Positions 1 to 64,000 of a stretch of 64,000 nucleotides of DNA are shown piece after piece. The notes under the pieces were generated by a model. That model was not told the DNA's origin. It saw only the letters and a program-made list of their open reading frames with translations, and did no database searches. The translations under genes were made by a program, and so were the position numbers. The stretch is taken from NCBI GenBank assembly GCA_905178155.1, contig CAJINV010000006.1, positions 4,223,760 to 4,287,759 on the forward strand. The letters are read 5' to 3'. The DNA is from Amoebophrya sp. A120. Taxonomy: Eukaryota > Protista > Dinoflagellata. The first letter of the stretch is position 1. Each line of letters starts with the position of its first letter.

Positions 1-1225
1 TTCATTTCTGGCCATTTCCCGGACCTTCACGCCTCCCGGCGGTTGCCCTATATGGTAACGGCAACTGCCTTCGCGCTGCGTTTGCTAAAGCAATATCGCA
101 AGCGCGCAGAGCGCGCGCGCCGGCTTCGTGGGCCGGCGCGCGCTCTGCGCGCGCGCGCGCACGCATTTGGTTACCAGATCACGCACCGGAGACGGCGCCT
201 CGACTTGCCTGAGCCTTTGGGTCGCCACATTTCCGCTCCGCTTCCGCTGTGCAGGTGTCAGAAGGCCTGTTGGCTTCTTACTTCAGAGCCGGCAGGCAGC
301 TGCTCTGTCTGTACCCGAGGCGCCTTTCTGCTTTCTGTCTACAGCTGCTGCCCCTACAACTTTATATAGCGCGCTCACTGATCTCCTGTCGCGCTACTCT
401 TCCTGAGCGCTACCCCTGCCCCGCCCTTCCTCCTTCCCAGGAAGCCCAGCCCAACAATCCTAATGATCATGCTTATGCAAAAAAATCAAGTTCAAGAAAG
501 GGTCGCCCTTCGGGCGACCCGTTTTCTTGTAACAATATAGAAGTCGAGGCTCGTATGTGGTTCTGCAGCTCCTATTGCTACCTTGGACCAGATCGCCCCG
601 CCAGGGTGCTTTGCACTGGCACGATACTATTACTAGTATGACCGAAGGTGTCTACGAACGACGCTTTTCCTTCTACGATGTTTTTATCTTATTAGAGTGG
701 CGCTGCAATTAGTCAATGTATTCTGTTCAGCGGTGTCGCCTTAGAATGTCCTTCGGAGAGTAGCGCTGCAATCATTTGCTTCACTTTGAAAATTCACGTT
801 TGCAGAACGAACAGCCAGCGCAACAATCATGACAGCGCCTGTGGTCTAACAGTGGCGCGTCTTTGGATTGACAACCAGCCGGCTGTACAACTTTCGTCTT
901 TTTGTAGAAGTCAAGAAGTACGCACTCTCTCTACCCTCGTGCTTATTGCATAATACGACACGAGCGAGAAGAAACGCACAATTGAACACACCGTTGCGAA
1001 AAGAAAACAAATCCGCAGCAGGGTACTTACATACTCGGCTGCAGCTGTGCTAAGATCTTCTGCGGCTCAATCGTGCCGACACCGACAGAAGTTCTCCTTA
1101 CAACGAACTGATACAGACCCCAGAAGTTGTCCTATTAGCATTGTAATCAACAGTGGCATGACCTGTTCAAAACTAGATTTCAAAGCCGCACCAGCACGAA
1201 ACTGTTTTTAGTTCTTCAAGCAGCC

Positions 1226-4200
1226 TCATCTGATCGCGAGATCATTACAAAAATCTCGATAGCCCACCACCGCTTCCTCCACATTCACCAGATGCCGCAA
1301 CGTCGGTCGCCCGTGCGGGCAGTTCCAGGGCTGCTCCAAAATCGCGAGATTTCCCACAATCTGCTCCATCTCCCGGTTACTCAATTTTTTCCCGATCATG
1401 ATCGCCGAGCGGCAGGCCTTGCTCGCCATAATCGTCCACACCTTCTTGGGCCGCGGCACCTCGGCTGTGGTGCCCTGGAAGGAAATGGTTGCGATGTTTT
1501 TGGCCTTGTTTTCCGGCCCGTTCTCTACTTCCTGGTCCTCGTCGTCCATAATCTTATCAAATGCAAACATGTCTGGGTCTGGAAACTTGTAAAAATGCTG
1601 AGTTGTGAATAGTGAATTCTCTGTGATGCACAGCCAAGCATGAGAAATGTTTGCGCGGCGTAATAGTGTTGCGCTTCCCGCATGGCAAGCTGCGTTCTGC
1701 ATGACAAGAAACGCGGTCTCTTCTTGGACACGCATCACAAACTCTTCAGTCATGCGAGACAGGTATGACACACCTTGTATCTTTCCAGACATCCAGGGAT
1801 ATTTGCAATACATAAATCTCCTCACACAGCAAGTCCTTGTCCGGATCGTCGTTGTCCAGATCGAAAGTCTATCAAATGCAAATTTCGATCTGGGTCTGGA
1901 AAGTTGTAATGTTGTAAAATGTGCATGATGAAGATGTAGTTGAAGAAACTTATTTCTTATGCAGGATGAAAGCATGACAAGATGACAGAACGCTTTCTCA
2001 TACGCACTCCGCAAGAGATGAAACTGCGTTTTTGTACAAAACAAGAGAGAGTACGACTTTTGATGTCTCGGTCATGCAATACAGATTTCACTTAGATTTG
2101 TAAGATTAAGTGTAAAATGTAAGGCCAGCATTACAAGTTCCAGCTTTCCAGACTCATATCGATATTTGCAATGCATAAAGTCCCGCCACTTTCTTCCAAA
2201 ATCGCCAACAGGTCCTCCACGTCCGCCACGTTGAACACAAACCCCTTGCTATCCTGAGTAAAAACGTTCTCACCCCAGAGCCAAGATTGGAAATCTGCTA
2301 CACAAATCAACAAGCTACTTTGGCTGGTGCGCATAACAAGTCCTTTCTTGGCATCACAGTGTAATCCTGTCTAGCTAGTGCTGCCGCATCACAGATCTAC
2401 TAGCATCTCATGCTGATATGAGCATCACATCAAATTTGCAAACACAGCTAGAAACTGCTTCTCATCAGGCTCCGCATGAAAAACATTCGAAAAGCATGCA
2501 GATAATTCGACACATGACAACCCTGAGCGGTGGGGACAACTCTGTAGTTTTTGCAAATGATACTTGCAGCTGGGTACCGCGTGGAGTAGGTATCAAATGT
2601 AAAAATGTCTGGGTCTGGAAGATTGGAAGACTTGTCATGCATATTTTGCATGACCTATGACACCTGTGATGCATGTCTTACCATCACAGATTTTTAGAAC
2701 CCTTCCTGATGCCTATTTCGCATGAGAAATGCCCTCTCCGCGTAGCACAAACTGGGCTCCTCTTGCTGGTCATGCAATGCAAATTTTTTTAGAATCCAAA
2801 AATAGCATTACAAGTTGCATCCTTCCAGACCCAGACATATTTGCAACGCATAGTAGGCACCTTTTCCCAATTTCGTTTTCCTCCTCAAACCTCAAATCGA
2901 ACCCGTTTTTCGCAAACACGGTTTTCGCAAACTCGTTCGCGATCACCTCCTGCGCCTATGGGTGTGTCAGAATCGAAATTGACAAAATCGAAAAACTTGT
3001 GATGCACAAAATCGATATCAGTTGGAGCCTCAGTTTCCAAGTGGCGCATGGCAAATTTCGGGAGCACCCAAATCCAGTCTGTCATGCTGTTTGGGCAAAA
3101 AAGTCTGCTCCTGTCATGCTACTCTGGCAGCGCATTGTATACCCCTAAACAGGCTTGCAATCGGTCTCATTTGCCTGCTCCCCAATACAGGCCATCAGTG
3201 CCCTACATTTTATGCATCACAAATCATTTCGATTATGTCGATTTCGATCCTGACACATCCATAGCGCCGGCGGCAGGGATAACTGGATCGGGTTTAACAA
3301 CTGCTGCGAGTCGATTTTGTTTACGCGGTTCAGGTATCCTCTGCAAAAGTATCGTACTCGTATAATAAATGCAAGTCTTGCATTACAAATCTTGTTTCCA
3401 AGGCAAATCTGCATTACAAGTCTTATTTCTCACGCTGAGGAAATTTGTCATGCATTTATACGAGTGCGATACTTTTGCAGTTCATATCAAGTACTCAAAA
3501 CGCTTTTTCTCATCGCAGGCATGCTGGTCGAAGATGAACAGTTCTTGTTTGTATGATCCCAGGATGAACCCCAGGTTGAACTGCCCATGCACCCGGACGT
3601 GCTGAAAACAAGACTATTGTGAGGAAAAATCCCCCCTCCCCATATCGAAAGGCACCCTTTTGAAAATTTGCGATGCTGATTTGTGGCCACAGATCAGGTC
3701 TGTCTTGCAGGAGAGCAACGCCAGAGCTTCCGCCGCTTGACGCAGGCGATTTGCAATGCTTTTGCGCCAACAGGGCAGACGTCTGCCATGCGGAGCGCCC
3801 ACTTCTAGCCTGCCCCTTCCAGGCTTTAGATCTCCCTGCAGTCCTCTACTGCAAGACAGAGCTGATTTGTGTAGACAAATCCCGCAACACAGATTGCCAC
3901 TTTGACATGGGAAGGGGGAATTTTTCCTGTTCATAAAGATTTGTCGAAGTTCTGGAGTCTGTGCGGGTTGTTTTCCTCGGCAGAGAGGATTTCGAGCTCG
4001 CTGCGTATCCCGTGTGAAAACGTCCCCACAACAGAGTCATCAAGATGGGAATACTGCAAGACAAATCCTGGACTTTTGGGGCTACCGCATGACAAATTTG
4101 TCTGCGCACTGTATCTATTCGGGCCTAGCTAGTCTCGTCGACGCGGCATCACAAATCCATTCTGTCGTGCTGATTCGCGAATTACAGATTTTATTTTCCA

Positions 4201-7200
4201 ATCACCACTAGAAAACGCCTCTCAACATGGAGAGCCGCATGAGAAACATCCTCAGCATGCAGATTTGCATGACAATCTTGACGGGGTGGAAACGTTTTTC
4301 CAAAGGATACCGGGCACGACCGCGTTGTCTTGCCCCGCGAAAAGCACGTCGCTGTCCAATTGCGTCACGGACCCTCCTGCTTATCAACAGGAAAAATCCC
4401 CCCTCCCCATACTGAAAAGGTATATTTTTGGAATTTGTGATGCTGATTTGTGTTCACAAATCGCGTCTGTCTTGCAAGAAGACAACTCCACAGACAACCG
4501 CCGCGTTGGACAGGCGGTTTGTCATGCTGTTCGGCCTACAGCGCGGATGTCATTCATGCTAAGTGCCCAGGCCAAAACCCCTCTACTCACACTTAGTATG
4601 GGCCTGCAGTGCTCTCCAGCAAGACAGCTCGGATTTGTGTACACAAATCTAGCATCAGAAATTTCATTTTGATATGGGGAGGGGGGATTTTTCCTTTCGA
4701 TACTGCTCCCGCGCCGTTCATGTCGTTGTCAGTGCTGTTGTAGTTGTTCCCGGGGGCCCAGGAGGAGACTTGGGTCAAAGCTCCGCACTGGTCCGAATCA
4801 AAACTTTGCTGGGACGAGTCGTGGTTTGATATTATTGCCAGCGAATTTGTAGCCAGGCTCGAGGACGTCGCGGAGGAACCAAACACCGGGAGTGCCAGCA
4901 GCCCTTGTTTGAACTTTTCGAGCTCTTGTTGTTCAGAGCAGCCAAGAACGCCAGCGTCTTCAGAAGTAGGTGACAGGAGTTTATCACTCTGGTCCCCTAG
5001 TACAACTCCTTCCATGAAATGCTGGGGCGACGGCCGCGCTCCCTCAGGTCCGTTTATTTCGCCTGGGACAAGAAGATGATCCTCTGCGAGTACTTCTACA
5101 CAGCAACTCGGCCTTTCCAATTCCGCCCCCTCGGCTTGCATGATCTCGGCGAAGAGCTTTTCCAAATCTGCAAAATCAACCTCCGCTGCGACGCAAGATT
5201 CATCCACCGTAGTAGAGAGCGCACGGGCGGTGGTCGACGAGGACAATGAAGGCTGTACCACTCCTACTATCGCAAGAAAAAAGTGTTTCACCGTAACGTA
5301 CTCCATCACAGGTTTGTTGTACATGACAGAGAAAATTTGCCATGCAAGGTTCCTACGGGAAAAGACAGCTAAAAACTCACTGCCTTGCATGTGTAGCAAG
5401 ACAAACCCTCGTCCTCGGATGCATTTTCTGCATTGCAAGTTTACAGTGAAACAGTTTTTCCCTGCGATACCTACTGCTCCTGCTGACCCAGTTCTTGCAC
5501 CAGCAACAGCTCCTGCCCGTACAGGTGGCGGCACGAGAGATGAGAACATCATAGCGCCAAATTTATCAAACGGCTCGACGTTCTTTGCACCCGCGTTTTT
5601 CGCGCCACTTTCAACATCTTCACCTTCCGGAGCTGTAGGAGCGTTCTTGCGAGGATGAATCATAGCTCCGACGTTGTCCCCGTCAGCAGAGCTTTTTCTC
5701 CTCTTCACCCCACTGTCCACCCGCACAGGGTATTCTGGGTAAAAATGTCCCCACGCGCATAATCAAGTTGGTAATTATCTGCAACACCAGTCTGCAAGGT
5801 GTTGGGAGCTTCTGCATGACAAGTTTGTTCCATCTGTAGAAGTGTAGTGGTGTTTATTCGCGAGGATAGAAGCCGCATCACAAAGACGCAAGCTGATGAT
5901 CTTGGTGCTAACAGCATTTTACAAATCCCAGAACACGACTCCAAATTCCTCTCAAGCAGATGCGCATTACTGATGTAAAGTAAAAGTTCCTGTCGTTGCA
6001 AAGCTGCATGACACCTGGGGGGTCGACGTGGGGACGTTCTTCCTCACGATACGGGAGTCAAATTTCTCAAGGGAGTCGCCACACGGAAATTTGCATTGAG
6101 GTCGCTGCTTGAGCTTGAGGAGCTCGAGTTCAGCATGGAAATCACGTCGGTGAGCAGCACGCCACTTATGGGATTCCCAAACGTTACATTCTCAACTGTT
6201 ACATCATTTGTCATGCAAAATGAGCGTCAACATTCACATAGTCAAGCTACTTCGCATGACAAATTTTAGAAAGGCTAAAAAGCGCCTAAATCTGTGCGGT
6301 ATTTGTCATGCTACAGGTGCAACACGGGCGCAACCTCCCCTCTTTGACTTTTGCCATTCTTGCATTACAAATTCATGTAACAGTTGAGAATGTAACAGTT
6401 GAGAACCCCATACCACTAGCGTGGAGGTTCGGATCCTTCTTTTTCTTTTTCTGCAGCAACTTCTTGTTCCCCTGAATATCACAACTCGTGGCCCCAGAAG
6501 GTGCGCCTCGATTTTTCTCTTTCTTCACCTTCTTCGACTTTCCTTCGCGGCGGCCCTCGTTTTTCTTCTTTTTACCACTCTTCGCAGTTTTATAAAGGTC
6601 CTCCCCTTTATTTTTCATTTTCATCTTCTTTTTCACGACCAATTTTTGTGGCCGGATGATCTTCTTCGGGCGGGAGGGCTGTGGCTGAGCTGGCTGATTA
6701 TCTAGCGCAGCGCCTTGTTTGTCATGATCGAAAACATCGCTTTTGCCTTCTCCCAACAGCTTCTTGTCGTTCTCTTCGAACTGGTCTAGATCTAGATCGA
6801 GTTCTTCGTCCTCCTTGGCAGCAGATTTGTTACCTGACGCTCCGCGTTGTTCTACTACTCCTCGCAGTTTTTCATCATGATCTGCCTTGTCTTGTTCGTC
6901 GTCTTCTAGAAGCTCCAGAAGATCTTCTTCATCTTCACTCTCCTCTTCCTCGTCACAACTGCTGCCATCACTGCTACTACTGCTACTGCCGTCCGAGCAG
7001 TCATCGCTTTCTGGACTGTCTTTGTCAACTTCCGCGTCAAGAAGTACAACTTTTCCGTCTACTCCTGATGTTCCTTCGCTAAGACCCGCGCCGGGTCCAG
7101 CTGTGTAGTCGACCGGGTGGTCTGGTGCTTTTTCTTGCAATAAATCCTCTTTTGCAGGAGCACCAGGACCACCACCTGAAGAGGTGGAACAAAAACCGCT

Positions 7201-10200
7201 AGAAGTAGTACCAGCAGCAACGACCCCAGCTGCACTGTGCGCCCTCAAAATCGCAGTCAGGTCCGTTAGCTGCACTGCGGCGGGGGTTTTTGCTTTTTGC
7301 TCTTGGTGCTCTTGTTCTACTTTTCGGTCATCATCTTCGTCGTCCATGTCGATTTCTACGATCGTGTCCTGGTAGCTGCTCTTGTTGTAATTCCCCCCCA
7401 GCCCCTCAGAAGTTATTAAGTCAATGGTCTCCTGCACGCCGGGATTTCTGCTACGATTCGGCACGGTGTTGAAGCTTTCTAAAATTTCTTCAGGTTCTTC
7501 TTTCACGATTACACTCGGAGCGCGGTCGTCGCTGCTCACGCTTTGCGCATCGTAGTCGTCGCGGAGAGGATGACTGCCTTGCTGATTTACATGTTCCACG
7601 TTTCCAGCAGTTGAAGCTTTTGCAACAAGGGTAGTGCTACTGACTGCTGCCGACTCCGTCTTCCCCAGGCTGCTGCTGCTGCCTAAGCCTAACAAACTAC
7701 TCAGGTCGGTCAGCTTCACACTGCTGGAAGCGGCAGCGCCCGGGCGTACGGAATTTGCTGCAGAGGTAGAAGTTGGAGCGACAGGATCTTCATCTTGCTT
7801 CGGCTTCGCGGTACTAGAGGAAGATGCACCATTAGCCGCTGCGTGATCTCTTAAATCCGCGTCCACCTCGACGACCTCTTCTTCCTTCGTGCAAACCTTC
7901 GCGAAAGCCTCCAGCACCTCCTCCGGCTCCTCCTTCATAATCACGCTTTCCTCATCGTCGCTGAGGTCATCATTGTCGCCGCCCCGAAGCAGCACAGCTG
8001 ACGCTTCTTCTGCAAGAACAACCTTTCGCTTCTTCAGCGCTGGCGACTGCTCCTCGTGTGGTCTTCGTGGGTCTTCAATCTCTTCTTCGTCCATCACGAC
8101 CTGCGGTCGTTGTTGGTCCATTTTCTCCGCGGGGACTTCTTCTTGTTCTACGTCCACACTAAAATAACCGGGCTCCTTGTTCCCCTCCTCCTTCACCGCA
8201 CTACGCGGGTCGAAGCAGTCCAAGCGCCCTTTATGGGAGGTCAGGGCCGTGCTGGACAAGAACATCACCTCCGCCTTATTCTCGTGCTTGTTCTGCACGC
8301 CGGGGGGCTCTGCGGAAACGGAGTTATTTTATCCTGAGTAAAAACGTCCCCACCCCAGAGTCAAGATGCGAAAGCCGCTACACAAATCCCTAAGCTTTGG
8401 CTGTCGCGCATGACAAATTTGGGCTCGCAGTGTAGCCGTGTTTAGCTAGTGCAGCAGCATCACAGATCCAGTTTGTCATTCTGATTCGAGCATGACAAAT
8501 CTCAAGTCACCACTAGAAAACGCCTCTCATGGGTCTCCGCATGAGAAACATTTTAAGCATACAGATTTGCATTAAAACTCTGGGGTGGGGACGTTTTTAC
8601 AGAGGATATATTTGACGTTTTGTTCATCTCCGGGTTTGGGGAGGACACCGATACCAACGCTGCTGGTGCTTCTGCTTGCTCCTCTGCTTGTACTGCGAGG
8701 ACCTCCGCAAGATTCAACATCTGCGGCGCGTGGATAATTTTTCCGTCTGCCAGAACTATCCGGAGTAAAAACGTCGCCACCCTACAGTCAAGATGGGGAA
8801 TCTGCTGAACAATTCAGCCAGCTTTGGCTGAATTGTTCAAATTTCAAAACACCACTAGAAAAATTCTTTCCATGGGTCTCCGCCGCATGAGCAATATTTT
8901 AAGGATGCAGCAGATTTGCATGACAAGTCTGGGGTGGGGACGTTTTTACATGGGATAAGAACTGGCACTGCTTCATCTTCTTGTACTATCTTCTCGGGAA
9001 GTAGATCCGCGTCGTTTCTTTCCTTTTTCTCGTTGTCGACCTCAAGAACAGCGTCCATAAGCGGCTCCGCAGCAGGTGGACGAGCCACACGACCCTGGCC
9101 ATCATCTACTTCATCACTCGACGCAGCGAAATTCATCAGCGGGAGCACCGCGTTCTTGTAGTTTTGCCGGTTGTTTAGAGTTCCGCCAAAAGGATAAGCA
9201 CACCACGATCCGGCCGTCGGTTTTTTCCCCACGACGTCTGACCCCGGGACGTGCAGCTTCATCCAATTCACCACTTCCCGGCAGATCAGCGCTTCGTGCT
9301 TTAGGTAAATCGTCTTCTTGTCCGGCGTATCCAGTGCAAATGTGTCTGGGCCTGGAAGAACGCAAGTCTGTCATGCTTATCTCACATGACTCTTGAATCT
9401 GTAATGCGTGAGCAGCAGGAAAAAAGCCTCTAGCCTGAAAATGCAGGCTGTCATGCGGAAAGCGAAACATAAAAGAGCCCCGAAACTTGTCATGCGTGGC
9501 TGCGTGTCCGTGTCGCAAGTTCTTTCAAGACCCGGTCAGATTCCAATACGTACGGCGTGATGTTCACGTCCACATCATGGTTTGCGCACTCCAAATTCAG
9601 AATCGCGACGGGAAAGACCTGGCCCGACGCGTACTTCTTGAATTCTTCGTTTACGGTTTTCAGTATTTTCTTCGTATGACAGTGCACAACTACCCCCCTC
9701 TATTTTTGCATGAACAGCAATACAAACGCCAGCGACTCTGGAGCTTGTGCATTACAAATTTATGTAAACTTACTGTACGTACTTTGTGGGCAGCTTTCGA
9801 AATTTGTCATGCACAATTAGTGACACACGGAAGCAATTGGAGTTGAGATTTTGCATGAGAAATGAGAACGAGGGGGACTTCTTGTTGTGCACTGTCATAC
9901 TTCGGAAAGGGGTCGCACAATCGGTAGTTGACGAAGAAAATCTGCCAATTTTTTGACTTCTTCCCACCGTTCGACTGGGAAACAAGCCCGGTGATGCGGA
10001 AGTTGTTGTTGTTGGACGGGCTAAAAACTGTGGCTTGCTGTTCGTGTACGAGTGGTGGTGGTAAAAGCGCACCACCAGCAGCCGTCCCGGCTAGAACTAG
10101 TTCCTGCTCGGTAGTTTCATGTTGAACTACTTGAGCGGGGGGCAACATCATAGTAGAGTTCACCAGGCCTCCGCCCCCTGCTGGACCACCACCAGCACCT

Positions 10201-13200
10201 CCACTTCCGACGTTCAAGTCCACTTCGACCGTATTCTGCATATGGAAGTGTCAGGATCGAAATCGACAAAATTGAAATGATTTGTCATGCATAAAATGCA
10301 GCCCATAAAGTGCCTGTCTTGCAGAGTAAGGAAGTGAGGCAGATTGCAAGCCTGTTGAGGGGTAGAAACTGAGCTGCTAAAGTAGCATACCAAAAGGCGT
10401 CTTCCATAGTACCCAAACAGCATGACAAACTGGGTCTCGGCTCTACCGAAATTTGTCATGCGCCACGTGGAAACTGGGTTACAACTGGCCTCCATTTTAT
10501 GCATTACAAATCTTTCGATTTTGTCGATTTCGATTCTGACACTCTGATACTGCAAGTGCTCCCCATACACGGCCATGCAGGCCTGTTTAAAACTTCTCGC
10601 ACATTATGGAAATGCCAGGATCTTCGAAATAGAGAAAAGTGGAAATGATTTGCCAACATGCATAAAATGGATACTAGCTGGAACGACCCAGTTGTTCCTC
10701 CGAAAAAAAGTGATACGCATGACAAAACTTTGCAAAACCGAAATCCGACTGGTCATGCTGCTTTGGGAAAAAACACTGCTTCTGTCATGCTACTGGAACA
10801 GCAGTTCCATCCCAGTAGACCCCAAACAGGCTTACTTACCATCGGCCCGAAGAATTTTTCCCTGCGGTACAATACAGGCGCTTGTTCGCGTCTTGCATTT
10901 CTTGCAGATGACAAATCATTTGAACTTTGTCCATTTCGATCCTGAGCCCTCCATACACAACCGCTCGTCCGCAGCATCTCTTTCGTTTCGAACTTCTTCG
11001 TCTTCGCGTTAAATTTTTTGTTGTGGATCACAAACTTGGTTAGGTAGTTACACGCTGCAAATTTCTGCAGCAGCTGCATCGTTTCCTGCAACTGCTGCTT
11101 CACGTTTCGCACGAATTCCTGGCGGCGGACCGGGGTAATAGAAAAGAGGTTCGTGATCTCGATTTTCGTGCCGTGCGACGTTTGCAACACCTGTTCCTGC
11201 TTCACCAGATTCCCCTGGCGATCGTATGTGGCTTGCAGGGCGAACTTGTTGGTGGAATTCGTGCCTGCACTGTTGAGGTTCCTTTCCGCTGTGAACAAGG
11301 CGAGGGCAGAAGTTGCACTACTGCCCCCAACAACGTCGGACTCCAGCTTCGTATTCGCCTTTTTACCTGCGTTTATCATCCCGCGCGGCGCCGCGGGGGC
11401 AGGTTCTAATATTTTCCGCCCTAGAACAAGATGTCCAGAGTTGGAAGTCGCCCCGTCATTTTCATTTCTTTCCGACAGCGAGACCAAAGCGCCCGAAAAA
11501 TCCCCACGCGCACTTTCACCCCCCGCGGTAGTACTTCTTTCCACTATCGGTACCAAACTGGTTTCGTTGCTCATAGGTAAAAAACAGTCCGCAAACTTGG
11601 TCGTGACCACGAATTTTTCCGATAACGCGCAGCAAGCCGCTAGTGCTTCCCCGCGGAACCCAAACGTTTGACAGGGGGTGGGGGATGAAGTGGAGAAAGG
11701 AGGATCTGCAAGAGGAACTTCTGATGTGTCTGTCATTGTACAACTGATTGATGATGTGGTCGTGGTCGTGGTCCCTGCAGGTAGTTTATTTCCACCGACT
11801 TGATGTGAAGTCGAAGATGTCCCGTACAGTTCCTCCACATTCCGCAGTTTGGAGGTGCAGTGCCGCAGACACACGTTTGGCAGATCAGCTTATCCTGAGT
11901 AAAAACGTCCCCACCCCAGAGTTGTCATGCAGATTTGCAAAGACAGTAAAACTTGTAACGCGCATCCCCATGAGAGCCATCCCCAATCGTGTTTTGGAAT
12001 TTGTGATGCTGCAAATAGGATGAGGAGATGGCTTTGTGATGCGGCTGTCCTTGCGAAACTGCACTACAACACAGAGGGGAACTTGTCACGCATGACTCCC
12101 AAAACTTCCGGGTTTGTGTTGCATTTTTCCCATCTTGACTCTGGGGTGGGGATATTTTTCCTCACAATACAGCTTCGCAAATCCCGATCCCGTCATCGAC
12201 GATCACGAGGCCGTATCAAATGCTAGTATGTCTGGGTCTGGGTTTCTGATGCAGGACCTCAAGGACAACAAGATCTGTAATGCAAGAACACCATCGGCCA
12301 GAATTTTTGTTGTGTTGGATGGCAGTTTGTAATGCTAAACACGAATGAACCCGCAATAAGCCGAGGATAACTTGTCATGCTGTTATGCCGTAAAAGAAAC
12401 CAGTCTGCAATGCAAGTATCAGCAACACAAGTTTCCGGACCCAGACGTATTTGCAATGCATAACCCGTCCACTCCCGACTCGAGAAACGTGATTTCGATT
12501 TTCCGGGCCCGCGCGTCGAGGGAATTCTCTACGAGTTCTTTCACGCAGGTGTCGAGACTGATGATCACCTGGTTCGTGCAGATCGTGTGGATGGTATCCT
12601 GGTTCAACTTCTGGATCCGGCTAGCTGTCTTGATCGGAACTATGGCGGTTGAGATTGGAACATGGGGTGCTGGTGCGGGTTTTCTGCCTAGTACAACCGG
12701 AGGCTTGGTTGCCGGTGGTGGTGCGGCGCTTTTCATCGTCGTTATTTCCTGATGTGGCTTTACTGCCTGGAATGTTGACGAAGAAGAAGATGCTGCCCCC
12801 TTCGGTCCTGGTCCCGCTGTAGCGGCCTTTGTTGATATAATTTCGCCGCCCTGCAGTTTCTCTTCCACCTTGCCCGCGTGGTCCTGCAGTTTTTTCTCAC
12901 CAACCCTCGGCGCGGGCTTGGATTTGGAAGCCGAAGTAGTTGCGGCTTTGATCGTGCTCTCACCCTGCGACATCTGCGGTTTCTTCGAACTTGCACCTGC
13001 AGTTGCCGACGTCTTCGCCTGCTTAGGATTCTTGTTTTCAATATTTTTACCCGTCTGCTTATTGTTTATTCCACTGGCATTCTGCTTGTTTTCCTGCTTG
13101 TTCGCGCCTGTTGTCGTACCCTTTTTCGTTTTCCCGGCTGGAAGGTCATTACCATCCTGCTCCCCCGCGGCCGGACTCGATTTTACTTTCGGTGCTGCTT

Positions 13201-13357
13201 TGACGTCCTTCTGCCTCTTCATCGGTGCCGCGACGGCCTTGCTCGCCGTCTTCAAAACCGATTTTGTGCTGCCGGCTACTGGTCCACTAGTGGCTGATGC
13301 CTTGGAAGCCGCAGCAGCCTTGGACTTCATCTTCGCCGCGGCCGATTTCGGCGGCAT
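1226..13357 (-). CDS. PMS2: MutL-family DNA mismatch repair endonuclease PMS2/PMS1-like; 21 exons, about 2198 aa after removing 20 introners
   Basis: N-terminal GHKL motifs: ICTNQVIISLDTCVKELVENSLDA, DDGIGI, RHCTSKL, TFGFRGEAL, GTKIEITNLF..TPVRR and DVNITPDK. C-terminal motifs: LFIFDQHACDEKKRFE, ACRSAIMIG and WNCPHGRPT. Introners at 1555-1814, 1870-2177, 2250-2562, 2591-2852, 2957-3263, 3335-3486, 3615-3935, 4006-4309, 4382-4702, 5268-5469, 5731-6051, 6167-6412, 8330-8608, 8757-8957, 9328-9552, 9675-9899, 10241-10549, 10605-10955, 11891-12169 and 12214-12462. Removing each plus 5 bp leaves 6597 nt, a multiple of 3. Confidence 0.92.
1555..1814. mobile_element. Introner, family A (TIR TATCAAATGCAAA..GTCTGGGTCTGGAA), the most abundant family
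   Basis: TAT...ATA ends, inverted termini, 5-bp direct repeat AATCT (1550-1554 and 1815-1819). Excision joins ...LCEEI|MDDE... in frame. Confidence 0.9.
2250..2562. mobile_element. Introner, family B (TIR TATCCTGAGTAAAAACGTCCCCACCCC)
   Basis: Direct repeat CTTGC on both sides. Related copies at 4006, 5731, 8330, 8757, 11891, 15657, 35391 and 39076. Confidence 0.88.
2957..3263. mobile_element. Introner, family E (TIR TATGG..GTGTCAGAATCGAAATTGACAAAATCGAAA)
   Basis: Direct repeat GCGCC. Related copies at 10241, 10605 and 30915. Confidence 0.88.
3335..3486. mobile_element. Introner, family D (short, about 150 bp; TIR TGCAAAAGTATCG.ACT.GTA)
   Basis: Direct repeat TCAGG/TCAAG. Related copies at 21604, 21937, 30691, 33817, 40183, 42120 and 54473. 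Confidence 0.88.
4382..4702. mobile_element. Introner, family C (TIR GGAAAAATCCCCCCTCCCCATA)
   Basis: Direct repeat CTGCT. Related copies at 3615, 20305, 27259, 39764, 58929 and 63221. Confidence 0.88.
5268..5469. mobile_element. Introner, family F (TIR GCAAGAAAAAA(C/G)TGT..GT(A/T)AC)
   Basis: Direct repeat CCTAC. Related copies at 19061, 21282, 28620, 60143 and 63945. The 207-nt excision is 3n and stop-free, so the ORF track reads through it. Confidence 0.85.
6167..6412. mobile_element. Introner, family G (TIR with GTTACA(A/T)TCTCAA repeats)
   Basis: Direct repeat CCACT. Related copies at 39398-39653 and 60434-60685. Confidence 0.85.
9675..9899. mobile_element. Introner, family H (TIR TATGA.AGTGCACAAC)
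   Basis: Direct repeat CTTCG. A related copy at 47384-54153 hosts the copia element. Confidence 0.85.
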
Positions 13358-14621
13358 GATTTGGTTTTGTGGAGATGAGGTTACTTATCCTTAGACGTAG
13401 CCACGTAGTACGGTCGGGGACTTAAGTGCAATAGACTCAGTTGTAGACACTAAAACACTTTCGAACTTCTACCTGGCACACTGGTCTTGTATTAGGGTTT
13501 CGCTTTCAGTTTCTTTTTATACATAGGTAAAAAAATCAGGAACCAAGTACTAGAGGGCAGCGACGCCGTGCTTTGACCAATACCCAAAGGCAAAACCAAA
13601 ATCTCAACTCAACTCAAATAAAGCGGCGTGAAAATAAACATTCAGAAGCTGATTCTGAAAAGGCCTCTTTGCGCCACACGTCACGACTTGGCGTCTGCGT
13701 CTATTTTGCAGTGAAGCAACTCCAGTGTTACGATCTGTTTTGCGCGTGACCAGTTCTCCTCGCCGTCTCAATTTGCGCAAGAATCTTCAGCGCGGCCAGT
13801 AGTGTGACGACACAGGAGTGGCAGTACGATGAAAACTTTCACTCGGTTAATTAAAGGACAAGATGAAGAACATACACGCTGAAATAGAAATTGGACCAGA
13901 ATTTTTATCACGGTCATCTTTTAGCACCCTGCAATTCCTGCCGTGCGCGAAAAAACCGGCTCTTTTTGTGAAAAGGTAAAAGGAAAACGACAAACAGGTA
14001 GCAAGCGCAACTGGTTTTTTCTATCGGTTTTTAGTTGTAATATCAGTTTCTAGGTAGTAAGTTTGCTCTCATGATTGTATATTCTCTGTGATACGCTAGT
14101 ATTTGTCCCTTGACTGATGAAACCAAAATCCAAATATCGTTGGAAGCTAGGTGAAACTGCAAGAAATTCTATTGGTAGGGTGGAAAAAATGGCTAGAACG
14201 ATAGAATGCAAGAGGTTGTACAGATGAGACCCACTATAACGAAGCACGTGAGCTACACAACGTGCTGATGAAATTATTATTTTTCAGAAACGAGCTCCTA
14301 CTAATGCCTTGTATTAGAAGCATGCGTATTCGGAAACATAATTGGAAAAATGCGTAGCCAAAAAAAAAAAAAACTCAGCCGCCGGGCAGTAAAATTCTAC
14401 TGCCTGAAAGGACCTTTATTTCATGATCTTCATTCTATACGGAGTAATAAATCGTACAAACACGATGACAAATAAGGAGCACAAGAACTAAAGTCATGCA
14501 CATTTGTGAACAAAAAAAAATCAGATCTTACAGAGCACAATTATAGACAAACACCGTAAAAAATCGAAATCGTACATAAGCTGTCCGCGGCCGCGTAGAC
14601 GAGAGTCTAAATCTTAATCAT

Positions 14622-17600
14622 TCACACACCGCCCTGGGAAACCACCTTGCTTGCGATCCAGGGCTATCAAATGCAAATATGACTGGGTCTGGAACTTTGC
14701 TAGTCTAGTCATGCAGGTTTTCCATGACCCATATGATCTGTAATGGAGGACCTAGCATGACAGGTTCCGTGAGATCACTATCATGCCTACCCTGCATGAG
14801 AAACTGCCTCTGAACTTGATCAAAATTGGACAGCATTTGGGAATCATGCAACACAGATTTTTGCATGATTCAGATTTAGCATGACAAGTTCCAACCTTCC
14901 AGACCCAGACATTTTTGCAGTGCATAACGGCAAAGCGGTCATGGCCCCGACGCAAGCGGTGCAAGAGGTCCAGATGGGCGCTTGGCGGTAAAACGGCCGT
15001 GCAGCTTGCGGATCTTCCGTTATTTCCTGCGAAGGATCTGGATCAACATCTTCATCATAGGCTGATACTTCCTGCCGTGGTTCCAGGGCATGGCCTTCCC
15101 CTTCGTCCACGTCCATATCTACAACTGCATCATCAACCTTCTGGTCTCCTTCTCGTGCAGCCTCCGGCGCGTTCGTGGTTGAGCCTGCTGCTCCACGACC
15201 CTCACCAACGCCTCTTCCACTTGGCTTTTCCTTATCTATTCCCTCTGGCAGCACAAGCTCGCTCCCTGCGTCCGGGAAAGTAGATAAGCAGCTTGTCGTC
15301 CCGCCCGAGCATAATTCCCCCTCTATCCACGGTGTCGCAGGCGTATTCTCACTTCCGGATAAGTAACAGGAGCCTGTCGGACAGGATGTAGTTGGGAACA
15401 TCATCGTCATCGGCTGCAATATTAAATGCTGAACACCACTCTGCACGCCGCTAGACACTCGATCCACCACCGCGCCGTGGAGCAGACAGTGGTCCGCCGC
15501 AGCTGCAGCCAGCACCAACGGCGCGAGAACGGTTTTTTTACTGGGACAACGTCGTCGGGCGGATAGCATTTGTACGTCGTCCATGGACGAACCAGAAGAT
15601 TTGTACGCCCCCGCGGGTGCAGGCTGAAGTCCTCGCGTGTTTTTTCCCGTCTCTCGTATCATGAGGAAAAACGTCCCCACCCCAAAATTGTCATGCAAAT
15701 CTGCATGCCAAAAAAGTTTCTCACGCGGAGCCCCATGCGAAGCATTTTCTAGTCGCGTTGTAGAATTTGCGATGCTCTAATCAGCACGATATGCTAGATC
15801 TGTGATGCTGCTGGAGCTAGCTAAACAGGATTACACCACGGGGCCAAATTTGTCATGCGAAACCACCAAAGCTGGTGGATTTGTCTAGCAGATTTCCCAT
15901 CTTGACTCTCGTGTGGGGACGTTTTTACTCAGAATATCTTGCGCGCCGTGTTCTCCTTCTCCTCGGTTGGACTCTGGTTCGACATCCATGGAGAAGCAAA
16001 GGGCTGTACTTGCACCTCCCACTCTACTACTGCCCCGCGAACGAAGTTGGTACGACATTCGACCACTTCTGCTGCCTGTTGTACTACTCCCAGCGCTCGA
16101 GAGAGACTGGGAAGCTGTACTACTGTCGCAGACCGAAACAACATCTTCCACGGTGGTGGAAGTTATCGCGCAAGAGCGATTTAGCACATATGATGAACTC
16201 GTCAGGCAGTTCTCCGCCTCTCGCGGCTGCAACCTATAGAGCTGCGGCGCAGAAGTTGTCTTATTGGCTCTTTTTTCCACCACTTCCGAAGTGAGAAACC
16301 GCAGGCCTTCGAGAGCCTTTCGGAGCTTTGTCTCACGGCTAACAAATTCACGGAGCAATCGTGTCTGTGGTTCTGGTGAAACCTTCACAAGTTGCTCTTC
16401 AAAAGCACTACCACTTGCGTCCTCGTGGGGTGTATCCGAGAAGGCATCGAGGAACATTTTTCGCACCACCTGTTCCACTTCCGGTTTTTCGTCCTCGAAG
16501 GAATCATCGCACGAAGGGATCATTGCGCACGGAGGAAGTAGTAGGTCCGCGGAGTGCTGGTCTGCATGATCCTCCTCCGTGGGCTCTAATTCTGCATCAA
16601 ATAGTACTCCTGCTTCTTCATCACCTCCACCCTGTACTTCTCCCTCCATTTTACTGCTCTCCGCATCACTCTCGGCGTCCTCACCGCTGTTATTAAGCAG
16701 GCTTTTGACAAACTTCAACCTAGCCTTGTCCAGGTCCGCTCTCCTCTTCGCCGCATAGCTTTCAGCCGTGCGAAACGCGTTCCGGTGTCGCACAAAATGA
16801 AGGATGGAATCCTTCACGAACTGTTGTTGCAGGAAACTACCCTCTTCACGATGGTGATCCTGCTCGGTAGTTGTACCTTGCATGAGTAGCCCACCTGAAG
16901 TAGTTGGTGTGTAGTTATCCAAGGGAAAAAATAAATGGTGGCTGTCTTTCTGTTCTTCCTCATGATCTTGATCCCCCGTTTTCTCCTGCATGGCACTTTC
17001 CACCATATGCAAAATTCGGGCCGTGATGCTCTTTGCCGTCGACGACGTGTCCACAGAAAGAGCCTCCTCCTCCTGCCCACTTTCGGTCTCCGCGTCCTCT
17101 GATTTTTCTGTCAGCGCGTCTGCTGCTGTTCCAGTGGTGCCGTCCGTTTTTACAGCGCCGTCGGACCTCCGACGCCAAGTAGAAGGTAGAAAGGCGCGGA
17201 AGAATCTCTGTGCCATAGTACCAGATGATGCAGTGGCTGCTGATGAACTACTGTGTTTAATATTCATCGTCGTGCCTTCAGCCTCTTCAACTTCTTCTCC
17301 CTCCTCTTCGTCGTCAGTCTCATCTTCCAGCGCGGAGGTTCTCGTGCTGGTGTCCTCCTCAACGTCCTCCGCAGAGGTAGTTGTAGCGTGGAGTTCAACA
17401 TCTTCTCCTTTTCGGCTGAGTTTCTGCTCAAGCAAAAACGCCGCGAATTCCGCCAACCTCTCGGAGGAAGTACTGAAGAAGGAACCGTCAAAAAGCATCT
17501 CCTCCTTCTCGTGGAACCAGACCGCAGCGTCCTCGGTAAGTGCAGCGAATTTATTGCTCTTCTCTGTATTTTCATCCACAGGCGGGCCCGTGCGTCGAGG

Positions 17601-19565
17601 ACTCTCCGGGGCTGCGGCAATGGGTTCCAGAAGCAGCTTCCACTCGTCCCTTTCGCTTTTGCTCACGCGCTGAATCCCCACCCCGAAAAAGAGAAACTTG
17701 GACTGGGTAGTACTAGTTGTAGCACGACCTGCCGCGGCCTGGGTCGCTTCTCCTCCTTCTCTCCGTCCGGACAGCGGGACGCTTCCAACATCGAAAGATC
17801 CCGGCGACCGCGCTATCTTTAACGCCGCACCACCACCAGCCGGAGCTGCAGACTGCGCTGTAGTCTGCAAAAATCCCGCACTCTGCAGCCGGCGCGCCGC
17901 TGGGGTGAGAGCTCTTGCAGGAGTGGAGGCGGTCTCTGGCTTGTTTTTCGCCACTGTATCACTACGCAAGAACGGCGTGCTACTTGTGGAAGATGAGTAC
18001 ACGAGCTCCACCCGTAGTGGCAGCCACACTGTATTGTTGCCGCTGGAGGAGGTTAGAAGCTTCGTAGCTGGTGTTCCACCCTCAGCCAGTACCTTCACCT
18101 CATTTGGTGGCCAGTTTTTCTCGATTTGCTCCCCAAACCGGGTTGGTAACGTACTGCCACCTATGGATTGCAAATATCACTGGATGTCTGGAAGAGTGCA
18201 AGGTTTGTTATGCTTGTCTGCTATGACTGAGGAGTTTGTGATGCGTGTCCAAATAGAGACCCATTTGCTTGTCATGCAAAAGCGCAGTTTGTCCTGCGTA
18301 AAACGCGACCCGTGGCCGCGCAAATATTTCTCATGCATGGCCGTGCATTCCAAACCACTCACTTGCAAACCACTCACTTGTCACAGCCCAGCATTACAAG
18401 TTTCCACACCACCCAGACATATTTGCATTGGATACGTTCCGACTGCAACCGATTGGTCAATTTCGAAAACGTCAAGGTCGGAATGGCATCGAAAGTGGAT
18501 GCAGGCGGTTCTTGCTGTGCAGCAGCTTCCCGCAACATTTCTTGCGGCTGCCGAGCAGGTGGTTTCGGGGTTGTACTAGATGAAGACCCACCAAAGCTTG
18601 TTTTTGTTGAACCTTGACCAGATAAGAAACCACGTGGCCTCGTCTCCCTCTGCGCCACGGCACCGGCCATCCAGGCTTTCAGGATCGGGGATGCGACCTG
18701 TTCGTCTTGCAAAAACGTCAAATGATGTTGCCCGGAATAGGCGGTGCTTGCCGTAGTACTGCAGCCGGCTACAGGTTGCACTATACAGCATTCAACATCT
18801 ACTTCGCAAACACGACCCGTAGCTGCAGCGGAGGCGAGAGGTGGTGTCTGTGTTGCTGATCGACAACGTTCTTGGTTTTCTTCTTGTTCTACTGCTTCTT
18901 CGGTAGAAGTTCTGGTAGAACTAGACGGCGCGCCGATCACTCTGGGATCAGCGGTGGAGCTGGTGCTGCATAAACGAGTGTCATTGTTCCTAGTACCCAG
19001 CTGTGCAAGTGCTGCGCTCCTTTGTTGAACAAGACATGGCATTACAGTCGAGCGGCCCGCTATCCAGGAAAAAAACAGTGTAAGTGTAACTTTGTAGGAA
19101 GAACAGCATCACAAATTCGCTTTGCATTGCAGGGCAAACCTGTCATGCGCAGCTAGTATGTGAAAACACGTGTGAAAATAGCCAATGACGCAGATCCAGC
19201 ATGACAAGTGTAATAGTTTTCCATTTTCTGCATCACAGAGTTACACTTACACAGTTTTTTTCTTGCATACCCGCCCTCGAAGAGGATGTTGACCCGCTGC
19301 TGCTGCTCAAATTGCTAGCCGACCGCCCTAGAACCTTCGGCCGCGGCGCGTATTGATGCGGCCACGGGTGTTGCGTGGCTGTTTGTGTTGGATGGAATTT
19401 GTCTCGTTTCTCGGGAAAATTAGTTTTTGGCTGGTCAAGTGCGACGTCGCCGCTTGGAGAATTAGATGATTGATGGTATTGCGAAGATGACGCGGCTTTC
19501 ACACCCACACTACTGCTCACTCGCACGGCAAGTGCCGAGTACAGGAAGCGGAAAGGAAACTGCAT
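14622..19565 (-). CDS. Hypothetical large low-complexity (S/T/E-rich) protein with possible N-terminal signal peptide; 5 exons
   Basis: ORFs 19233-19673, 18374-19042, 15885-18173 and 14844-15698 are separated by introners 19061-19269, 18162-18434, 15657-15936 and 14665-14926. Start MQFPFRFLYSALAV..., end ...SKVVSQGGV*. No recognisable domain. Confidence 0.65.
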
Positions 19566-20296
19566 TTTCAATTTCTCAGTTCTTTCTTGGGCAAGGAAAA
19601 TGTAAAAAGATAGATGGTGAAAGTTGTAGAGTATTTTACAGTGGTGGAGCTGGTGCAGAAAGTAGCACAACATACAACGCTGATGCAGCTAAAGTCAAGA
19701 AAAATGAATGTTCGCCGACGTAAAGAGGATGATTGTACAAAATAACATTTTCATTTCCGGATTTAATAATTCATCGAGCCTACGGTTTCTCTAGTAATCC
19801 CGACTGGAAGAGATCGAAAAGCGTTGTAGGTTTTCTCACTTTGTTTATCCAACTGGAAGATCCATTCAAGTCATGTTAAATCGATCTGCCTGCGGTTGCG
19901 CAAAGGGGATGAGACATCCAGTTCGCGCCGGTTGGACCCGGTATGAGTACTGCTAAGGAACAACATCGAGAACCACTTTCTGGCAAAAGGCCTTTAGTCG
20001 CGCGATCTAGTTTGTGCCATCATTTTGTTCTACAGAATTATGAGATCGGTTAAAATAGTACAACTAGATGGATCAAACTCGTCTCTGAGGGAACACTCAG
20101 AATAAATGCGACGGTGTTCTTTGTGCGGCAACAAGTCATCGCGCCCACAAGTGGAACTCCGCTCGCTTTTGTGCTATACATGGTCTTTTTTTTTTTTGGT
20201 ACTTACAATTCAGTCGGCCTCTGGGGTCAATTTTCTTCGAAAAGAACCTTCGATCGGGTTTGGGTTGTAACCGCTTCAGGATTTTTAGACAAAGCT

Positions 20297-22415
20297 CTAG
20301 TCTTTATTGAGAGGAAAAATCCCCCCTCCCCATATTGAAAAGGTATGTTTCCAAAAATTTGTGTTGCGGATTTGAGGTCACAAATCATATCTGTCTTGCA
20401 AGAAGACAAGGGCAGAAGCTTCCGCCCCATTATGGCCGCGCTTTGTCATGCTGTTAGGCCTAAAGGGGAGCCGTTTGCCATGCTGAACAACTAGACCCAT
20501 ACGCCCCTACCTAGCCTGGAGATCTGGCCGCCATGCCTCTCTGCAATACAAAGCTGACTTGTGGCCACAAATCAGCATCACAAATTTCCGCTTTGATATG
20601 GGGAGGGGGGATTTTCCATTTTGATAGTCTTGTTTCCAGGGATTTGGCATGGGTTCGCTGGTCGGTTTGTTTTCAAACTGCCGCAACCTCGCCTGCCGTA
20701 TCAAATGCAAAAGTGTCTGGGTCTGGAAGATTGTGAGACTTGTCATGCAGATTTTCCATGATCCATGTCGTCTGGAATGCAGGACCTAGCATGACAGATT
20801 CTGTGAGAGCCCTATCATGCCTATCCTTCATGAGAAACGTCCTCTCAACTTGGTCAAAAGTGGACAACTTTTGGTATTCATGCAGCACAGATTTTTGCAC
20901 GATCCAGAATTAGCATTACAAGTTGCATCCTTCCCGACCCAGACATATTTGCATTTGATATGCCGCATTGCCTCCCGCTGCTCCGCTGTTTGTCCTCCGG
21001 CGGAGCTGCTGCTACCTGTAGTGGCGGTTTTTTTTTTGCGACATGTTCTTTCTGCGGATTTGAGTTGTGTATGACAAGGAAAAAGCACGACTTGAGTTGT
21101 TGTGCACACCACGCGGCGGTTGTAAATTTTTTTTTGATAATTGCGTATTGACATATTACGCAACACAAATTTTGCATAGCACAAATGGTATTCATCGCGT
21201 CCGATAGTACCTGCGCTCGCCATCCAAGAGCTCCCGGCGCCTGTCCCCTGCTGCTGCAGGTACTGATTGTTGGCACCCGCTTATCACAAGAAAAAAGTGT
21301 TACAGTTACACATTTGTTGGAGTTCCTGCATCACAAATTTTCTCGGTGTGGCAGGGAAAACTTGTAATGCGAAGATCGCAGGGGAGAACAGGAAGGAAAC
21401 GAGGCTCCCAAGCATTTCCTGCATGATAAAGGTTATCTGTGTTGCCGGTCTTGCAACACAATGTGTAACTGTAACACTTTTTTCTTGCGATACCGCTGGT
21501 GCACCCTGCCCCAAGCCAGCGCCGCCGTTCATATTTCTGTTCGCGTAAAAGTGCTGGTAGCCCAGAAACGCTACGACCAGCAGAATCAGGCCGAACCTCT
21601 GCGTATCCTTTGCAAAAGTATCGCACTCGTAGTTATGCATTAAAAAACCTTTTGCTAAGTGGTGAAAAACCATTACAAATTCCATTTTTCATGCTGAGGC
21701 AATTTGTCATGCGATTTCTACTAGTACGATACTTTTGCAGTTCATACTGCAAGGGATAGGAACCGTCCGCATCGTCGTCCTCGGGTTCCTCCCAGCTGCT
21801 CCCGTGTCTTTTTTTGCCCGATTTTCCGCCATTCAGTTGGAACATCATCTCCTTGTACCGCTGTTTCTGCTCGTCGCTCAAGCTCTCGTAATCCACAGAC
21901 TTCAACTTCTCCCGCATGTTGCTCCGCCACTGCTAGTATCCACTGCAAAAGTATCGCACTCGTAGTAATTGCGTTTATGCATTATAGAAATCTCTTTCTC
22001 GAGGTAAATTAGCATTACAAATTTAATTTGTAATGCTGAGCTAATTTGTAATGCAATTCATACTAGTCTGATTATACTTTTGCAGTTCATAGCTCGGACT
22101 GGGGCATGTCCGCCTGCTCCGAGTAACTTGTCCAAGATATCACACTGAAAAAAGCAGGCCGGCCACATTTGTAATGCAAAAACAAATACACAAAAAAACC
22201 TGTACTGCATAAGAACCCAAACAGCACGCTATGGGGCCGCCCCTGGCATCAAATTTGCGTGTGTATTGATTTTTGCATATACAAATATAATGCCCTGCTA
22301 GCTTTTTCTCTGGGTGGATACAAGACGCGTCGAGCTGCGCGGCGACCGGCGCAGTATTGAATACTGTGGTGGTCACCGACGCGAGCAGTGCCGCTTTTGT
22401 CGTCAACAGGGCCAT
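20297..22415 (-). CDS. Small type-I membrane protein (signal peptide, luminal part, one TM, Gly/Gln-rich tail); 8 exons
   Basis: Introners at 22138-22320, 21937-22091, 21604-21746, 21282-21492, 21017-21206, 20699-20960 and 20305-20626. Spliced product: MALLTTKAALLAS...SWTSYSEQADMPQSEQWRSNMREKLK...QRFGLILLVVAFLGYQHFY...EQREAMRQARLRQFENK...NPWKQD*. An upstream start at 22697 is also possible. Confidence 0.7.
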
Positions 22416-23179
22416 CTTCACCCCAGCGGCTGACTGGTGCAAGAACCCTCCTCGTCCTCCTCGCTGGTAGGTCTTAACGCAGCTGATCCCCGGGAAAAAA
22501 AAACTGCCGGCGGCGGCAGCAGCAGCCTCGGTGCTGGCACCGAACATCAAACCGGAGCAAGCTGCGCCCCAAGTCAGCAGCTTCGTTCTGCCGAGTCTAG
22601 TACTGCTGCGGCGGTCCCTTGCCCTGCTGCTGCACTTCCAGTTGCTTATGGCTCTCGCGGCGAGGGGCTGGCTGGAAGAGGTGGTGGTCATGATCATGCT
22701 TTCACTTTCTTTTGTTTCGCCGCGTGCTACTTATTTTGATTTACCCCAGTTCGTTTTCTACTAGTAGTGACTGTTTGTCATAATTCTCGAGGACAATCAA
22801 AATGCGGGTAAAGTTTTGAACTACGGTATGTAAGTACACTTTGTTCACGATCGCGCTGTGGATAAGGCGGCTCGGCTTCATAGGGGTAAGCTTGTGTCAA
22901 TCTGAAGGAAGAGTAACACTACAACGATCGGAAATAAACTTCAATACAGCACACAGTCTGTAGTGGCGTGCGCGTTGCAGCAAGAACCTAAGTGGGGCCA
23001 CAGCAAAGGGGGTGCTGTTGTGAGTTGGTTTCTTTTGCTGGTGTGCGGATGGTATTCTTTTTCCATATACAAGGAGCGGGCAGTGTTCTGCGCGTGGAGG
23101 GATCTTTGATGCAGGCTCAGTGTCTAAAATTCGTATCGGATTTCCTTGCTATTTTGCAGAAGGTTCAACGTAGAAGTAG

Positions 23180-26100
23180 TTGTTGCGCCCACATAAAGCT
23201 CGGCGAAAGGCCGCGGGCGACCAACTTCCGCGCCCGCCCCGTTGAAGGAAAGGCAGGTCTTATGCTGAGGAAGCTCTCGTCGAGCCGCATGGCCTGCGAT
23301 TCTCTGAAAACCCGGGGCGCCGCGCCGCTTCGAAGTCAGTGCGGCGGGCTTCCCGGAAAAGCAGCCCTTGCCCGTGCCGCGCCGGGAGTGCAAGGGGGGC
23401 GCTTGCGAGGTTGCGGGCTCGCGCGTGCGGGCCCCGGTTGCTTGGGATTTGCGATATTTCTCAAAATTGAGCGCAGCGGACCCCGCGCCGGGGAAAGGCC
23501 GCCGGCGGGTCGGGCCCCTCCTAGCGCAGCGGGGCGCCGCGCGCGCATTTCCGAAAAGCCGCTATGGGGGCTCCGGTAGGGGCGGGGTTGGCAGGCGACG
23601 GAGCCCTCTCCAGAATACCAATCGCGAGCGCGGTTGCTGTAGCTTTGCACGCACCCGGGGCCGGCGGAAGCAGATTCAGCCCGCCCCGCCCCTATTTGTC
23701 TTGCCAGTTTGGGGCATAGGGGCCCGGCGCGTGCGCATACCGAGGCCGCGGCGCTGGCGCCGCGGCCCGGAGCAAATTCGCCGCGGCGGGGGGCGGCCCA
23801 ATTTCCAAAAATAGCAAAAGGCTGCCGAACTGGCTCGCGCGGGCCGCCAAGGCCAGGTCCCGGGACCCAGTTCCACCTGGCGTCGCAGCGCGCCCTCCTT
23901 GTGGCACCAAGCGGTCCGCCAATCGGCGGGAGGCGACCAGGCTCGGCCCGGCGGCATCGCGCAAGCGCCTGCAGCCCCCGGAAGCCCGCCGCGGTGGCTT
24001 TTGCGGGCCGCGCATGCCGGGCCCCGCGGTCGGCCGGAGAAGCGTCGCGGGGCGTCCTGCTAGTGGCGATCCGCCCGGCCTGCCGCGCAGCTTCGGGCGC
24101 CGCCCGCGCGGGCGACCTGTCGACCCGGCTACCCGCCTCCCATGCGGAGGTCTGCCCGGTGCCGCCTAGCGAACTAGGCGGCATCGGCGCGGCCCTTTCG
24201 TGCCGTTGGTCCACTGCATAACCAGCGCCGGCCCGCGCGCGGAGAACCGGCGCCGGGCCCCGATGAAGCGCGACGATAAGGCGCGGCGTCTATGGTTTTG
24301 CGCTCCTACTTCATCAACGGAGGCGGCCCAGAGCCGCCCTGTCGAGGGTGGCGCGGGGCGAGAATCTTGCGCAGTGGTCCTATGTGTACTATGCTGGGCA
24401 GGCATGTCAATCCAGTTGTGGACGGGGTTAGGACATGGCCCTGCTCTAGGGTGTGGGCCTTCTTTGATCGACGGAGGTCAATCTAGCCCCTATGGGATAA
24501 CATGGCCCACTGCTTGACAGTAAGCAACTTTTTCTAGATTTTTTAAAATTGTGCCAGGGGTAGGGGTCAGGCTTTTTTGGCTTTACGGAATAGACGAACG
24601 ACACAGCGTGAGTGTGTCAGCTCTTTTTCTTACATACTTGACAAGCTTTTGAATAGTATTGATCACGTGCGGCATTTTTCAAAAATTTTAAAAAAATCAA
24701 AAAATGACAGAAGAACTGCAAGCATTCACTTACTTTGTTTCTATTACGTCCACAAGTGCAAATACTTGGAAGGCATCCCATTCATATGAGAACTGAAGCC
24801 ATATACTACGGGAAATTTCCACCATATGCAATTTTTCAATATTTTATCCTCAATAAATTTTTGCGGAAGTTTCCAGATTTGGGGCATTTTTTTAAACAAA
24901 GTGAGTTAGTGACATTATATACCATCAGTGTTAAACAGCTTACGTTTTTTTTTTATCTGTAAACTTTTATATATAGCATTTCAATTTTCCAGAATTTTTC
25001 AAATTTTTTGAAACTTTTAAAATATTAAAAAAAGTGAATCAATGGCTTATAAAGCAGCCGAAGTTTTAGTACGAAGACACGACGTGCCTTTTATATTCAA
25101 TATAATACAACTTCTCTAGTGTTTAGGGATAATTTTTCAGATCGTAAAAAATTAAAATTTTTTCACATTTGAGAAACCCCCAAAAAAGTTGATAGTATAA
25201 GTCTGATTTTTCTTGTAAATGAAGCAGCATAGGAATAAAATATGCGTATATGCATACACTTGCTCTTTTTTGTGTGTTTGTGACGCTTTTTGACCATGAT
25301 AGCAATTTTTAAAAAAATTGCAAGTTTGGAAAGAGTGGTCAAATATAATCTATCCTAGAGAAAAATGGAAGTAAAACTGTCCAACAGTGCTTCATTTATG
25401 CATTTTAGTGGATCTGCGGAAGTCGATAAACACAGTTTGGATACAGGATGATTTATTGCCCCTATGGGACAAAATGTGAAAGCAAGATCCTCCGTCGTCC
25501 CTGTGTCCAATAGTGAAGCAGTGCGCGGCCCCCTCTATGGTGTGGCGCTCTTCTTAGGTCGTCGCGCATTCCCTGCGACGGCGGGACGCGGTGCATTACC
25601 GGCGGAAGCGCCCTGCGAAAACTCTGGAAATGCGCGGCGATCGCGGGCGAAGAGGGCACATGCCTGGCCCTGCGTCGTCCAAACGGGCGCCGTACAGGGC
25701 TCCTTTGGAACAGATTCCCGGGCTTGGCTTGCGCTGTCGCGGCGGCACATCCCCCCCCCCCCCCCTTTTGCTTTCCCCCGACCGCCGGCCGGCGGAGCGC
25801 TCCTAGTGTTGCCCGCTTGCGGCGATATAAAGAAGGCGCGAAAACCATACGGAGGGCGGCCCGCGCAGGCGCTTTTTCTAGTGGGTGAGCCGCCGACGCC
25901 TGCGGAGGCCCGTATCCTTACCTAGCCGCGGGTGCCTCGGCCGGCCGCGGCGCACCGGTGGCGCTTTGTTCTACGGCGCGACAGGCCCGCCTGCACATAG
26001 CTTCCTGCGCATCGGCTCGCCCCGGGGGCTCCGGGTTTCTTTCGAAGCTTCGGAAAGGGGCCGGCTTCCCGGCAAACCCTCCGAGTGCGGCAAAAGACCG

Positions 26101-26470
26101 GCGCTGCTGGGGGCCCCTGTTGCTGCGTCTGGCCCGTGGGGCTTCGGGTAACCGTCGGAGCGTCGGGTGGCCGCCGGCGCTTCGACCAGCCGGCGGCACC
26201 CCGGTTCTCTACCGGCGCTTCGGCTCCGCGCCGCGCTAGGCTAGCCCGCGGGGCTTCGGGTAGCCGTCGGAGCTTCGGTCGGCCTCCGGCGCTTCGGCTA
26301 GCCCATTGGGGTCGGGCAAACCGGTGGCGCTTCGGGTAGTCGGCCGTGCATCGGTTCGCGTATCTCGCCCGGGCTTGCGAGCGGCGCCTCGGCCAGCCCC
26401 CGGCGCAACGGCGAGAAGTACTCACGCCAAGGTCTGCGCGCTTCGTGCGTTTTGTCGCGGCCCGGACCCT
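23180..26470. other. Intergenic compositional island: GC-rich arm, AT-rich core, GC-rich arm; probable repeat or mobile-element relic
   Basis: GC-rich at about 23200-24400 and 25470-26470, AT-rich at about 24500-25457. The core is bounded by a 12-bp direct repeat GCCCCTATGGGA. Internal repeats GGGCTTCGGGTA(A/G)CCGTCGGAGC near 26140 and 26250. No introner words or credible ORF. Confidence 0.45.
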
Positions 26471-27123
26471 GTACCAGCGGTGGTAAAGAGTTGAAATCGG
26501 TCTACTTCTCCGACAAACATATGGACATGTGCTTTGCCCCAGTGTTCATCATTCCGAGTCGACAATGGGAACAATACAAAAGTGCTTTATTTCTGTCTTC
26601 ATGAGGGCGCCCGGGGTTTTTACCGTGGCGTGACCGGTTAGGCATGTGAAGATATCACACAGTTCATCGAAACCGCTCGTCCGTTACATATTAAAGCGGC
26701 ATAGTACTCAGTGGTCTTCAAGAACACAGCATAGGTCTGCAACGACGTTATACCAGATCTTCCGTTCTTGTTGAAACTACATGCCAGGTCCCTATCAAAA
26801 ACTTGCGACACTCTTTCAAAAAGAAAGTTCGAAATAAAAGGAGCACCGCGTCCGCTCTAGTACTTCTACTGGTCGCACAGAAGCTTGCGGTGTTTTCTAT
26901 ACCTGTGGGCGGTCTTCCTCCTAGGGGACACCACTTTGATGTGAGAGCAGTTCTTGTACTCTTGTAGTGCCTCCAAAATATTTTTACACTGTAAAAATTA
27001 CAATCCATCGGTGCAGCTTCATCTCCAGGTCGTGTGGTCCAAGAAAGAGAACAAGTCTTCTACACGACAGCAGAACGTCGAGAGAAAAAAATTTCTCCCC
27101 GAACACTAACTCACGAAACGACC

Positions 27124-30100
27124 ATGCAGACCCCAGCGCAACAACTCCTAGTTCGCTCGTCTCTCCCGCTGCGCCCGGCCCGAGCAAGGAAGGCGCAGGT
27201 GGTTACGGCCACGTCCAGTACTGCGCACATAGCGGCGGCGGGGACGAACAGTCACGCATATTGTGAGGAAAAATCCCCCCTCCCCATATCAAAGCGAAAT
27301 TTCTGATGCTGGATTTGTGTACACAAATCCGACACGTCTTGCTGGAGAGCACTGCTGGCCCATACCAAGTGCGAGTAGAGAGGTTTTGGCCTAGGCGCTT
27401 AGCATGAAAAACATCAGCACTGTAGGCCCAACAGCATGACAAACCGCCGGCGCAATGCGGCGGTTGTCTGTGGAGTTGCCTTCTTATGCAAGACAGACAC
27501 GATTTGTGGCCACAAATCAGCACCACAAATTTCCAAAAGTGCACCTTCTCAGTATGGGGAGGGGGGATTTTTCCTTCGGATAACGCGCGGTCGTTCTTCG
27601 GATCCACAGAACAACCGTCTGGAAGGATAAGACGTCCACCACGGATCGACAAGAACATGATGATGAGCATGGGTATTGTAGTGCCTGCGACGTCGTCAAC
27701 AATGACCGCCGTGCCGCTGGTTCGACGACGAGTGACCGCGGCCGCGGTTTCCTCCACACATTCGCTTACCGCGCGACCCCCGTCCATCTCGTACAGTACT
27801 ACTGCTACCCGCTCGTTTTCCAGTCGAACGCCGCTGCTGTTCACGCCGGGCCCTCTGACAACGAGTGTACAGGTGAAGAATGCGCTGTTGCAAGACGTCG
27901 GCTTATCGATCGCAAATATGTCTGGGTCTGGGAAGAACTTGTAAAAATGCGGGTTTGCGAATTATCGTAAAGGCACTGCATGAATGGTCCGCCTCGCATG
28001 GGAAGTTTTCGGGCGCGGCTAGGTGTAGTTCTTGCGTACTTTTTTGCATGACAACTTGCACTTTTGCATGATAAGGGAAATCAAGACCTTTTATTGGTGG
28101 ACATGCATCACAAAGAACGATTACGATACGGCCATAGCACACAAGCATGACAAGAAATCTCGCAACTACCTTGCAGACCCAGACCTTTTTGCAATGCATA
28201 GAAGTCCCGGGATCCGTATTTTCTGGACCAGATGCATGCGGTTCGGGAAAAATTGGTGCTGGGCGCGAACACCACCACGGACACGCACTATCAAATGCAA
28301 ATATCTCTGGGTCTGGAAAGGTTGGGCCTGTGTTGCGTGTCTCGCATTTCTGAAACAGCTGTATTGCTATTGCATGAGCAGCAAATAAAGCGCCACACTT
28401 TCGTCATGCAAGCTCGCGGTTCGTAATGTGAACTACGGATGAGAAAGCGCTTGGAATATTTGTCATGCTCCAGTGCGACTGCACAACTTCGTTCGAGGCG
28501 CACAAACTCATGACCATTCGGCGTCACAAGTTTCCACACGCAGACATGTTTACACTTGATTTGCGCGATTCGGTTTTGATTCAAGGAGCGGGGACACACG
28601 CCATCGAGTCCGTGCTCGGTATGCAAGAGAAAAACTGTGTAAATGTAACTCTGTAATGCAGAACATGCAAAGGAGTTACACCTGTCATGTCAGACAGCCA
28701 TGAAGTCGTCTTTCCATGTGTGTTTTCCCTCACAAGCCACGCATGAAAGGTTTTTTCTATCATGTAGAGCAAATCTGTGATGCTGTCTCAGCCAAAGAGA
28801 CTTACACTAACACAGTTTTTTTCTTGGATACTCGGGTCGGCTTGTGTACTTATTTCTCGGTCTCTATTTCTTTGCTGAAAGTAAGCTGCTACACTGATGG
28901 CTGATGATGATGATGGCGATCATGTGTTTTTTTTTCTCTATGCATGTTGATGCTCAGTAGCTAGCTGGTAAAAATAAAGGTCAGCATATTTGTGGATTCA
29001 CTTATCTCAATTTTTTGTTTTCGCACAATAACCTCCAGTCCGGCCCCAACGACAAAGTGTTGATTCTGAACAACGGCGCTTACGGGGAGAGGCAGAAGCA
29101 GATCTGCAAGATTCTGAAAATCTCCTTCGAGTCCCTGGACTACAGTGACGATGTGGCGGTGTCCGCAGCGGATTTGGAAGCCCGTTTAGAAGCCGACGGG
29201 CACTCGTTTTCGCACGTCAGCTTTATCCACCACGAGACAACCGCTGGCGTGCTCAATCCGCTCACGGAGTTGTGCCAGGTGGTGGAGCGGTTTAACGCAA
29301 AGACCACGACCGGGAAACAGCTGGAAATTATCGTCGATTCCATGTCTGTATGCATTGCAAATATGTCTGGGTCTGGAAACTTCTCATGCTGATGTGCGAA
29401 TGATACGCAAACTGTATTGCGGAGCTGCGCATGACAAGTGTCTGGGTGGCTACGTCTAGCGTTAAGCGCATGACAAATTGCCTTTTTGCATGACAAACAA
29501 GTAGCGTTGTAGCGCAACAAGCATGACAAACTCTTCCGCATTGCTGGCCGAGCATGACAAACTTCCATTCTTCCAGACCCAGACGTATTTGCAATGCATA
29601 GTCCGCATTCGGCGCGTACGAAGTGGATCTACAGAATATTACAGTGAAAAGTCCCCCCACCGCAGAATTTGCAGAAGTTTCTCATGCAAAGTTTCCAAAT
29701 GAAAGGTCTTTGTCTTGCATGAAAGGAGCACGAGCATTTCTGATGCAGAATCTAGGTGCGCAAGGGATCTTTTGCATAAGAGAAACGCCTGCTGTTGGGG
29801 TTCTTTGCAACACAAATTTGAGCTATTCAGAATGGCAAATTTGTGATGCTAATAGATGCAAGACAGTGAGTGTTTCCATTGGAAAGGTTTGCAATACAAA
29901 TGCTGCCATGTGTTGGGGCGTGGGCATTGTTCACTGGGATACAGAAAAAGCACAAAGCGGTAAAATACCTGATTTCTTCCGCCAATAAGTGCATCGAGGG
30001 CGTGCCGGGATTCGCTTTTGCGATCTACGAGAAAGAGGCTCTAGAGCGGCTTGCGGAAAGAAAGCCGAAGTCCCTCGCGCTCGACCTGTTTGCGCAGGCG

Positions 30101-32460
30101 AAAGGTACAAGGTTGCATGATATACTACCGATCATGAAGTAGTACAGTATCGGACTCGAGGACATATTAAGCGACAGTTTCTATGCTGCTTTTTTATAAA
30201 ACACGGACATATTCATACCACCCTGCTATTTTATCGCATGACAATAAACCTTACAGGTCTCAGCACGGGCAACCGGCAGTTCCGCTTCACGCCGCCGACG
30301 CAGGCGATTCTAGCGTACCACCAGGCGCTTTTAGAGTGGGAGGAGGAGGGCGGTTGGAAGGGGCGGGGCGGTCGCTTATGCACTGCAAATATGTCTGGGA
30401 CTGGACGACGAGTGTGATGCTGTTTCTGCATGACACAGGAGGTCTGGCATGCAAGTCCTAGCACCACAGGTTTTGCGCAGGTTAGGTGATGCCTAATAAA
30501 GTCGCATGACAAGAAGTTCCCTCTTTTGCTGACAAGAAATGACGAGCAACTTTTGCGGTCCATGCATGACAGATTTTTTTTTGGTCGCAGATGCGCATCA
30601 GAAGTTTACATGTTTCCCGACCCAGACAGATTTGCAATGCATATCGCTATAGAGAGAACTACGACGTGATTATCAACGGGTTGGAGAAAGTATCGTGTGC
30701 AAAAGTATCGTACTCGTATAGATGCAAGTCTTGCATTACAAATCTTTATCTCAAAGGAAATCCGCATTACAAATTTTCTTTCTCATGCTGAGGAAATTTG
30801 TAATGCATTTATACGAATACGATACTTTTGCAATTCATAGAAAGATTTCGGGTTGGAATTTTACGTGAAGCCGGAATATCGCGGTTACATTATCACCACA
30901 GTCCTGTCCCCGACTATGGAACTGCCAGGATCGAAATTGACAAAATCGAAAAACTTGTGATGCATAAAATGCATGCCGCGAAATACGTGTGTTGCAGAGG
31001 AGGCAAGTGAGGCCGATTGTAAGCCTGTTTGGGGTTATAGCTTGAGCTGCTAAAGCAGCATGAGAGAATCAGTCTTCTTTGCCTAAACAGCATTACAAAC
31101 CGGATTTAGGCACCACCAGAATTTGTCATGCGCCACTTAGAAACTGGGTTCGAACTGGAATCCATTTTATGCATGATAAATTACCAGCCATGCTCCGGCT
31201 GCCGCCGGAGCGCAAGGCTGTTCGGCTGGGGGTGAAGGGTTTGCGGACCGGACCATAGCGGAACAGCTCGGCGCGCAGGGGGGCCCGTGGGTTTCAGGGT
31301 CCGGCTTGCGCCATGTCAGCCTGCAGGCCCCCCTGCGCGCTTCCTGCGCCTTTAGGCGCTATGCGCAGGGAGCAGCTGCGAAAAGCCTTGGGGGCGAAGC
31401 GAAACAAACTATCTGGGTCGAGGCGCCGAAACAGGAGGGGGGCCAGGCTGCGTTTCGTGTATCACCCCCCAGCCCCAAGCCAGTTGACTCCCAGTCAGGC
31501 AGAAGAGGTTGGCGCGGGAGGGTGGCGCGAGAGGGTAGCGCGAGAGGGTGGCGCGAGAGGGTGCGCGAGAGGGCTGCGCGAGAGGGTGGAGAGGGGCTGA
31601 GCAAACCAAATGCTTGCGCGGATGGACTGCAATGCCAAATATGGAGAACGCCATGCGGATTCGCGACCGCCACTTTGCGTCTTTACCCTCTCGCAGACCT
31701 CTCGCAGCCCCTCTTTTTGACCTCTTTTGGGGGTCCCCGCTAATAGTCCGGCTATACTCGCGGGTAGAGGGCGACAGAGGTGGCCGAGAGGTGGCCGAAA
31801 GGGTGCGCGAGAGGTTGGTCCTTATTCGCACCACCTCCCGCAACCTCTGTCCCCCTCTCGCGCCCCCTCTTTTTGACCTCTCTGCACCCTCCGAGGCGCT
31901 TCAGCGGCCCTAAAGAGTGAACCCTTCGGCGGGCTATACTCGCGCCACCTCTCGGCCACCCTCTCGAATGACCTCCCGCGCCACCTCTCCACCTCTGTTG
32001 ACCTCTTTTTGACCTCTTTCCACCTCTTTTTGACCTCTCGGCCACCTCTCTCCGACCCTCTGTAGACCTCTACTTTCGCATGAATATAATAGATAGTAAT
32101 TTCGATTTTGTCAATTTCGATTTTGACACTTCCATACCGACAAACTTGCTGAAAAACAAGGAAAAGTGGGACTTTCAGTTTCTCTACGACTTTTTAGCGA
32201 CCAGGGGGTTTGTCATCTACCCCGGCAAGTTGGCGAAGGCGGACTCCTTTCGGATCGGGACGATTGGAAAAATTTACCCGGAGGACTGCGAGAACTTCTT
32301 ACTCGTTTTGAAGCAGGGCTTCGACAAAATGGGCATCACGAAACAGGAAATTTTGGACGGCCGGGCCAGGTTGCTGGAGAGTGATGTGAGCGGGAAGAGT
32401 GGTGGAGCAGGACCGAATGTTGAAATGGCTGGCCAAGCTGGAATGAAGCAGAGCATGTGA
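27124..32460 (+). CDS. phnW: 2-aminoethylphosphonate--pyruvate transaminase (PhnW/AEPT-like, class V PLP aminotransferase) with N-terminal presequence-like extension
   Basis: Spliced motifs [80 protein letters not shown] (PLP lysine), QFRFTPPT and [18 protein letters not shown]. Introners at 27259-27582, 27904-28200, 28289-28561, 28620-28830, 29349-29600, 29637-29941, 30377-30643, 30691-30839 and 30915-32136. Canonical GT-AG introns at about 28846-29038 and 30105-30256. Confidence 0.92.
31183..32097. mobile_element. About 0.9-kb GC-rich insertion nested in a family E introner
   Basis: It interrupts the E consensus just before the right TIR and is bounded by AATT...AATT (AAATTAC/GTAATTT also forms a short inverted pair). 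It contains GGTGGCGCGAGAG tandem units and complementary CCTCTCG/GACCTCTTTTT units. Confidence 0.6.
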
Positions 32461-32963
32461 AGAGGATAATGTAGAAGTCTCTGCTTGTTGTTACGTATCA
32501 ACATCGGCTCCTACTTGTTTTGCAATGCAAAATTTGTTTCCGATGAAAACAAAAAAGAATTTCCAAGCGAAAGAAACCGCACACTTAATAGTTGTGTGCG
32601 GTATCAGGGTTCTTTTGTCACCGCAGAGGTGCGGTTTTGTAGTTCGACTTGGACGAATCCATGCCATTGATTCTGGAATTCATCCGGCGATCGAAAAATA
32701 AGAAGATCCAGAATTACTGTATGTAGTTGCTCGATGCTGTCACAGAGAAAATTATCTCTCGAAGATCCACACCACTGTCGGTGAGCTTGCCTCCGTCCTC
32801 GTCGACCAAAACGCGGTTTGTGACTTGCGCCAGTTTATTGGTGGAAAAGTAGATAGCCTAGCGCTAGTATTGTACGACCGAACAGAAGCAAGGAGATAAA
32901 ATTCAAATTCCTTTTGCCCAAAGTAAATCGGCTTCTTCTTACGCAGTACTTTCTTATCAAACC

Positions 32964-35900
32964 ATGGCCGCCCAGAATATCTCAGCGGTCCAGCTCCAGG
33001 AAACGCTCCTGGTCCCTCCCGTCCCCGAGGTGGAGCGCGGGACGGTTTTGCCGATTGACTGTTTTGAACTTTCGTCTGCAGATGGAACAGCCGGCAATAT
33101 GAAATGTAAAAATGTCTGGGTCTGGAAGAATGCAAGTTTGTCATGCTTGTCTGGCATGACTCTTAAATCTGTCATGCACATTACCAAAGAGCCCCACTTT
33201 TCTGTCATGCAGAAACGTAGTTTCTCATGCAGAATAGGCAACACCTAGAAGCTCAGAAACTTGTCATGCTGAGCCAGCAATTGTGGCCTCCTCATGATAC
33301 GCCGCACAGCATCACAAGTTTCCAGACCCAGACATTTTTACATTTGATGGGCAAAACTAAAATACAGCTCGCCTACCCAGCCGGGAATAACGTGGTCCTA
33401 CGAACTTATCAACTGTAAAAATGTCTGGGTCTGGAAGAATTCGTGATTTGTCGTGCTGCCTTTCCATGACCCATGAGGTCTGGAATGCAGGACCTAGCAT
33501 GACAGATTCTGTGAGAGTTCTATCATGCCTATCCTGCATGAGAAACTACCTCCCGACTTGGTCAAAATTGGACGACTTTTGGTAATCATGCAACACAGAT
33601 TTTTGCATGCTGCAGATTTAGCATGACAAGTTGCAATCTTCCAGACCCAGACATTTTTACATTTGATAGAACTTTGGCCATCACAACTGCGGACAACCAA
33701 ATCACTGATGAAGAGGTTTTTCTCTTCACCAAGCACGGGTCAAACAATGTCACGGCCGTCAAATTCAGTCCGTCCGGAGCGTATATCTGCAGCGGAGACA
33801 GCAGTGGGAAAATCCGTATCCTGTGCAAACGTATTGCACTCGTACTAATCGCCGTCTTGCATGACAAAGTCACCAAGTAAGGTAAACCAGCATTACAAAT
33901 TGCATTTTTTCTCTTGAAAAAATTTTTTGTGATGCGATTTATACTAGTACGATGCTTTTGCATTGCATAATCCGAGTGTGGGGAACGAAGGGCGAAAGAC
34001 TACAGAAGTGCGAGTATCAGCTTTTTGGGGCGAAAATTATGGACATCGCCTGGTGCCCCGACTCGCAGCGGCTGGCGGTAGATATTTGTGTTTTGTGTTT
34101 CAAAGGAAAGTGATGAAGTAAGTGTGTACGGGGTCCTCGTGATGGCTTTTTTCAGTTTAGGTGGTTTGCGTTCGCGAAAGACTTAAGCCCGTTCGCGACG
34201 GACCTAAGCTCCTAAGTCGTTCGCGAACTACTTAATTAACCCCTTAAGTCGTTCGCGAAAGAATTTTGCTCTCGAGGCAGCCAGGAAGGACGAGTTGAGG
34301 TTTTAAGTCGTTCGCGCAGCACTTAGCTCTTAAGTCGTTCGCGAAAGACTTAAGGGCTTAAGTCGTTCGCGAAAGATTTAAGGGCTTAAGTCGTTCGCGC
34401 ACAACATAGACTGTTAAGTCGTTCGCGAAAGACTTTAGCTCTTAAGTCGTTCGCGCACGACATAGGCTGTTAAGTCGTTCGCGCACGACATAGGCTCTTA
34501 AGTCGTTCGCGCACGACATAGGGTCTTAAGTCGTTCTTGCACGACATAGGCTGTTAAGTCGTTCGCGCACGACATAGGCTGTTAAGTCGTTCGCGCACGA
34601 CATAGGCTGTTAAGTCGTTCGCGCACGACATATTAAGCTCTTAAGTCGTTCGCGAAAGACTTAAGGGCTGAAGTCGTTCGCGAAAGACTTAGGGGCTTAA
34701 GTCGTTCGAGAAAGGTTTAAGGGCTTAAGTCGTTCGCGCACGACTTAGGCTGTTAAGTCACTCGCGCACGAAGTAGGCTCTTAAGTCGTTCGCGAAAGAC
34801 TTAAGCCTGAATCGTTGTTCACGAAGGACTTAGGGTTCACTTGTTTGCGCAGGGCGTAATCTCAAGTCCTTCCCGAACCATTTTCAAGGTCGTTAAACTC
34901 TGCAATTGAGGTTGAGCGCTGAAGGTGGATTCCTGCGCGGAGCACGACTTAAGCGTCAGTTCTTCCACGCCAAAGATGTAAAAGTGTCACTAAGTCAGTA
35001 CTTTGTGCACCGACCACGTAATATAGTCGCAATAAGGAACAACTTGTCAGCACACTTGCAAGTGTGCAACTTGCGGGAAGACATCAACCCAGTAAAAATA
35101 TCTCCCAAACCCCCCTCCCAGGTTTCCGGCGGCGGCCCCAACCAAGCGGTGTGCATTCTCATGGAATCCGGCAACACGGTGGGTGCCATCAACAACCACA
35201 GTAAGCGGATCAACACCATAGCGTACAAGCCTACCCGGCCCTACAAAATCATCACTGGCGGGGAGGATTTTCAAGTGGCGTTGTCCAAGGGCCCACCTTT
35301 TGCTTTTGAAAAATCCCAGCCGAGCCTGCACACAAACTTCGTGAACGGCGTGCGGTATGCACCGGTGAAAGAAGGGGATACGGGTTCCTTTATCCTGTGT
35401 AAAATAAACGTCCCCACCCCATAGTCAAGTTGGGACTTTGGCAAGACAAATCGAGCATCTTTGGGACTCGCGCATGACAAGTTTGGCTACGCAGTGTAGT
35501 CGTGCCTGGCTAGTTCTTCAAACGTATCACAGAGCCAGTCTGTCATCCTGATTAGCGCATGACAGATTCCCAAACGCCACTATGTAATGCCTCGCATGGA
35601 GAGCCGCATGACACACATTCTGGGCGTGCAGATCTGCATGACAAGAACTATGGGGCGGGGACGTTTTCCCTCAGGATATCCTACGCCGTGTCCTGCGGGT
35701 CGGACTCGAAAGCGATCGTTTTTGATGGAAAAACCCTAGAAGTGGTGACCGAAATCGCGAAGGGAACCGGGTTCAACAAGTGCAGCCTTTACGGGGTTGA
35801 GTGGTTGAACGAGAATTCCTTCGTCACTATCTGCGGGGACAAGTCGCTCTGGCTCGTGACGCTCGCGATGGCCGACGGGGTAGTGGAGGTGAAGGAGAAG

Positions 35901-37253
35901 GAAAGTTTTTCCCTTGGGAAAGCAGTAGAAGAAATGCCGCTGGGCTTGGCGACGACGAAAACGACAACTCTAGGAACACAAACACTAAACGGCGGGAAGA
36001 AAAATTTCGCCTTCGTCCTCTCGTTGGATGGCGCTGTGAAGGTGTTCAGCATCGATGTAGCGTCTTCAATCGCGGGACAGCAGAAGTTGACCAAACCGAT
36101 CGGCATTTTGAAAGGCGTGGTGAACAGCGTCACTGCGGTCGTTTGCGCGAGGGGTTGTGGTAGTAATCCAGCCGCCTCCTTTTACTACATTTCCGACGTT
36201 GCGGGGAACATTTGCAAAATCAATTCCGAAACAAGAATCGTGGAGAAGCAAATCAACCTGAAAACCCCGGCGATATCGCTGTCCCTGCTAGTAAACGGGG
36301 GTGGAATCAATACAAACAACCCAATCCTTCTCGCGATCTGCAAAGACCAAACGGTGAAGGCCTTTGACGCGGCGAGTCTCGAGCCGGTGGCCGGTGCGAG
36401 CGGAAGCAGTGTTGACTTCAAGCAGATCGGATTCGCGGTTAAGGTGGAAGGAGAGAAAATCCTGCATGCGGGAGACACAGCACCAGCACAGACAATCAAC
36501 AAGATTCTGGTACTGACAAAACAGAAGCAGTTCAGCGTTGTTGAGCTTAATTCGCCTGCGGGATCACTGTCCCTCCACCCAGCGGTGAAACTGCCAAATT
36601 ACTCTTCAGACAACGGCGCCGAAATCTCCGCCGCCGCGGTCTACTCCTCCTACCTGTTTTGTGCCTTCACAGTGCAGGGGAAATTCGACCAGAAAAAATC
36701 CATGATTGCAATCTTCTCATCGAGTACAGCAGGCGGAACATCAGCACCAGGTAGCTTACTGTACGAGTTCGACTACAATGAGTCTGGAGGGAGTAAAAAC
36801 GGGCTGGTAACCGCTTTGACAGTGTCCGGGAAGAGCAGCAGCAGTAGTAGTACAGTGGGCCGCCAGGGAATATCAAGTGCAGTGGATGGTGAAATTTTCC
36901 TAGCAGTGGGAGACGACGCGAAGGCGATTCGGATTTTTGAGCTGGATCTGAACAACCTTCACCAGCAGGCAAAGCTGGTGGATATCACAAAAGACTGGAC
37001 GGGCATGCACACTGCGAAGATCACGGCGCTAGAGTTTTTCTTCGCCGCAAATCCGATGAACAAAATCTACCTGTGCTCGGGGTCGTTAGACCGATCGCTG
37101 GCGGTGTGGGACGTGGAGAAAATTCACCCGGTAGAGCAGATTCGGGAGGTGCATAAAGAGGGGATCACGGATTTGATAGCGGATTCGGCGAGGCAGGTTG
37201 TTGTCACCGTCGGCGCGGATGGGTGTTTAAGGGAATTTCGGGTGGGATCATAG
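32964..37253 (+). CDS. AIP1: Actin-interacting protein 1 / WDR1-like WD40 repeat protein; 6 exons
   Basis: P.VERG start motif, VTAVKFSPSGAYICSGDSSGKIRVW, IMDIAWCPDSQRL, SGNTVGAINNHSKRIN, KPTRPYKIITGGEDF, GPPFAF, HTNFVNGVRYAP, HTAKITAL and SGSLDRSLAVW. Introners at 33098-33349, 33407-33668, 33817-33969 and 35391-35678. Canonical intron 34078-35121. Confidence 0.88.
34165..34835. repeat. 28-bp quasi-palindromic minisatellite (about 22-23 units) in a canonical intron
   Basis: Unit TAAGTCGTTCGCGCACGACATAGGCTGT, with variant TTAAGTCGTTCGCGAAAGACTTAAGGGC. Confidence 0.9.
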
Positions 37254-37770
37254 CGTGGAGAAGTCGCGCATTAGAAAACCAAAAGTTGTGAATTCCAGCG
37301 TGACAAATAAAGCTTGCACAAGTAGCGTTGGCGTGTAAACAAAATAAACAACGTCGCACCCCCCCCACGGTGCGACCTGATGAAAATTTGCTGGCAATTG
37401 GGCTTTCCCTTGCGCTGGCAGACAGACGCACTCCTTTGCAGGGACCGCTGTTCTGACCCGTGAAAGATGCGTGGTGCAATGTTCGGTTTCCTGGATTCTG
37501 TCTCGTTTTTTGAAAGTGAACATCGCAGCTTTCTTCATCTACATGCCTGCAGTTCCTTTCGAAGATCACTTATGGTCAAGTATCCTATGAGTGATCGCGG
37601 TTGGTAAGATCACGCTTTGATCATCCCGCCCAAGCGGTCGACCCCCCTCTGCTGTTGAGGCGTGTTTCCCCCCCCCCGTCGACATTTTTCACTCGGTTTT
37701 CAGGTTAGTTGCTCGTCGTGGAAACACAGGTAGGAAAAAATAAACGTAGTTCATCAAATAATTATGGACC

Positions 37771-40700
37771 TTGGAAAATAAGACCATGCTCCGGCCTCGC
37801 GCAGCCCCCGTTTGTGCTTTCCTCCGCAATGGCAGGACTCCTCCTTCTCCTTCAAAACGCAATGTCGCCACCACCGCCGCAGCAGCTTTCCGTCCTTGGA
37901 AAGATGGTTTTTCAGCGGACCACACGTTTTCCAGTGCATCAGCGGCAAAGTATCATAGAGTTCCCAGTGCTGCAAATACTAACCCGGTTCGCAACCTAGC
38001 TGCAGCAGGTACTACTTCCCCCTGGTGTCGGGCGAATGCGGTTGGGAATCCGAAAACTAAGCCGGATTCATCTTCGCTTGTTTTCGCGGAGAAGAATTTT
38101 ACTGCTGGAACTGCTGTTCCGAAGCATAAAAGTAGCGGCGCACATGTGGAGGTGAAGCCGAGTACGGGTAGTTTTGAGGCCAAGAAGAATGAGCCCCCGT
38201 CGTGGAAGACGCAGATACAAAGTACAACACCGCAAATCATGACGCAGAAGTACACCTACCCGGCCGGTGCGGATTCTTTTTTGAGTGGAAAGATCGAAAG
38301 TGCTACGCAGGCCAGATTCAACGCGGCGGACGCTGAAAGCACTACGAAAGAGGAGCAGGAGGAAGATTTTGTAGTACCGAAATATCCTGCCCGCGATTCT
38401 GCCGTCGTGGACAGCGGCGCGAAGGGTGAGAAGACTTTTCCAGCCGATAATAACACCAAAACTATCCCGCTGCCGCCAACGCAGGAGTGCGGAAAAACTC
38501 AAAAAACCACCAGTGCCTCTCCTGTCGTGGCCGACTCTTCATCAATTCCAAAGCACTCTGATGCCCCTACTACCCTGACCGACCGTTTTTCCACTCCGAA
38601 TTATAAAACGGGCGAATTTTCTGTCAGCAAAATGATCACCGGTAGTGCAACCGTTCCTCCTGCTGCTGCACCAGACGAGCCGCTCGACAGCCGCTCCCTG
38701 AGCGAAGACGGAGTCTTCGCGAAGCTGTTATCAAATGTAAAAATGTCTGGGTCTGGAAAAGTGCAACTTGTCATGCTAAATCTGAATCATACAAAAATCT
38801 GTATTGCATGATTACGAATAAAGCTGTTCACTTTTGACAAGGCCGAGAGGCAGTTTGTCATGCGGAAAAGGCATAGTAAAGATCTCACACAGAATCTGTG
38901 ATGCTACGGCATGCATCACAGACCTCACACGTCATGCAAAACCTGCATCACAAGTCTGGCATTCTTCCAGACCCAGACATTTTTACAATCCATAGCTGTT
39001 ACACCAGTACCAGAAGAAGCCGCCGTTGGAGAAGGAACGCATTCTCGAATACCGGGGTAGAGAACTTAGAATCGCTATTGTGAGCAAAAATGTTTCCACC
39101 CCAGAGTCAAGATGGGAAATCTGCTAGACAAATCGCCGAGCTTTGGTTGTTGCGCATGACAAACTTGGGGCGCGCAGTGTGGTCGTATTTCGCTAGTGCA
39201 GCTTTGTCACAGATCTAGCTTACCATGCTGATTCGAGCATTACAAATCTCAACACACGACGAGAGGCTGGCTTCTCATGGGTCTCTGCATGAGAAACATC
39301 TTCAGCATGCAGAGCTGCATTACAGCTCTGGGTCTGGTGGGGTGGGGACGTTTTTACAAACGATGATCGCCAAGGCGGTGGCGCGGGAGAACCAGTTTAT
39401 AACCTGCTCAGGTGTTACAATCTCAAACGTTACTTACAATAGAATCTGGAGTTTGTATTGCATGACGAACATGACAGACTCGTAGCGCGTTCCACTTGCT
39501 GCAATACAAATTTCGGCAGATTCTAGCGCGGTTTGGGACTCGAGAACTTGTCATGCGCAATCCTGTAGGAGTAGGCTAGATCATGCACTCTTGCATTACA
39601 GATTTCCAGATTCTATTGTAACGTTTGGGATTGTAACGTTGGAGCAAGTCATACAGTTGTGCTGTAGAATTTCCGCTTTGGAGGAGGAAAAGAAGACCAC
39701 GAGTAGTACTTTTAACCAGCATGTAGTTGACAAAGACGATGTTGCTGAAGATTCCCTTCCCAGTATCAAGAACAAAAATCCCCCCTCCCCATATCAAAAC
39801 GGAAATCTGTGATGCAGATTTGTGGTCACAAATCAGCTTTGTGATGCTAGAAGGCAAAAGATGCGGACTGTGGTGCTACCTAGCGTGGGAAAGTATTGCA
39901 TCTCCAGCATGACGCGAGGCAACTGGAAGTGGGAAACAGCATGACAAATTGCCTGCAATTCAGGCCAAAACTGCGTCTCTTGGCCTTCTAGCAATGCAAG
40001 TCGATTTGTGTACTCAAATACAGCATCACAAATTTCGTTTCGGATATGGGGAGGGGGGATTTTTTTTTTTGATACCCAGCAGGACCACCACCCGCACTGC
40101 AAGTCCAACCACTATCATCCCGCGGTCCAAGCGGATTCAGATCTACGGGCACACTGACGAGGAACTGTTGCAGCGGGTGGACTATGAAATGCAAAAGCAT
40201 CGTACTAGTATAAATCGCATGACAAATTTTCTCAGCATGAGAAATAAAATTTGTAATGCGGATTGAACCTGAGAAAGCAACTTGTACTGCATGAACGCGA
40301 TTAGTACGAGTGCGATACTTTTGCACAGGATATGGACTGGTTTTTCGACGAAATTGCGCCAGATTTTAAAATATCAAATGCAAATATGTCTGGGTCTGAG
40401 AGAATACAACTTGTGATGCTGTCTTTGGATTCTACAAAAATCTGTGTTGCATGAGCAGCAGAGGGAGCGTAAATAATTTTCGCTACGCGGAGGGGCATTT
40501 GTCTTGCGGAATAGGCATCAAGAAGGCCCCAAAGCATCAGTGATGCTGGGGCATGCATCACAGACATCATGGCTCATGCAAAACGTGCGTGACAAGTCTC
40601 AGAAGCTTCCAGACCCAGACACATTTGCATTTGATATAAAAATACCAAAGCGAAAAGCAAGTCGTCTCCAGACAGTACGACAACTGGAGGTACTCCGCCC

Positions 40701-42912
40701 GCCGCTCTTGAAGCTGCGACAACAACGGGCCTGGTGGTGAAGCACTTCGAGTATTTGGGTCACCGGGTAAAGATGAGCTACAACGTAGGTCGTGCGGGTG
40801 AATCTTCTGTGATGCAAAACAACACTACTACCGGACTGTACAAAACCTGTTCTAGTAGTAACAGCACCGGAATGACGCACGCGTACGCTCTGGTGCAGAA
40901 AATCTCGACGTCGAAGCAGCGGAATGTGGGGAAGCCAAATGGAGCTGCGACATCGCAATCAGCAGGAAGTTTGTCATGCAACAAACCCAACAGCAGCATG
41001 GAGCCCGTCCGAAAAGTCACGGCGCCGTGCTTCCGAATTTTGTGCGCTTACGTGGAGGACATCGTACTGGAGCAGAATGTATCAAATGCAAATTAGGTCT
41101 GGGTCTGGAAGGATGCGAACTTGTAGTGCGCATTTCATAACACACGCAAATCTTTCATGCACAGGCAGCAAAAGATGCCGACTTCCTGTCACCAAAATGG
41201 GGCATTTGTCATGCGGATTAAGCATTGCGGAACCTTCTCGAAACCTCTGATGCTAGGGCGTCCATGTCAGACCTTCTGCGTCATGCAAAAACAGCATGAC
41301 AAAAGTCTGTAGCTCCTAGACGTTGCCTGGCCCGCGAATGACTCCAGGGCAGCCGGATGGCCGTGACCTGGTTATAAAGGGCTCCGTCGATCGATTGCGC
41401 CCCTAGGGCCTTGTGTGCCGGCTACTCCGGATCGCAATCGATGGAGGGCGGGACCTGCACCGGCGACAGGCGCTATCCACCCAACTAACCAACCAACCAA
41501 CCAACCAAAATTCTGCATTCTTCCAGACCCAGACATTTTTGCAATCCATAGAATGCGGATGAAGGTAAGGTTGGAAATGATGACGTTTGTCATGCAGCAC
41601 AGGAAGGGAAAGGAAAAAAGAACGTGTTGACGCCGGAGTTGGTGGAAGCTTTATGCGGTACAACAACTACGACCTCCAGGGCTGCTGCTAGCCGTGTCAG
41701 TGCTGCGACAACTGCGGGTGGAGGAAGTTCCCCGGCAGACGAGATGGATGCATCTATTCATCCAGATGGTCGTGCTGCGGGAGCAAAGACGGCAAATAAC
41801 ATGAACAAGAATCAAGCCGCTACTATAACCCATCCAACAAGTACCTTCCGCGCCGGGGGGAAAACCGGAGCCGGGTTTTTGATGAAGGGAACGAAACAGG
41901 AAGCGGCAAATGATGTAGTTGACCACGGCGCCGGTGTTATCTCTGCCGACCAACAGCTTAATTCCCAACCAGGACGACAAGAAAAGCAAAAAACCATGCC
42001 AACTACAATGACTGTCCCCACAAAACTTCAGGAGATTGACTTCGCTTTCGAGATGTCCAAGCAGATTCGGAAATTTCGGTATTTGAACCACTTGATCAAA
42101 ATCGGCATTGTGAAGTCCATATGAACTGCAAAAGTACCGTACCCGTAGTACTATTGCAACACAAATTAGCTCAGCATGGCAAACGGAATTTGTCATGCTG
42201 ATTTAGCTTGAAAATGAAATTTGTCTTCTGCATGATTGCGATTAGTACGAGTGCGATGCTTTTGCAAAGGATATTCCACCGGGGTGCGGGACGGGTGGAG
42301 CTACTGTACGATTACCGGGCCGATGGTAACTAGTACGAATCGAATGTACAAACAATTTTTCCGGGTGGATATCAAATGTAAAAATGTCTGGGTCTGGAAA
42401 CTTGTGATGCTGGGTGGCGTCTCATGATGAGGCCACAAATGCTGGCTCAGCATGACAAGTTTCTGAGCGTCTAGGTGTTGCCTATTCTGCATGACAAACT
42501 GCGTTCCTGCATCACAGAAAAGTGGAGCTCTTGGGTAACGTGCATGACAGATTTAAGAGTCATGCCAGACAAGCATGACAAACATGCATTCTTCCAGACC
42601 CAGACATATTTAATTTTGATAGTGGATGAGACTTCTTTATTCAACGCGATTAACGACTTTTTCCATCCGCGGGTCGGGGTGGTGACGGGAAGCAGTGGGT
42701 TGGGATTGGCTGGAGCTGGTGGACCGACAAGTAGTGCAAGTGCAACTACAACAACACCAGGAGGGGGCGGGGAGGGGAAGGATATGAAAGCGAGTTGCTG
42801 TGAAAAAATATCCTGTTTGAGCAAAGACAAAATTCAGCAGTTGATTCAGGAGTTCAAAGAACAAGAACCGACAAACGCGGTGGCGACGCTGGATGTGGTT
42901 TCTTCAGCATGA
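37771..42912 (+). CDS. Hypothetical protein, 10 exons; Arg/Ala-rich N-terminus (possible organellar targeting)
   Basis: Introners at 38729-38994, 39076-39365, 39398-39653, 39764-40074, 40183-40332, 40372-40636, 41080-41550, 42120-42273 and 42370-42621. Exons join in frame (e.g. DEELLQRVD|WFFDEIAPDFK; KQFFRVD|ETSLFNAINDFF). No family recognised. Confidence 0.7.
41310..41505 (+). mobile_element. Short retroposon-like fragment with (CAAC)n tail nested in a family A introner
   Basis: About 200 extra bp relative to sibling elements, ending CCAACTAACCAACCAACCAACCAAC and flanked by CAAAAGTCTG/CAAAATTCTG. Confidence 0.6.
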
Positions 42913-43722
42913 GAAACTGAAGATCAGGATGATTGTCGGCGTGACGAGCTACCACGCATGACAAATTCACACACGACCGCGGTGGTACCGACCACAGCGG
43001 AGACGATGGGTTATACTTTTGATTTAAATGTAACTTGACTAGATGAAGAAGAACCCGATTTACAAATGAAACCTAAACGCAAACGGAAGGAATGCGGTTG
43101 AAAAACGTTTCTGTACAACTTTAAATGCACATGGAACAAGCCGTCCGATCATTTTTTCACTGAGAATGCTTACTGTATTACTTACAAATGTACGTCCACA
43201 CTATTGCCGCTTTTGTCAAAAAAATAAGAACTCGCGTCAACGCCGGCGCTCCTCCTGCTGCCGTTCATGATGCAGATTGGTTACGGTCGCCGGTTCGTGC
43301 CGAAGCTTGTTGTTTCTCTCCATTGGGCTTGGGCTTGGCCACGGTTTTCACCGGAAGTAGATCAAGGTCGTTTCCGCTCAGAAAGATCAACTGAACGCTC
43401 AGGAAGACAGGAACTCATTTCACCTTGGATTTTTCAGGCTGGTGATTTTTTGTCAAGAAAAGCGAAACACTCTCTCGGTCTACTCCTCGGTACTCGCATG
43501 GCGTGTAGAAGCTTTCCGGGTGCTGAGTGAGGATTATTCCCATCCGAAGATCCTTCGCAACTGCTTTTCATAGCATTGTTCTTCTAGAGCTGGCGTAAGA
43601 GCGAATGTATGGAAGTCGGTACGGAGCCTTAGCCCCTTATCTTGTCTAACTCTTCTTCAACATTTTGCATTGACTCCTCCATTATTTGCCATGTAGTTTT
43701 TGATACGGTAGCATGAGAAAAA

Positions 43723-44925
43723 ATGGAAGCCAGCGACCAGCTAGCCACAACCGTCTACGACCACCTCCAGGAGGTTCTCCAGTCCATGTACTCGGCGGAG
43801 GAACTTGTCATTGAGAAGAACTTTCCAAACGCCACGACGCACGACACTGATGTTCCCAGTAATTATGTAACAGCCCGACACGAAATTGAAATCCGGATCA
43901 CAGAATCTGGCAACGGAGTCAGCACAGCGTGGTGCCTCCGCATCGGATTTGTTCCTGACACCAGCAGCAAAGACACCAGCGGCGTTTCCTCCGGCCACGA
44001 GAGATGGAATTCGAATTTTGGAAGCTGCGACGTGACCTTGGATATCGACAGTTATGGCAGCACATCATCTGCCGTCGACACAAACAATAACAAGGGTGCT
44101 GGTATCGCTTCAGTTTTTTGCGAGCACTTTCCCCTCGCGGCTGGAGAGGTGACAGCGAGGCCGGAAGGTCAGTCGAGGACTTTTCGGGGACGAGTTCCCG
44201 TAGCCAGCTGCACGGGTCCAACAGGCGTTGAAGAGTTGCAGGATGCGGTCCTTGCGGGAATTCTGGCGGTGCAGGAGGAAGTGCGTAATGTTGAAGCGAT
44301 GCCTGCTCTGTCGGTGGCGCCGGCAGAAGGCAAAAAAACCAGAAGTACAGGCGCCTCTGCTTCTGCAGTATCAGCAGTAGAACACCCTCGTCCCACTGGC
44401 GTAGCCAGTCCCGCACAAGAGGTCTACCGTGCCTTGCTCGAAATCGACCACATGAACGATAGAGACCGATATTTCCAAAACCTGGATTCCCTTGCCGCCC
44501 GGAATAACTGTGAACTATTTATCGCCTACAAGCAGAAACAAGGTCAAGGTGAAATAAATGGGACGACGAGTAGTAGTGCTGAGACCGGTGGGAATGTTGA
44601 CCGTCTGCGGTTTATCAATGTGGTGGTGCAGAGTGTGAAGAATAAAGAGCAAGACGTGAAGGCGTTTTTGAAGGAGTTTCGGGAGGAGTATCTGGATGTG
44701 GACAAAAATGGGAATAAGTGCAAGGAACGGTGCGCGAGTGTGGTGGTTCCCGTGCGGAAAGTGGTTGCGGCGACGGATCCATCTCAGCATGAGCCTCGTG
44801 GTGGTCGCGCTGCGGTGCCGCCGCTTTGCTACAAGTGCATACGGGCAGTCACGACTTTCGAAAACGACACGGGAAGGCAGGCTCTCATTCAGAGGTTATT
44901 TGCGCCATCTGAACAAACTGGATGA
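43723..44925 (+). CDS. RWD-domain protein 3 (RSUME)-like, single exon
   Basis: ALLEIDHMNDRDRY...YLDVDKNGNKCKER resembles the RWDD3 C-terminal signature (LDHM...Y...DVD..G.KCKE). The N-terminus has E.LQSMY, typical of RWD helix 1. Confidence 0.65.
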   Translation: MEASDQLATTVYDHLQEVLQSMYSAEELVIEKNFPNATTHDTDVPSNYVTARHEIEIRITESGNGVSTAWCLRIGFVPDTSSKDTSGVSSGHERWNSNFGSCDVTLDIDSYGSTSSAVDTNNNKGAGIASVFCEHFPLAAGEVTARPEGQSRTFRGRVPVASCTGPTGVEELQDAVLAGILAVQEEVRNVEAMPALSVAPAEGKKTRSTGASASAVSAVEHPRPTGVASPAQEVYRALLEIDHMNDRDRYFQNLDSLAARNNCELFIAYKQKQGQGEINGTTSSSAETGGNVDRLRFINVVVQSVKNKEQDVKAFLKEFREEYLDVDKNGNKCKERCASVVVPVRKVVAATDPSQHEPRGGRAAVPPLCYKCIRAVTTFENDTGRQALIQRLFAPSEQTG

Positions 44926-45697
44926 ACGCAACGACGTTGGACCGTTGCGAAGGGGCGCTTAATGCAATCCGTGCAGGGCGCTGCGCGACATATGCACATC
45001 AAGTGTCCTGCGAATGAAGATCGCTTCAGTGGCCGGAAGTATTCGTGCCAGGATCCGCTTTGCTGGCAAGTTTTGAAGTGTGTGAGCGTCGAAACAACCG
45101 GAATGGACCTGCGACGAAGAATAGGTACTCATTGAAAAACCTCCCGGCATATCAAGCCGAGCGGCCGTGCTTGCTTTGGTCATTGACTTGTTTTCTCAGC
45201 TCTCTTTTCATGGATCTAGAAAAGGTTTGTGAAATCGTATTCATTGGTTGGAAGCCGCCTTGCGTGTTATTGGCTTTCCCGTATCGGCTCTCTCGCTCTG
45301 CTGTTTCTTCCGTATATGAGTGAGACCCATGCGAGCATGCGATTGTTGTGGAGACACAAACTCCTGATTCTTGTCTTGCTGTCGCCGGACTCGGATCGTC
45401 TTGTGCAGACCGTGAAATTGATCGCTCGCAGATCGCTGGTAAAAACATACAGATGATGGCATTTGAGACGAGGGTGTGCACACGATACAGCAGCCAGAGT
45501 AAGATTGACAAAAGCGAGCGGTCAGAAAGAGCGTCGCGTGTCGAAGCTGTTGTGCATGTTCGATGAAGCTATCCGCTTTGTATTGCGTCGGTGAAAAAAG
45601 AGGCAGCAGCGGAGCTGTACCAGGGACTAGGTTCGCCGGAAAAACAAGGGGAATAAACAGTAAATTAATACCATATCTCTTTTGGTCGTTCTAAAAA

Positions 45698-48600
45698 ATG
45701 GGTACAACAACTTCTGCGCCAACTTCTGCGCCAACTTCTGCGCCAACTTCGGAGGCAAGAAATCCTGTCAGTACTGGGTTGAAAGCCTGCGCTTCGGAAA
45801 ACGAGTACGCTTTCAGAGAATTGGCCACTTCAGCAGCAAAACAAAACGACGAGGCAGGAAGAAGTGCAGAAAGTTCGAGCGACGCCAAGAAGAAGGTCTT
45901 CCCGAACGACCCCGACACGGTAGCTCAGGCAATCAATTCTTGGAAGGAACTCACGCCCTCTGGCAGAGTCGATGCAATTAAGAAGGCGAGGGAAGGATTG
46001 GCAAAGAAGGCCGAGTCGGGCGAGCAGGACCAGCCAATAAATTCGAAAAACGAAGTCTGGTTAGGCTTCTTCAACAACGAAAACGAGATCGCGGATTTTA
46101 CAGACGGTAAAACACTCAACATGTACTATCGACCTGGTGCTGTCGGGACTAAGTGTTTCCTGCACTTGCAACTCGACGAGACTGGCCCGGACAAGAAATC
46201 TGTGAGTGCGATTCAGACTGTCCGAGTCGGTGAGCTGGAAGTCGTCAAGACCGAGGTGGCGAAAGAACAACCAGATGCAGAAGGTGGCGGAACCGCCTTC
46301 ACTGAAATCACGCCTTCCTCCTACTACAAATCGCATCAACATTCTGATTCTACTTCTTCCACATCCTCTTCCTCGGATTTCCACCAGCAAAACTTCATCG
46401 AATCCAGCAGCAAAACCTCTTCGCATCAACCGACCAAAAACCTCGAGCTGTTCAACTACTACAAGCAACAACTCTACGACAACAACGCCCTCAACTATTC
46501 CACTACGGAGCTCGCCTTCATCGCCGGGATCATGTCCGTGCTCGCCATGATCGTGGTCGTAAGAAACTGCAGAACTCCTTCTCTTCCTCATTTGAAATGC
46601 ATGACCAGCAACAGAAACACTGGTATGCATGGAGCTTCGGCATGAGGAGTCTATGCTCTGATTGTCGCTACTTCTAGTGAACATTTAGGCGTCCGTCATG
46701 GGTCATCGAGAGTTGTGCCGCTAGAATGCGCGTGACAAATGAGTGCGAAGGGGAGTTCTCCAGTTGTATAAGCCATCATTGTCGTGTACTTCACCACCGA
46801 GTACTGTGCAAAGCGCTTTCAGCGGAACAATACCGGGTTGGCGAAGGAGACGAAGTCGCACAGAAGATCTTCGACGAAGCAGGGTAAGAGAAAGAAAAAC
46901 CGTGGTTCTGGTGCCGAACACCTCCAGAACGAGTATGCGTTGCAAAAATGATGTCTCAGTCTCGAAGAATGCAGCCTGTCATGCGAAGTCTCGACCACAA
47001 CAGAAATCTGTGTTGCGTGAACCCCAAAAGGAGCTGCCTAAGTATTTCTTGCCCAGCAAGAGGCGGACTTCTCATGCAGGATGGGCATGGAGAGTCCCTC
47101 GCAGTAAAATCTGTGATGCTTCTGTGTGCATTCCAGACCATGTGTGTGGTCCCTGAGAGGCATGACAAATCCTGCATCTTTCCAGACCCACGACACGGCA
47201 ACATATTTGCAATGCATAACGGTCTCTCCACCACGATTTCCTGCGGATCCAGCAACACAAGTTCCAGCTCCAATCCAGCTCGTCTGCATACCTCCTTTAT
47301 TGAGGAAGAAGAGGAAAGCCTGCTCTCCTCCCGGTCCGGTGAAAGTGACGTGGACGACGAGTCTGTGGAGTGCAGTAGCGGGGTATGAGAGTGCACAACT
47401 CGAACTTCCCCTCATTTGTAATGCAAAATACCAAAGCCATGCCTTTTGCCTCCAGGCTCTCTCTGCATGACAGAATTCCTCGGGAGCGCAAACAGTACTA
47501 CTACACTAAGCGCATAAAGTTGTCATGCTGTTGGATAGATCGGAATCATAAATGACCTAGTGACGATCAGAAGCATACTACGATGTAAATCGCGATGCAA
47601 ATCTGGTCTGATGTCAAATCCCTCGGGCTTGTAGTGCCCTCGATCTGAAATCCATGATCCTCCTCCGATAGCCGTAGCCATCCTGTTTGTCATGCATATT
47701 GTCCATCCTCTTGATATCTCATCACACCCCTGCAGGTTGCGACTAGTACCCATACTAGTGCGTCGATAACAGATAGTAAACACACAGTGACTCGTAGTCA
47801 CTTAGTACTGCTAGCGCTTGTTCCCATCTCGTTTACCTCTGTTGTTGCTATCGTGCGTCTAGGCTTCTAACAATCTAGTCGCACCTTTATTCAGCCAAAA
47901 TTTTAGTAGTTTTCTTGATGTTTAGAAAACTTGCAACTACAATTTTTACTGATTTTCTTGTGTAGAAAATTTGAAAAACAGCCACTACATCTTGTAAGAT
48001 TTACTTGTAAAATTGCAGAATTAGCATTACAAATTTGAACGCATTTGTTGAAAACGCACCCCCACAACTTCAAGAAGTCTATCTGCAAAATTTAGAAAAG
48101 AAATTAAATGTCATGCAGACATTTTGGTGCTAGTTGCGTAGCTAGAGAACTTGGAAAGCATAGAGATTTGTGCATTTTAGGCGCGAAGTGTTACGGCTCC
48201 AAAGGTTGGAACGTTGAAGACCTTAGCGACCCACAATTTGCAAACTATTTCCACAATCTCGATTGGGATACAAATTGGGAATTTGTATTTAAGCGCGATT
48301 ATTGTTTTCTTTTGAACACAATGGTCGACACTAACCAGGTGGAAAAGTACTCTATTCCGCCCTACGACGGGAATCCGAAGGGATGGTCGGACTGGCGGTT
48401 TAAGGTGCAAGCCTTGTTGCAGATGTTGGGTATCTTGACTTTGATCGAAAACTTCTTGAAAACGCCTTCTATTGACGGATGGAAGGATGACACGAGGGCC
48501 ATCGGTGCGCAGTTCTTCGCTCGCTTGTGCGTGGCGTTGACTGGGGACGCGCTGGAGGTCGTGAAGAAAAAGACAGTCGTTTGCATTAGTACGGCTTGGG

Positions 48601-51600
48601 GTGCGTTGTTGTTGGAATTCGATAAGCGGACCAAATTCGCCCGAATGCGGTCGCTTAAGGATTTACTAACCACCCGGAAGGACAAAGACCAAACGGTAAG
48701 GGAGTTCGTTCAGCGGAAACAAAACATCTTTCGAGATGACCTGGGCGGTGAAGTCTTCCGCAGCGAGTTGATGACTTTCGGATGCTTCTACAACCTCGGG
48801 AACGCCTTCGATTCTTTTATCATGCCGCACGTCATTCAGGACAAGCCGGACAATGATAATTTGTTGAAGTTGGCGGAGGAGTGCGAATCCGTCTTGAAAG
48901 ACGGGGGCACCGAAGAGGACACCGCAAAGCCCGCTTCTCTCAACTTGACGCAGGCCGATCACAAAGCGATCGCTGCTGAAGTTGTTGCGCAGAAGGGGAA
49001 GAAGGGTGGACGCTGGGTCAACAAGAACCAGCACCCGTACAAGAACAACAACCAGAAGAACAACAAGGGCGGCGGAAAAGGAGGCAAGGGAGACCAGCAG
49101 AAGGGAAAAGGCGGCGGTGGAGACAAATCCAAGATCAAATGTCACAAGTGCAAGCAGCTTGGACATGTTCGTAAGGATTGTCCCAACTGACGAAGCTGGC
49201 CGGGTTCCGATGAGAATTGTCAAATTTCTCATGCTGCTAAACGTCGAAAAACCGATGTTGCTAATGTTCATGTTTGTGAAACAGGCTCTACTTCTGGTCA
49301 AAGTAGTAATGTTACATGCAATCAAAAACTACAATCTCCCTCTGTGTACAATGTCGAAGTACTTGAAAGCAAAACAAATGTATTTGAGACAGCACCTATA
49401 TCCAATCAGTGTGTACTTGAGACTGCCTCTATTTCCGATGAAAAAGCATCTATTTGTAAGATTGAAGATTTGCCGTTCGCTCGTGATTCAAAATTAAAAG
49501 GTACTACATGTAAGATTGAAGCTGAAAAATCTCTACTTGATTCCGCTCGTGTTAAGAATGTGAAAGTACCTAAAATGAAAGAAAATCCATTACAAAAAAT
49601 GCCTATTCTGCATGGGGTTTCGCGCTTGTATGATCCTAGCAATTTAAAAAGAAAAGCGAACCCGCATGAGATGGCAAAGAACAAAAATTACGAGGTGGCA
49701 GATTCCGCCCGTAAAGCAGAAGGAAACTGCATGGATTGGACTTATTTTAACTTGTGCAAGTTTGTAGGGGAATCATGCAACGGGGTGAAAGATCAGCAAA
49801 TTTTTGATTTTGCCGATACTCCTAAGGGCTTCACTGTCTTGGTGCATGGTCACCACCAGGGCAGGGACAAGAAAAACGAAAACCAGGAGGCACAAGACTG
49901 GTTTGGTGATTGGTCAAAAGAGCGGGAAAAGGGTCAAACAGATCAAAACGGCGAAAAGTCCGCCGGCGCTGTTTCGTCTTTGACATTTGCACTTTTGTCG
50001 AAGGGAAACGGGAAAAGCGCCCATGGGATTACCATCCGCCCGGATGGTACTCAAACAACGGCAGTTGTTGATAGTGGTGCCTCGCACCACATGACAGGGG
50101 ACTTGAGTTGTTTTCAGATTGTGTTTTGGGATGATCCAGTAACGTTAACGGTTGCCGACCGAACGTTAGACACTCCCGCCTACCGTGGTTACTTCCACCA
50201 TAACTCTTTAGGTTTAATGGGTGGTCTATACCATCCTGACGCAAAGTTGTTTTTGGTGTCGGTAAGTCTTTTGAACGACGAAAATGACTGCCGGGTAGTT
50301 TTTGAGGGGAGAGACGCGCTCTACCTCCAAAAGAAGAAAACAGGTTTCAAAATTCCGATGCGCCGGGACACTTTAACAAATTTGCCGCAAATAGACTTTG
50401 CGTTTCACAGCTTGAGCGAGCTGGATACGGCTGGCGATTTACAAAACGGAAAGAGCCGGGCCGCGTGGTCCGAGCCAGCATTTGTGAATCTGACTCGTGC
50501 CGATCGTCTTCGACAACATGAAAGGTTTGGGCACTTTCATATTGACGGTCTTGAATATGGACGCTGTCCGTTGTGTGACTTAGCGAAGTCGAGGCAAGAA
50601 GGGTGTAAGTCAGAACGTCCGGAGCACTGTAAGCCAAAGGCTTGGCTAGATCAAGTGGATTGGGATCATACCTACGGTTATCCTTTGGGTCTTGATGGGG
50701 AGAAATTTCTTTTGTCAGGGGTGGAGACATTCCATGGCTGGGTAGAGAATTATCCTCACCGGGAAAAGGATGAAGCGTGGAAAGGTCTGCGTGAGTGGTG
50801 TTTAGAAGTTGGAAAGCCCAAACGGGTGAGAAGCGATAACGATCCTACTTTTCGAGGCGAGAAAAGTGACTGGAGAAAGTATTGCTTGAAGCAGAGTCCT
50901 CCGATCGAGCCAACTACGTCTGCGCCGTTTACGCCGCAACGTAATGGAGTCGTGGAACGGTGGAACCAAACTTCGAAAAATGCCCTGCGGGCGAATATGA
51001 TCGGGGTTGATCCTCGTCTTTGGCCATATTGTTCAAAGTATATAGCCTGGACTTGGAATCGGTTAGCCCGGAAAGAGCAAAAGAGTCCATTTGAAAAAGT
51101 TCACGATCGCGCGCCTTCGCTCAAGTATTTCAAGAAATTCGGAGTCCTTTGCTATGCTCGGAAGCACGTTACGAAATCGACGGACTTAGGTGCGCTCGAT
51201 GTTCGGTATGAACGTGGGGCATTCTTGGGGTATTCGAAAAACTCTTGCTATTTAGTGGGTGTTTGGCGTGACGACAAACGAACGAAAGTTGGATTAAGGT
51301 TCACTGTGATCGAAAATAGATCCTGCAAGTTTGACGAATCTTGTACGATCGCCGACATTGACGATCTTCGCGAAAAGAACCGTGGCACCTTTGTACCCTT
51401 TGCCGCACCCGACAAATTGCGTGTGTCGAACATGCCTGATCCGTTGGTGGCTCCCTCGGGAAGTCATGAGCCCGATCAGGATGCTCCGCGTGACCAGGGT
51501 GATTCGGGGCCCAATGGGGCTACTGGAGACCAACAGGTCGAGGAAGGGGGCAAAGCAGTGGAAGGGGGCAAAGAGGAAAGTGCTGCGCAAGCAGAGGAAG

Positions 51601-54600
51601 AGGTAGTTATTCCCGAAGCGGAAGAACTTGACGAACCTCCCGCCCGCCCAAAGCCCAAGGTCGTCAAGAAGAAAAGAAAGCAAAAGCCGAAGCCTGCAGT
51701 CGTGGTCAACAACAAAAAGGGTCGCCCGAAAGGTTCAAAGAACAAACCGGGAAGCAAAAAGCCAGGTCCTAAGCCAAAAGCAGCAGAAGCTGGAAACGTA
51801 TTTCAGTTGCCTGATGATTTTGACTTTGGTCGAGACTTGGACGAGTACCATGCCAAGCGCATTGAGGAAGAAGGTGAAGAAGTTTTTGCTCATGTGGTGT
51901 CACTCACCAGAGCGCAGATTCTTCGAGATCCTGATGCTCCGAAGTACATAGAGGCCGACGATGTTGAACGACTCAGACTTTTAGCAAAAGAGTGCTGGAC
52001 AGTAGACGAGAAACCACAAAAAGGCGACGAAGTTGTGCCGTCGTGCGTGATCTACACGAAGAAGAGATGTGGAACATACAAAGCGCGGCTGGTGGCACTA
52101 GGAAACTTACAGTCGAAAGAACTCTGTGGCGAAATTTACAGTCCTACCATTTCGCACGCAGCTAGTAGAGCCCTACTTGTTGACGCTGCTGCAAATGGGA
52201 AACGGATCAAATTTTTCGACATTTCAAATGCGTTCATTTGTGCGAGTTTAGGTGACGAGCGAGTTTTCGTGCGTCTTCCGAAGCACTGGAGCACTGATCC
52301 GAGAGGTGATGTCGTGCGCCTACTGAAGTCTCTTTATGGTCTTCGAATTAGCCCGCGTCGTTGGTTCGATACCTACAGGAAGACTTTGGAGGAACTAGGT
52401 TGGAAGATGTGTGAACGGGAGCCGGGGTTGTTCCGTAAAGGCGTTCTTACGTTGAGCGTGTACGTGGATGACTGTGTCATGAGTGGTGACACGGAAGAAA
52501 TTCTCGACAAAGAGATGGGGAAAATTTTGGACAAATTTCCTGGAAAAGTGATCCCGCCGAAAGCGAAACCAGGTGAAAAGGGTTGCGAAGTTTACGACCT
52601 CCTGGGGGCCACTCTGGAATACAACGCATCGAAAAAGACCATGAGGATCCACATGGCAGAGGCTATTGACAGAGTTTTGAAGAAATTCAATATGGTTGAT
52701 TGTCGGGGAGTTGCTACGCCTGTACTTCCTGGAAGACAGTTGCCAGAAATTCAGACTACTGAAGTTGATACTTCTGCACCGGAAACAAAATTCCCATTGC
52801 GTAGCCTCGTGGGTAGCCTGCAATATATCGCTTGTATGTGCAGGGTAGACATTGTCTACGCGGTGCAGCGTGTTGCAAGAGAAGTAGCAAATCCGACACC
52901 CCAAGCGGTGAAAGCAGCAAAACGGATTTTGGCCTACTTGAAAGCAACTCGGGAGATCGGTTCAGAATACTCGCCAAAAGCTGAAGAAGATTTTCGCACG
53001 GTTTACACCAAAGTGACAAAGGAGGCCAGTCGGGATTGTCCTGATTTGTGTGCTTTCAGCGATAGCGACTTTGCAGGGTGTACAGTTACACTGAAGTCCA
53101 CCAGCGGTAGTATCCTGTATTATCGTGGTTGTCCAGTCGCTTGGTCGTCAAAACGACAGACAGTCCGTGCTTCCAGCACGTGTGAGGCTGAGTATGTTGC
53201 GATTCATGACACGATCAAAATGTGCTTGAGCCAGGGCTGGTCAGATTGGTTTATGGAAACTGAAGGGGAAACGCTTCCGCTCATTTTCACAGACAATCAA
53301 AGTGCGTTAAGTCTCAGCAAGAGTAGTATCATCACTAAGCGTTCCAAACATATTGACTTGCGTTATCACATTGTCCGTGATCATTGTCAGGATTTGTGTT
53401 TTGTGCCGACAAAAGTAAACAAGGCCGACCCCCTGACCAAGGGCCTGCCTGGTGAAAAATATTTGTCTTTGTTCAAGACGGACCCAAAAGCAGAACTTCA
53501 CACAGTGCGCGCGTTTCATGTGTCGACTGACCTTCGGCCCATTGTACTAGAGCCCGCCACTGTTATGATGTTGACTGCGAAGCTAAGTAAAGCATCTGGA
53601 TTGACCATCCAGATCGAAGGAAAGCCCTACGACTTTGCCTAGTCGTTTGTGCCAAAAAGGAAGGAGGAATGAGGTATATGCTACAGGTGAACAGTGGTTA
53701 CTATAGCTTCGGAAGGGGGAATGTTGGATAGATCGGAATCATAAATGACCTAGTGACGATCAGAAGCATACTACGATGTAAATCGCGATGCAAATCTGGT
53801 CTGATGTCAAATCCCTCGGGCTTGTAGTGCCCTCGATCTGAAATCCATGATCCTCCTCCGATAGCCGTAGCCATCCTGTTTGTCATGCATATTGTCCATC
53901 CTCTTGATATCTCATCACACCCCTGCAGGTTGCGACTAGTACCCATACTAGTGCGTCGATAACAGATAGTAAACACACAGTGACTCGTAGTCACTTAGTA
54001 CTGCTAGTGCTTGTTCCCATCTCGTTTACCTCTGTTGTTGCTATCGTGCGTCTAGGCTTCTAACACATGCATAGGCTGGACATGTGCTGGTGTTTGTATT
54101 GCTGTTCATGCCATACAAATGAGGGGGAAGGGGACGAGTTGTGCACTTTCATATGGGGAAGAAGATCAGGCCACCGTGTTGGACATCCGCGACGAGGACC
54201 AAGAATCCGAGGAGGAGCTGGAATTGCACGACGGGGCGGTTGTGAAAAATGCTGGTGAGGATGGCGTGAAGATCGTCCGGCAGAAAGTGGATGAGGAGGA
54301 CGAAATCATGTATAGAATAAAGTGTTCTTTTTGCTTTCAGCTTATTTGTCATGCATCATAGACACTAGTGATTTTTTATTTCAAGCTGTCTGCATAGTGA
54401 CGCACGCATGACAAACTCAACACTTCTCAAGGTCGCCGCCGCTCTCGCCGGTTTTGGCAGCGGGGGATGTCGTATGAAGTGCAGAAGTATCGTACTAGTA
54501 TAAATTGCATTACAAATTTTCGCAGCATGAGAAATAAAATTTGTAATGCTGTAATGCTGTGGCGCCACATCCTCTTCCGCAAACGGAAGCGCAAGAACGA

Positions 54601-55532
54601 AAACAACAGGCCACGCCAAGATGTAGGTCAAGAAAACCAACCGCACCGAGGCGAGTCGAGGCGGCTAGATATTCATCCGAACACCGAGCTGCTGAGATGT
54701 CGATAGATCCTGATATTGATTATTCTCAAATAGAGATTGCCGATTTATCCACATCGTTTCTTGATTCAAGGTACAGACTCATCAATATCTTGATTCTCCG
54801 CGCTCCAGTATGCTGCCTGTGTGGAAGAATCTCAGATAGTCCGCGTGCGAAGGTAAAGGCCACATCTTAATATAGTAGATGTGGACTTTGTAGAACAAGA
54901 CGAAGGTCCGGCCAGATCCAACCGAGAGAAGGCGCTAGTGGGTCACAAAAGCTAGCACCTTGAAGCGCCTGATCGTGACAAAAAACGGGAGGTGAGCTCT
55001 GCCGCAAGCTGCTCCAGGGCGGAGGCAGCGAAGTGTCTACAGAGTTAAGGGACAAGCACCTAACATATATGGTGCCCGATATGACCCTAAACTCGCCCAA
55101 GCCCCGGACCGTCCCAGAGTAGACAGCCGCACCACAGAGGGTAAGCTTGTGAGCAGACGGAGCGCACCCGGCCGCGGCTCGAAGAGAAGAAGCTGCAACA
55201 GTGTACCTCAGTGCCCGCGACTCGAAGAGATGTAGTTGCATTATGGCGCGATTGGTACAAGGAACGGGAGACAATGCTGGCCGATTAGGTGTTTCTCCTG
55301 AGAGCGGTGCCTCCCTGCTCGTTTCCTCCGGGTGGTCTGCGACATCATGTTCCACTTGATAGCAATATGTATAGCTAAAAACAGGTGTGAAGGATCCTCC
55401 TCCTCCTCTAATGCTGTTTTACCTTGGAAAGGAAATGCGTCATGCATAATTGCAATTAGTACGAGTGCGATACTTTTGCACAGGATATGTCGCCCGGGTG
55501 GTGTCGCCGTAAGGTCGGAGTGCGGAAACTGA
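45698..55532 (+). CDS. Hypothetical single-pass membrane protein whose gene spans the copia insertion; 3' end uncertain
   Basis: MGTTT(SAPT)x3 start. TM segment AFIAGIMSVLAMIVV|VIVVYF is completed after removing the degenerate introner 46560-46770. Further introners at 46934-47218, 47384-54153 (ECSS|GEEDQ in frame), about 54311-54426 and 54473-55487. Confidence 0.55.
47529..47872 (+). repeat. 5' LTR
   Basis: TGTTGGATAG...CTTCTAACA, preceded by TSD CATGC. Confidence 0.97.
47875..47886 (+). promoter_or_regulatory. Atypical primer-binding site, complementary to own LTR (47734-47746)
   Basis: CTAGTCGCACCT lies 2 nt after the LTR and has no TGG start. It pairs with AGG(T)TGCGACTAG in the LTR. 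Confidence 0.6.
48321..49190 (+). CDS. gag: Copia Gag with C-terminal CCHC zinc knuckle
   Basis: IPPYDGNPKGWSDWRFKV (copia gag N-terminal motif) and CHKCKQLGHVRKDC immediately before TGA. The ORF is open from 48108. Confidence 0.9.
   Translation: MVDTNQVEKYSIPPYDGNPKGWSDWRFKVQALLQMLGILTLIENFLKTPSIDGWKDDTRAIGAQFFARLCVALTGDALEVVKKKTVVCISTAWGALLLEFDKRTKFARMRSLKDLLTTRKDKDQTVREFVQRKQNIFRDDLGGEVFRSELMTFGCFYNLGNAFDSFIMPHVIQDKPDNDNLLKLAEECESVLKDGGTEEDTAKPASLNLTQADHKAIAAEVVAQKGKKGGRWVNKNQHPYKNNNQKNNKGGGKGGKGDQQKGKGGGGDKSKIKCHKCKQLGHVRKDCPN
49191..53642 (+). CDS. pol: Copia Pol (protease, integrase, reverse transcriptase, RNase H), in frame with gag
   Basis: VVDSGASHHM; HERFGH..C..C; RSDND, NGVVERWN; YKARLVALG, SLYGLRISPRRWF, YVDDC; FSDSDFAG, STCEAEY, TDNQSA, ADPLTK. 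The frame is open from the codon after the gag stop. Confidence 0.95.
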   Translation, partial: RSWPGSDENCQISHAAKRRKTDVANVHVCETGSTSGQSSNVTCNQKLQSPSVYNVEVLESKTNVFETAPISNQCVLETASISDEKASICKIEDLPFARDSKLKGTTCKIEAEKSLLDSARVKNVKVPKMKENPLQKMPILHGVSRLYDPSNLKRKANPHEMAKNKNYEVADSARKAEGNCMDWTYFNLCKFVGESCNGVKDQQIFDFADTPKGFTVLVHGHHQGRDKKNENQEAQDWFGDWSKEREKGQTDQNGEKSAGAVSSLTFALLSKGNGKSAHGITIRPDGTQTTAVVDSGASHHMTGDLSCFQIVFWDDPVTLTVADRTLDTPAYRGYFHHNSLGLMGGLYHPDAKLFLVSVSLLNDENDCRVVFEGRDALYLQKKKTGFKIPMRRDTLTNLPQIDFAFHSLSELDTAGDLQNGKSRAAWSEPAFVNLTRADRLRQHERFGHFHIDGLEYGRCPLCDLAKSRQEGCKSERPEHCKPKAWLDQVDWDHTYGYPLGLDGEKFLLSGVETFHGWVENYPHREKDEAWKGLREWCLEVGKPKRVRSDNDPTFRGEKSDWRKYCLKQSPPIEPTTSAPFTPQRNGVVERWNQTSKNALRANMIGVDPRLWPYCSKYIAWTWNRLARKEQKSPFEKVHDRAPSLKYFKKFGVLCYARKHVTKSTDLGALDVRYERGAFLGYSKNSCYLVGVWRDDKRTKVGLRFTVIENRSCKFDESCTIADIDDLREKNRGTFVPFAAPDKLRVSNMPDPLVAPSGSHEPDQDAPRDQGDSGPNGATGDQQVEEGGKAVEGGKEESAAQAEEEVVIPEAEELDEPPARPKPKVVKKKRKQKPKPAVVVNNKKGRPKGSKNKPGSKKPGPKPKAAEAGNVFQLPDDFDFGRDLDEYHAKRIEEEGEEVFAHVVSLTRAQILRDPDAPKYIEADDVERLRLLAKECWTVDEKPQKGDEVVPSCVIYTKKRCGTYKARLVALGNLQSKELCGEIYSPTISHAASRALLVDAAANGKRIKFFDISNAFICASLGDERVFVRLPKHWSTDPRGDVVRLLKSLYGLRISPRRWFDTYRKTLEELGWKMCEREPGLFRKGVLTLSVYVDDCVMSGDTEEILDKEMGKILDKFPGKVIPPKAKPGEKGCEVYDLLGATLEYNASKKTMRIHMAEAIDRVLKKFNMVDCRGVATPVLPGRQLPEIQTTEVDTSAPETKFPLRSLVGSLQYIACMCRVDIVYAVQRVAREVANPTPQAVKAAKRILAYLKATREIGSEYSPKAEEDFRTVYTKVTKEASRDCPDLCAFSDSDFAGCTVTLKSTSGSILYYRGCPVAWSSKRQTVRASSTCEAEYVAIHDTIKMCLSQGWSDWFMETEGETLPLIFTDNQSALSLSKSSIITKRSKHIDLRYHIVRDHCQDLCFVPTKVNKADPLTKGLPGEKYLSLFKTDPKAELHTVRAFHVSTDLRPIVLEPATVMMLTAKLSKASGLTIQIEGKPYDFA
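53711..53721 (+). promoter_or_regulatory. Polypurine tract
   Basis: GGAAGGGGGAA abutting the 3' LTR. Confidence 0.9.
53722..54065 (+). repeat. 3' LTR
   Basis: Near-identical to the 5' LTR, followed by TSD CATGC. Confidence 0.97.
54561..55408 (+). mobile_element. About 850-bp non-LTR retroposon-like insertion with (TCC)n tail nested in family D introner 54473-55487
   Basis: Flanked by 9-bp TAATGCTGT, ends GGATCCTCCTCCTCCTC, and splits an otherwise 150-bp D element. Confidence 0.7.
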
Positions 55533-56044
55533 GAAAGAATATCAACTGTAAAAGTGTCTGGGTCTGGAAATTTGTGATGCATGTCAGTGAAAAGAAAGCA
55601 CACTGTAATGCGCCGCCAGGCATTACAAATTTATCCTTGGCTCCCTGTTGCGTATTCCGCATGACAAACAGCGTTTTTGCATGACAGATAAGAGGAGCTC
55701 TTGCTGGCCACGCAATACAGAGCTCCGTGTCATGCGCGACTAGCATGACAAATCCCGCCTCCTTCCAGACCCAGACATTTTTGCATTTGATAAAGAACGG
55801 ACTTGATGAACAACATCGTCAAGGGATTGTAAGGAGATCAGATGAAGATGAAATTAAAAACCGAAGTCAACGAAAACGGAAATTTGAAAAGCTGGAAAAT
55901 TAATATGGATGTTGAAAGCACGGAGGATAAGAAGTGTTGTGAACGAGGAAGTGAAGCGCTGCTCTGGTATACTTCTGTTTTGCCGCATCAACAAAAGAGC
56001 GCATCGATTTGTCTACAACATAATCGGGGCATGGAACGCCAGTT

Positions 56045-57176
56045 TTGAACATTCGTTTTGAGCTAAGAGCAACCGGCGATCTTTGTCGTGCATTGAAAAC
56101 ACCAAACATAAAACATCGAACAGGTACGTTACCTCACCCTGGTACCTCCATCGGGGGAGCTTCATGCAGACAAGAAAACCAGACACGAAGTAGAGTTATT
56201 GCGAGGAAGAAGAAATACGGTTGAAACAAGAAAAGAAAAGCTTCCAGTTTGTATCAGGTAATTGCGAGGAAGAATTCCAGTTTGTATCAGGTAAAGCTTT
56301 TTGCTTGACGCGACCATGAGGTTTTTATGCACGACCTTCTCCTGCATGCTCTCAGTAGATCACTGTCTCTTCCTGTTGCTGAGCATGAGAAATGCGAACA
56401 TTTGAAAAACAGGTACTGCTACTGAAAAACGTCGTTACTGACCTGCGGGGGAGACGCAATTCTCCGGTATAGAAGTTGTTTTGCTGCACCCAAGCGCATA
56501 TCAAATGTAAAAGTGTCTGGGTCTGGAAGATTCTGGGACTTGTGATGCATGTTTTGCATGACCCAGGACGTCTATAATGCACGCCCTAGCATCACAGATT
56601 TTTAGAGGGCTTCCTGATGCCTACTCCGCATGACAAACGCCCTCCCCGCGTAGCACAAACGAGACTCCTCTTGCTGGTCATGCAATACAGAGTTTCTTAG
56701 AGTCCGAAGTTAGCATCACAAGTTCCACTTTTCCAGACCCAGACATTTTTGCATTTGATAGCGCATTTGTCCACAACTGAATCGGCGCGTGGAATGGCGG
56801 TTCTGAACATTTGGAAAGAGCTATCAGCAACCGATCTTCGTCGTGCATTCAAATAAACATCAAAAATCAAACAGGTACAGTACCTTACCCTAGTACCATC
56901 GGGTAACTACTTGCAGACGAAAAAACAGACACGAAGTAGAGTTGTATATTGCGAGAACCCCAGCGTCAGAAGAGGAACAAGAAAAGCTAGAAGAGAGAAT
57001 TTCACTATGTCTCAGGCATACTATAATTTGGGTTGACACCGACACGCATGAGGTTTTTATGCACGTGCATACTCTCAGTCTCAGTAGATCCGGTCTTCCT
57101 GCGCATGAGAAATGCGAAAACTATGAAAACAGGTCATGAAGAAAAACGTCGCTACCTACCTGCGGGGGAGACGCAG
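56045..57176. repeat. Diverged direct duplication (about 400 bp x2) flanking introner 56499-56760
   Basis: Shared blocks GTCGTGCATT, AACAGGTAC, CAGACACGAAGTAGAGTT, CATGAGGTTTTTATGCACG, CTCAGTAGATC, GCATGAGAAATGCGAA and ACCTGCGGGGGAGACGCA at about 56045-56458 and 56805-57176. Confidence 0.75.
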
Positions 57177-58272
57177 CGAGACGGAAAAACCTATGGTGTG
57201 ACGGACAAGTAGTGGGGAGATGAAGATTGGCTTCTGCACTTCTGGAGGATGTTGAGTGGGAACAGCCGAGCCGGAATTTCTGCTACTTGTCAGCACTCAT
57301 TGAACTCCATTTGTACGATGCATTGCTACTCTGTCAAATAAGAATTGCCACGCAACTGTCACTATGTTTCGAAAATCAAAATGTACCTTACAAAGTCTGA
57401 AATTAATAACAGTTTCTATAAAAAAACAAATAACGTACACTATGACCATGTACCAAATATGACGAATTTACAAAATTTTGTTTCTCTTACTACACCTTGC
57501 TTTTATCACGATGCCAAATAAAAAATGGACACTACACCTTTGTTTACAACTGTAAAAAGCTGACTTCATCCTTGATGCAAGATATCGATAAAACCCTGTA
57601 CCAAAAATTTCAATGAGCGCACCGCGAACAAAATTAAAACTTGTATACGACCTGCACTACTGTAGTAGGGCGGAAGACGGATTGGAAATAACTGCGACCA
57701 AAGTATTCTTGTACGATTTGGAGGAAAAAAAGAAACAAGAGCCCAGCTCCTTACTTGGCCTCGCGTCCTGCAAAGGCACGTATTTGCTATTGCTTCTGTC
57801 GCATCCGTGTCTGCTTTGTTCCCTGAGTTTTTTCCCTGCGATTTTTTCCCCTTTCGATCTGGTTTCGGGTGACGCGGTGCAAGGCGAGATTTTCGAGGTT
57901 GATCATCCAGGATCTTCACAAGATTCGCTTCGAACCTGCGTCGGTCTTCCACATGTCTGTGCAGTCTGTTTTAGGTAGAGAAGTTTGTGGAGGCAGGTAA
58001 TACACGCTGCTGCAAACAAGATCTTGATCACTGCTTTCGTTGTCTACGCCTAGTAAAATTGATTCGGCGGAGGTCTAGGTCTTCAAGAAAAACTTGCGAT
58101 CTCGTACCGCCGGTACGCATGCAACACTTGTATCTTCTTCGCACGAGGTTTGCAGTTCATTTCGCCCCGGGATTGGGTCGTGAAAAAGAAGACGCACTAT
58201 AGTAGGCTCCGTGGTCATGATGCGCAATCAAACATAATTAGAATTAGACTGGAAATAAATAAGCCTTCCATC

Positions 58273-61200
58273 ATGGTCGTCGTTCGCAGAACCCATAGCC
58301 GCCGAGGCGGATCGCTTTCTTCGGCCGCGAGATGCGCCGGGGCTTGTCACGATGATCTGCAATGTCGTGGTCGACGGGTTCTTCAGTTGCTTGTGTGTCT
58401 GGTCGTGGTCCAGCAAGGCGCGGCAGAACCGGCCAGCAGTTGGAATGGCAAAGGAAACATCGTGATCCCGGTTCACTTATCAAATGTAAAAATGTCTGGG
58501 TCTGGAAGGATGCGAACTTGTGATGCGTGTTGCGGATCATACAAAAATCTGTGTTGCATGACTTGCAAAAGGTCCCCATTTCTAGCCATGCCGGGGGGGG
58601 ATTTCTCATGCAGAATAGGCATCACCAAGGGGCTGCAGAACCTGTGATGCTAGGCCCTGCATTCGAGACTTGGCGGAGCTTGGAAAAACTGCATGACAAA
58701 TCTCAGAATCTTCCAGACCCAGACATTTTTACATTTGATATCACTTTGCGAAGGAGAATAAATCTTCTGGCGTTCTTTTCCACGGAACCGCACAAAGACC
58801 AATACTACCGCAGGAGAGACAACAAGTATCGGAGGAAAAGAACGTTGTGGCCGATCTCCATGATCCCTCCCATACCGCCTCCACCACGCTTTTACTCGAC
58901 CAAGCCCGGCCGCTGGTCCAGGTGACGGTATTGCAAGGAAAAATCCACCCTCCCCATATTGAAAAAGTACCTCCTGAAAATTTGTGATGCAGATTTGTGA
59001 CCACAAATCCTGTCTGTCTTGTGAGAAGGCAAATCCAGGCTTTGTGCCACGCTATGCAGGCGATTTGTGATGCTGTAAGGACTACAGGGCAGCCGTCTAC
59101 CGTGCTAGGTGGCTACACCAAAAGGCACCTAGCCAGGCTTGCGATCTGCGTGCAGTCCTCTACCGCAAGACAAATCTGAGCTGTGTACGCCAATCCAGGA
59201 TGACAGATTTCCTTTTCGATATGGGGAGGGGGGATTTTTCCTTTTGATAGACGGTGGGCACCAACCAGAACCTCTCCCTCGTTCTGGACTCCCTGAGTCC
59301 GAGTGTGACGCTTTTCACGACGGAGAGCAAGGTGAACCAGTGCGGGGTGAAGGCGGATGCGTGTTTCCAGTTCGCAGGCCGGGGAAATGGCGTCGAGGAT
59401 GAGAACGACCAACAAGGGGTGCTGTGCCACTTGGAAAAAGACACAATACCGTGCAGACCAGGTACTATTTTAGTAGAGGACACTGTATCTGGTACTGAAC
59501 ACCGGCTGGTGCTCTCCGTGATGCGAAGTGCTGCATGACACTCACGGTCTTGCATGACAAATTAACAGGTTCCGGTGTTTTTCTCTCCTGCAAGGAGCCG
59601 TTCCTGCCCCCGGACGCGTTTTTCACGGACTCCCACTACGGCGAATCCTAGCCATTGTGAATATTTGTCAGGGTGGTCCTCTGGAAAGTTGAAATGCTTC
59701 TTTAAGCAGGGTACCTGTAGACGACAGTATTTACTACACACAACACTGTCACAGAGTTTCTACTGCATGGGTCTGCAGCGGTGCCGCTGTGCCCGGGGTC
59801 TGCAGCGGTGCCGCTGTGCCCGCAGCCCCGGTGCCTGCGTGCACGAGAAATCGCGTTTGTTTTCCCTGGCGGACCTGCTCTTCCGCAACCTGCATATTAG
59901 ACAAACACAATTTATTGCAGTCTTATTACACTCGCATTGTACAACTCTATTTCCAGACCCAGAGACGTGTTTCCACGGGATAAACCCATAACCCTGCCCG
60001 TCGACGGCAACGACTTGACAACCACCAGCGCCGAGGGCATTGCCGGGAAGTTTTCTCTCCGCGAGTCGGTTTTCACCATCGCAAACGCGCCCATGAGGTT
60101 TGTGAAGGGCTTGGACGTAGGTAGTAGTTCTGACACGGTTAGTATGACAGGAAAAAAGTGTTACAGTAGTTACACATTGTGTAGTTGCAAGACCGGCAAC
60201 ACAGACAACCTTTCTCATGCAGGAAAGGCTTGGGAGCCTCGTTTCCTTCCTGTTTTCCCTTATGATCTTCGCATTACAAGTTTTCTCTGCCACACAGAGA
60301 AAATTTGTGATGCAGAAACTACTCCAACAAATGTGTACACTTTTTTCTCGTCATAGTTAGAAGTAGAAGGACTTCTTCGGCGACAAGAGAAACCGCAGAG
60401 GGTACCGATTCTGGCGAGTATCAATCAAACCCCTATAACCTGCTCAGGTGTTACAATCTCAAACGTTACAATAGAATCTAGAATTTGTGTTACATGATGA
60501 GCATGACAGACTCGCGCAGCGTTCCACCTTTTGCAGTACAAATTTCGCCAGATTGTAGTGCGGTTTAGGGGTCCGGAACTTGTCATGCGCAATCCTATGA
60601 GAGTTGGCTAGATCATGCACTCTCGCATCACAGATTTCCATATTCTATTGTAACGCTTGAGATTGTAACACCTGAGCGGGTTATAACCCCGAGCCCAACT
60701 TTTTCGCCGGTTTTTTCGGGCTCGCCAAAGCGTCCGCTGGCTGCCGCGACCGGGGGTCGGGAGTCTGGGAGAACATTTTGCGGGCGGTGAACGGCGAGAA
60801 GCGGAACTTGCGAAACGAGGATCCGGAGTGGCGTTTGAAGCTGGTACCGCCGAAGCATTCGCTGTTTTACGAAGAGAGGGGGAAGGAGAACTCGTATCTG
60901 GAAATCGTAATGAACAAGCAAGTTCCTCTACTCGAAGATCAGGAAGAACAAGATCGCCAAAAACATCGTCCGGCCATTTCTAGCAAGAACAACGACCCAG
61001 TGGTCCTCCTCTACTCGGAACCCCGACAGCAAGACAAGTACATTCATTCTGCCCGGTTCGGGGAGTTTTTGATGTACAACCTCCAGATTTGCGGCACGAT
61101 ATCAATTGCAAATAGGTCATCTGGGTCCTCTGGACGATTGGTGCAAGGTTTTTGTCATGCAAGTTTCGCATCACCGCACAAGGTTTGGAATCATGCGCCG

Positions 61201-64000
61201 GGTTCTAGCATCACAAGTTTTGAGAAGTAGCCTTTTGTTTCTCGATGTTTATTCTGCATGAGAGATTTTGGGTTATCGGGTAACCAAAAGTAAGTGGGCA
61301 TTCGCATTTTTGCTGGTCACGCAATACAGATGTTTGAGTCGAGCAGACCTAGCATAAGAAACCTTGGAGCGGTCTTGTGCAGACCCAGACGTATTTGCAT
61401 TGAATACACCGACATTTTCTACAACCTGTCCTCCAACTGGCTGGTGCAAATCGACACGCGTTCCGTCGTATCAAATGTAAAAATGTCTGGGTCTGGAAGA
61501 ATCCGAAATTTGTTATGCTGTTTTTGCATGACACAGAATGTCTGTCATGGAAGCCCAAGCATCACAGATTTTTAGAGGCCTTCCTGATGCCTAGTCCGCA
61601 TGACAAAGGCTCTCCACGCGTATGCGGCTGCGGATGCGGCCGGGTGGTAGTTAGGAAGTGGAGCAAGTATCCACCTAGGGGTATTGGCAGAGGCTAAATC
61701 TGTTCTAACGCCCAGGTATTGGCAGAGGCTAAATCTGTTCTAACGCCCACCCGCCAGGAGTAAAATGGTTACTACTACTACTACTACGCGTAGCACAAAC
61801 CGGACTCCTCCTGCTGGTCATGCAATACAGAATTTTTTAGAGTCCAAAGTTAGCATCACAAGTTCCAACCTTCCAGACCCAGACATTTTTACAATTCATA
61901 CGTCGGCGTGACTCTGCCAAAAATCCTCTACGACCGCGTGCTAGCGCAGTTGGATTTGGCGAACGTGTTTGATTGCACGTCGACCACAGGTGAAAGCAGC
62001 ACTCTAAAAATATCTGGAGCACATATTAAGCCAATTTTCCCCTGCCGGATACGCGACGGTGTGACGGCGCAGACGGGGTACCGGGAAAATTTGAAGCAAA
62101 ATCTCCCGATTTTGTCTTTCGCGCTGGAGGATTTGGGCGAGGAGAGTTTTTATCAAATGCAAAAATGTCTGGGTCTGGAAGAATGCGAGTTTGTCATGCT
62201 TGTCTGGCGTGACTCGACAATCTGTGTTGTATAGGGACGAAAAGGCCCCCTTACCTGTCATGCAAAAACGCAGTTTGCCATGCGGAATACGTAAGACATG
62301 GCAGCCAACAAATTTGTCATGCATAGGTGCGCATCTTTGCAGTGCGTTTATCATTCACTTTTAGCATTAGACCCAGACATATTTGCAATCCATAGTTTTC
62401 TCACCTCAACACCAGCCTCGGAGCAGCTGCAGCCGTCTTCTTCTGACGACGGAAGAAATATCGTCGGAGATGAAGTTGAGGTGGATCAACATCACCATGA
62501 TGGCCATAATCAACATCTGCTAGATGAATATTACCAAACCCCCGCAACTAGAGGTACATCAGCTGCAACTTCTTCTACCCGATTGCAACTCCCGCTGGCT
62601 CATTTGGTGCTCTGTGACGAAAGCAGTGCTAAAAGTGGAAGCGCTTCTCCTGCTCGTGCTATCTCTTGCTACCTCGCGCTCAGCTGCGCGGGTGGTTGTG
62701 AAAGAAATAATGGGGATCATCTTGTTCACAGCGGAATAAATGACGGCTCTAGAAGAAGAAGTAATGGAGGTGACAGCAGCAGCGGTGCAGAAGCAGATAC
62801 GCTCCAGGACAATGACAACGATGGGATTCCGCAGACCGGGTCTTTTCTCTCCGACGACGGCTCTGTATCAATTGCAAATGATATGTCTGGGTCTAGAAAG
62901 CTGTGATGCTGTATTGCGCATGACTGCAACGCTTGCAGTTGCAGCCAAGCATGACAAACTTTCGGGCCGCTTTCTGCTGCCCGACGCGCATATACGAGTT
63001 GCGTTATTTTGCGTAACAAGGGAAGGAGCTGCTCACTTGCTGCTCATGCAACACAGGTTTCCCAGGAATGCAAGACACGCATTACAAGTTCCACCTTTAT
63101 TGCAGACCCAGACGTATTTGCAACGCACACTTCGACGACAGCATCGATTTGTCGGCGCAGCACATCTCCTTCGGCAGTCTCGCGGTGTCCGCATTTGAGA
63201 AGCTGGTTTTCAAGCAGAACTATCGAAAAGAAAAATCCCCCCTCCCCATATCAAAACGAAATTTCTGATGCTGGATTTGTGTACACAAATCCGAGCTGTC
63301 TTGCTGGAGAGCACTGCAGGCCCATACCAAGTGCGAGTAGAAGCGTTTTGGCTTAAGCACTTGACATGAAAAACGTCCGCGCTGTAGGCCCAACAGCATG
63401 ACAAACCGTCTGCACAGTGCGGCGGTTGTCTCCGCAGTTGCGTTCTTATGCAAGACAGACACGATTTGTGATCACAAATCAGCATCACAAATTTCCAAAA
63501 ATATACCTTTTCAGTATGGGAAGGGCGGATTTTTCCTTTCAATAAGAACCGGGTAGGGTTTATGCTCCTTACTCGACAAGACGAAGGAACTACATCGAGT
63601 TTCAACGACGAGAACGCGAAGACCAGTCAGTGGGGGCACACACGACCAGGCGCTGTAGTTTCAGTGGCCGAGGAGCACCACCAGGATCTTCCACGTGGTA
63701 CCAGTGGTAGTTCTCCAACCGCGTCTACCGTCGGTATTACCCCCTCATTCGACTTGCAGCAGGAGCAGCAGCCAACAGAAGGACCAAGAACTTTTCACAT
63801 CCCCATCGCGGCGACGCCTTTCGCCGATCCTCGTGGGGAACAGTCACGACCAAAAATGGCAGTCACTCGTCGTCCGTGGCAAGAACAGGTTCAAGGCACA
63901 GGGCAACCTCCTGCTCCTGCTAGTGCTCCGACTTCCACAGGCGGTATGCAAGAAAATAACCGTGTAAAAAGTGTAAGTATAGTGTATCATGATGCAGAAA
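58273..64000 (+). CDS. Secreted or membrane pepsin-like (peptidase A1 fold) protein with degenerate catalytic motifs; runs off the window
   Basis: Hydrophobic leader, VQVTVGTNQNLSLVLDSLSPS (lobe 1), AGFFGLA, WLVQIDTRSVGVTLPKILY (lobe 2), LPILSF. Introners at 58478-58740, 58929-59249, about 59465-59590, 59649-59982, 60143-60355, 60434-60685, 61100-61406, 61469-61900, 62151-62394, 62866-63129, 63221-63544 and 63945 onward. Confidence 0.6.
61623..61785 (+). mobile_element. Short retroposon-like fragment with (ACT)n tail nested in a family A introner
   Basis: 7-bp TSD ACGCGTA (61616-61622, 61786-61792) and an internal 35-bp tandem duplication. It is absent from the sibling element at 56499-56760. 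Confidence 0.75.

Follow-up and report, generated by a model that had tools for sequence, protein, structure and literature searches.

Inverted-repeat introners of Amoebophrya sp. A120 and a probable fixed register for their removal from RNA

Non-canonical introns are removed by the tens of thousands in Amoebophrya, with no U1 snRNA detected. The window analyzed here, a 64,000-nt stretch of contig CAJINV010000006.1 of Amoebophrya sp. A120 (positions 4,223,760 to 4,287,759), poses two questions: what are the elements that interrupt its genes, and what directs their removal? An earlier note on this DNA, made from the sequence alone, had counted about 70 introns with terminal inverted repeats (TIRs) that obey one rule, TAT...ATA ends between two copies of a 5-bp repeat. 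That description holds, with 69 complete elements and one more, at 63945, that runs off the window end, together making up 41% of the window DNA. Both TAT and ATA are present in 62 of the 69; in transcript orientation, the seven exceptions start with TAC, TAA, or TAG or end with ATG (twice), ATT, or ACA. The first scan, which required TA[TC]...[AG]TA ends, a 5-bp repeat with no more than one mismatch, and aligned 30-nt inverted ends, returned 54 pairs, of which 3 were internal or overlapping sub-matches, versus none in each of three shuffles; the total of 69 adds diverged copies recognized by TIR similarity and by eye and one exposed by RNA. The proposed 5-bp duplication is likewise borne out, since 58 of the 69 elements have at most one mismatch between the flanking repeats (0, 1, 2, 3, and 4 mismatches in 45, 13, 7, 2, and 2 elements, respectively). 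Median TIR identity is 24/30, and lengths are mostly 143 to 351 bp, with outliers of 70, 432, 471, 1015, 1222, and 6770 bp; the shortest, at 21070-21139, is a doubtful case, with 4/5 repeat mismatches and a stop-free sequence that stays in frame. Summed read depth is high over the elements. Short, non-coding, and present in many copies with TIRs and a constant target duplication, they are of the MITE type, i.e., non-autonomous TIR DNA transposons. The whole set and some of its members are as follows.

1555..63544, no strand assigned: the 69 TIR introners, all flanked by 5-bp direct repeats (from the scan, with RNA contigs for part)
30915..32136, plus strand: 1222-bp element with a GC-rich tandem interior; a 1104-bp relative in related locus L020 is 68-78% identical
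46560..46770, plus strand: diverged element that starts TAA, with 3/5 repeat mismatches and a TIR of 25/35; spliced
59649..59982, plus strand: diverged element that starts TAG, with a weak TIR (16/30); spliced
62866..63129, plus strand: element ending in ACA, not ATA; spliced, with upstream positions 3-4 retained

BLAST clustering of 68 elements gave 8 multi-copy families (20, 9, 8, 6, 3, 2, 2, and 2 members) and 16 singletons. Their TIR cores, which the earlier note took to be unrelated, are related. The first 15 TIR bases, TAT(C/G)NNNTGNAAAA, are common across families, as is a subterminal motif, GCAT[GCT]A[CG]A, which has 203 matches in 17 kb of elements versus 16 in 38 kb outside. Its orientation in elements is near-even (268 antisense versus 239 sense), as expected of a transposase site, and the sense copy is absent from 24 of 151 elements in related loci. 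Of five ordinary GT-AG introns, four carry the same motif within their final 45 nt, versus 1.1% of background windows; the inferred long intron of the WD40 gene (see below) lacks it. Borne in both orientations, the motif may be a branch site or a binding site; undetected elements confounded a test of the motif against a downstream YAG in DNA outside elements. An invariant A at -7 was rejected as a branch point, the window pattern being broken by two GTA ends.

A metagenome scan provided 151 related loci (683 kb; those listed are on JACKZZ01 contigs), which hold the same element families at ~70-93% identity. TIR pairs in these loci yield the duplication length with no presupposition of 5 bp: 261 of 350 are perfect at a repeat length of 5 and none of 350 at 6 bp, and identity per position is ~0.89 at length 5 versus 0.19-0.33 at lengths 2-4 and 6-9.

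The elements are removed at the RNA level, a conclusion that we regard as practically certain. DNA-type contigs traverse them with 0 differences, which speaks against the DNA-level excision that the earlier note had allowed as an alternative, and two sets of shorter contigs from one study, presumed to be RNA because they skip GT-AG introns, skip exactly the element plus 5 bases at 32 or more of the 69 elements. This comparison covered stretches with 42 of the 69, the other 27 lying elsewhere in the window. The contig gap equals the element plus 5 bases in 8 of 8 intervals checked; nine contig joints skip elements, alongside six ordinary GT-AG joints.

54310..59568, plus strand: ordinary GT-AG introns with five different 3' ends, absent from element-skipping contigs; donors all GTA, 4/5 with GCAT[GCT]A[CG]A

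The same excision restores known proteins, as had been proposed, and the window proteins are 100% identical to deposited Amoebophrya A120 proteins. Two such genes are the following.

1226..13357, minus strand: PMS2/MutL-family gene with 20 elements; without them it encodes the deposited 2198-aa protein with 0 differences, in the 4+1 register only
32900..37253, plus strand: WD40 gene with 4 elements and an inferred 1044-bp GT-AG intron (34078-35121); deposited 756-aa protein

Pfam domains of the deposited protein agree with the PMS2 label. The gene that the earlier note labelled AIP1 encodes a WD40 protein, and the PhnW label is unconfirmed, one 65-aa exon having given no Pfam match. Pfam searches with eight single exons and an Rfam search gave no match, and an exact look-up of two window ORFs found neither.

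Where the cut falls within the duplication can be fixed because, in some copies, the two repeats differ. In transcript orientation, the intron consists of the last base of the upstream repeat, the element, and the first four bases of the downstream repeat (N-TAT...ATA-NNNN). Three exact and seven bounding junctions support this register, and every informative junction is a 4+1 mosaic of the two repeats. The exact junctions belong to the following elements.

12214..12462, minus strand: repeats differ at transcript positions 4 and 5; contig piece starts at 12464, with a 40-nt gap; upstream position 4 and downstream position 5 are retained
46934..47218, plus strand: repeats differ at 4 and 5; joint 46932->47223, no slide; intron GT...GG
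61100..61406, plus strand: repeats differ at 4 and 5; contig piece ends at 61098; intron AT...CC

Among the bounding junctions, that of 46560..46770 retains 3 or 4 upstream bases. Of six registers tried for PMS2, only the one keeping four upstream bases gave 0 differences from the deposited protein, and the deposited WD40 protein rules out keeping all five. The evidence consists of assembled contigs, presumed to be RNA, and of deposited proteins, whose independence from such data is unlikely; on this evidence, we consider a genome-wide 1+4-base register highly probable. Because 1+4 bases of the duplicated target leave with the intron, the coding sequence is exactly restored whichever way an element has inserted. 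Under one positional rule, the "variable" sites become a defined substrate, N-TAT...ATA-NNNN, in which U+2, the distance to ATA, and the motif are predicted to matter, and +1 and the last two bases are not; intron borders in the A120 annotation would be corrected by the same rule.

At the true cut, the donors GT, TT, AT, and CT number 30, 15, 13, and 11, and AG acceptors are found in 4 of 69. The claim that no GT-AG stands at the borders needs qualifying in this respect: 30 of 69 introns begin with GT, 4 end with AG, and exactly one is GT-AG, with another having an equivalent GC-AG register. Its substance remains, as the GT/GC...AG ends of U2-type introns occur in an equivalent register in just 2 of 68, and the junctions are therefore not at nearby GT/GC-AG sites. 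In related loci, G occupies +1 in 46 of 151 and AG ends 11 of 151. Selection for GT at the donor was considered and rejected, as the excess of G at +1 in the window (29/68, p 0.009) was not replicated in related loci; no AG selection at the acceptor was seen in the window or in related loci. Neither GT nor AG is required for removal. By contrast, all 256 oriented elements have T at intron base +2, as a spliceosomal donor does, a constancy partly expected from the TIR itself, and ordinary GT-AG donors in RNA start with GTA in 6 of 6. The first T of the element is kept in 256/256 5' ends versus 250/256 3' ends (p 0.03), and the first two element bases deviate once at 5' ends versus 10 times at 3' ends (p 0.011), in a post hoc test with few events and with orientation inferred from ORF length; the second terminal base is A in 255/256 and 252/256 ends.

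The longest element shows how little the interior matters.

47384..54153, plus strand: 6770-bp element, a 228-bp ordinary introner shell plus Copia; joint 47379->54155
47529..47872, plus strand: Copia 5' LTR, 344 bp with TG...CA ends, a single mismatch against the 3' LTR
48321..49190, plus strand: Copia gag ORF with a zinc knuckle (PF00098); its terminal TGA lies in the pol frame
49191..53642, plus strand: Copia pol ORF, 1483 codons stop to stop, with SH3 (PF25597) and RVT_2 (PF07727)
53722..54065, plus strand: Copia 3' LTR, preceded by a purine tract

The shell is 68% identical to 9675-9899 and 74-76% identical to copies in other loci. The pol product carries integrase-type motifs (HERFGH, CPLC, and a D-D-E region) ahead of the reverse transcriptase, and the insert is, by its sequence, a young full-length Ty1/Copia LTR retrotransposon. 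With its own LTRs and its own 5-bp target duplication (CATGC, lying in the subterminal motif of the shell), it is a passenger. The whole is removed exactly as a single 6775-base intron, which shows that the ends suffice; if only the ends matter, the elements can shelter other mobile DNA, such as Copia. The statement that the window has no transposase for these elements stands, but the window does hold a DDE integrase, that of the nested Copia. Absent from the earlier note are this nesting, the constant position of the cut, the T at +2 that resembles a donor, and the inter-family motif.

Taken together, the best explanation, to which we give a probability of roughly 60%, is that these are non-autonomous TIR transposons with an integrase-like mobilizer, cut in the 1+4 register by a relaxed U2-type spliceosome. 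An integrase-like transposase would insert the elements, duplicating 5 bases; the pre-mRNA would be cut 1 base upstream of TAT and 4 bases downstream of ATA; N-TA would stand in for the G-TA of an ordinary donor in the same register, with any base allowed at +1 but only U at +2; and the 3' site would lie at a set distance from the end of the element, independent of AG. Removal by a U2-type spliceosome with relaxed end rules is, on these sequence features, reasonably likely. We would propose only tentatively a splicing machine that has no need of terminal dinucleotides, recognizes TAT...ATA and the GCATNACA motif, and cuts by a ruler at -1/+4, matching the 5-bp duplication of an undescribed superfamily of integrase-like transposons. 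Were the ruler reading true, insertions of any family, orientation, and cargo, up to a whole retrotransposon, would be silent at the protein level.

Dispensable dinucleotides and an immaterial interior length (6.8 kb in the Copia-bearing intron) would also suit a non-spliceosomal endonuclease and ligase that read the terminal hairpin and cut 1 base 5' and 4 bases 3' of the element, a type of hairpin removal proposed for euglenid nonconventional introns (PMC11282704, in the part available). The ends do pair in the predicted fold (z of -5.58 for 46934..47218, and the median TIR identity given above). However, the register is unchanged in spliced copies whose TIRs are weak (16/30 at 59649 and 61100, 12/30 at 62866 and 2250), 61100 with a fold z of just -1.88; the invariant T at +2 is in register with host GTA donors, and the motif is common to elements and GT-AG introns. 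According to the accessible text of Farhat 2021 (PMC7789003), U1 snRNA was undetected in A120, as a hairpin-reading enzyme would allow, but nearly all spliceosomal proteins are present, and the predominant A120 site classes (Table S4) carry T second. We consider the endonuclease unlikely. Excision of the elements from DNA in part of the life cycle, with the shorter contigs being rearranged DNA, is scarcely credible: the RNA status of these contigs is presumed only, and the DNA-type run joints listed are 15 of more than 2000, but these contigs also lack GT-AG introns, are alternatively spliced (56465-57132), and terminate 140-160 bases past the PMS2 stop, the DNA-type contigs cross the elements unchanged, and the 4+1 repeat mosaic at each informative junction fits a fixed RNA cut.

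As to the mobilizing enzyme, no element transposase was found in the window or in the 683 kb of related loci, where there was also no TAT...ATA pair longer than 1.3 kb, no tblastn match to the Copia proteins, and, among the longest matches, no orthologous exon or empty site. TIR patterns had no match in viral contigs or prokaryotic genomes. The resident Copia integrase, acting in trans, would account for both the 5-bp duplication and the lack of a reported A120 transposase. The Copia itself carries a 5-bp duplication and LTRs with 1 mismatch in 344 bases, and TAT...ATA is one transition per end away from TGT...ACA, with TGT or ACA ends seen in 5 of 256 oriented elements; yet this Copia is a passenger within a 228-bp shell, and the elements are without LTR, primer-site, or poly-A anatomy. 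LTR integrases, moreover, process linear cDNA ends and do not excise chromosomal DNA. Mobilization by this enzyme is thus improbable; its integrase region, compared with proteins shorter than 815 aa, had 6 matches, all Copia-like pieces, none named Amoebophrya. The TA..TA-type element ends point instead to an IS3EU/Ginger-type, integrase-like enzyme, for which, by analogy, we see about even chances. In the parts of PMC10045372 and PMC6839031 available, IS3EU/GingerRoot, IS481EU, and Ginger2/TDD have TIRs, TA..TA or TNT..AYA ends, and a fixed short duplication, as here, together with integrase-like DDE enzymes, and are not described as introns; no coding copy was found here. IS3EU/GingerRoot shares the TA..TA ends but duplicates 6 bp, IS481EU duplicates ~4, 15, or 25 bp, and Ginger2/TDD fits in duplication (4-5 bp; 6 in the second paper) but has TG..CA ends (PMC10045372, PMC6839031).

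The elements are introners already described from A120 and known in outline, as the earlier note had supposed, in agreement with the protein identity and with the TAT-start inverted repeats of Farhat 2021 (PMC7789003). Those introners, as far as the available text describes them, have TAT followed by A-rich repeats, direct repeats, a length of ~240 nt, and RNA support, and the window elements likewise show TAT plus an A run, a junction repeat, families, and non-canonical removal from RNA. That text gives 3-5 nt repeats, "variable" splice sites, and an "unknown" border and argues against general transposase mobilization, whereas the duplication here is strictly 5 bp and the register a fixed 4+1. 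In the portion of Gozashti et al. 2025 (PMC12130899) available, the Ginger-like A120 fam38 has a "5-bp TSD, TA/TA Termini," fam19 a TSD of 5 by manual inspection, and fam1 GT, CT, AT, or TT donors in 892 of 1322; automated TSDs there are 2-11, with no common register in the A120 rows, in contrast to the fixed 5 bp here. The fixed register is apparently unpublished: no statement of it, or of Copia nesting, was found in the literature covered, which excluded figures and most subscription papers.

MITE-derived non-GT/AG introns of Fritillaria borealis also have a TIR and a TSD and are removed by the U2-type spliceosome, but prefer AG-AC and AG-AT ends, with U1 conserved, whereas here +1 and the last two bases are free (PMC11282704 and 10.1101/2025.08.15.670264, both in part). 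Introners of Polarella and Symbiodinium, according to the part of 10.1101/2020.10.14.339549 available, take splice sites from the target duplication, as here, but their classes require G[TCA] and AG, so only some targets work. Euglenid nonconventional introns have similar hairpin-joined non-canonical ends with a different end consensus (PMC11282704, same portion).

Retroelement homology in introner families can stem from passengers. The available text of PMC12130899 lists retroelement matches for fam3 (RVT_2, rve, RNase H), fam122 (a 6806-bp LTR call), and fam38 and takes such families as retro-derived or of unknown mechanism; nesting may explain the reported Copia homology, and, by analogy with the window, a nested full Copia offers a simpler reading for some of them. 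Smaller inserts in three other elements are listed below.

54473..55487, plus strand: element of a 150-bp family with an ~860-bp insert between 9-bp repeats (54544 or 54552, and 55409); spliced whole
41080..41550, plus strand: element of a 260-bp family, longer through an insert that contains a (CCAA)n run
61469..61900, plus strand: element of the 260-bp family, longer through an insert that contains a short tandem run; spliced

When the window is scanned for TA[TC]...[AG]TA pairs that are flanked by a 5-bp repeat and whose 30-nt ends match, 54 such pairs are found, versus none in three shuffles of the window sequence. With diverged copies added, there are 69 complete elements, which make up 41% of the window, and one more, at 63945, that is cut by the window end, in agreement with the earlier note, which counted about 70 TIR-bearing introns. 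The rule stated there, TAT...ATA between 5-bp repeats, describes most copies, not all: both TAT and ATA are present in 62 of the 69 and the direct repeats are perfect in 45 (58 have at most one mismatch), while the rest deviate. BLAST clustering of 68 elements yields eight multi-copy families and 16 singletons. The TIR cores of these families, previously called unrelated, are not so: the ends are alike, TAT(C/G)NNNTGNAAAA, and the families have in common the motif GCAT[GCT]A[CG]A, with 203 matches in 17 kb of elements versus 16 in 38 kb outside, often 36-50 nt from either element end. A 70-bp candidate at 21070 is doubtful as an element; 21070-21139 has TIR-like ends, mismatches at 4 of 5 repeat positions, and an in-frame sequence without stops, and is either an element that has shrunk or ordinary exon.

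The elements are real and belong to a class that is already known. Translations of two exons match deposited proteins of Amoebophrya sp. A120 at 100% identity (one is a WD40 protein, the other belongs to the MutL/PMS2 family), and portions of Farhat et al. 2021 (PMC7789003) describe A120 introners with inverted repeats that begin with TAT and direct repeats of 3-5 nt, so that the match to reported Amoebophrya introners stands. The same portions term the splice sites “variable” and the border “unknown,” and state that neither a transposase nor U1 snRNA was detected in A120. Gozashti et al. 2025 (PMC12130899) list 58 A120 introner families; among 56 of the 58 rows, automated TSD calls range from 2 to 11, and “5-bp TSD, TA/TA Termini” is noted for one family, fam38.

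Contigs from sequencing runs were compared over 1000-20990 and 45200-64000; 42 of the 69 elements lie within these stretches and the remaining 27 outside. Contigs of DNA type from run X1 traverse the elements with no differences. Contigs from runs X3 and X5 skip the elements as well as ordinary GT-AG introns and, because of the latter, are taken to behave as spliced RNA, the kind of run itself being a guess. The contig gap equals the element plus 5 bp in 8 of 8 intervals checked, nine joints over elements are listed directly, and at least 32 of the 42 elements are shown to be skipped, which bears out the proposed removal at the RNA level. Likewise, the claim that deleting each element plus 5 bp restores PMS2 holds, as a single frame of 2207 codons remains when 20 elements are removed, and the deposited PMS2 protein lies within it. 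At 56467-57132, splicing is alternative: some contigs have a 666-nt GT-AG intron in place of the exons that surround element 56499-56760, and in others this element and a 258-nt intron are spliced separately.

The position of the cut can be read from copies with differing repeats, where the RNA reveals which bases stay. Three junctions are exact:

46934: joint 46932 to 47223, with no slide
61100: contig piece ends at 61098
12214, minus strand: contig piece starts at 12464

All three retain positions 1-4 of the upstream repeat and position 5 of the downstream one (in transcript orientation); therefore, the intron is N-TAT...ATA-NNNN. Seven further junctions (5731, 10605, 15657, 46560, 47384, 59649, and 62866) limit the cut and agree. 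The same register is the only one of six that matches the deposited PMS2 protein without difference, and the WD40 protein rules out retention of all five upstream bases, although these deposited proteins are probably not independent of transcript data. At this cut, the donors are GT (30), TT (15), AT (13), and CT (11), and AG ends the intron in only 4 of 69 cases. A preference for G at +1, suggested by an excess among the window elements (P = 0.009), was rejected, since 151 oriented elements from related metagenome loci show no such excess (30%). Element 59649-59982 starts with TAG, its TIR is weak, and it contains an internal duplication of 27 bp, yet it is spliced in the same register.

One spliced element carries a complete retrotransposon:

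47384-54153: Copia-bearing element, in which an ordinary 228-bp shell encloses a full Copia

The nested Copia has 344-bp LTRs that differ by one base and a 5-bp duplication; its gag contains a zinc knuckle, and its pol, of 1483 codons, contains RVT_2. A 1788-nt contig in both X3 and X5 passes over all 6775 bases. Since this copy and elements of 1015 bp and 432 bp with other inserts are spliced, the element ends suffice for removal, and other mobile DNA finds shelter in the elements. The Copia/LTR matches published for families fam3, fam122, and perhaps fam38 (parts of PMC12130899) may thus be nested passengers. The text and tables, figures aside, of the literature excerpts on such introns yielded no description of a fixed dinucleotide-blind cut or of an exactly spliced Copia-bearing copy; together, these two make the splicing question directly testable. 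The Copia gag is closed by one TGA (49188-49191) that shares the pol reading frame, which suggests stop-codon read-through rather than a frameshift. Its insertion site (47524-47528 and 54066-54070) falls exactly within the common subterminal motif of the elements, by chance or by targeting.

As to what may remove the elements, we favor a relaxed U2-type spliceosome, for which Fritillaria offers a precedent (parts of PMC11282704 and 10.1101/2025.08.15.670264), over a putative endonuclease that would act on the hairpin; copies with weak TIRs or changed ends (TAG, TAA, and ACA) are still spliced. The cut places the element TA at intron positions +2/+3, the register of ordinary A120 donors, of which 6 of 6 seen in RNA begin with GTA. 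Among 256 oriented elements, the first T has no variants at the 5' end versus six at the 3' end (P = 0.03), and the first two bases show 1 versus 10 deviations (P = 0.011), in a post hoc test with few events. Of five GT-AG introns proven by RNA, four have GCAT[GCT]A[CG]A within their final 45 nt, versus 1.1% of background windows, which fits a candidate branch site. In the related loci, the sense form of this motif is absent from 24 of 151 elements and the antisense form is equally common, which fits a candidate transposase site.

The related loci, 151 sequences (683 kb) retrieved from a metagenome collection with one TIR pattern, carry the same families as the window at ~70-93% identity. With their TIRs paired irrespective of any duplication, a perfect 5-bp repeat is present in 261 of 350 pairs, and lengths of 2-4 and 6-9 stay at background; the target duplication is 5 bp, of fixed length, such as a transposase with a staggered cut produces. 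No transposase for these elements was found in the window, as had been claimed, or in the related loci, and a search with the Copia integrase region found no mobiliser. The TA..TA ends point to IS3EU/GingerRoot, which has a duplication of 6 bp instead of 5; Ginger2 has the 4-5-bp duplication but ends in TG..CA (parts of PMC10045372 and PMC6839031). The elements thus resemble both groups yet belong to neither, and an integrase-like transposase as mobiliser is a lead to which we give about even odds. Locus L020 contains, at 505-1608, a 1104-bp sequence related to the 1222-bp element 30915-32136; this likeness points to a subfamily of long elements, through which an autonomous parent could be reached.

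In run X9, which does not cover the window genes, ~200 raw RNA reads match one element end (14844-14916 and 2591-2624), mostly at 90-95% identity, and their flanks are unrelated. The TIR family seems to be present, as part of an abundant transcript, in a related organism as well. The 1044-bp GT-AG intron inferred in the WD40 gene (34078-35121) is largely a 28-bp tandem array of 18 copies (34303-34806). Between divergent genes, 23200-26450 comprises a 19-bp tandem array and two very GC-rich arms on either side of an AT-rich core of ~900 bp; it lacks clear terminal repeats and matches nothing in the related loci. Up to ~22.7 kb the element-bearing genes are all encoded by the minus strand, and from ~27 kb onward by the plus strand; over the whole window the switch in GC skew coincides with this strand change.

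Follow-up and report, generated by a model that had tools for sequence, protein, structure and literature searches.

The window, by which we mean the whole stretch of 64,000 nucleotides of Amoebophrya sp. A120 analysed here, contains about 70 TIR introners of nine families in our hand annotation (1555..63999), 17.0 kb in total. These elements end in TAT...ATA with a target duplication of 5 bp and match the published introners of A120, which the text of the original report describes as having inverted repeats of TAT, seven variable bases and As, direct repeats of 3-5 nt and a length of about 240 nt, as forming many families removed without GT-AG, and as having yielded no transposase in this strain (Farhat et al., 2021; PMC7789003). 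In the end profile, A reaches 0.78-0.88 at positions 11-13, TAT being required by our caller. A short word, GCAT(G/C/T)ACAA, recurs in these elements; its full form is wider than this 9-mer, HGCAWBASARRY, and was scored by a weight matrix with a cut-off of 9 bits. The features discussed below are the following:

4382..4702, family B element, 321 bp; an RNA contig skips the element and 5 extra bases
5731..6051, family C element within a gene on the minus strand; only antisense sites (no sense site of at least 6 bits); exactly spliced out
8330..8608, family C element, spliced out; carries four strong sites in antisense and a single weak one in sense (8.4 bits)
8757..8957, shortened family C element; only antisense sites; exactly spliced out
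9675..9899, family I element, 225 bp
10241..10549, family G element, 309 bp
21282..21492, family E element, 211 bp; spliced out
22138..22320, family J element, sole copy, with one site; spliced out
30104..30256, plus strand, canonical intron (GT-AG) in which a single word, of 8.7 bits, lies at 30236
30691..30839, family D element, 149 bp; forward sites then reverse, the family A layout reversed
30915..32136, family G element with a motif-free insert of about 0.9 kb; RNA contigs skip exactly 1227 nt
33098..33349, family A element; a run of five reverse sites is followed by a single forward one
33407..33668, family A element, 262 bp; forward sites at offsets 90, 129, 183 and 214, the last two 31 bp apart
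42956..42964, plus strand, isolated strong site about 45 nt past the stop of an 896-codon frame ending at 42909
47528..54065, plus strand, copia-like LTR element with one site per LTR (47687, 53880)
60434..60685, family F element, 252 bp

The shared word is a real feature of these families. Indeed, GCATGACAA is the commonest 9-mer of the window, with 81 occurrences (45 on the plus and 36 on the minus strand), GCATCACAA, GCATTACAA and GCATGAGAA occur 32, 29 and 23 times, and 131 of the 142 exact copies of GCAT(G/C/T)ACAA lie inside the hand-annotated introners, which occupy 17.0 of the 64 kb. Exact GCATBACA is found 183 times in the elements and matrix sites 328 times, against 4.2±1.8 and 11.5±2.4 in 30 dinucleotide shuffles, an excess over background far larger than composition gives. 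To go beyond the window, 370 elements (48 from the window and 322 from related loci; 104 subfamilies, mostly 140-330 bp) were called from terminal repeat and duplication only, with the motif left unused, in a dataset made of the window and some 500 kb of related, non-redundant loci which, having been picked via a family A repeat, is biased toward family A. A preliminary description had proposed that the word occurs in every introner family, on both strands and even between families with no other similarity, and this holds: all nine hand-defined families bear it, as do groups with dissimilar interiors, and counting occasional matches in the outer terminal repeat, at least one site is present in 370 of 370 elements and at least four in 326. 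The eight CATG/CATC cores reported in 33098-33349 are likewise there, as seven CATG and one CATC. The motif goes without mention in the literature searched, where the text of PMC7789003, figures aside, speaks of terminal and direct repeats only, and a search on the literal words gave nothing on this organism among the matches listed.

Outside the elements the picture is more mixed. The word is rare in long exons, as had been noticed, with two exact words and six matrix sites in 17 element-free coding stretches (14.4 kb). In DNA that is neither element nor open reading frame, strong sites are enriched sevenfold (68 vs 9.4, a count that took in the 6.5-kb locus L039 from another assembly; the later isolated-site, intron and length tests were made without it) and they are mostly isolated, an excess that transposition alone leaves unexplained. 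Among the copies reported outside introners, those at 30236, 42956, 47687 and 48024 were recovered, whereas the one at 48109 is a weaker variant below 9 bits. The idea that the word extends to the copia LTR and leader finds no clear support: the copia-like element sits in a family I introner (47384-54153), inserted at a motif copy with the duplication CATGC, its two LTR matches are a single site duplicated, its interior holds 4 sites against 1.7±1.0 expected, and the words of LTR and leader are thus not clearly above chance.

Within elements, the word had been described as sprinkled, which is right as to the many copies per element but understates their order, since positions are phased and registered to the ends. 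Same-strand spacings peak at 31-33, 52-54, 83-85, 93-95, 104 and 124 bp, with a best period of 10.35-10.4 bp and a mean cosine of 0.37 (0.03±0.03 for randomised positions). This value is 0.36 when family A is excluded and 0.22 after removal of the 29-34 peak, and it reaches 0.35 (vs 0.02±0.07) with one element per interior-homology group (n=37); with one element per family and the 29-34 peak removed, phasing is not significant (0.06±0.06). Phasing is positive in all 13 multi-subfamily groups and in 4 of the 14 testable singleton groups, and it is weak in class D. The dominant module measures 31-32 bp and contains, at its centre, a degenerate copy in reverse. Fitted separately per terminal-repeat class, the opposite-strand offset is 1.2-2.9 bp in eight classes, and the phase relative to the element ends is concordant in eight of nine (R 0.78, p ~0.004), the first sites standing 36-37 or 45-48 bp from the ends when outward and 47-53 bp when inward. 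The order and orientation of sites vary by family while their phase is constant. In the spacers, strong-strong dinucleotides (SS) run in antiphase (z -7.1), WW has a z of +2.8 and AA of only about 3. No quantisation of element length at 10.4 bp is seen (R 0.06, 33 subfamilies), which argues against a single lattice joining both ends, as this would predict it.

The word is also conserved position by position. Differences from consensus amount to 0.02-0.09 at core positions, 0.132 in spacers and 0.138 at base 5, and the core is less variable than the spacer in 19 of 19 subfamilies, so that core positions do change more slowly than their surroundings. Moreover, the core/spacer ratio of change rates falls from 0.51 on terminal branches to 0.26 on internal ones (p 1.4e-6), with the internal value the lower one in 10 of 11 subfamilies; the same pattern holds for inner terminal repeats, and comparing private with shared alleles has the same outcome. 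Copies with the fewest private changes are near neutrality (ratio 0.82; 33 vs 84 changes). The residual constraint on terminal branches fits unsampled propagation, and fits host selection as well. Mismatch between the duplications failed as an indicator of age. Between groups BLAST detects no spacer similarity, and apparent interior homology across terminal-repeat classes proved to be misclassification by the calling pattern; the families may nonetheless share a remote ancestry below BLAST detection.

The preliminary description had offered an intron-definition factor as one possible reader of the word, and more generally a signal acting in RNA could be a branch point, an intron-definition site or pairing arms zipping the intron into a hairpin. 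The word core does resemble the branch-point consensus yUnAy, a sense word lies 12-21 nt before the AG in three canonical introns of the window (two inferred, one RNA-supported), and for 222 of 610 sites an in-register pairing with an opposite site is predicted, core bases pairing at 0.75 against 0.58 in spacers. Sites stand on both strands in 199 of the 230 elements (out of 370) with a callable gene strand, and according to the text of PMC7789003 these genomes yielded no U1. Strand nevertheless speaks against a branch point or an intron-definition site. Sites number 573 sense and 599 antisense, 16 of the 230 elements carry antisense sites only, and five family C elements in antisense orientation are spliced with no sense site (2) or a single weak one (3); together with the counts in canonical introns below, this led us to drop the branch-point reading. 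The hairpin was dropped as a general cause because family C is predicted to pair at only 2 of 43 sites and base 5 is mismatched at mirror sites (19/19 in one subfamily, 25/41 in another). Among ab initio canonical introns, 85 of 101 lack a site and the other 16 carry 4 sense and 18 antisense sites; the last 51 nt before the AG hold a sense site in 3 of these 101 introns, which are noisy calls, and in three of five window introns. All 26 element joints listed (the 15 best-supported per listing, from contigs presumed to be RNA and of one study) skip the element and 5 nt, exact splicing is not blocked by nested inserts, which are motif-free (0 sites in 2.1 kb), and Rfam gave no match in the window. 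Helical phase, finally, is meaningless in single-stranded RNA. We thus regard an RNA-level signal as improbable; the word forms an array at the level of DNA, most likely kept by selection for transposition rather than as an intron-definition signal.

At the DNA level, the phased word might instead serve the host after insertion, by positioning nucleosomes or a histone-replacing protein or by keeping introner-filled genes expressed. The period of 10.35-10.4 bp and the antiphase of GC to AA in spacers recall the nucleosome dinucleotide pattern, although the portion of PMC2943623 consulted also indicates that AA/GC periodicity is not in itself nucleosome-favouring, and nucleosomes are described as largely absent from dinoflagellates (PMC11453091, in part). 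Surplus isolated sites in non-element DNA, constraint persisting on terminal branches and the protection of genes by 10-bp periodic intronic DNA reported for C. elegans (bioRxiv 10.64898/2026.08.08.743475, in part) would all suit such a role. Yet constraint doubles on internal branches in parallel to the inner terminal repeats, the copies with fewest private changes are close to neutral, the span of the array is not fixed, and neighbouring insertions, often less than 85 bp apart, show no 10.4-bp period in their spacing; we therefore hold host selection of this kind to be unlikely. Still less credible, and the least of the readings weighed here, is a relic or mutational product that has no function today, left by one ancestor of all families which was composed of a 31-bp repeat and its inverted copy. 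The predominance of the 31-32 bp module with its reverse copy points that way, as does the outer terminal repeat, loosely word-like in reaching at least 6 bits at 13% of ends (0.2% shuffled). Conservation that follows positions and leaves base 5 free in all 19 subfamilies, spacers with no detectable similarity between groups, and a phase kept while site order and orientation depend on the family all stand against it.

Transposition is the role that we favour, because internal branches are constrained more strongly than terminal ones. What the data show directly is that the word is enriched, phased, in register with the ends, independent of strand and conserved, and that branches which left descendants are under the stronger constraint. 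From this we infer protein binding, bending or wrapping of the DNA and a part in end pairing: the array is probably a platform to which one shared DNA-bending protein binds, aiding end pairing in transposition. About five HGCAWBASARRY sites per element, spread over both strands at a phase of about 10.4 bp and in register with the ends, would allow this protein to grip and bend the DNA, thereby bringing together the ends of elements of 150-320 bp. Bases 11-30, the inner terminal repeat, would serve each family as its own transposase site and the word would be the site common to all; removal from RNA would be governed by the element ends, the word playing no part in it. As for the binder, we lean only slightly to a host or shared accessory protein over the transposase itself. 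The common trans-acting factor proposed earlier hence gains support from a conserved core with a free base 5 that is shared by dissimilar groups and helically phased; of the roles offered for it, mobility is the favoured one, a chromatin role is less likely and a cis signal for splicing finds no support. A bolder version, which we consider possible though rather doubtful, has dozens of unrelated families converging on a single sequence-specific protein, encoded by the host, that wraps DNA and is perhaps part of the histone-poor dinoflagellate chromatin; the phased code written along their whole length would license them to jump, and the word could serve as a direct bait for both the introner mobility machinery and a chromatin protein. 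Regarding candidate partners, a Pfam scan matched a transposase family in none of 94 long frames, a search for long autonomous elements returned solely nested inserts and adjacent pairs, and viral contigs gave no match to two terminal repeats and two chance-like matches, in coding DNA, to the two-site pattern.

For the roughly 30,000 introners of Amoebophrya, movement and splicing can thus be treated as two separable questions, the word looking like a movement signal in DNA while the splicing signal shifts to the element ends. The 31-bp two-site module offers a defined bait for the protein with built-in controls (the free base 5, half-turn insertions), and the word a simple marker for finding autonomous partners. 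Beyond the earlier observation, the present analysis adds the phasing of about 10.4 bp with its end register, the contrast between internal and terminal constraint and the absence of strand bias.

With A120-type introners, our elements share the 5-bp duplication at borders, removal without GT-AG and families lacking an internal transposase, whereas a shared internal word, its phasing and a strand test, present here, are absent from the text of PMC7789003. IS3EU and GingerRoot DNA transposons likewise have TA..TA termini, but their duplications are usually 6 bp and those of the introners 5 bp (PMC10045372, in part). Extended 10-bp A/T clusters of the PATC type were not found, the signal coming from the specific word and GC antiphase; the nucleosome-type antiphase of AA/TT and GC at about 10 bp is present in spacers. 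C. elegans PATCs are similar in being intronic DNA that derives from transposons and follows the helical repeat (bioRxiv 10.64898/2026.08.08.743475; PMC4947018), yet the portions consulted describe them as extended A/T clusters and not short protein motifs, in contrast to a high-information word in DNA of about 50% GC with weak AA phasing. There is a further likeness to the subterminal repeats of MITEs and TIR elements, where several short sites of either orientation stand at fixed distances from the ends under propagation-linked constraint. In Emigrant/Lemi1, according to the part of PMC1636448 consulted, which cites Sleeping Beauty, pogo, CACTA and hAT likewise, transposase binds such repeats cooperatively and distorts the DNA. 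In the introners, likeness of the word to the outer terminal repeat is loose in classes A, D and E and nil in B, C, F, G and I. In the known systems binding is demonstrated and the repeat belongs to the family's own terminal repeat; here binding is putative, and one word, common to families with different inner terminal repeats, forms a 10.4-bp lattice over the whole element.

The window is eukaryotic and dense in inserts of 143-350 bp that start with TAT, finish with ATA and have a 5-bp duplication on both sides, fitting the description of Amoebophrya A120 introners in the available portion of PMC7789003; the introner elements themselves are already published. Calls based only on the terminal repeat and the duplication, with the motif unused, gave 370 elements, 48 of them within the window, which fall into 104 subfamilies; the related loci are 147 found by pattern scan (~500 kb once overlaps are removed), whose top words are those of the window. 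Adjacent introners are very often just 26-85 bp apart in the window and related loci, a tighter spacing than a nucleosome-linker insertion model would lead one to expect. In contigs of runs X3-X6 (one study, RNA by guess), the element plus 5 bases is skipped at 26/26 element joints among the 15 best joints listed per scan. Where the two duplication copies differ (elements at 27259-27582, 27904-28200, 28289-28561 and 29349-29600), the RNA cut can be located, in the sense direction, to 1 base ahead of TAT and 4 bases past ATA. Other features observed were:

23100-26600: GC-rich blocks on either side of an AT-rich stretch, with an inverted repeat (24684-25024); contig cover is sparse and Pfam gives no match
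28836-28845: micro-exon of 10 nt with an introner on one side and a canonical intron on the other, retained in RNA contigs; between introners, exon pieces of 22-25 nt are also present
34150-34900: tandem array of ~30-bp units, apparently within an intron of a gene starting near 32964
40811, 40975 and 41591: three strong antisense sites in the coding sequence of one gene, within less than 800 bp, half of the exonic sites found in 14.4 kb
56100-56460 and 56855-57175: non-coding repeats, 68% identical, without terminal repeats or Rfam match, with one strong site each
L016:579-2078 (related locus): frame in which Pfam identifies a C5 cytosine DNA methylase domain (E 1.7e-37)

The preliminary description had proposed that one word, GCAT(G/C/T)ACAA, is concentrated in introners, and this is borne out. 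The commonest 9-mer of the window is GCATGACAA (81 copies), and the learned matrix reads HGCAWBASARRY, with base 5 nearly free. Exact GCATBACA occurs 183 times in window elements against 4.2 in shuffles, a cleaner test than the 328 matrix sites against 11.5, since the matrix was trained on the same elements. Other window DNA holds 31 matrix sites (11.5 shuffled), the copia interior 4 (1.7 expected), and nested inserts in the window none across 2.1 kb. In the related loci, site density per kb is 20.9 in called elements, 0.43 in long frames and 0.78 in remaining DNA, where strong sites number 68 against 9.4 expected, 59 of 70 lying more than 40 bp away from any recognised element.

The sites are also ordered. 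The first outward-pointing site lies 36-37 or 45-48 bp from the element end and the first inward-pointing one 47-53 bp, while same-strand spacings peak at 31-33, 52-54, 83-85, 93-95, 104 and 124 bp, approximately 3, 5, 8, 9, 10 and 12 helical turns. Families do not share one orientation: reverse sites come first in A and forward sites in D, and C is one-way. The phasing of about 10 bp raised earlier was indeed found against null tests, with a period of 10.35-10.4 that persists without family A or without the 29-34 peak; it is not significant when one element per family is used and this peak is taken out. With one element per interior-homology group, phasing is 0.35 versus 0.02±0.07, positive in 13/13 multi-subfamily groups but in just 4/14 testable singleton groups. 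Phase coherence is 0.43 for pairs in the same half and 0.21 for pairs spanning the centre, and phase relative to element ends is concordant in 8/9 classes. Element lengths show no quantisation, so the register appears to be set separately from each end. With all sites masked, strong-strong dinucleotides of the spacers are still in antiphase.

Motif positions proved more conserved than spacers in family alignments: difference from consensus is 0.02-0.09 in the core, 0.132 in spacers and 0.138 at base 5, with core below spacer in 19/19 subfamilies of at least five copies. In trees built for the 11 subfamilies that have at least nine copies, the core/spacer change rate is 0.51 on terminal branches, which include unsampled propagation, and 0.26 on internal ones (p 1.4e-6), the inner terminal repeat showing the same shift. 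This is, indirectly, the pattern predicted if copies with damaged sites cease propagating, and host purifying selection could account for part of it. The word array in introners is real, ordered and selected; that it is a relic seems highly improbable.

Among inserts nested in introners (window 30915, 41080, 47384, 54473 and 61469; related loci L019, L026, L049, L050 and L073), 8/10 appear by eye to have gone into a motif site or to have duplicated one, sites covering much of each element. A copia-like element (47528-54065) lies within a family I introner, inserted at a copy of the motif with CATGC duplicated; its frames of 360 and 1483 codons are in-frame with each other, and the single stop between them (49188-49190) suggests readthrough. 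One insert family occupies an identical position in a family G element at two loci (31186-32074 and L019:505-1608).

Whether the word acts in DNA or RNA can be weighed from its strand. Gene strand was assigned for 230/370 elements (right in 34/34 checked in the window). Of their sites 573 are sense and 599 antisense; 16 of these elements have antisense sites only and 15 sense sites only. Family C elements lie 9 one way and 11 the opposite; a single 4.8-kb contig skips five of them whose strong sites are all antisense, two without a sense site at 6 bits and three with one weak one. Predicted in-register pairing involves 222/610 sites from 120 sampled elements, but only 2/43 in family C, and base 5 shows no covariation between predicted paired sites. 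Exact splicing continues with a 0.9-kb motif-free insert between last site and element end. The observation that speaks for an RNA-level signal, a sense word near AG in 3/5 canonical introns of the window, was not borne out in 101 ab initio introns (noisy calls), where 16 have a site (4 sense, 18 antisense). An RNA-level signal is quite unlikely, and the suggested intron-definition factor is not supported.

The common trans-acting factor proposed with it fares better, since the word is shared though families keep distinct inner terminal repeats. We consider it probable that the word forms an array of protein-binding sites along a single face of the DNA duplex, aiding the paired-end complex of short elements. 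A putative protein would occupy sites along this face and bend the element DNA, which may in turn help short elements to assemble that complex. The excess of the word in non-element DNA leans toward a host protein as binder. Conversely, the loose likeness of outer repeats to the word and the Emigrant precedent lean toward a transposase, none of which was found by Pfam among 94 frames scanned. A host chromatin role is an unlikely alternative, if less remote than an RNA-level signal or a relic.

A shared internal word is not mentioned in the available portions of PMC7789003, PMC12130899, PMC9860276, PMC11453091, PMC11282704 and the Roy preprint, and the papers listed by literature searches gave no sign of one either. 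The introner array would work like subterminal repeats such as those of Emigrant, and is a candidate member of that class.
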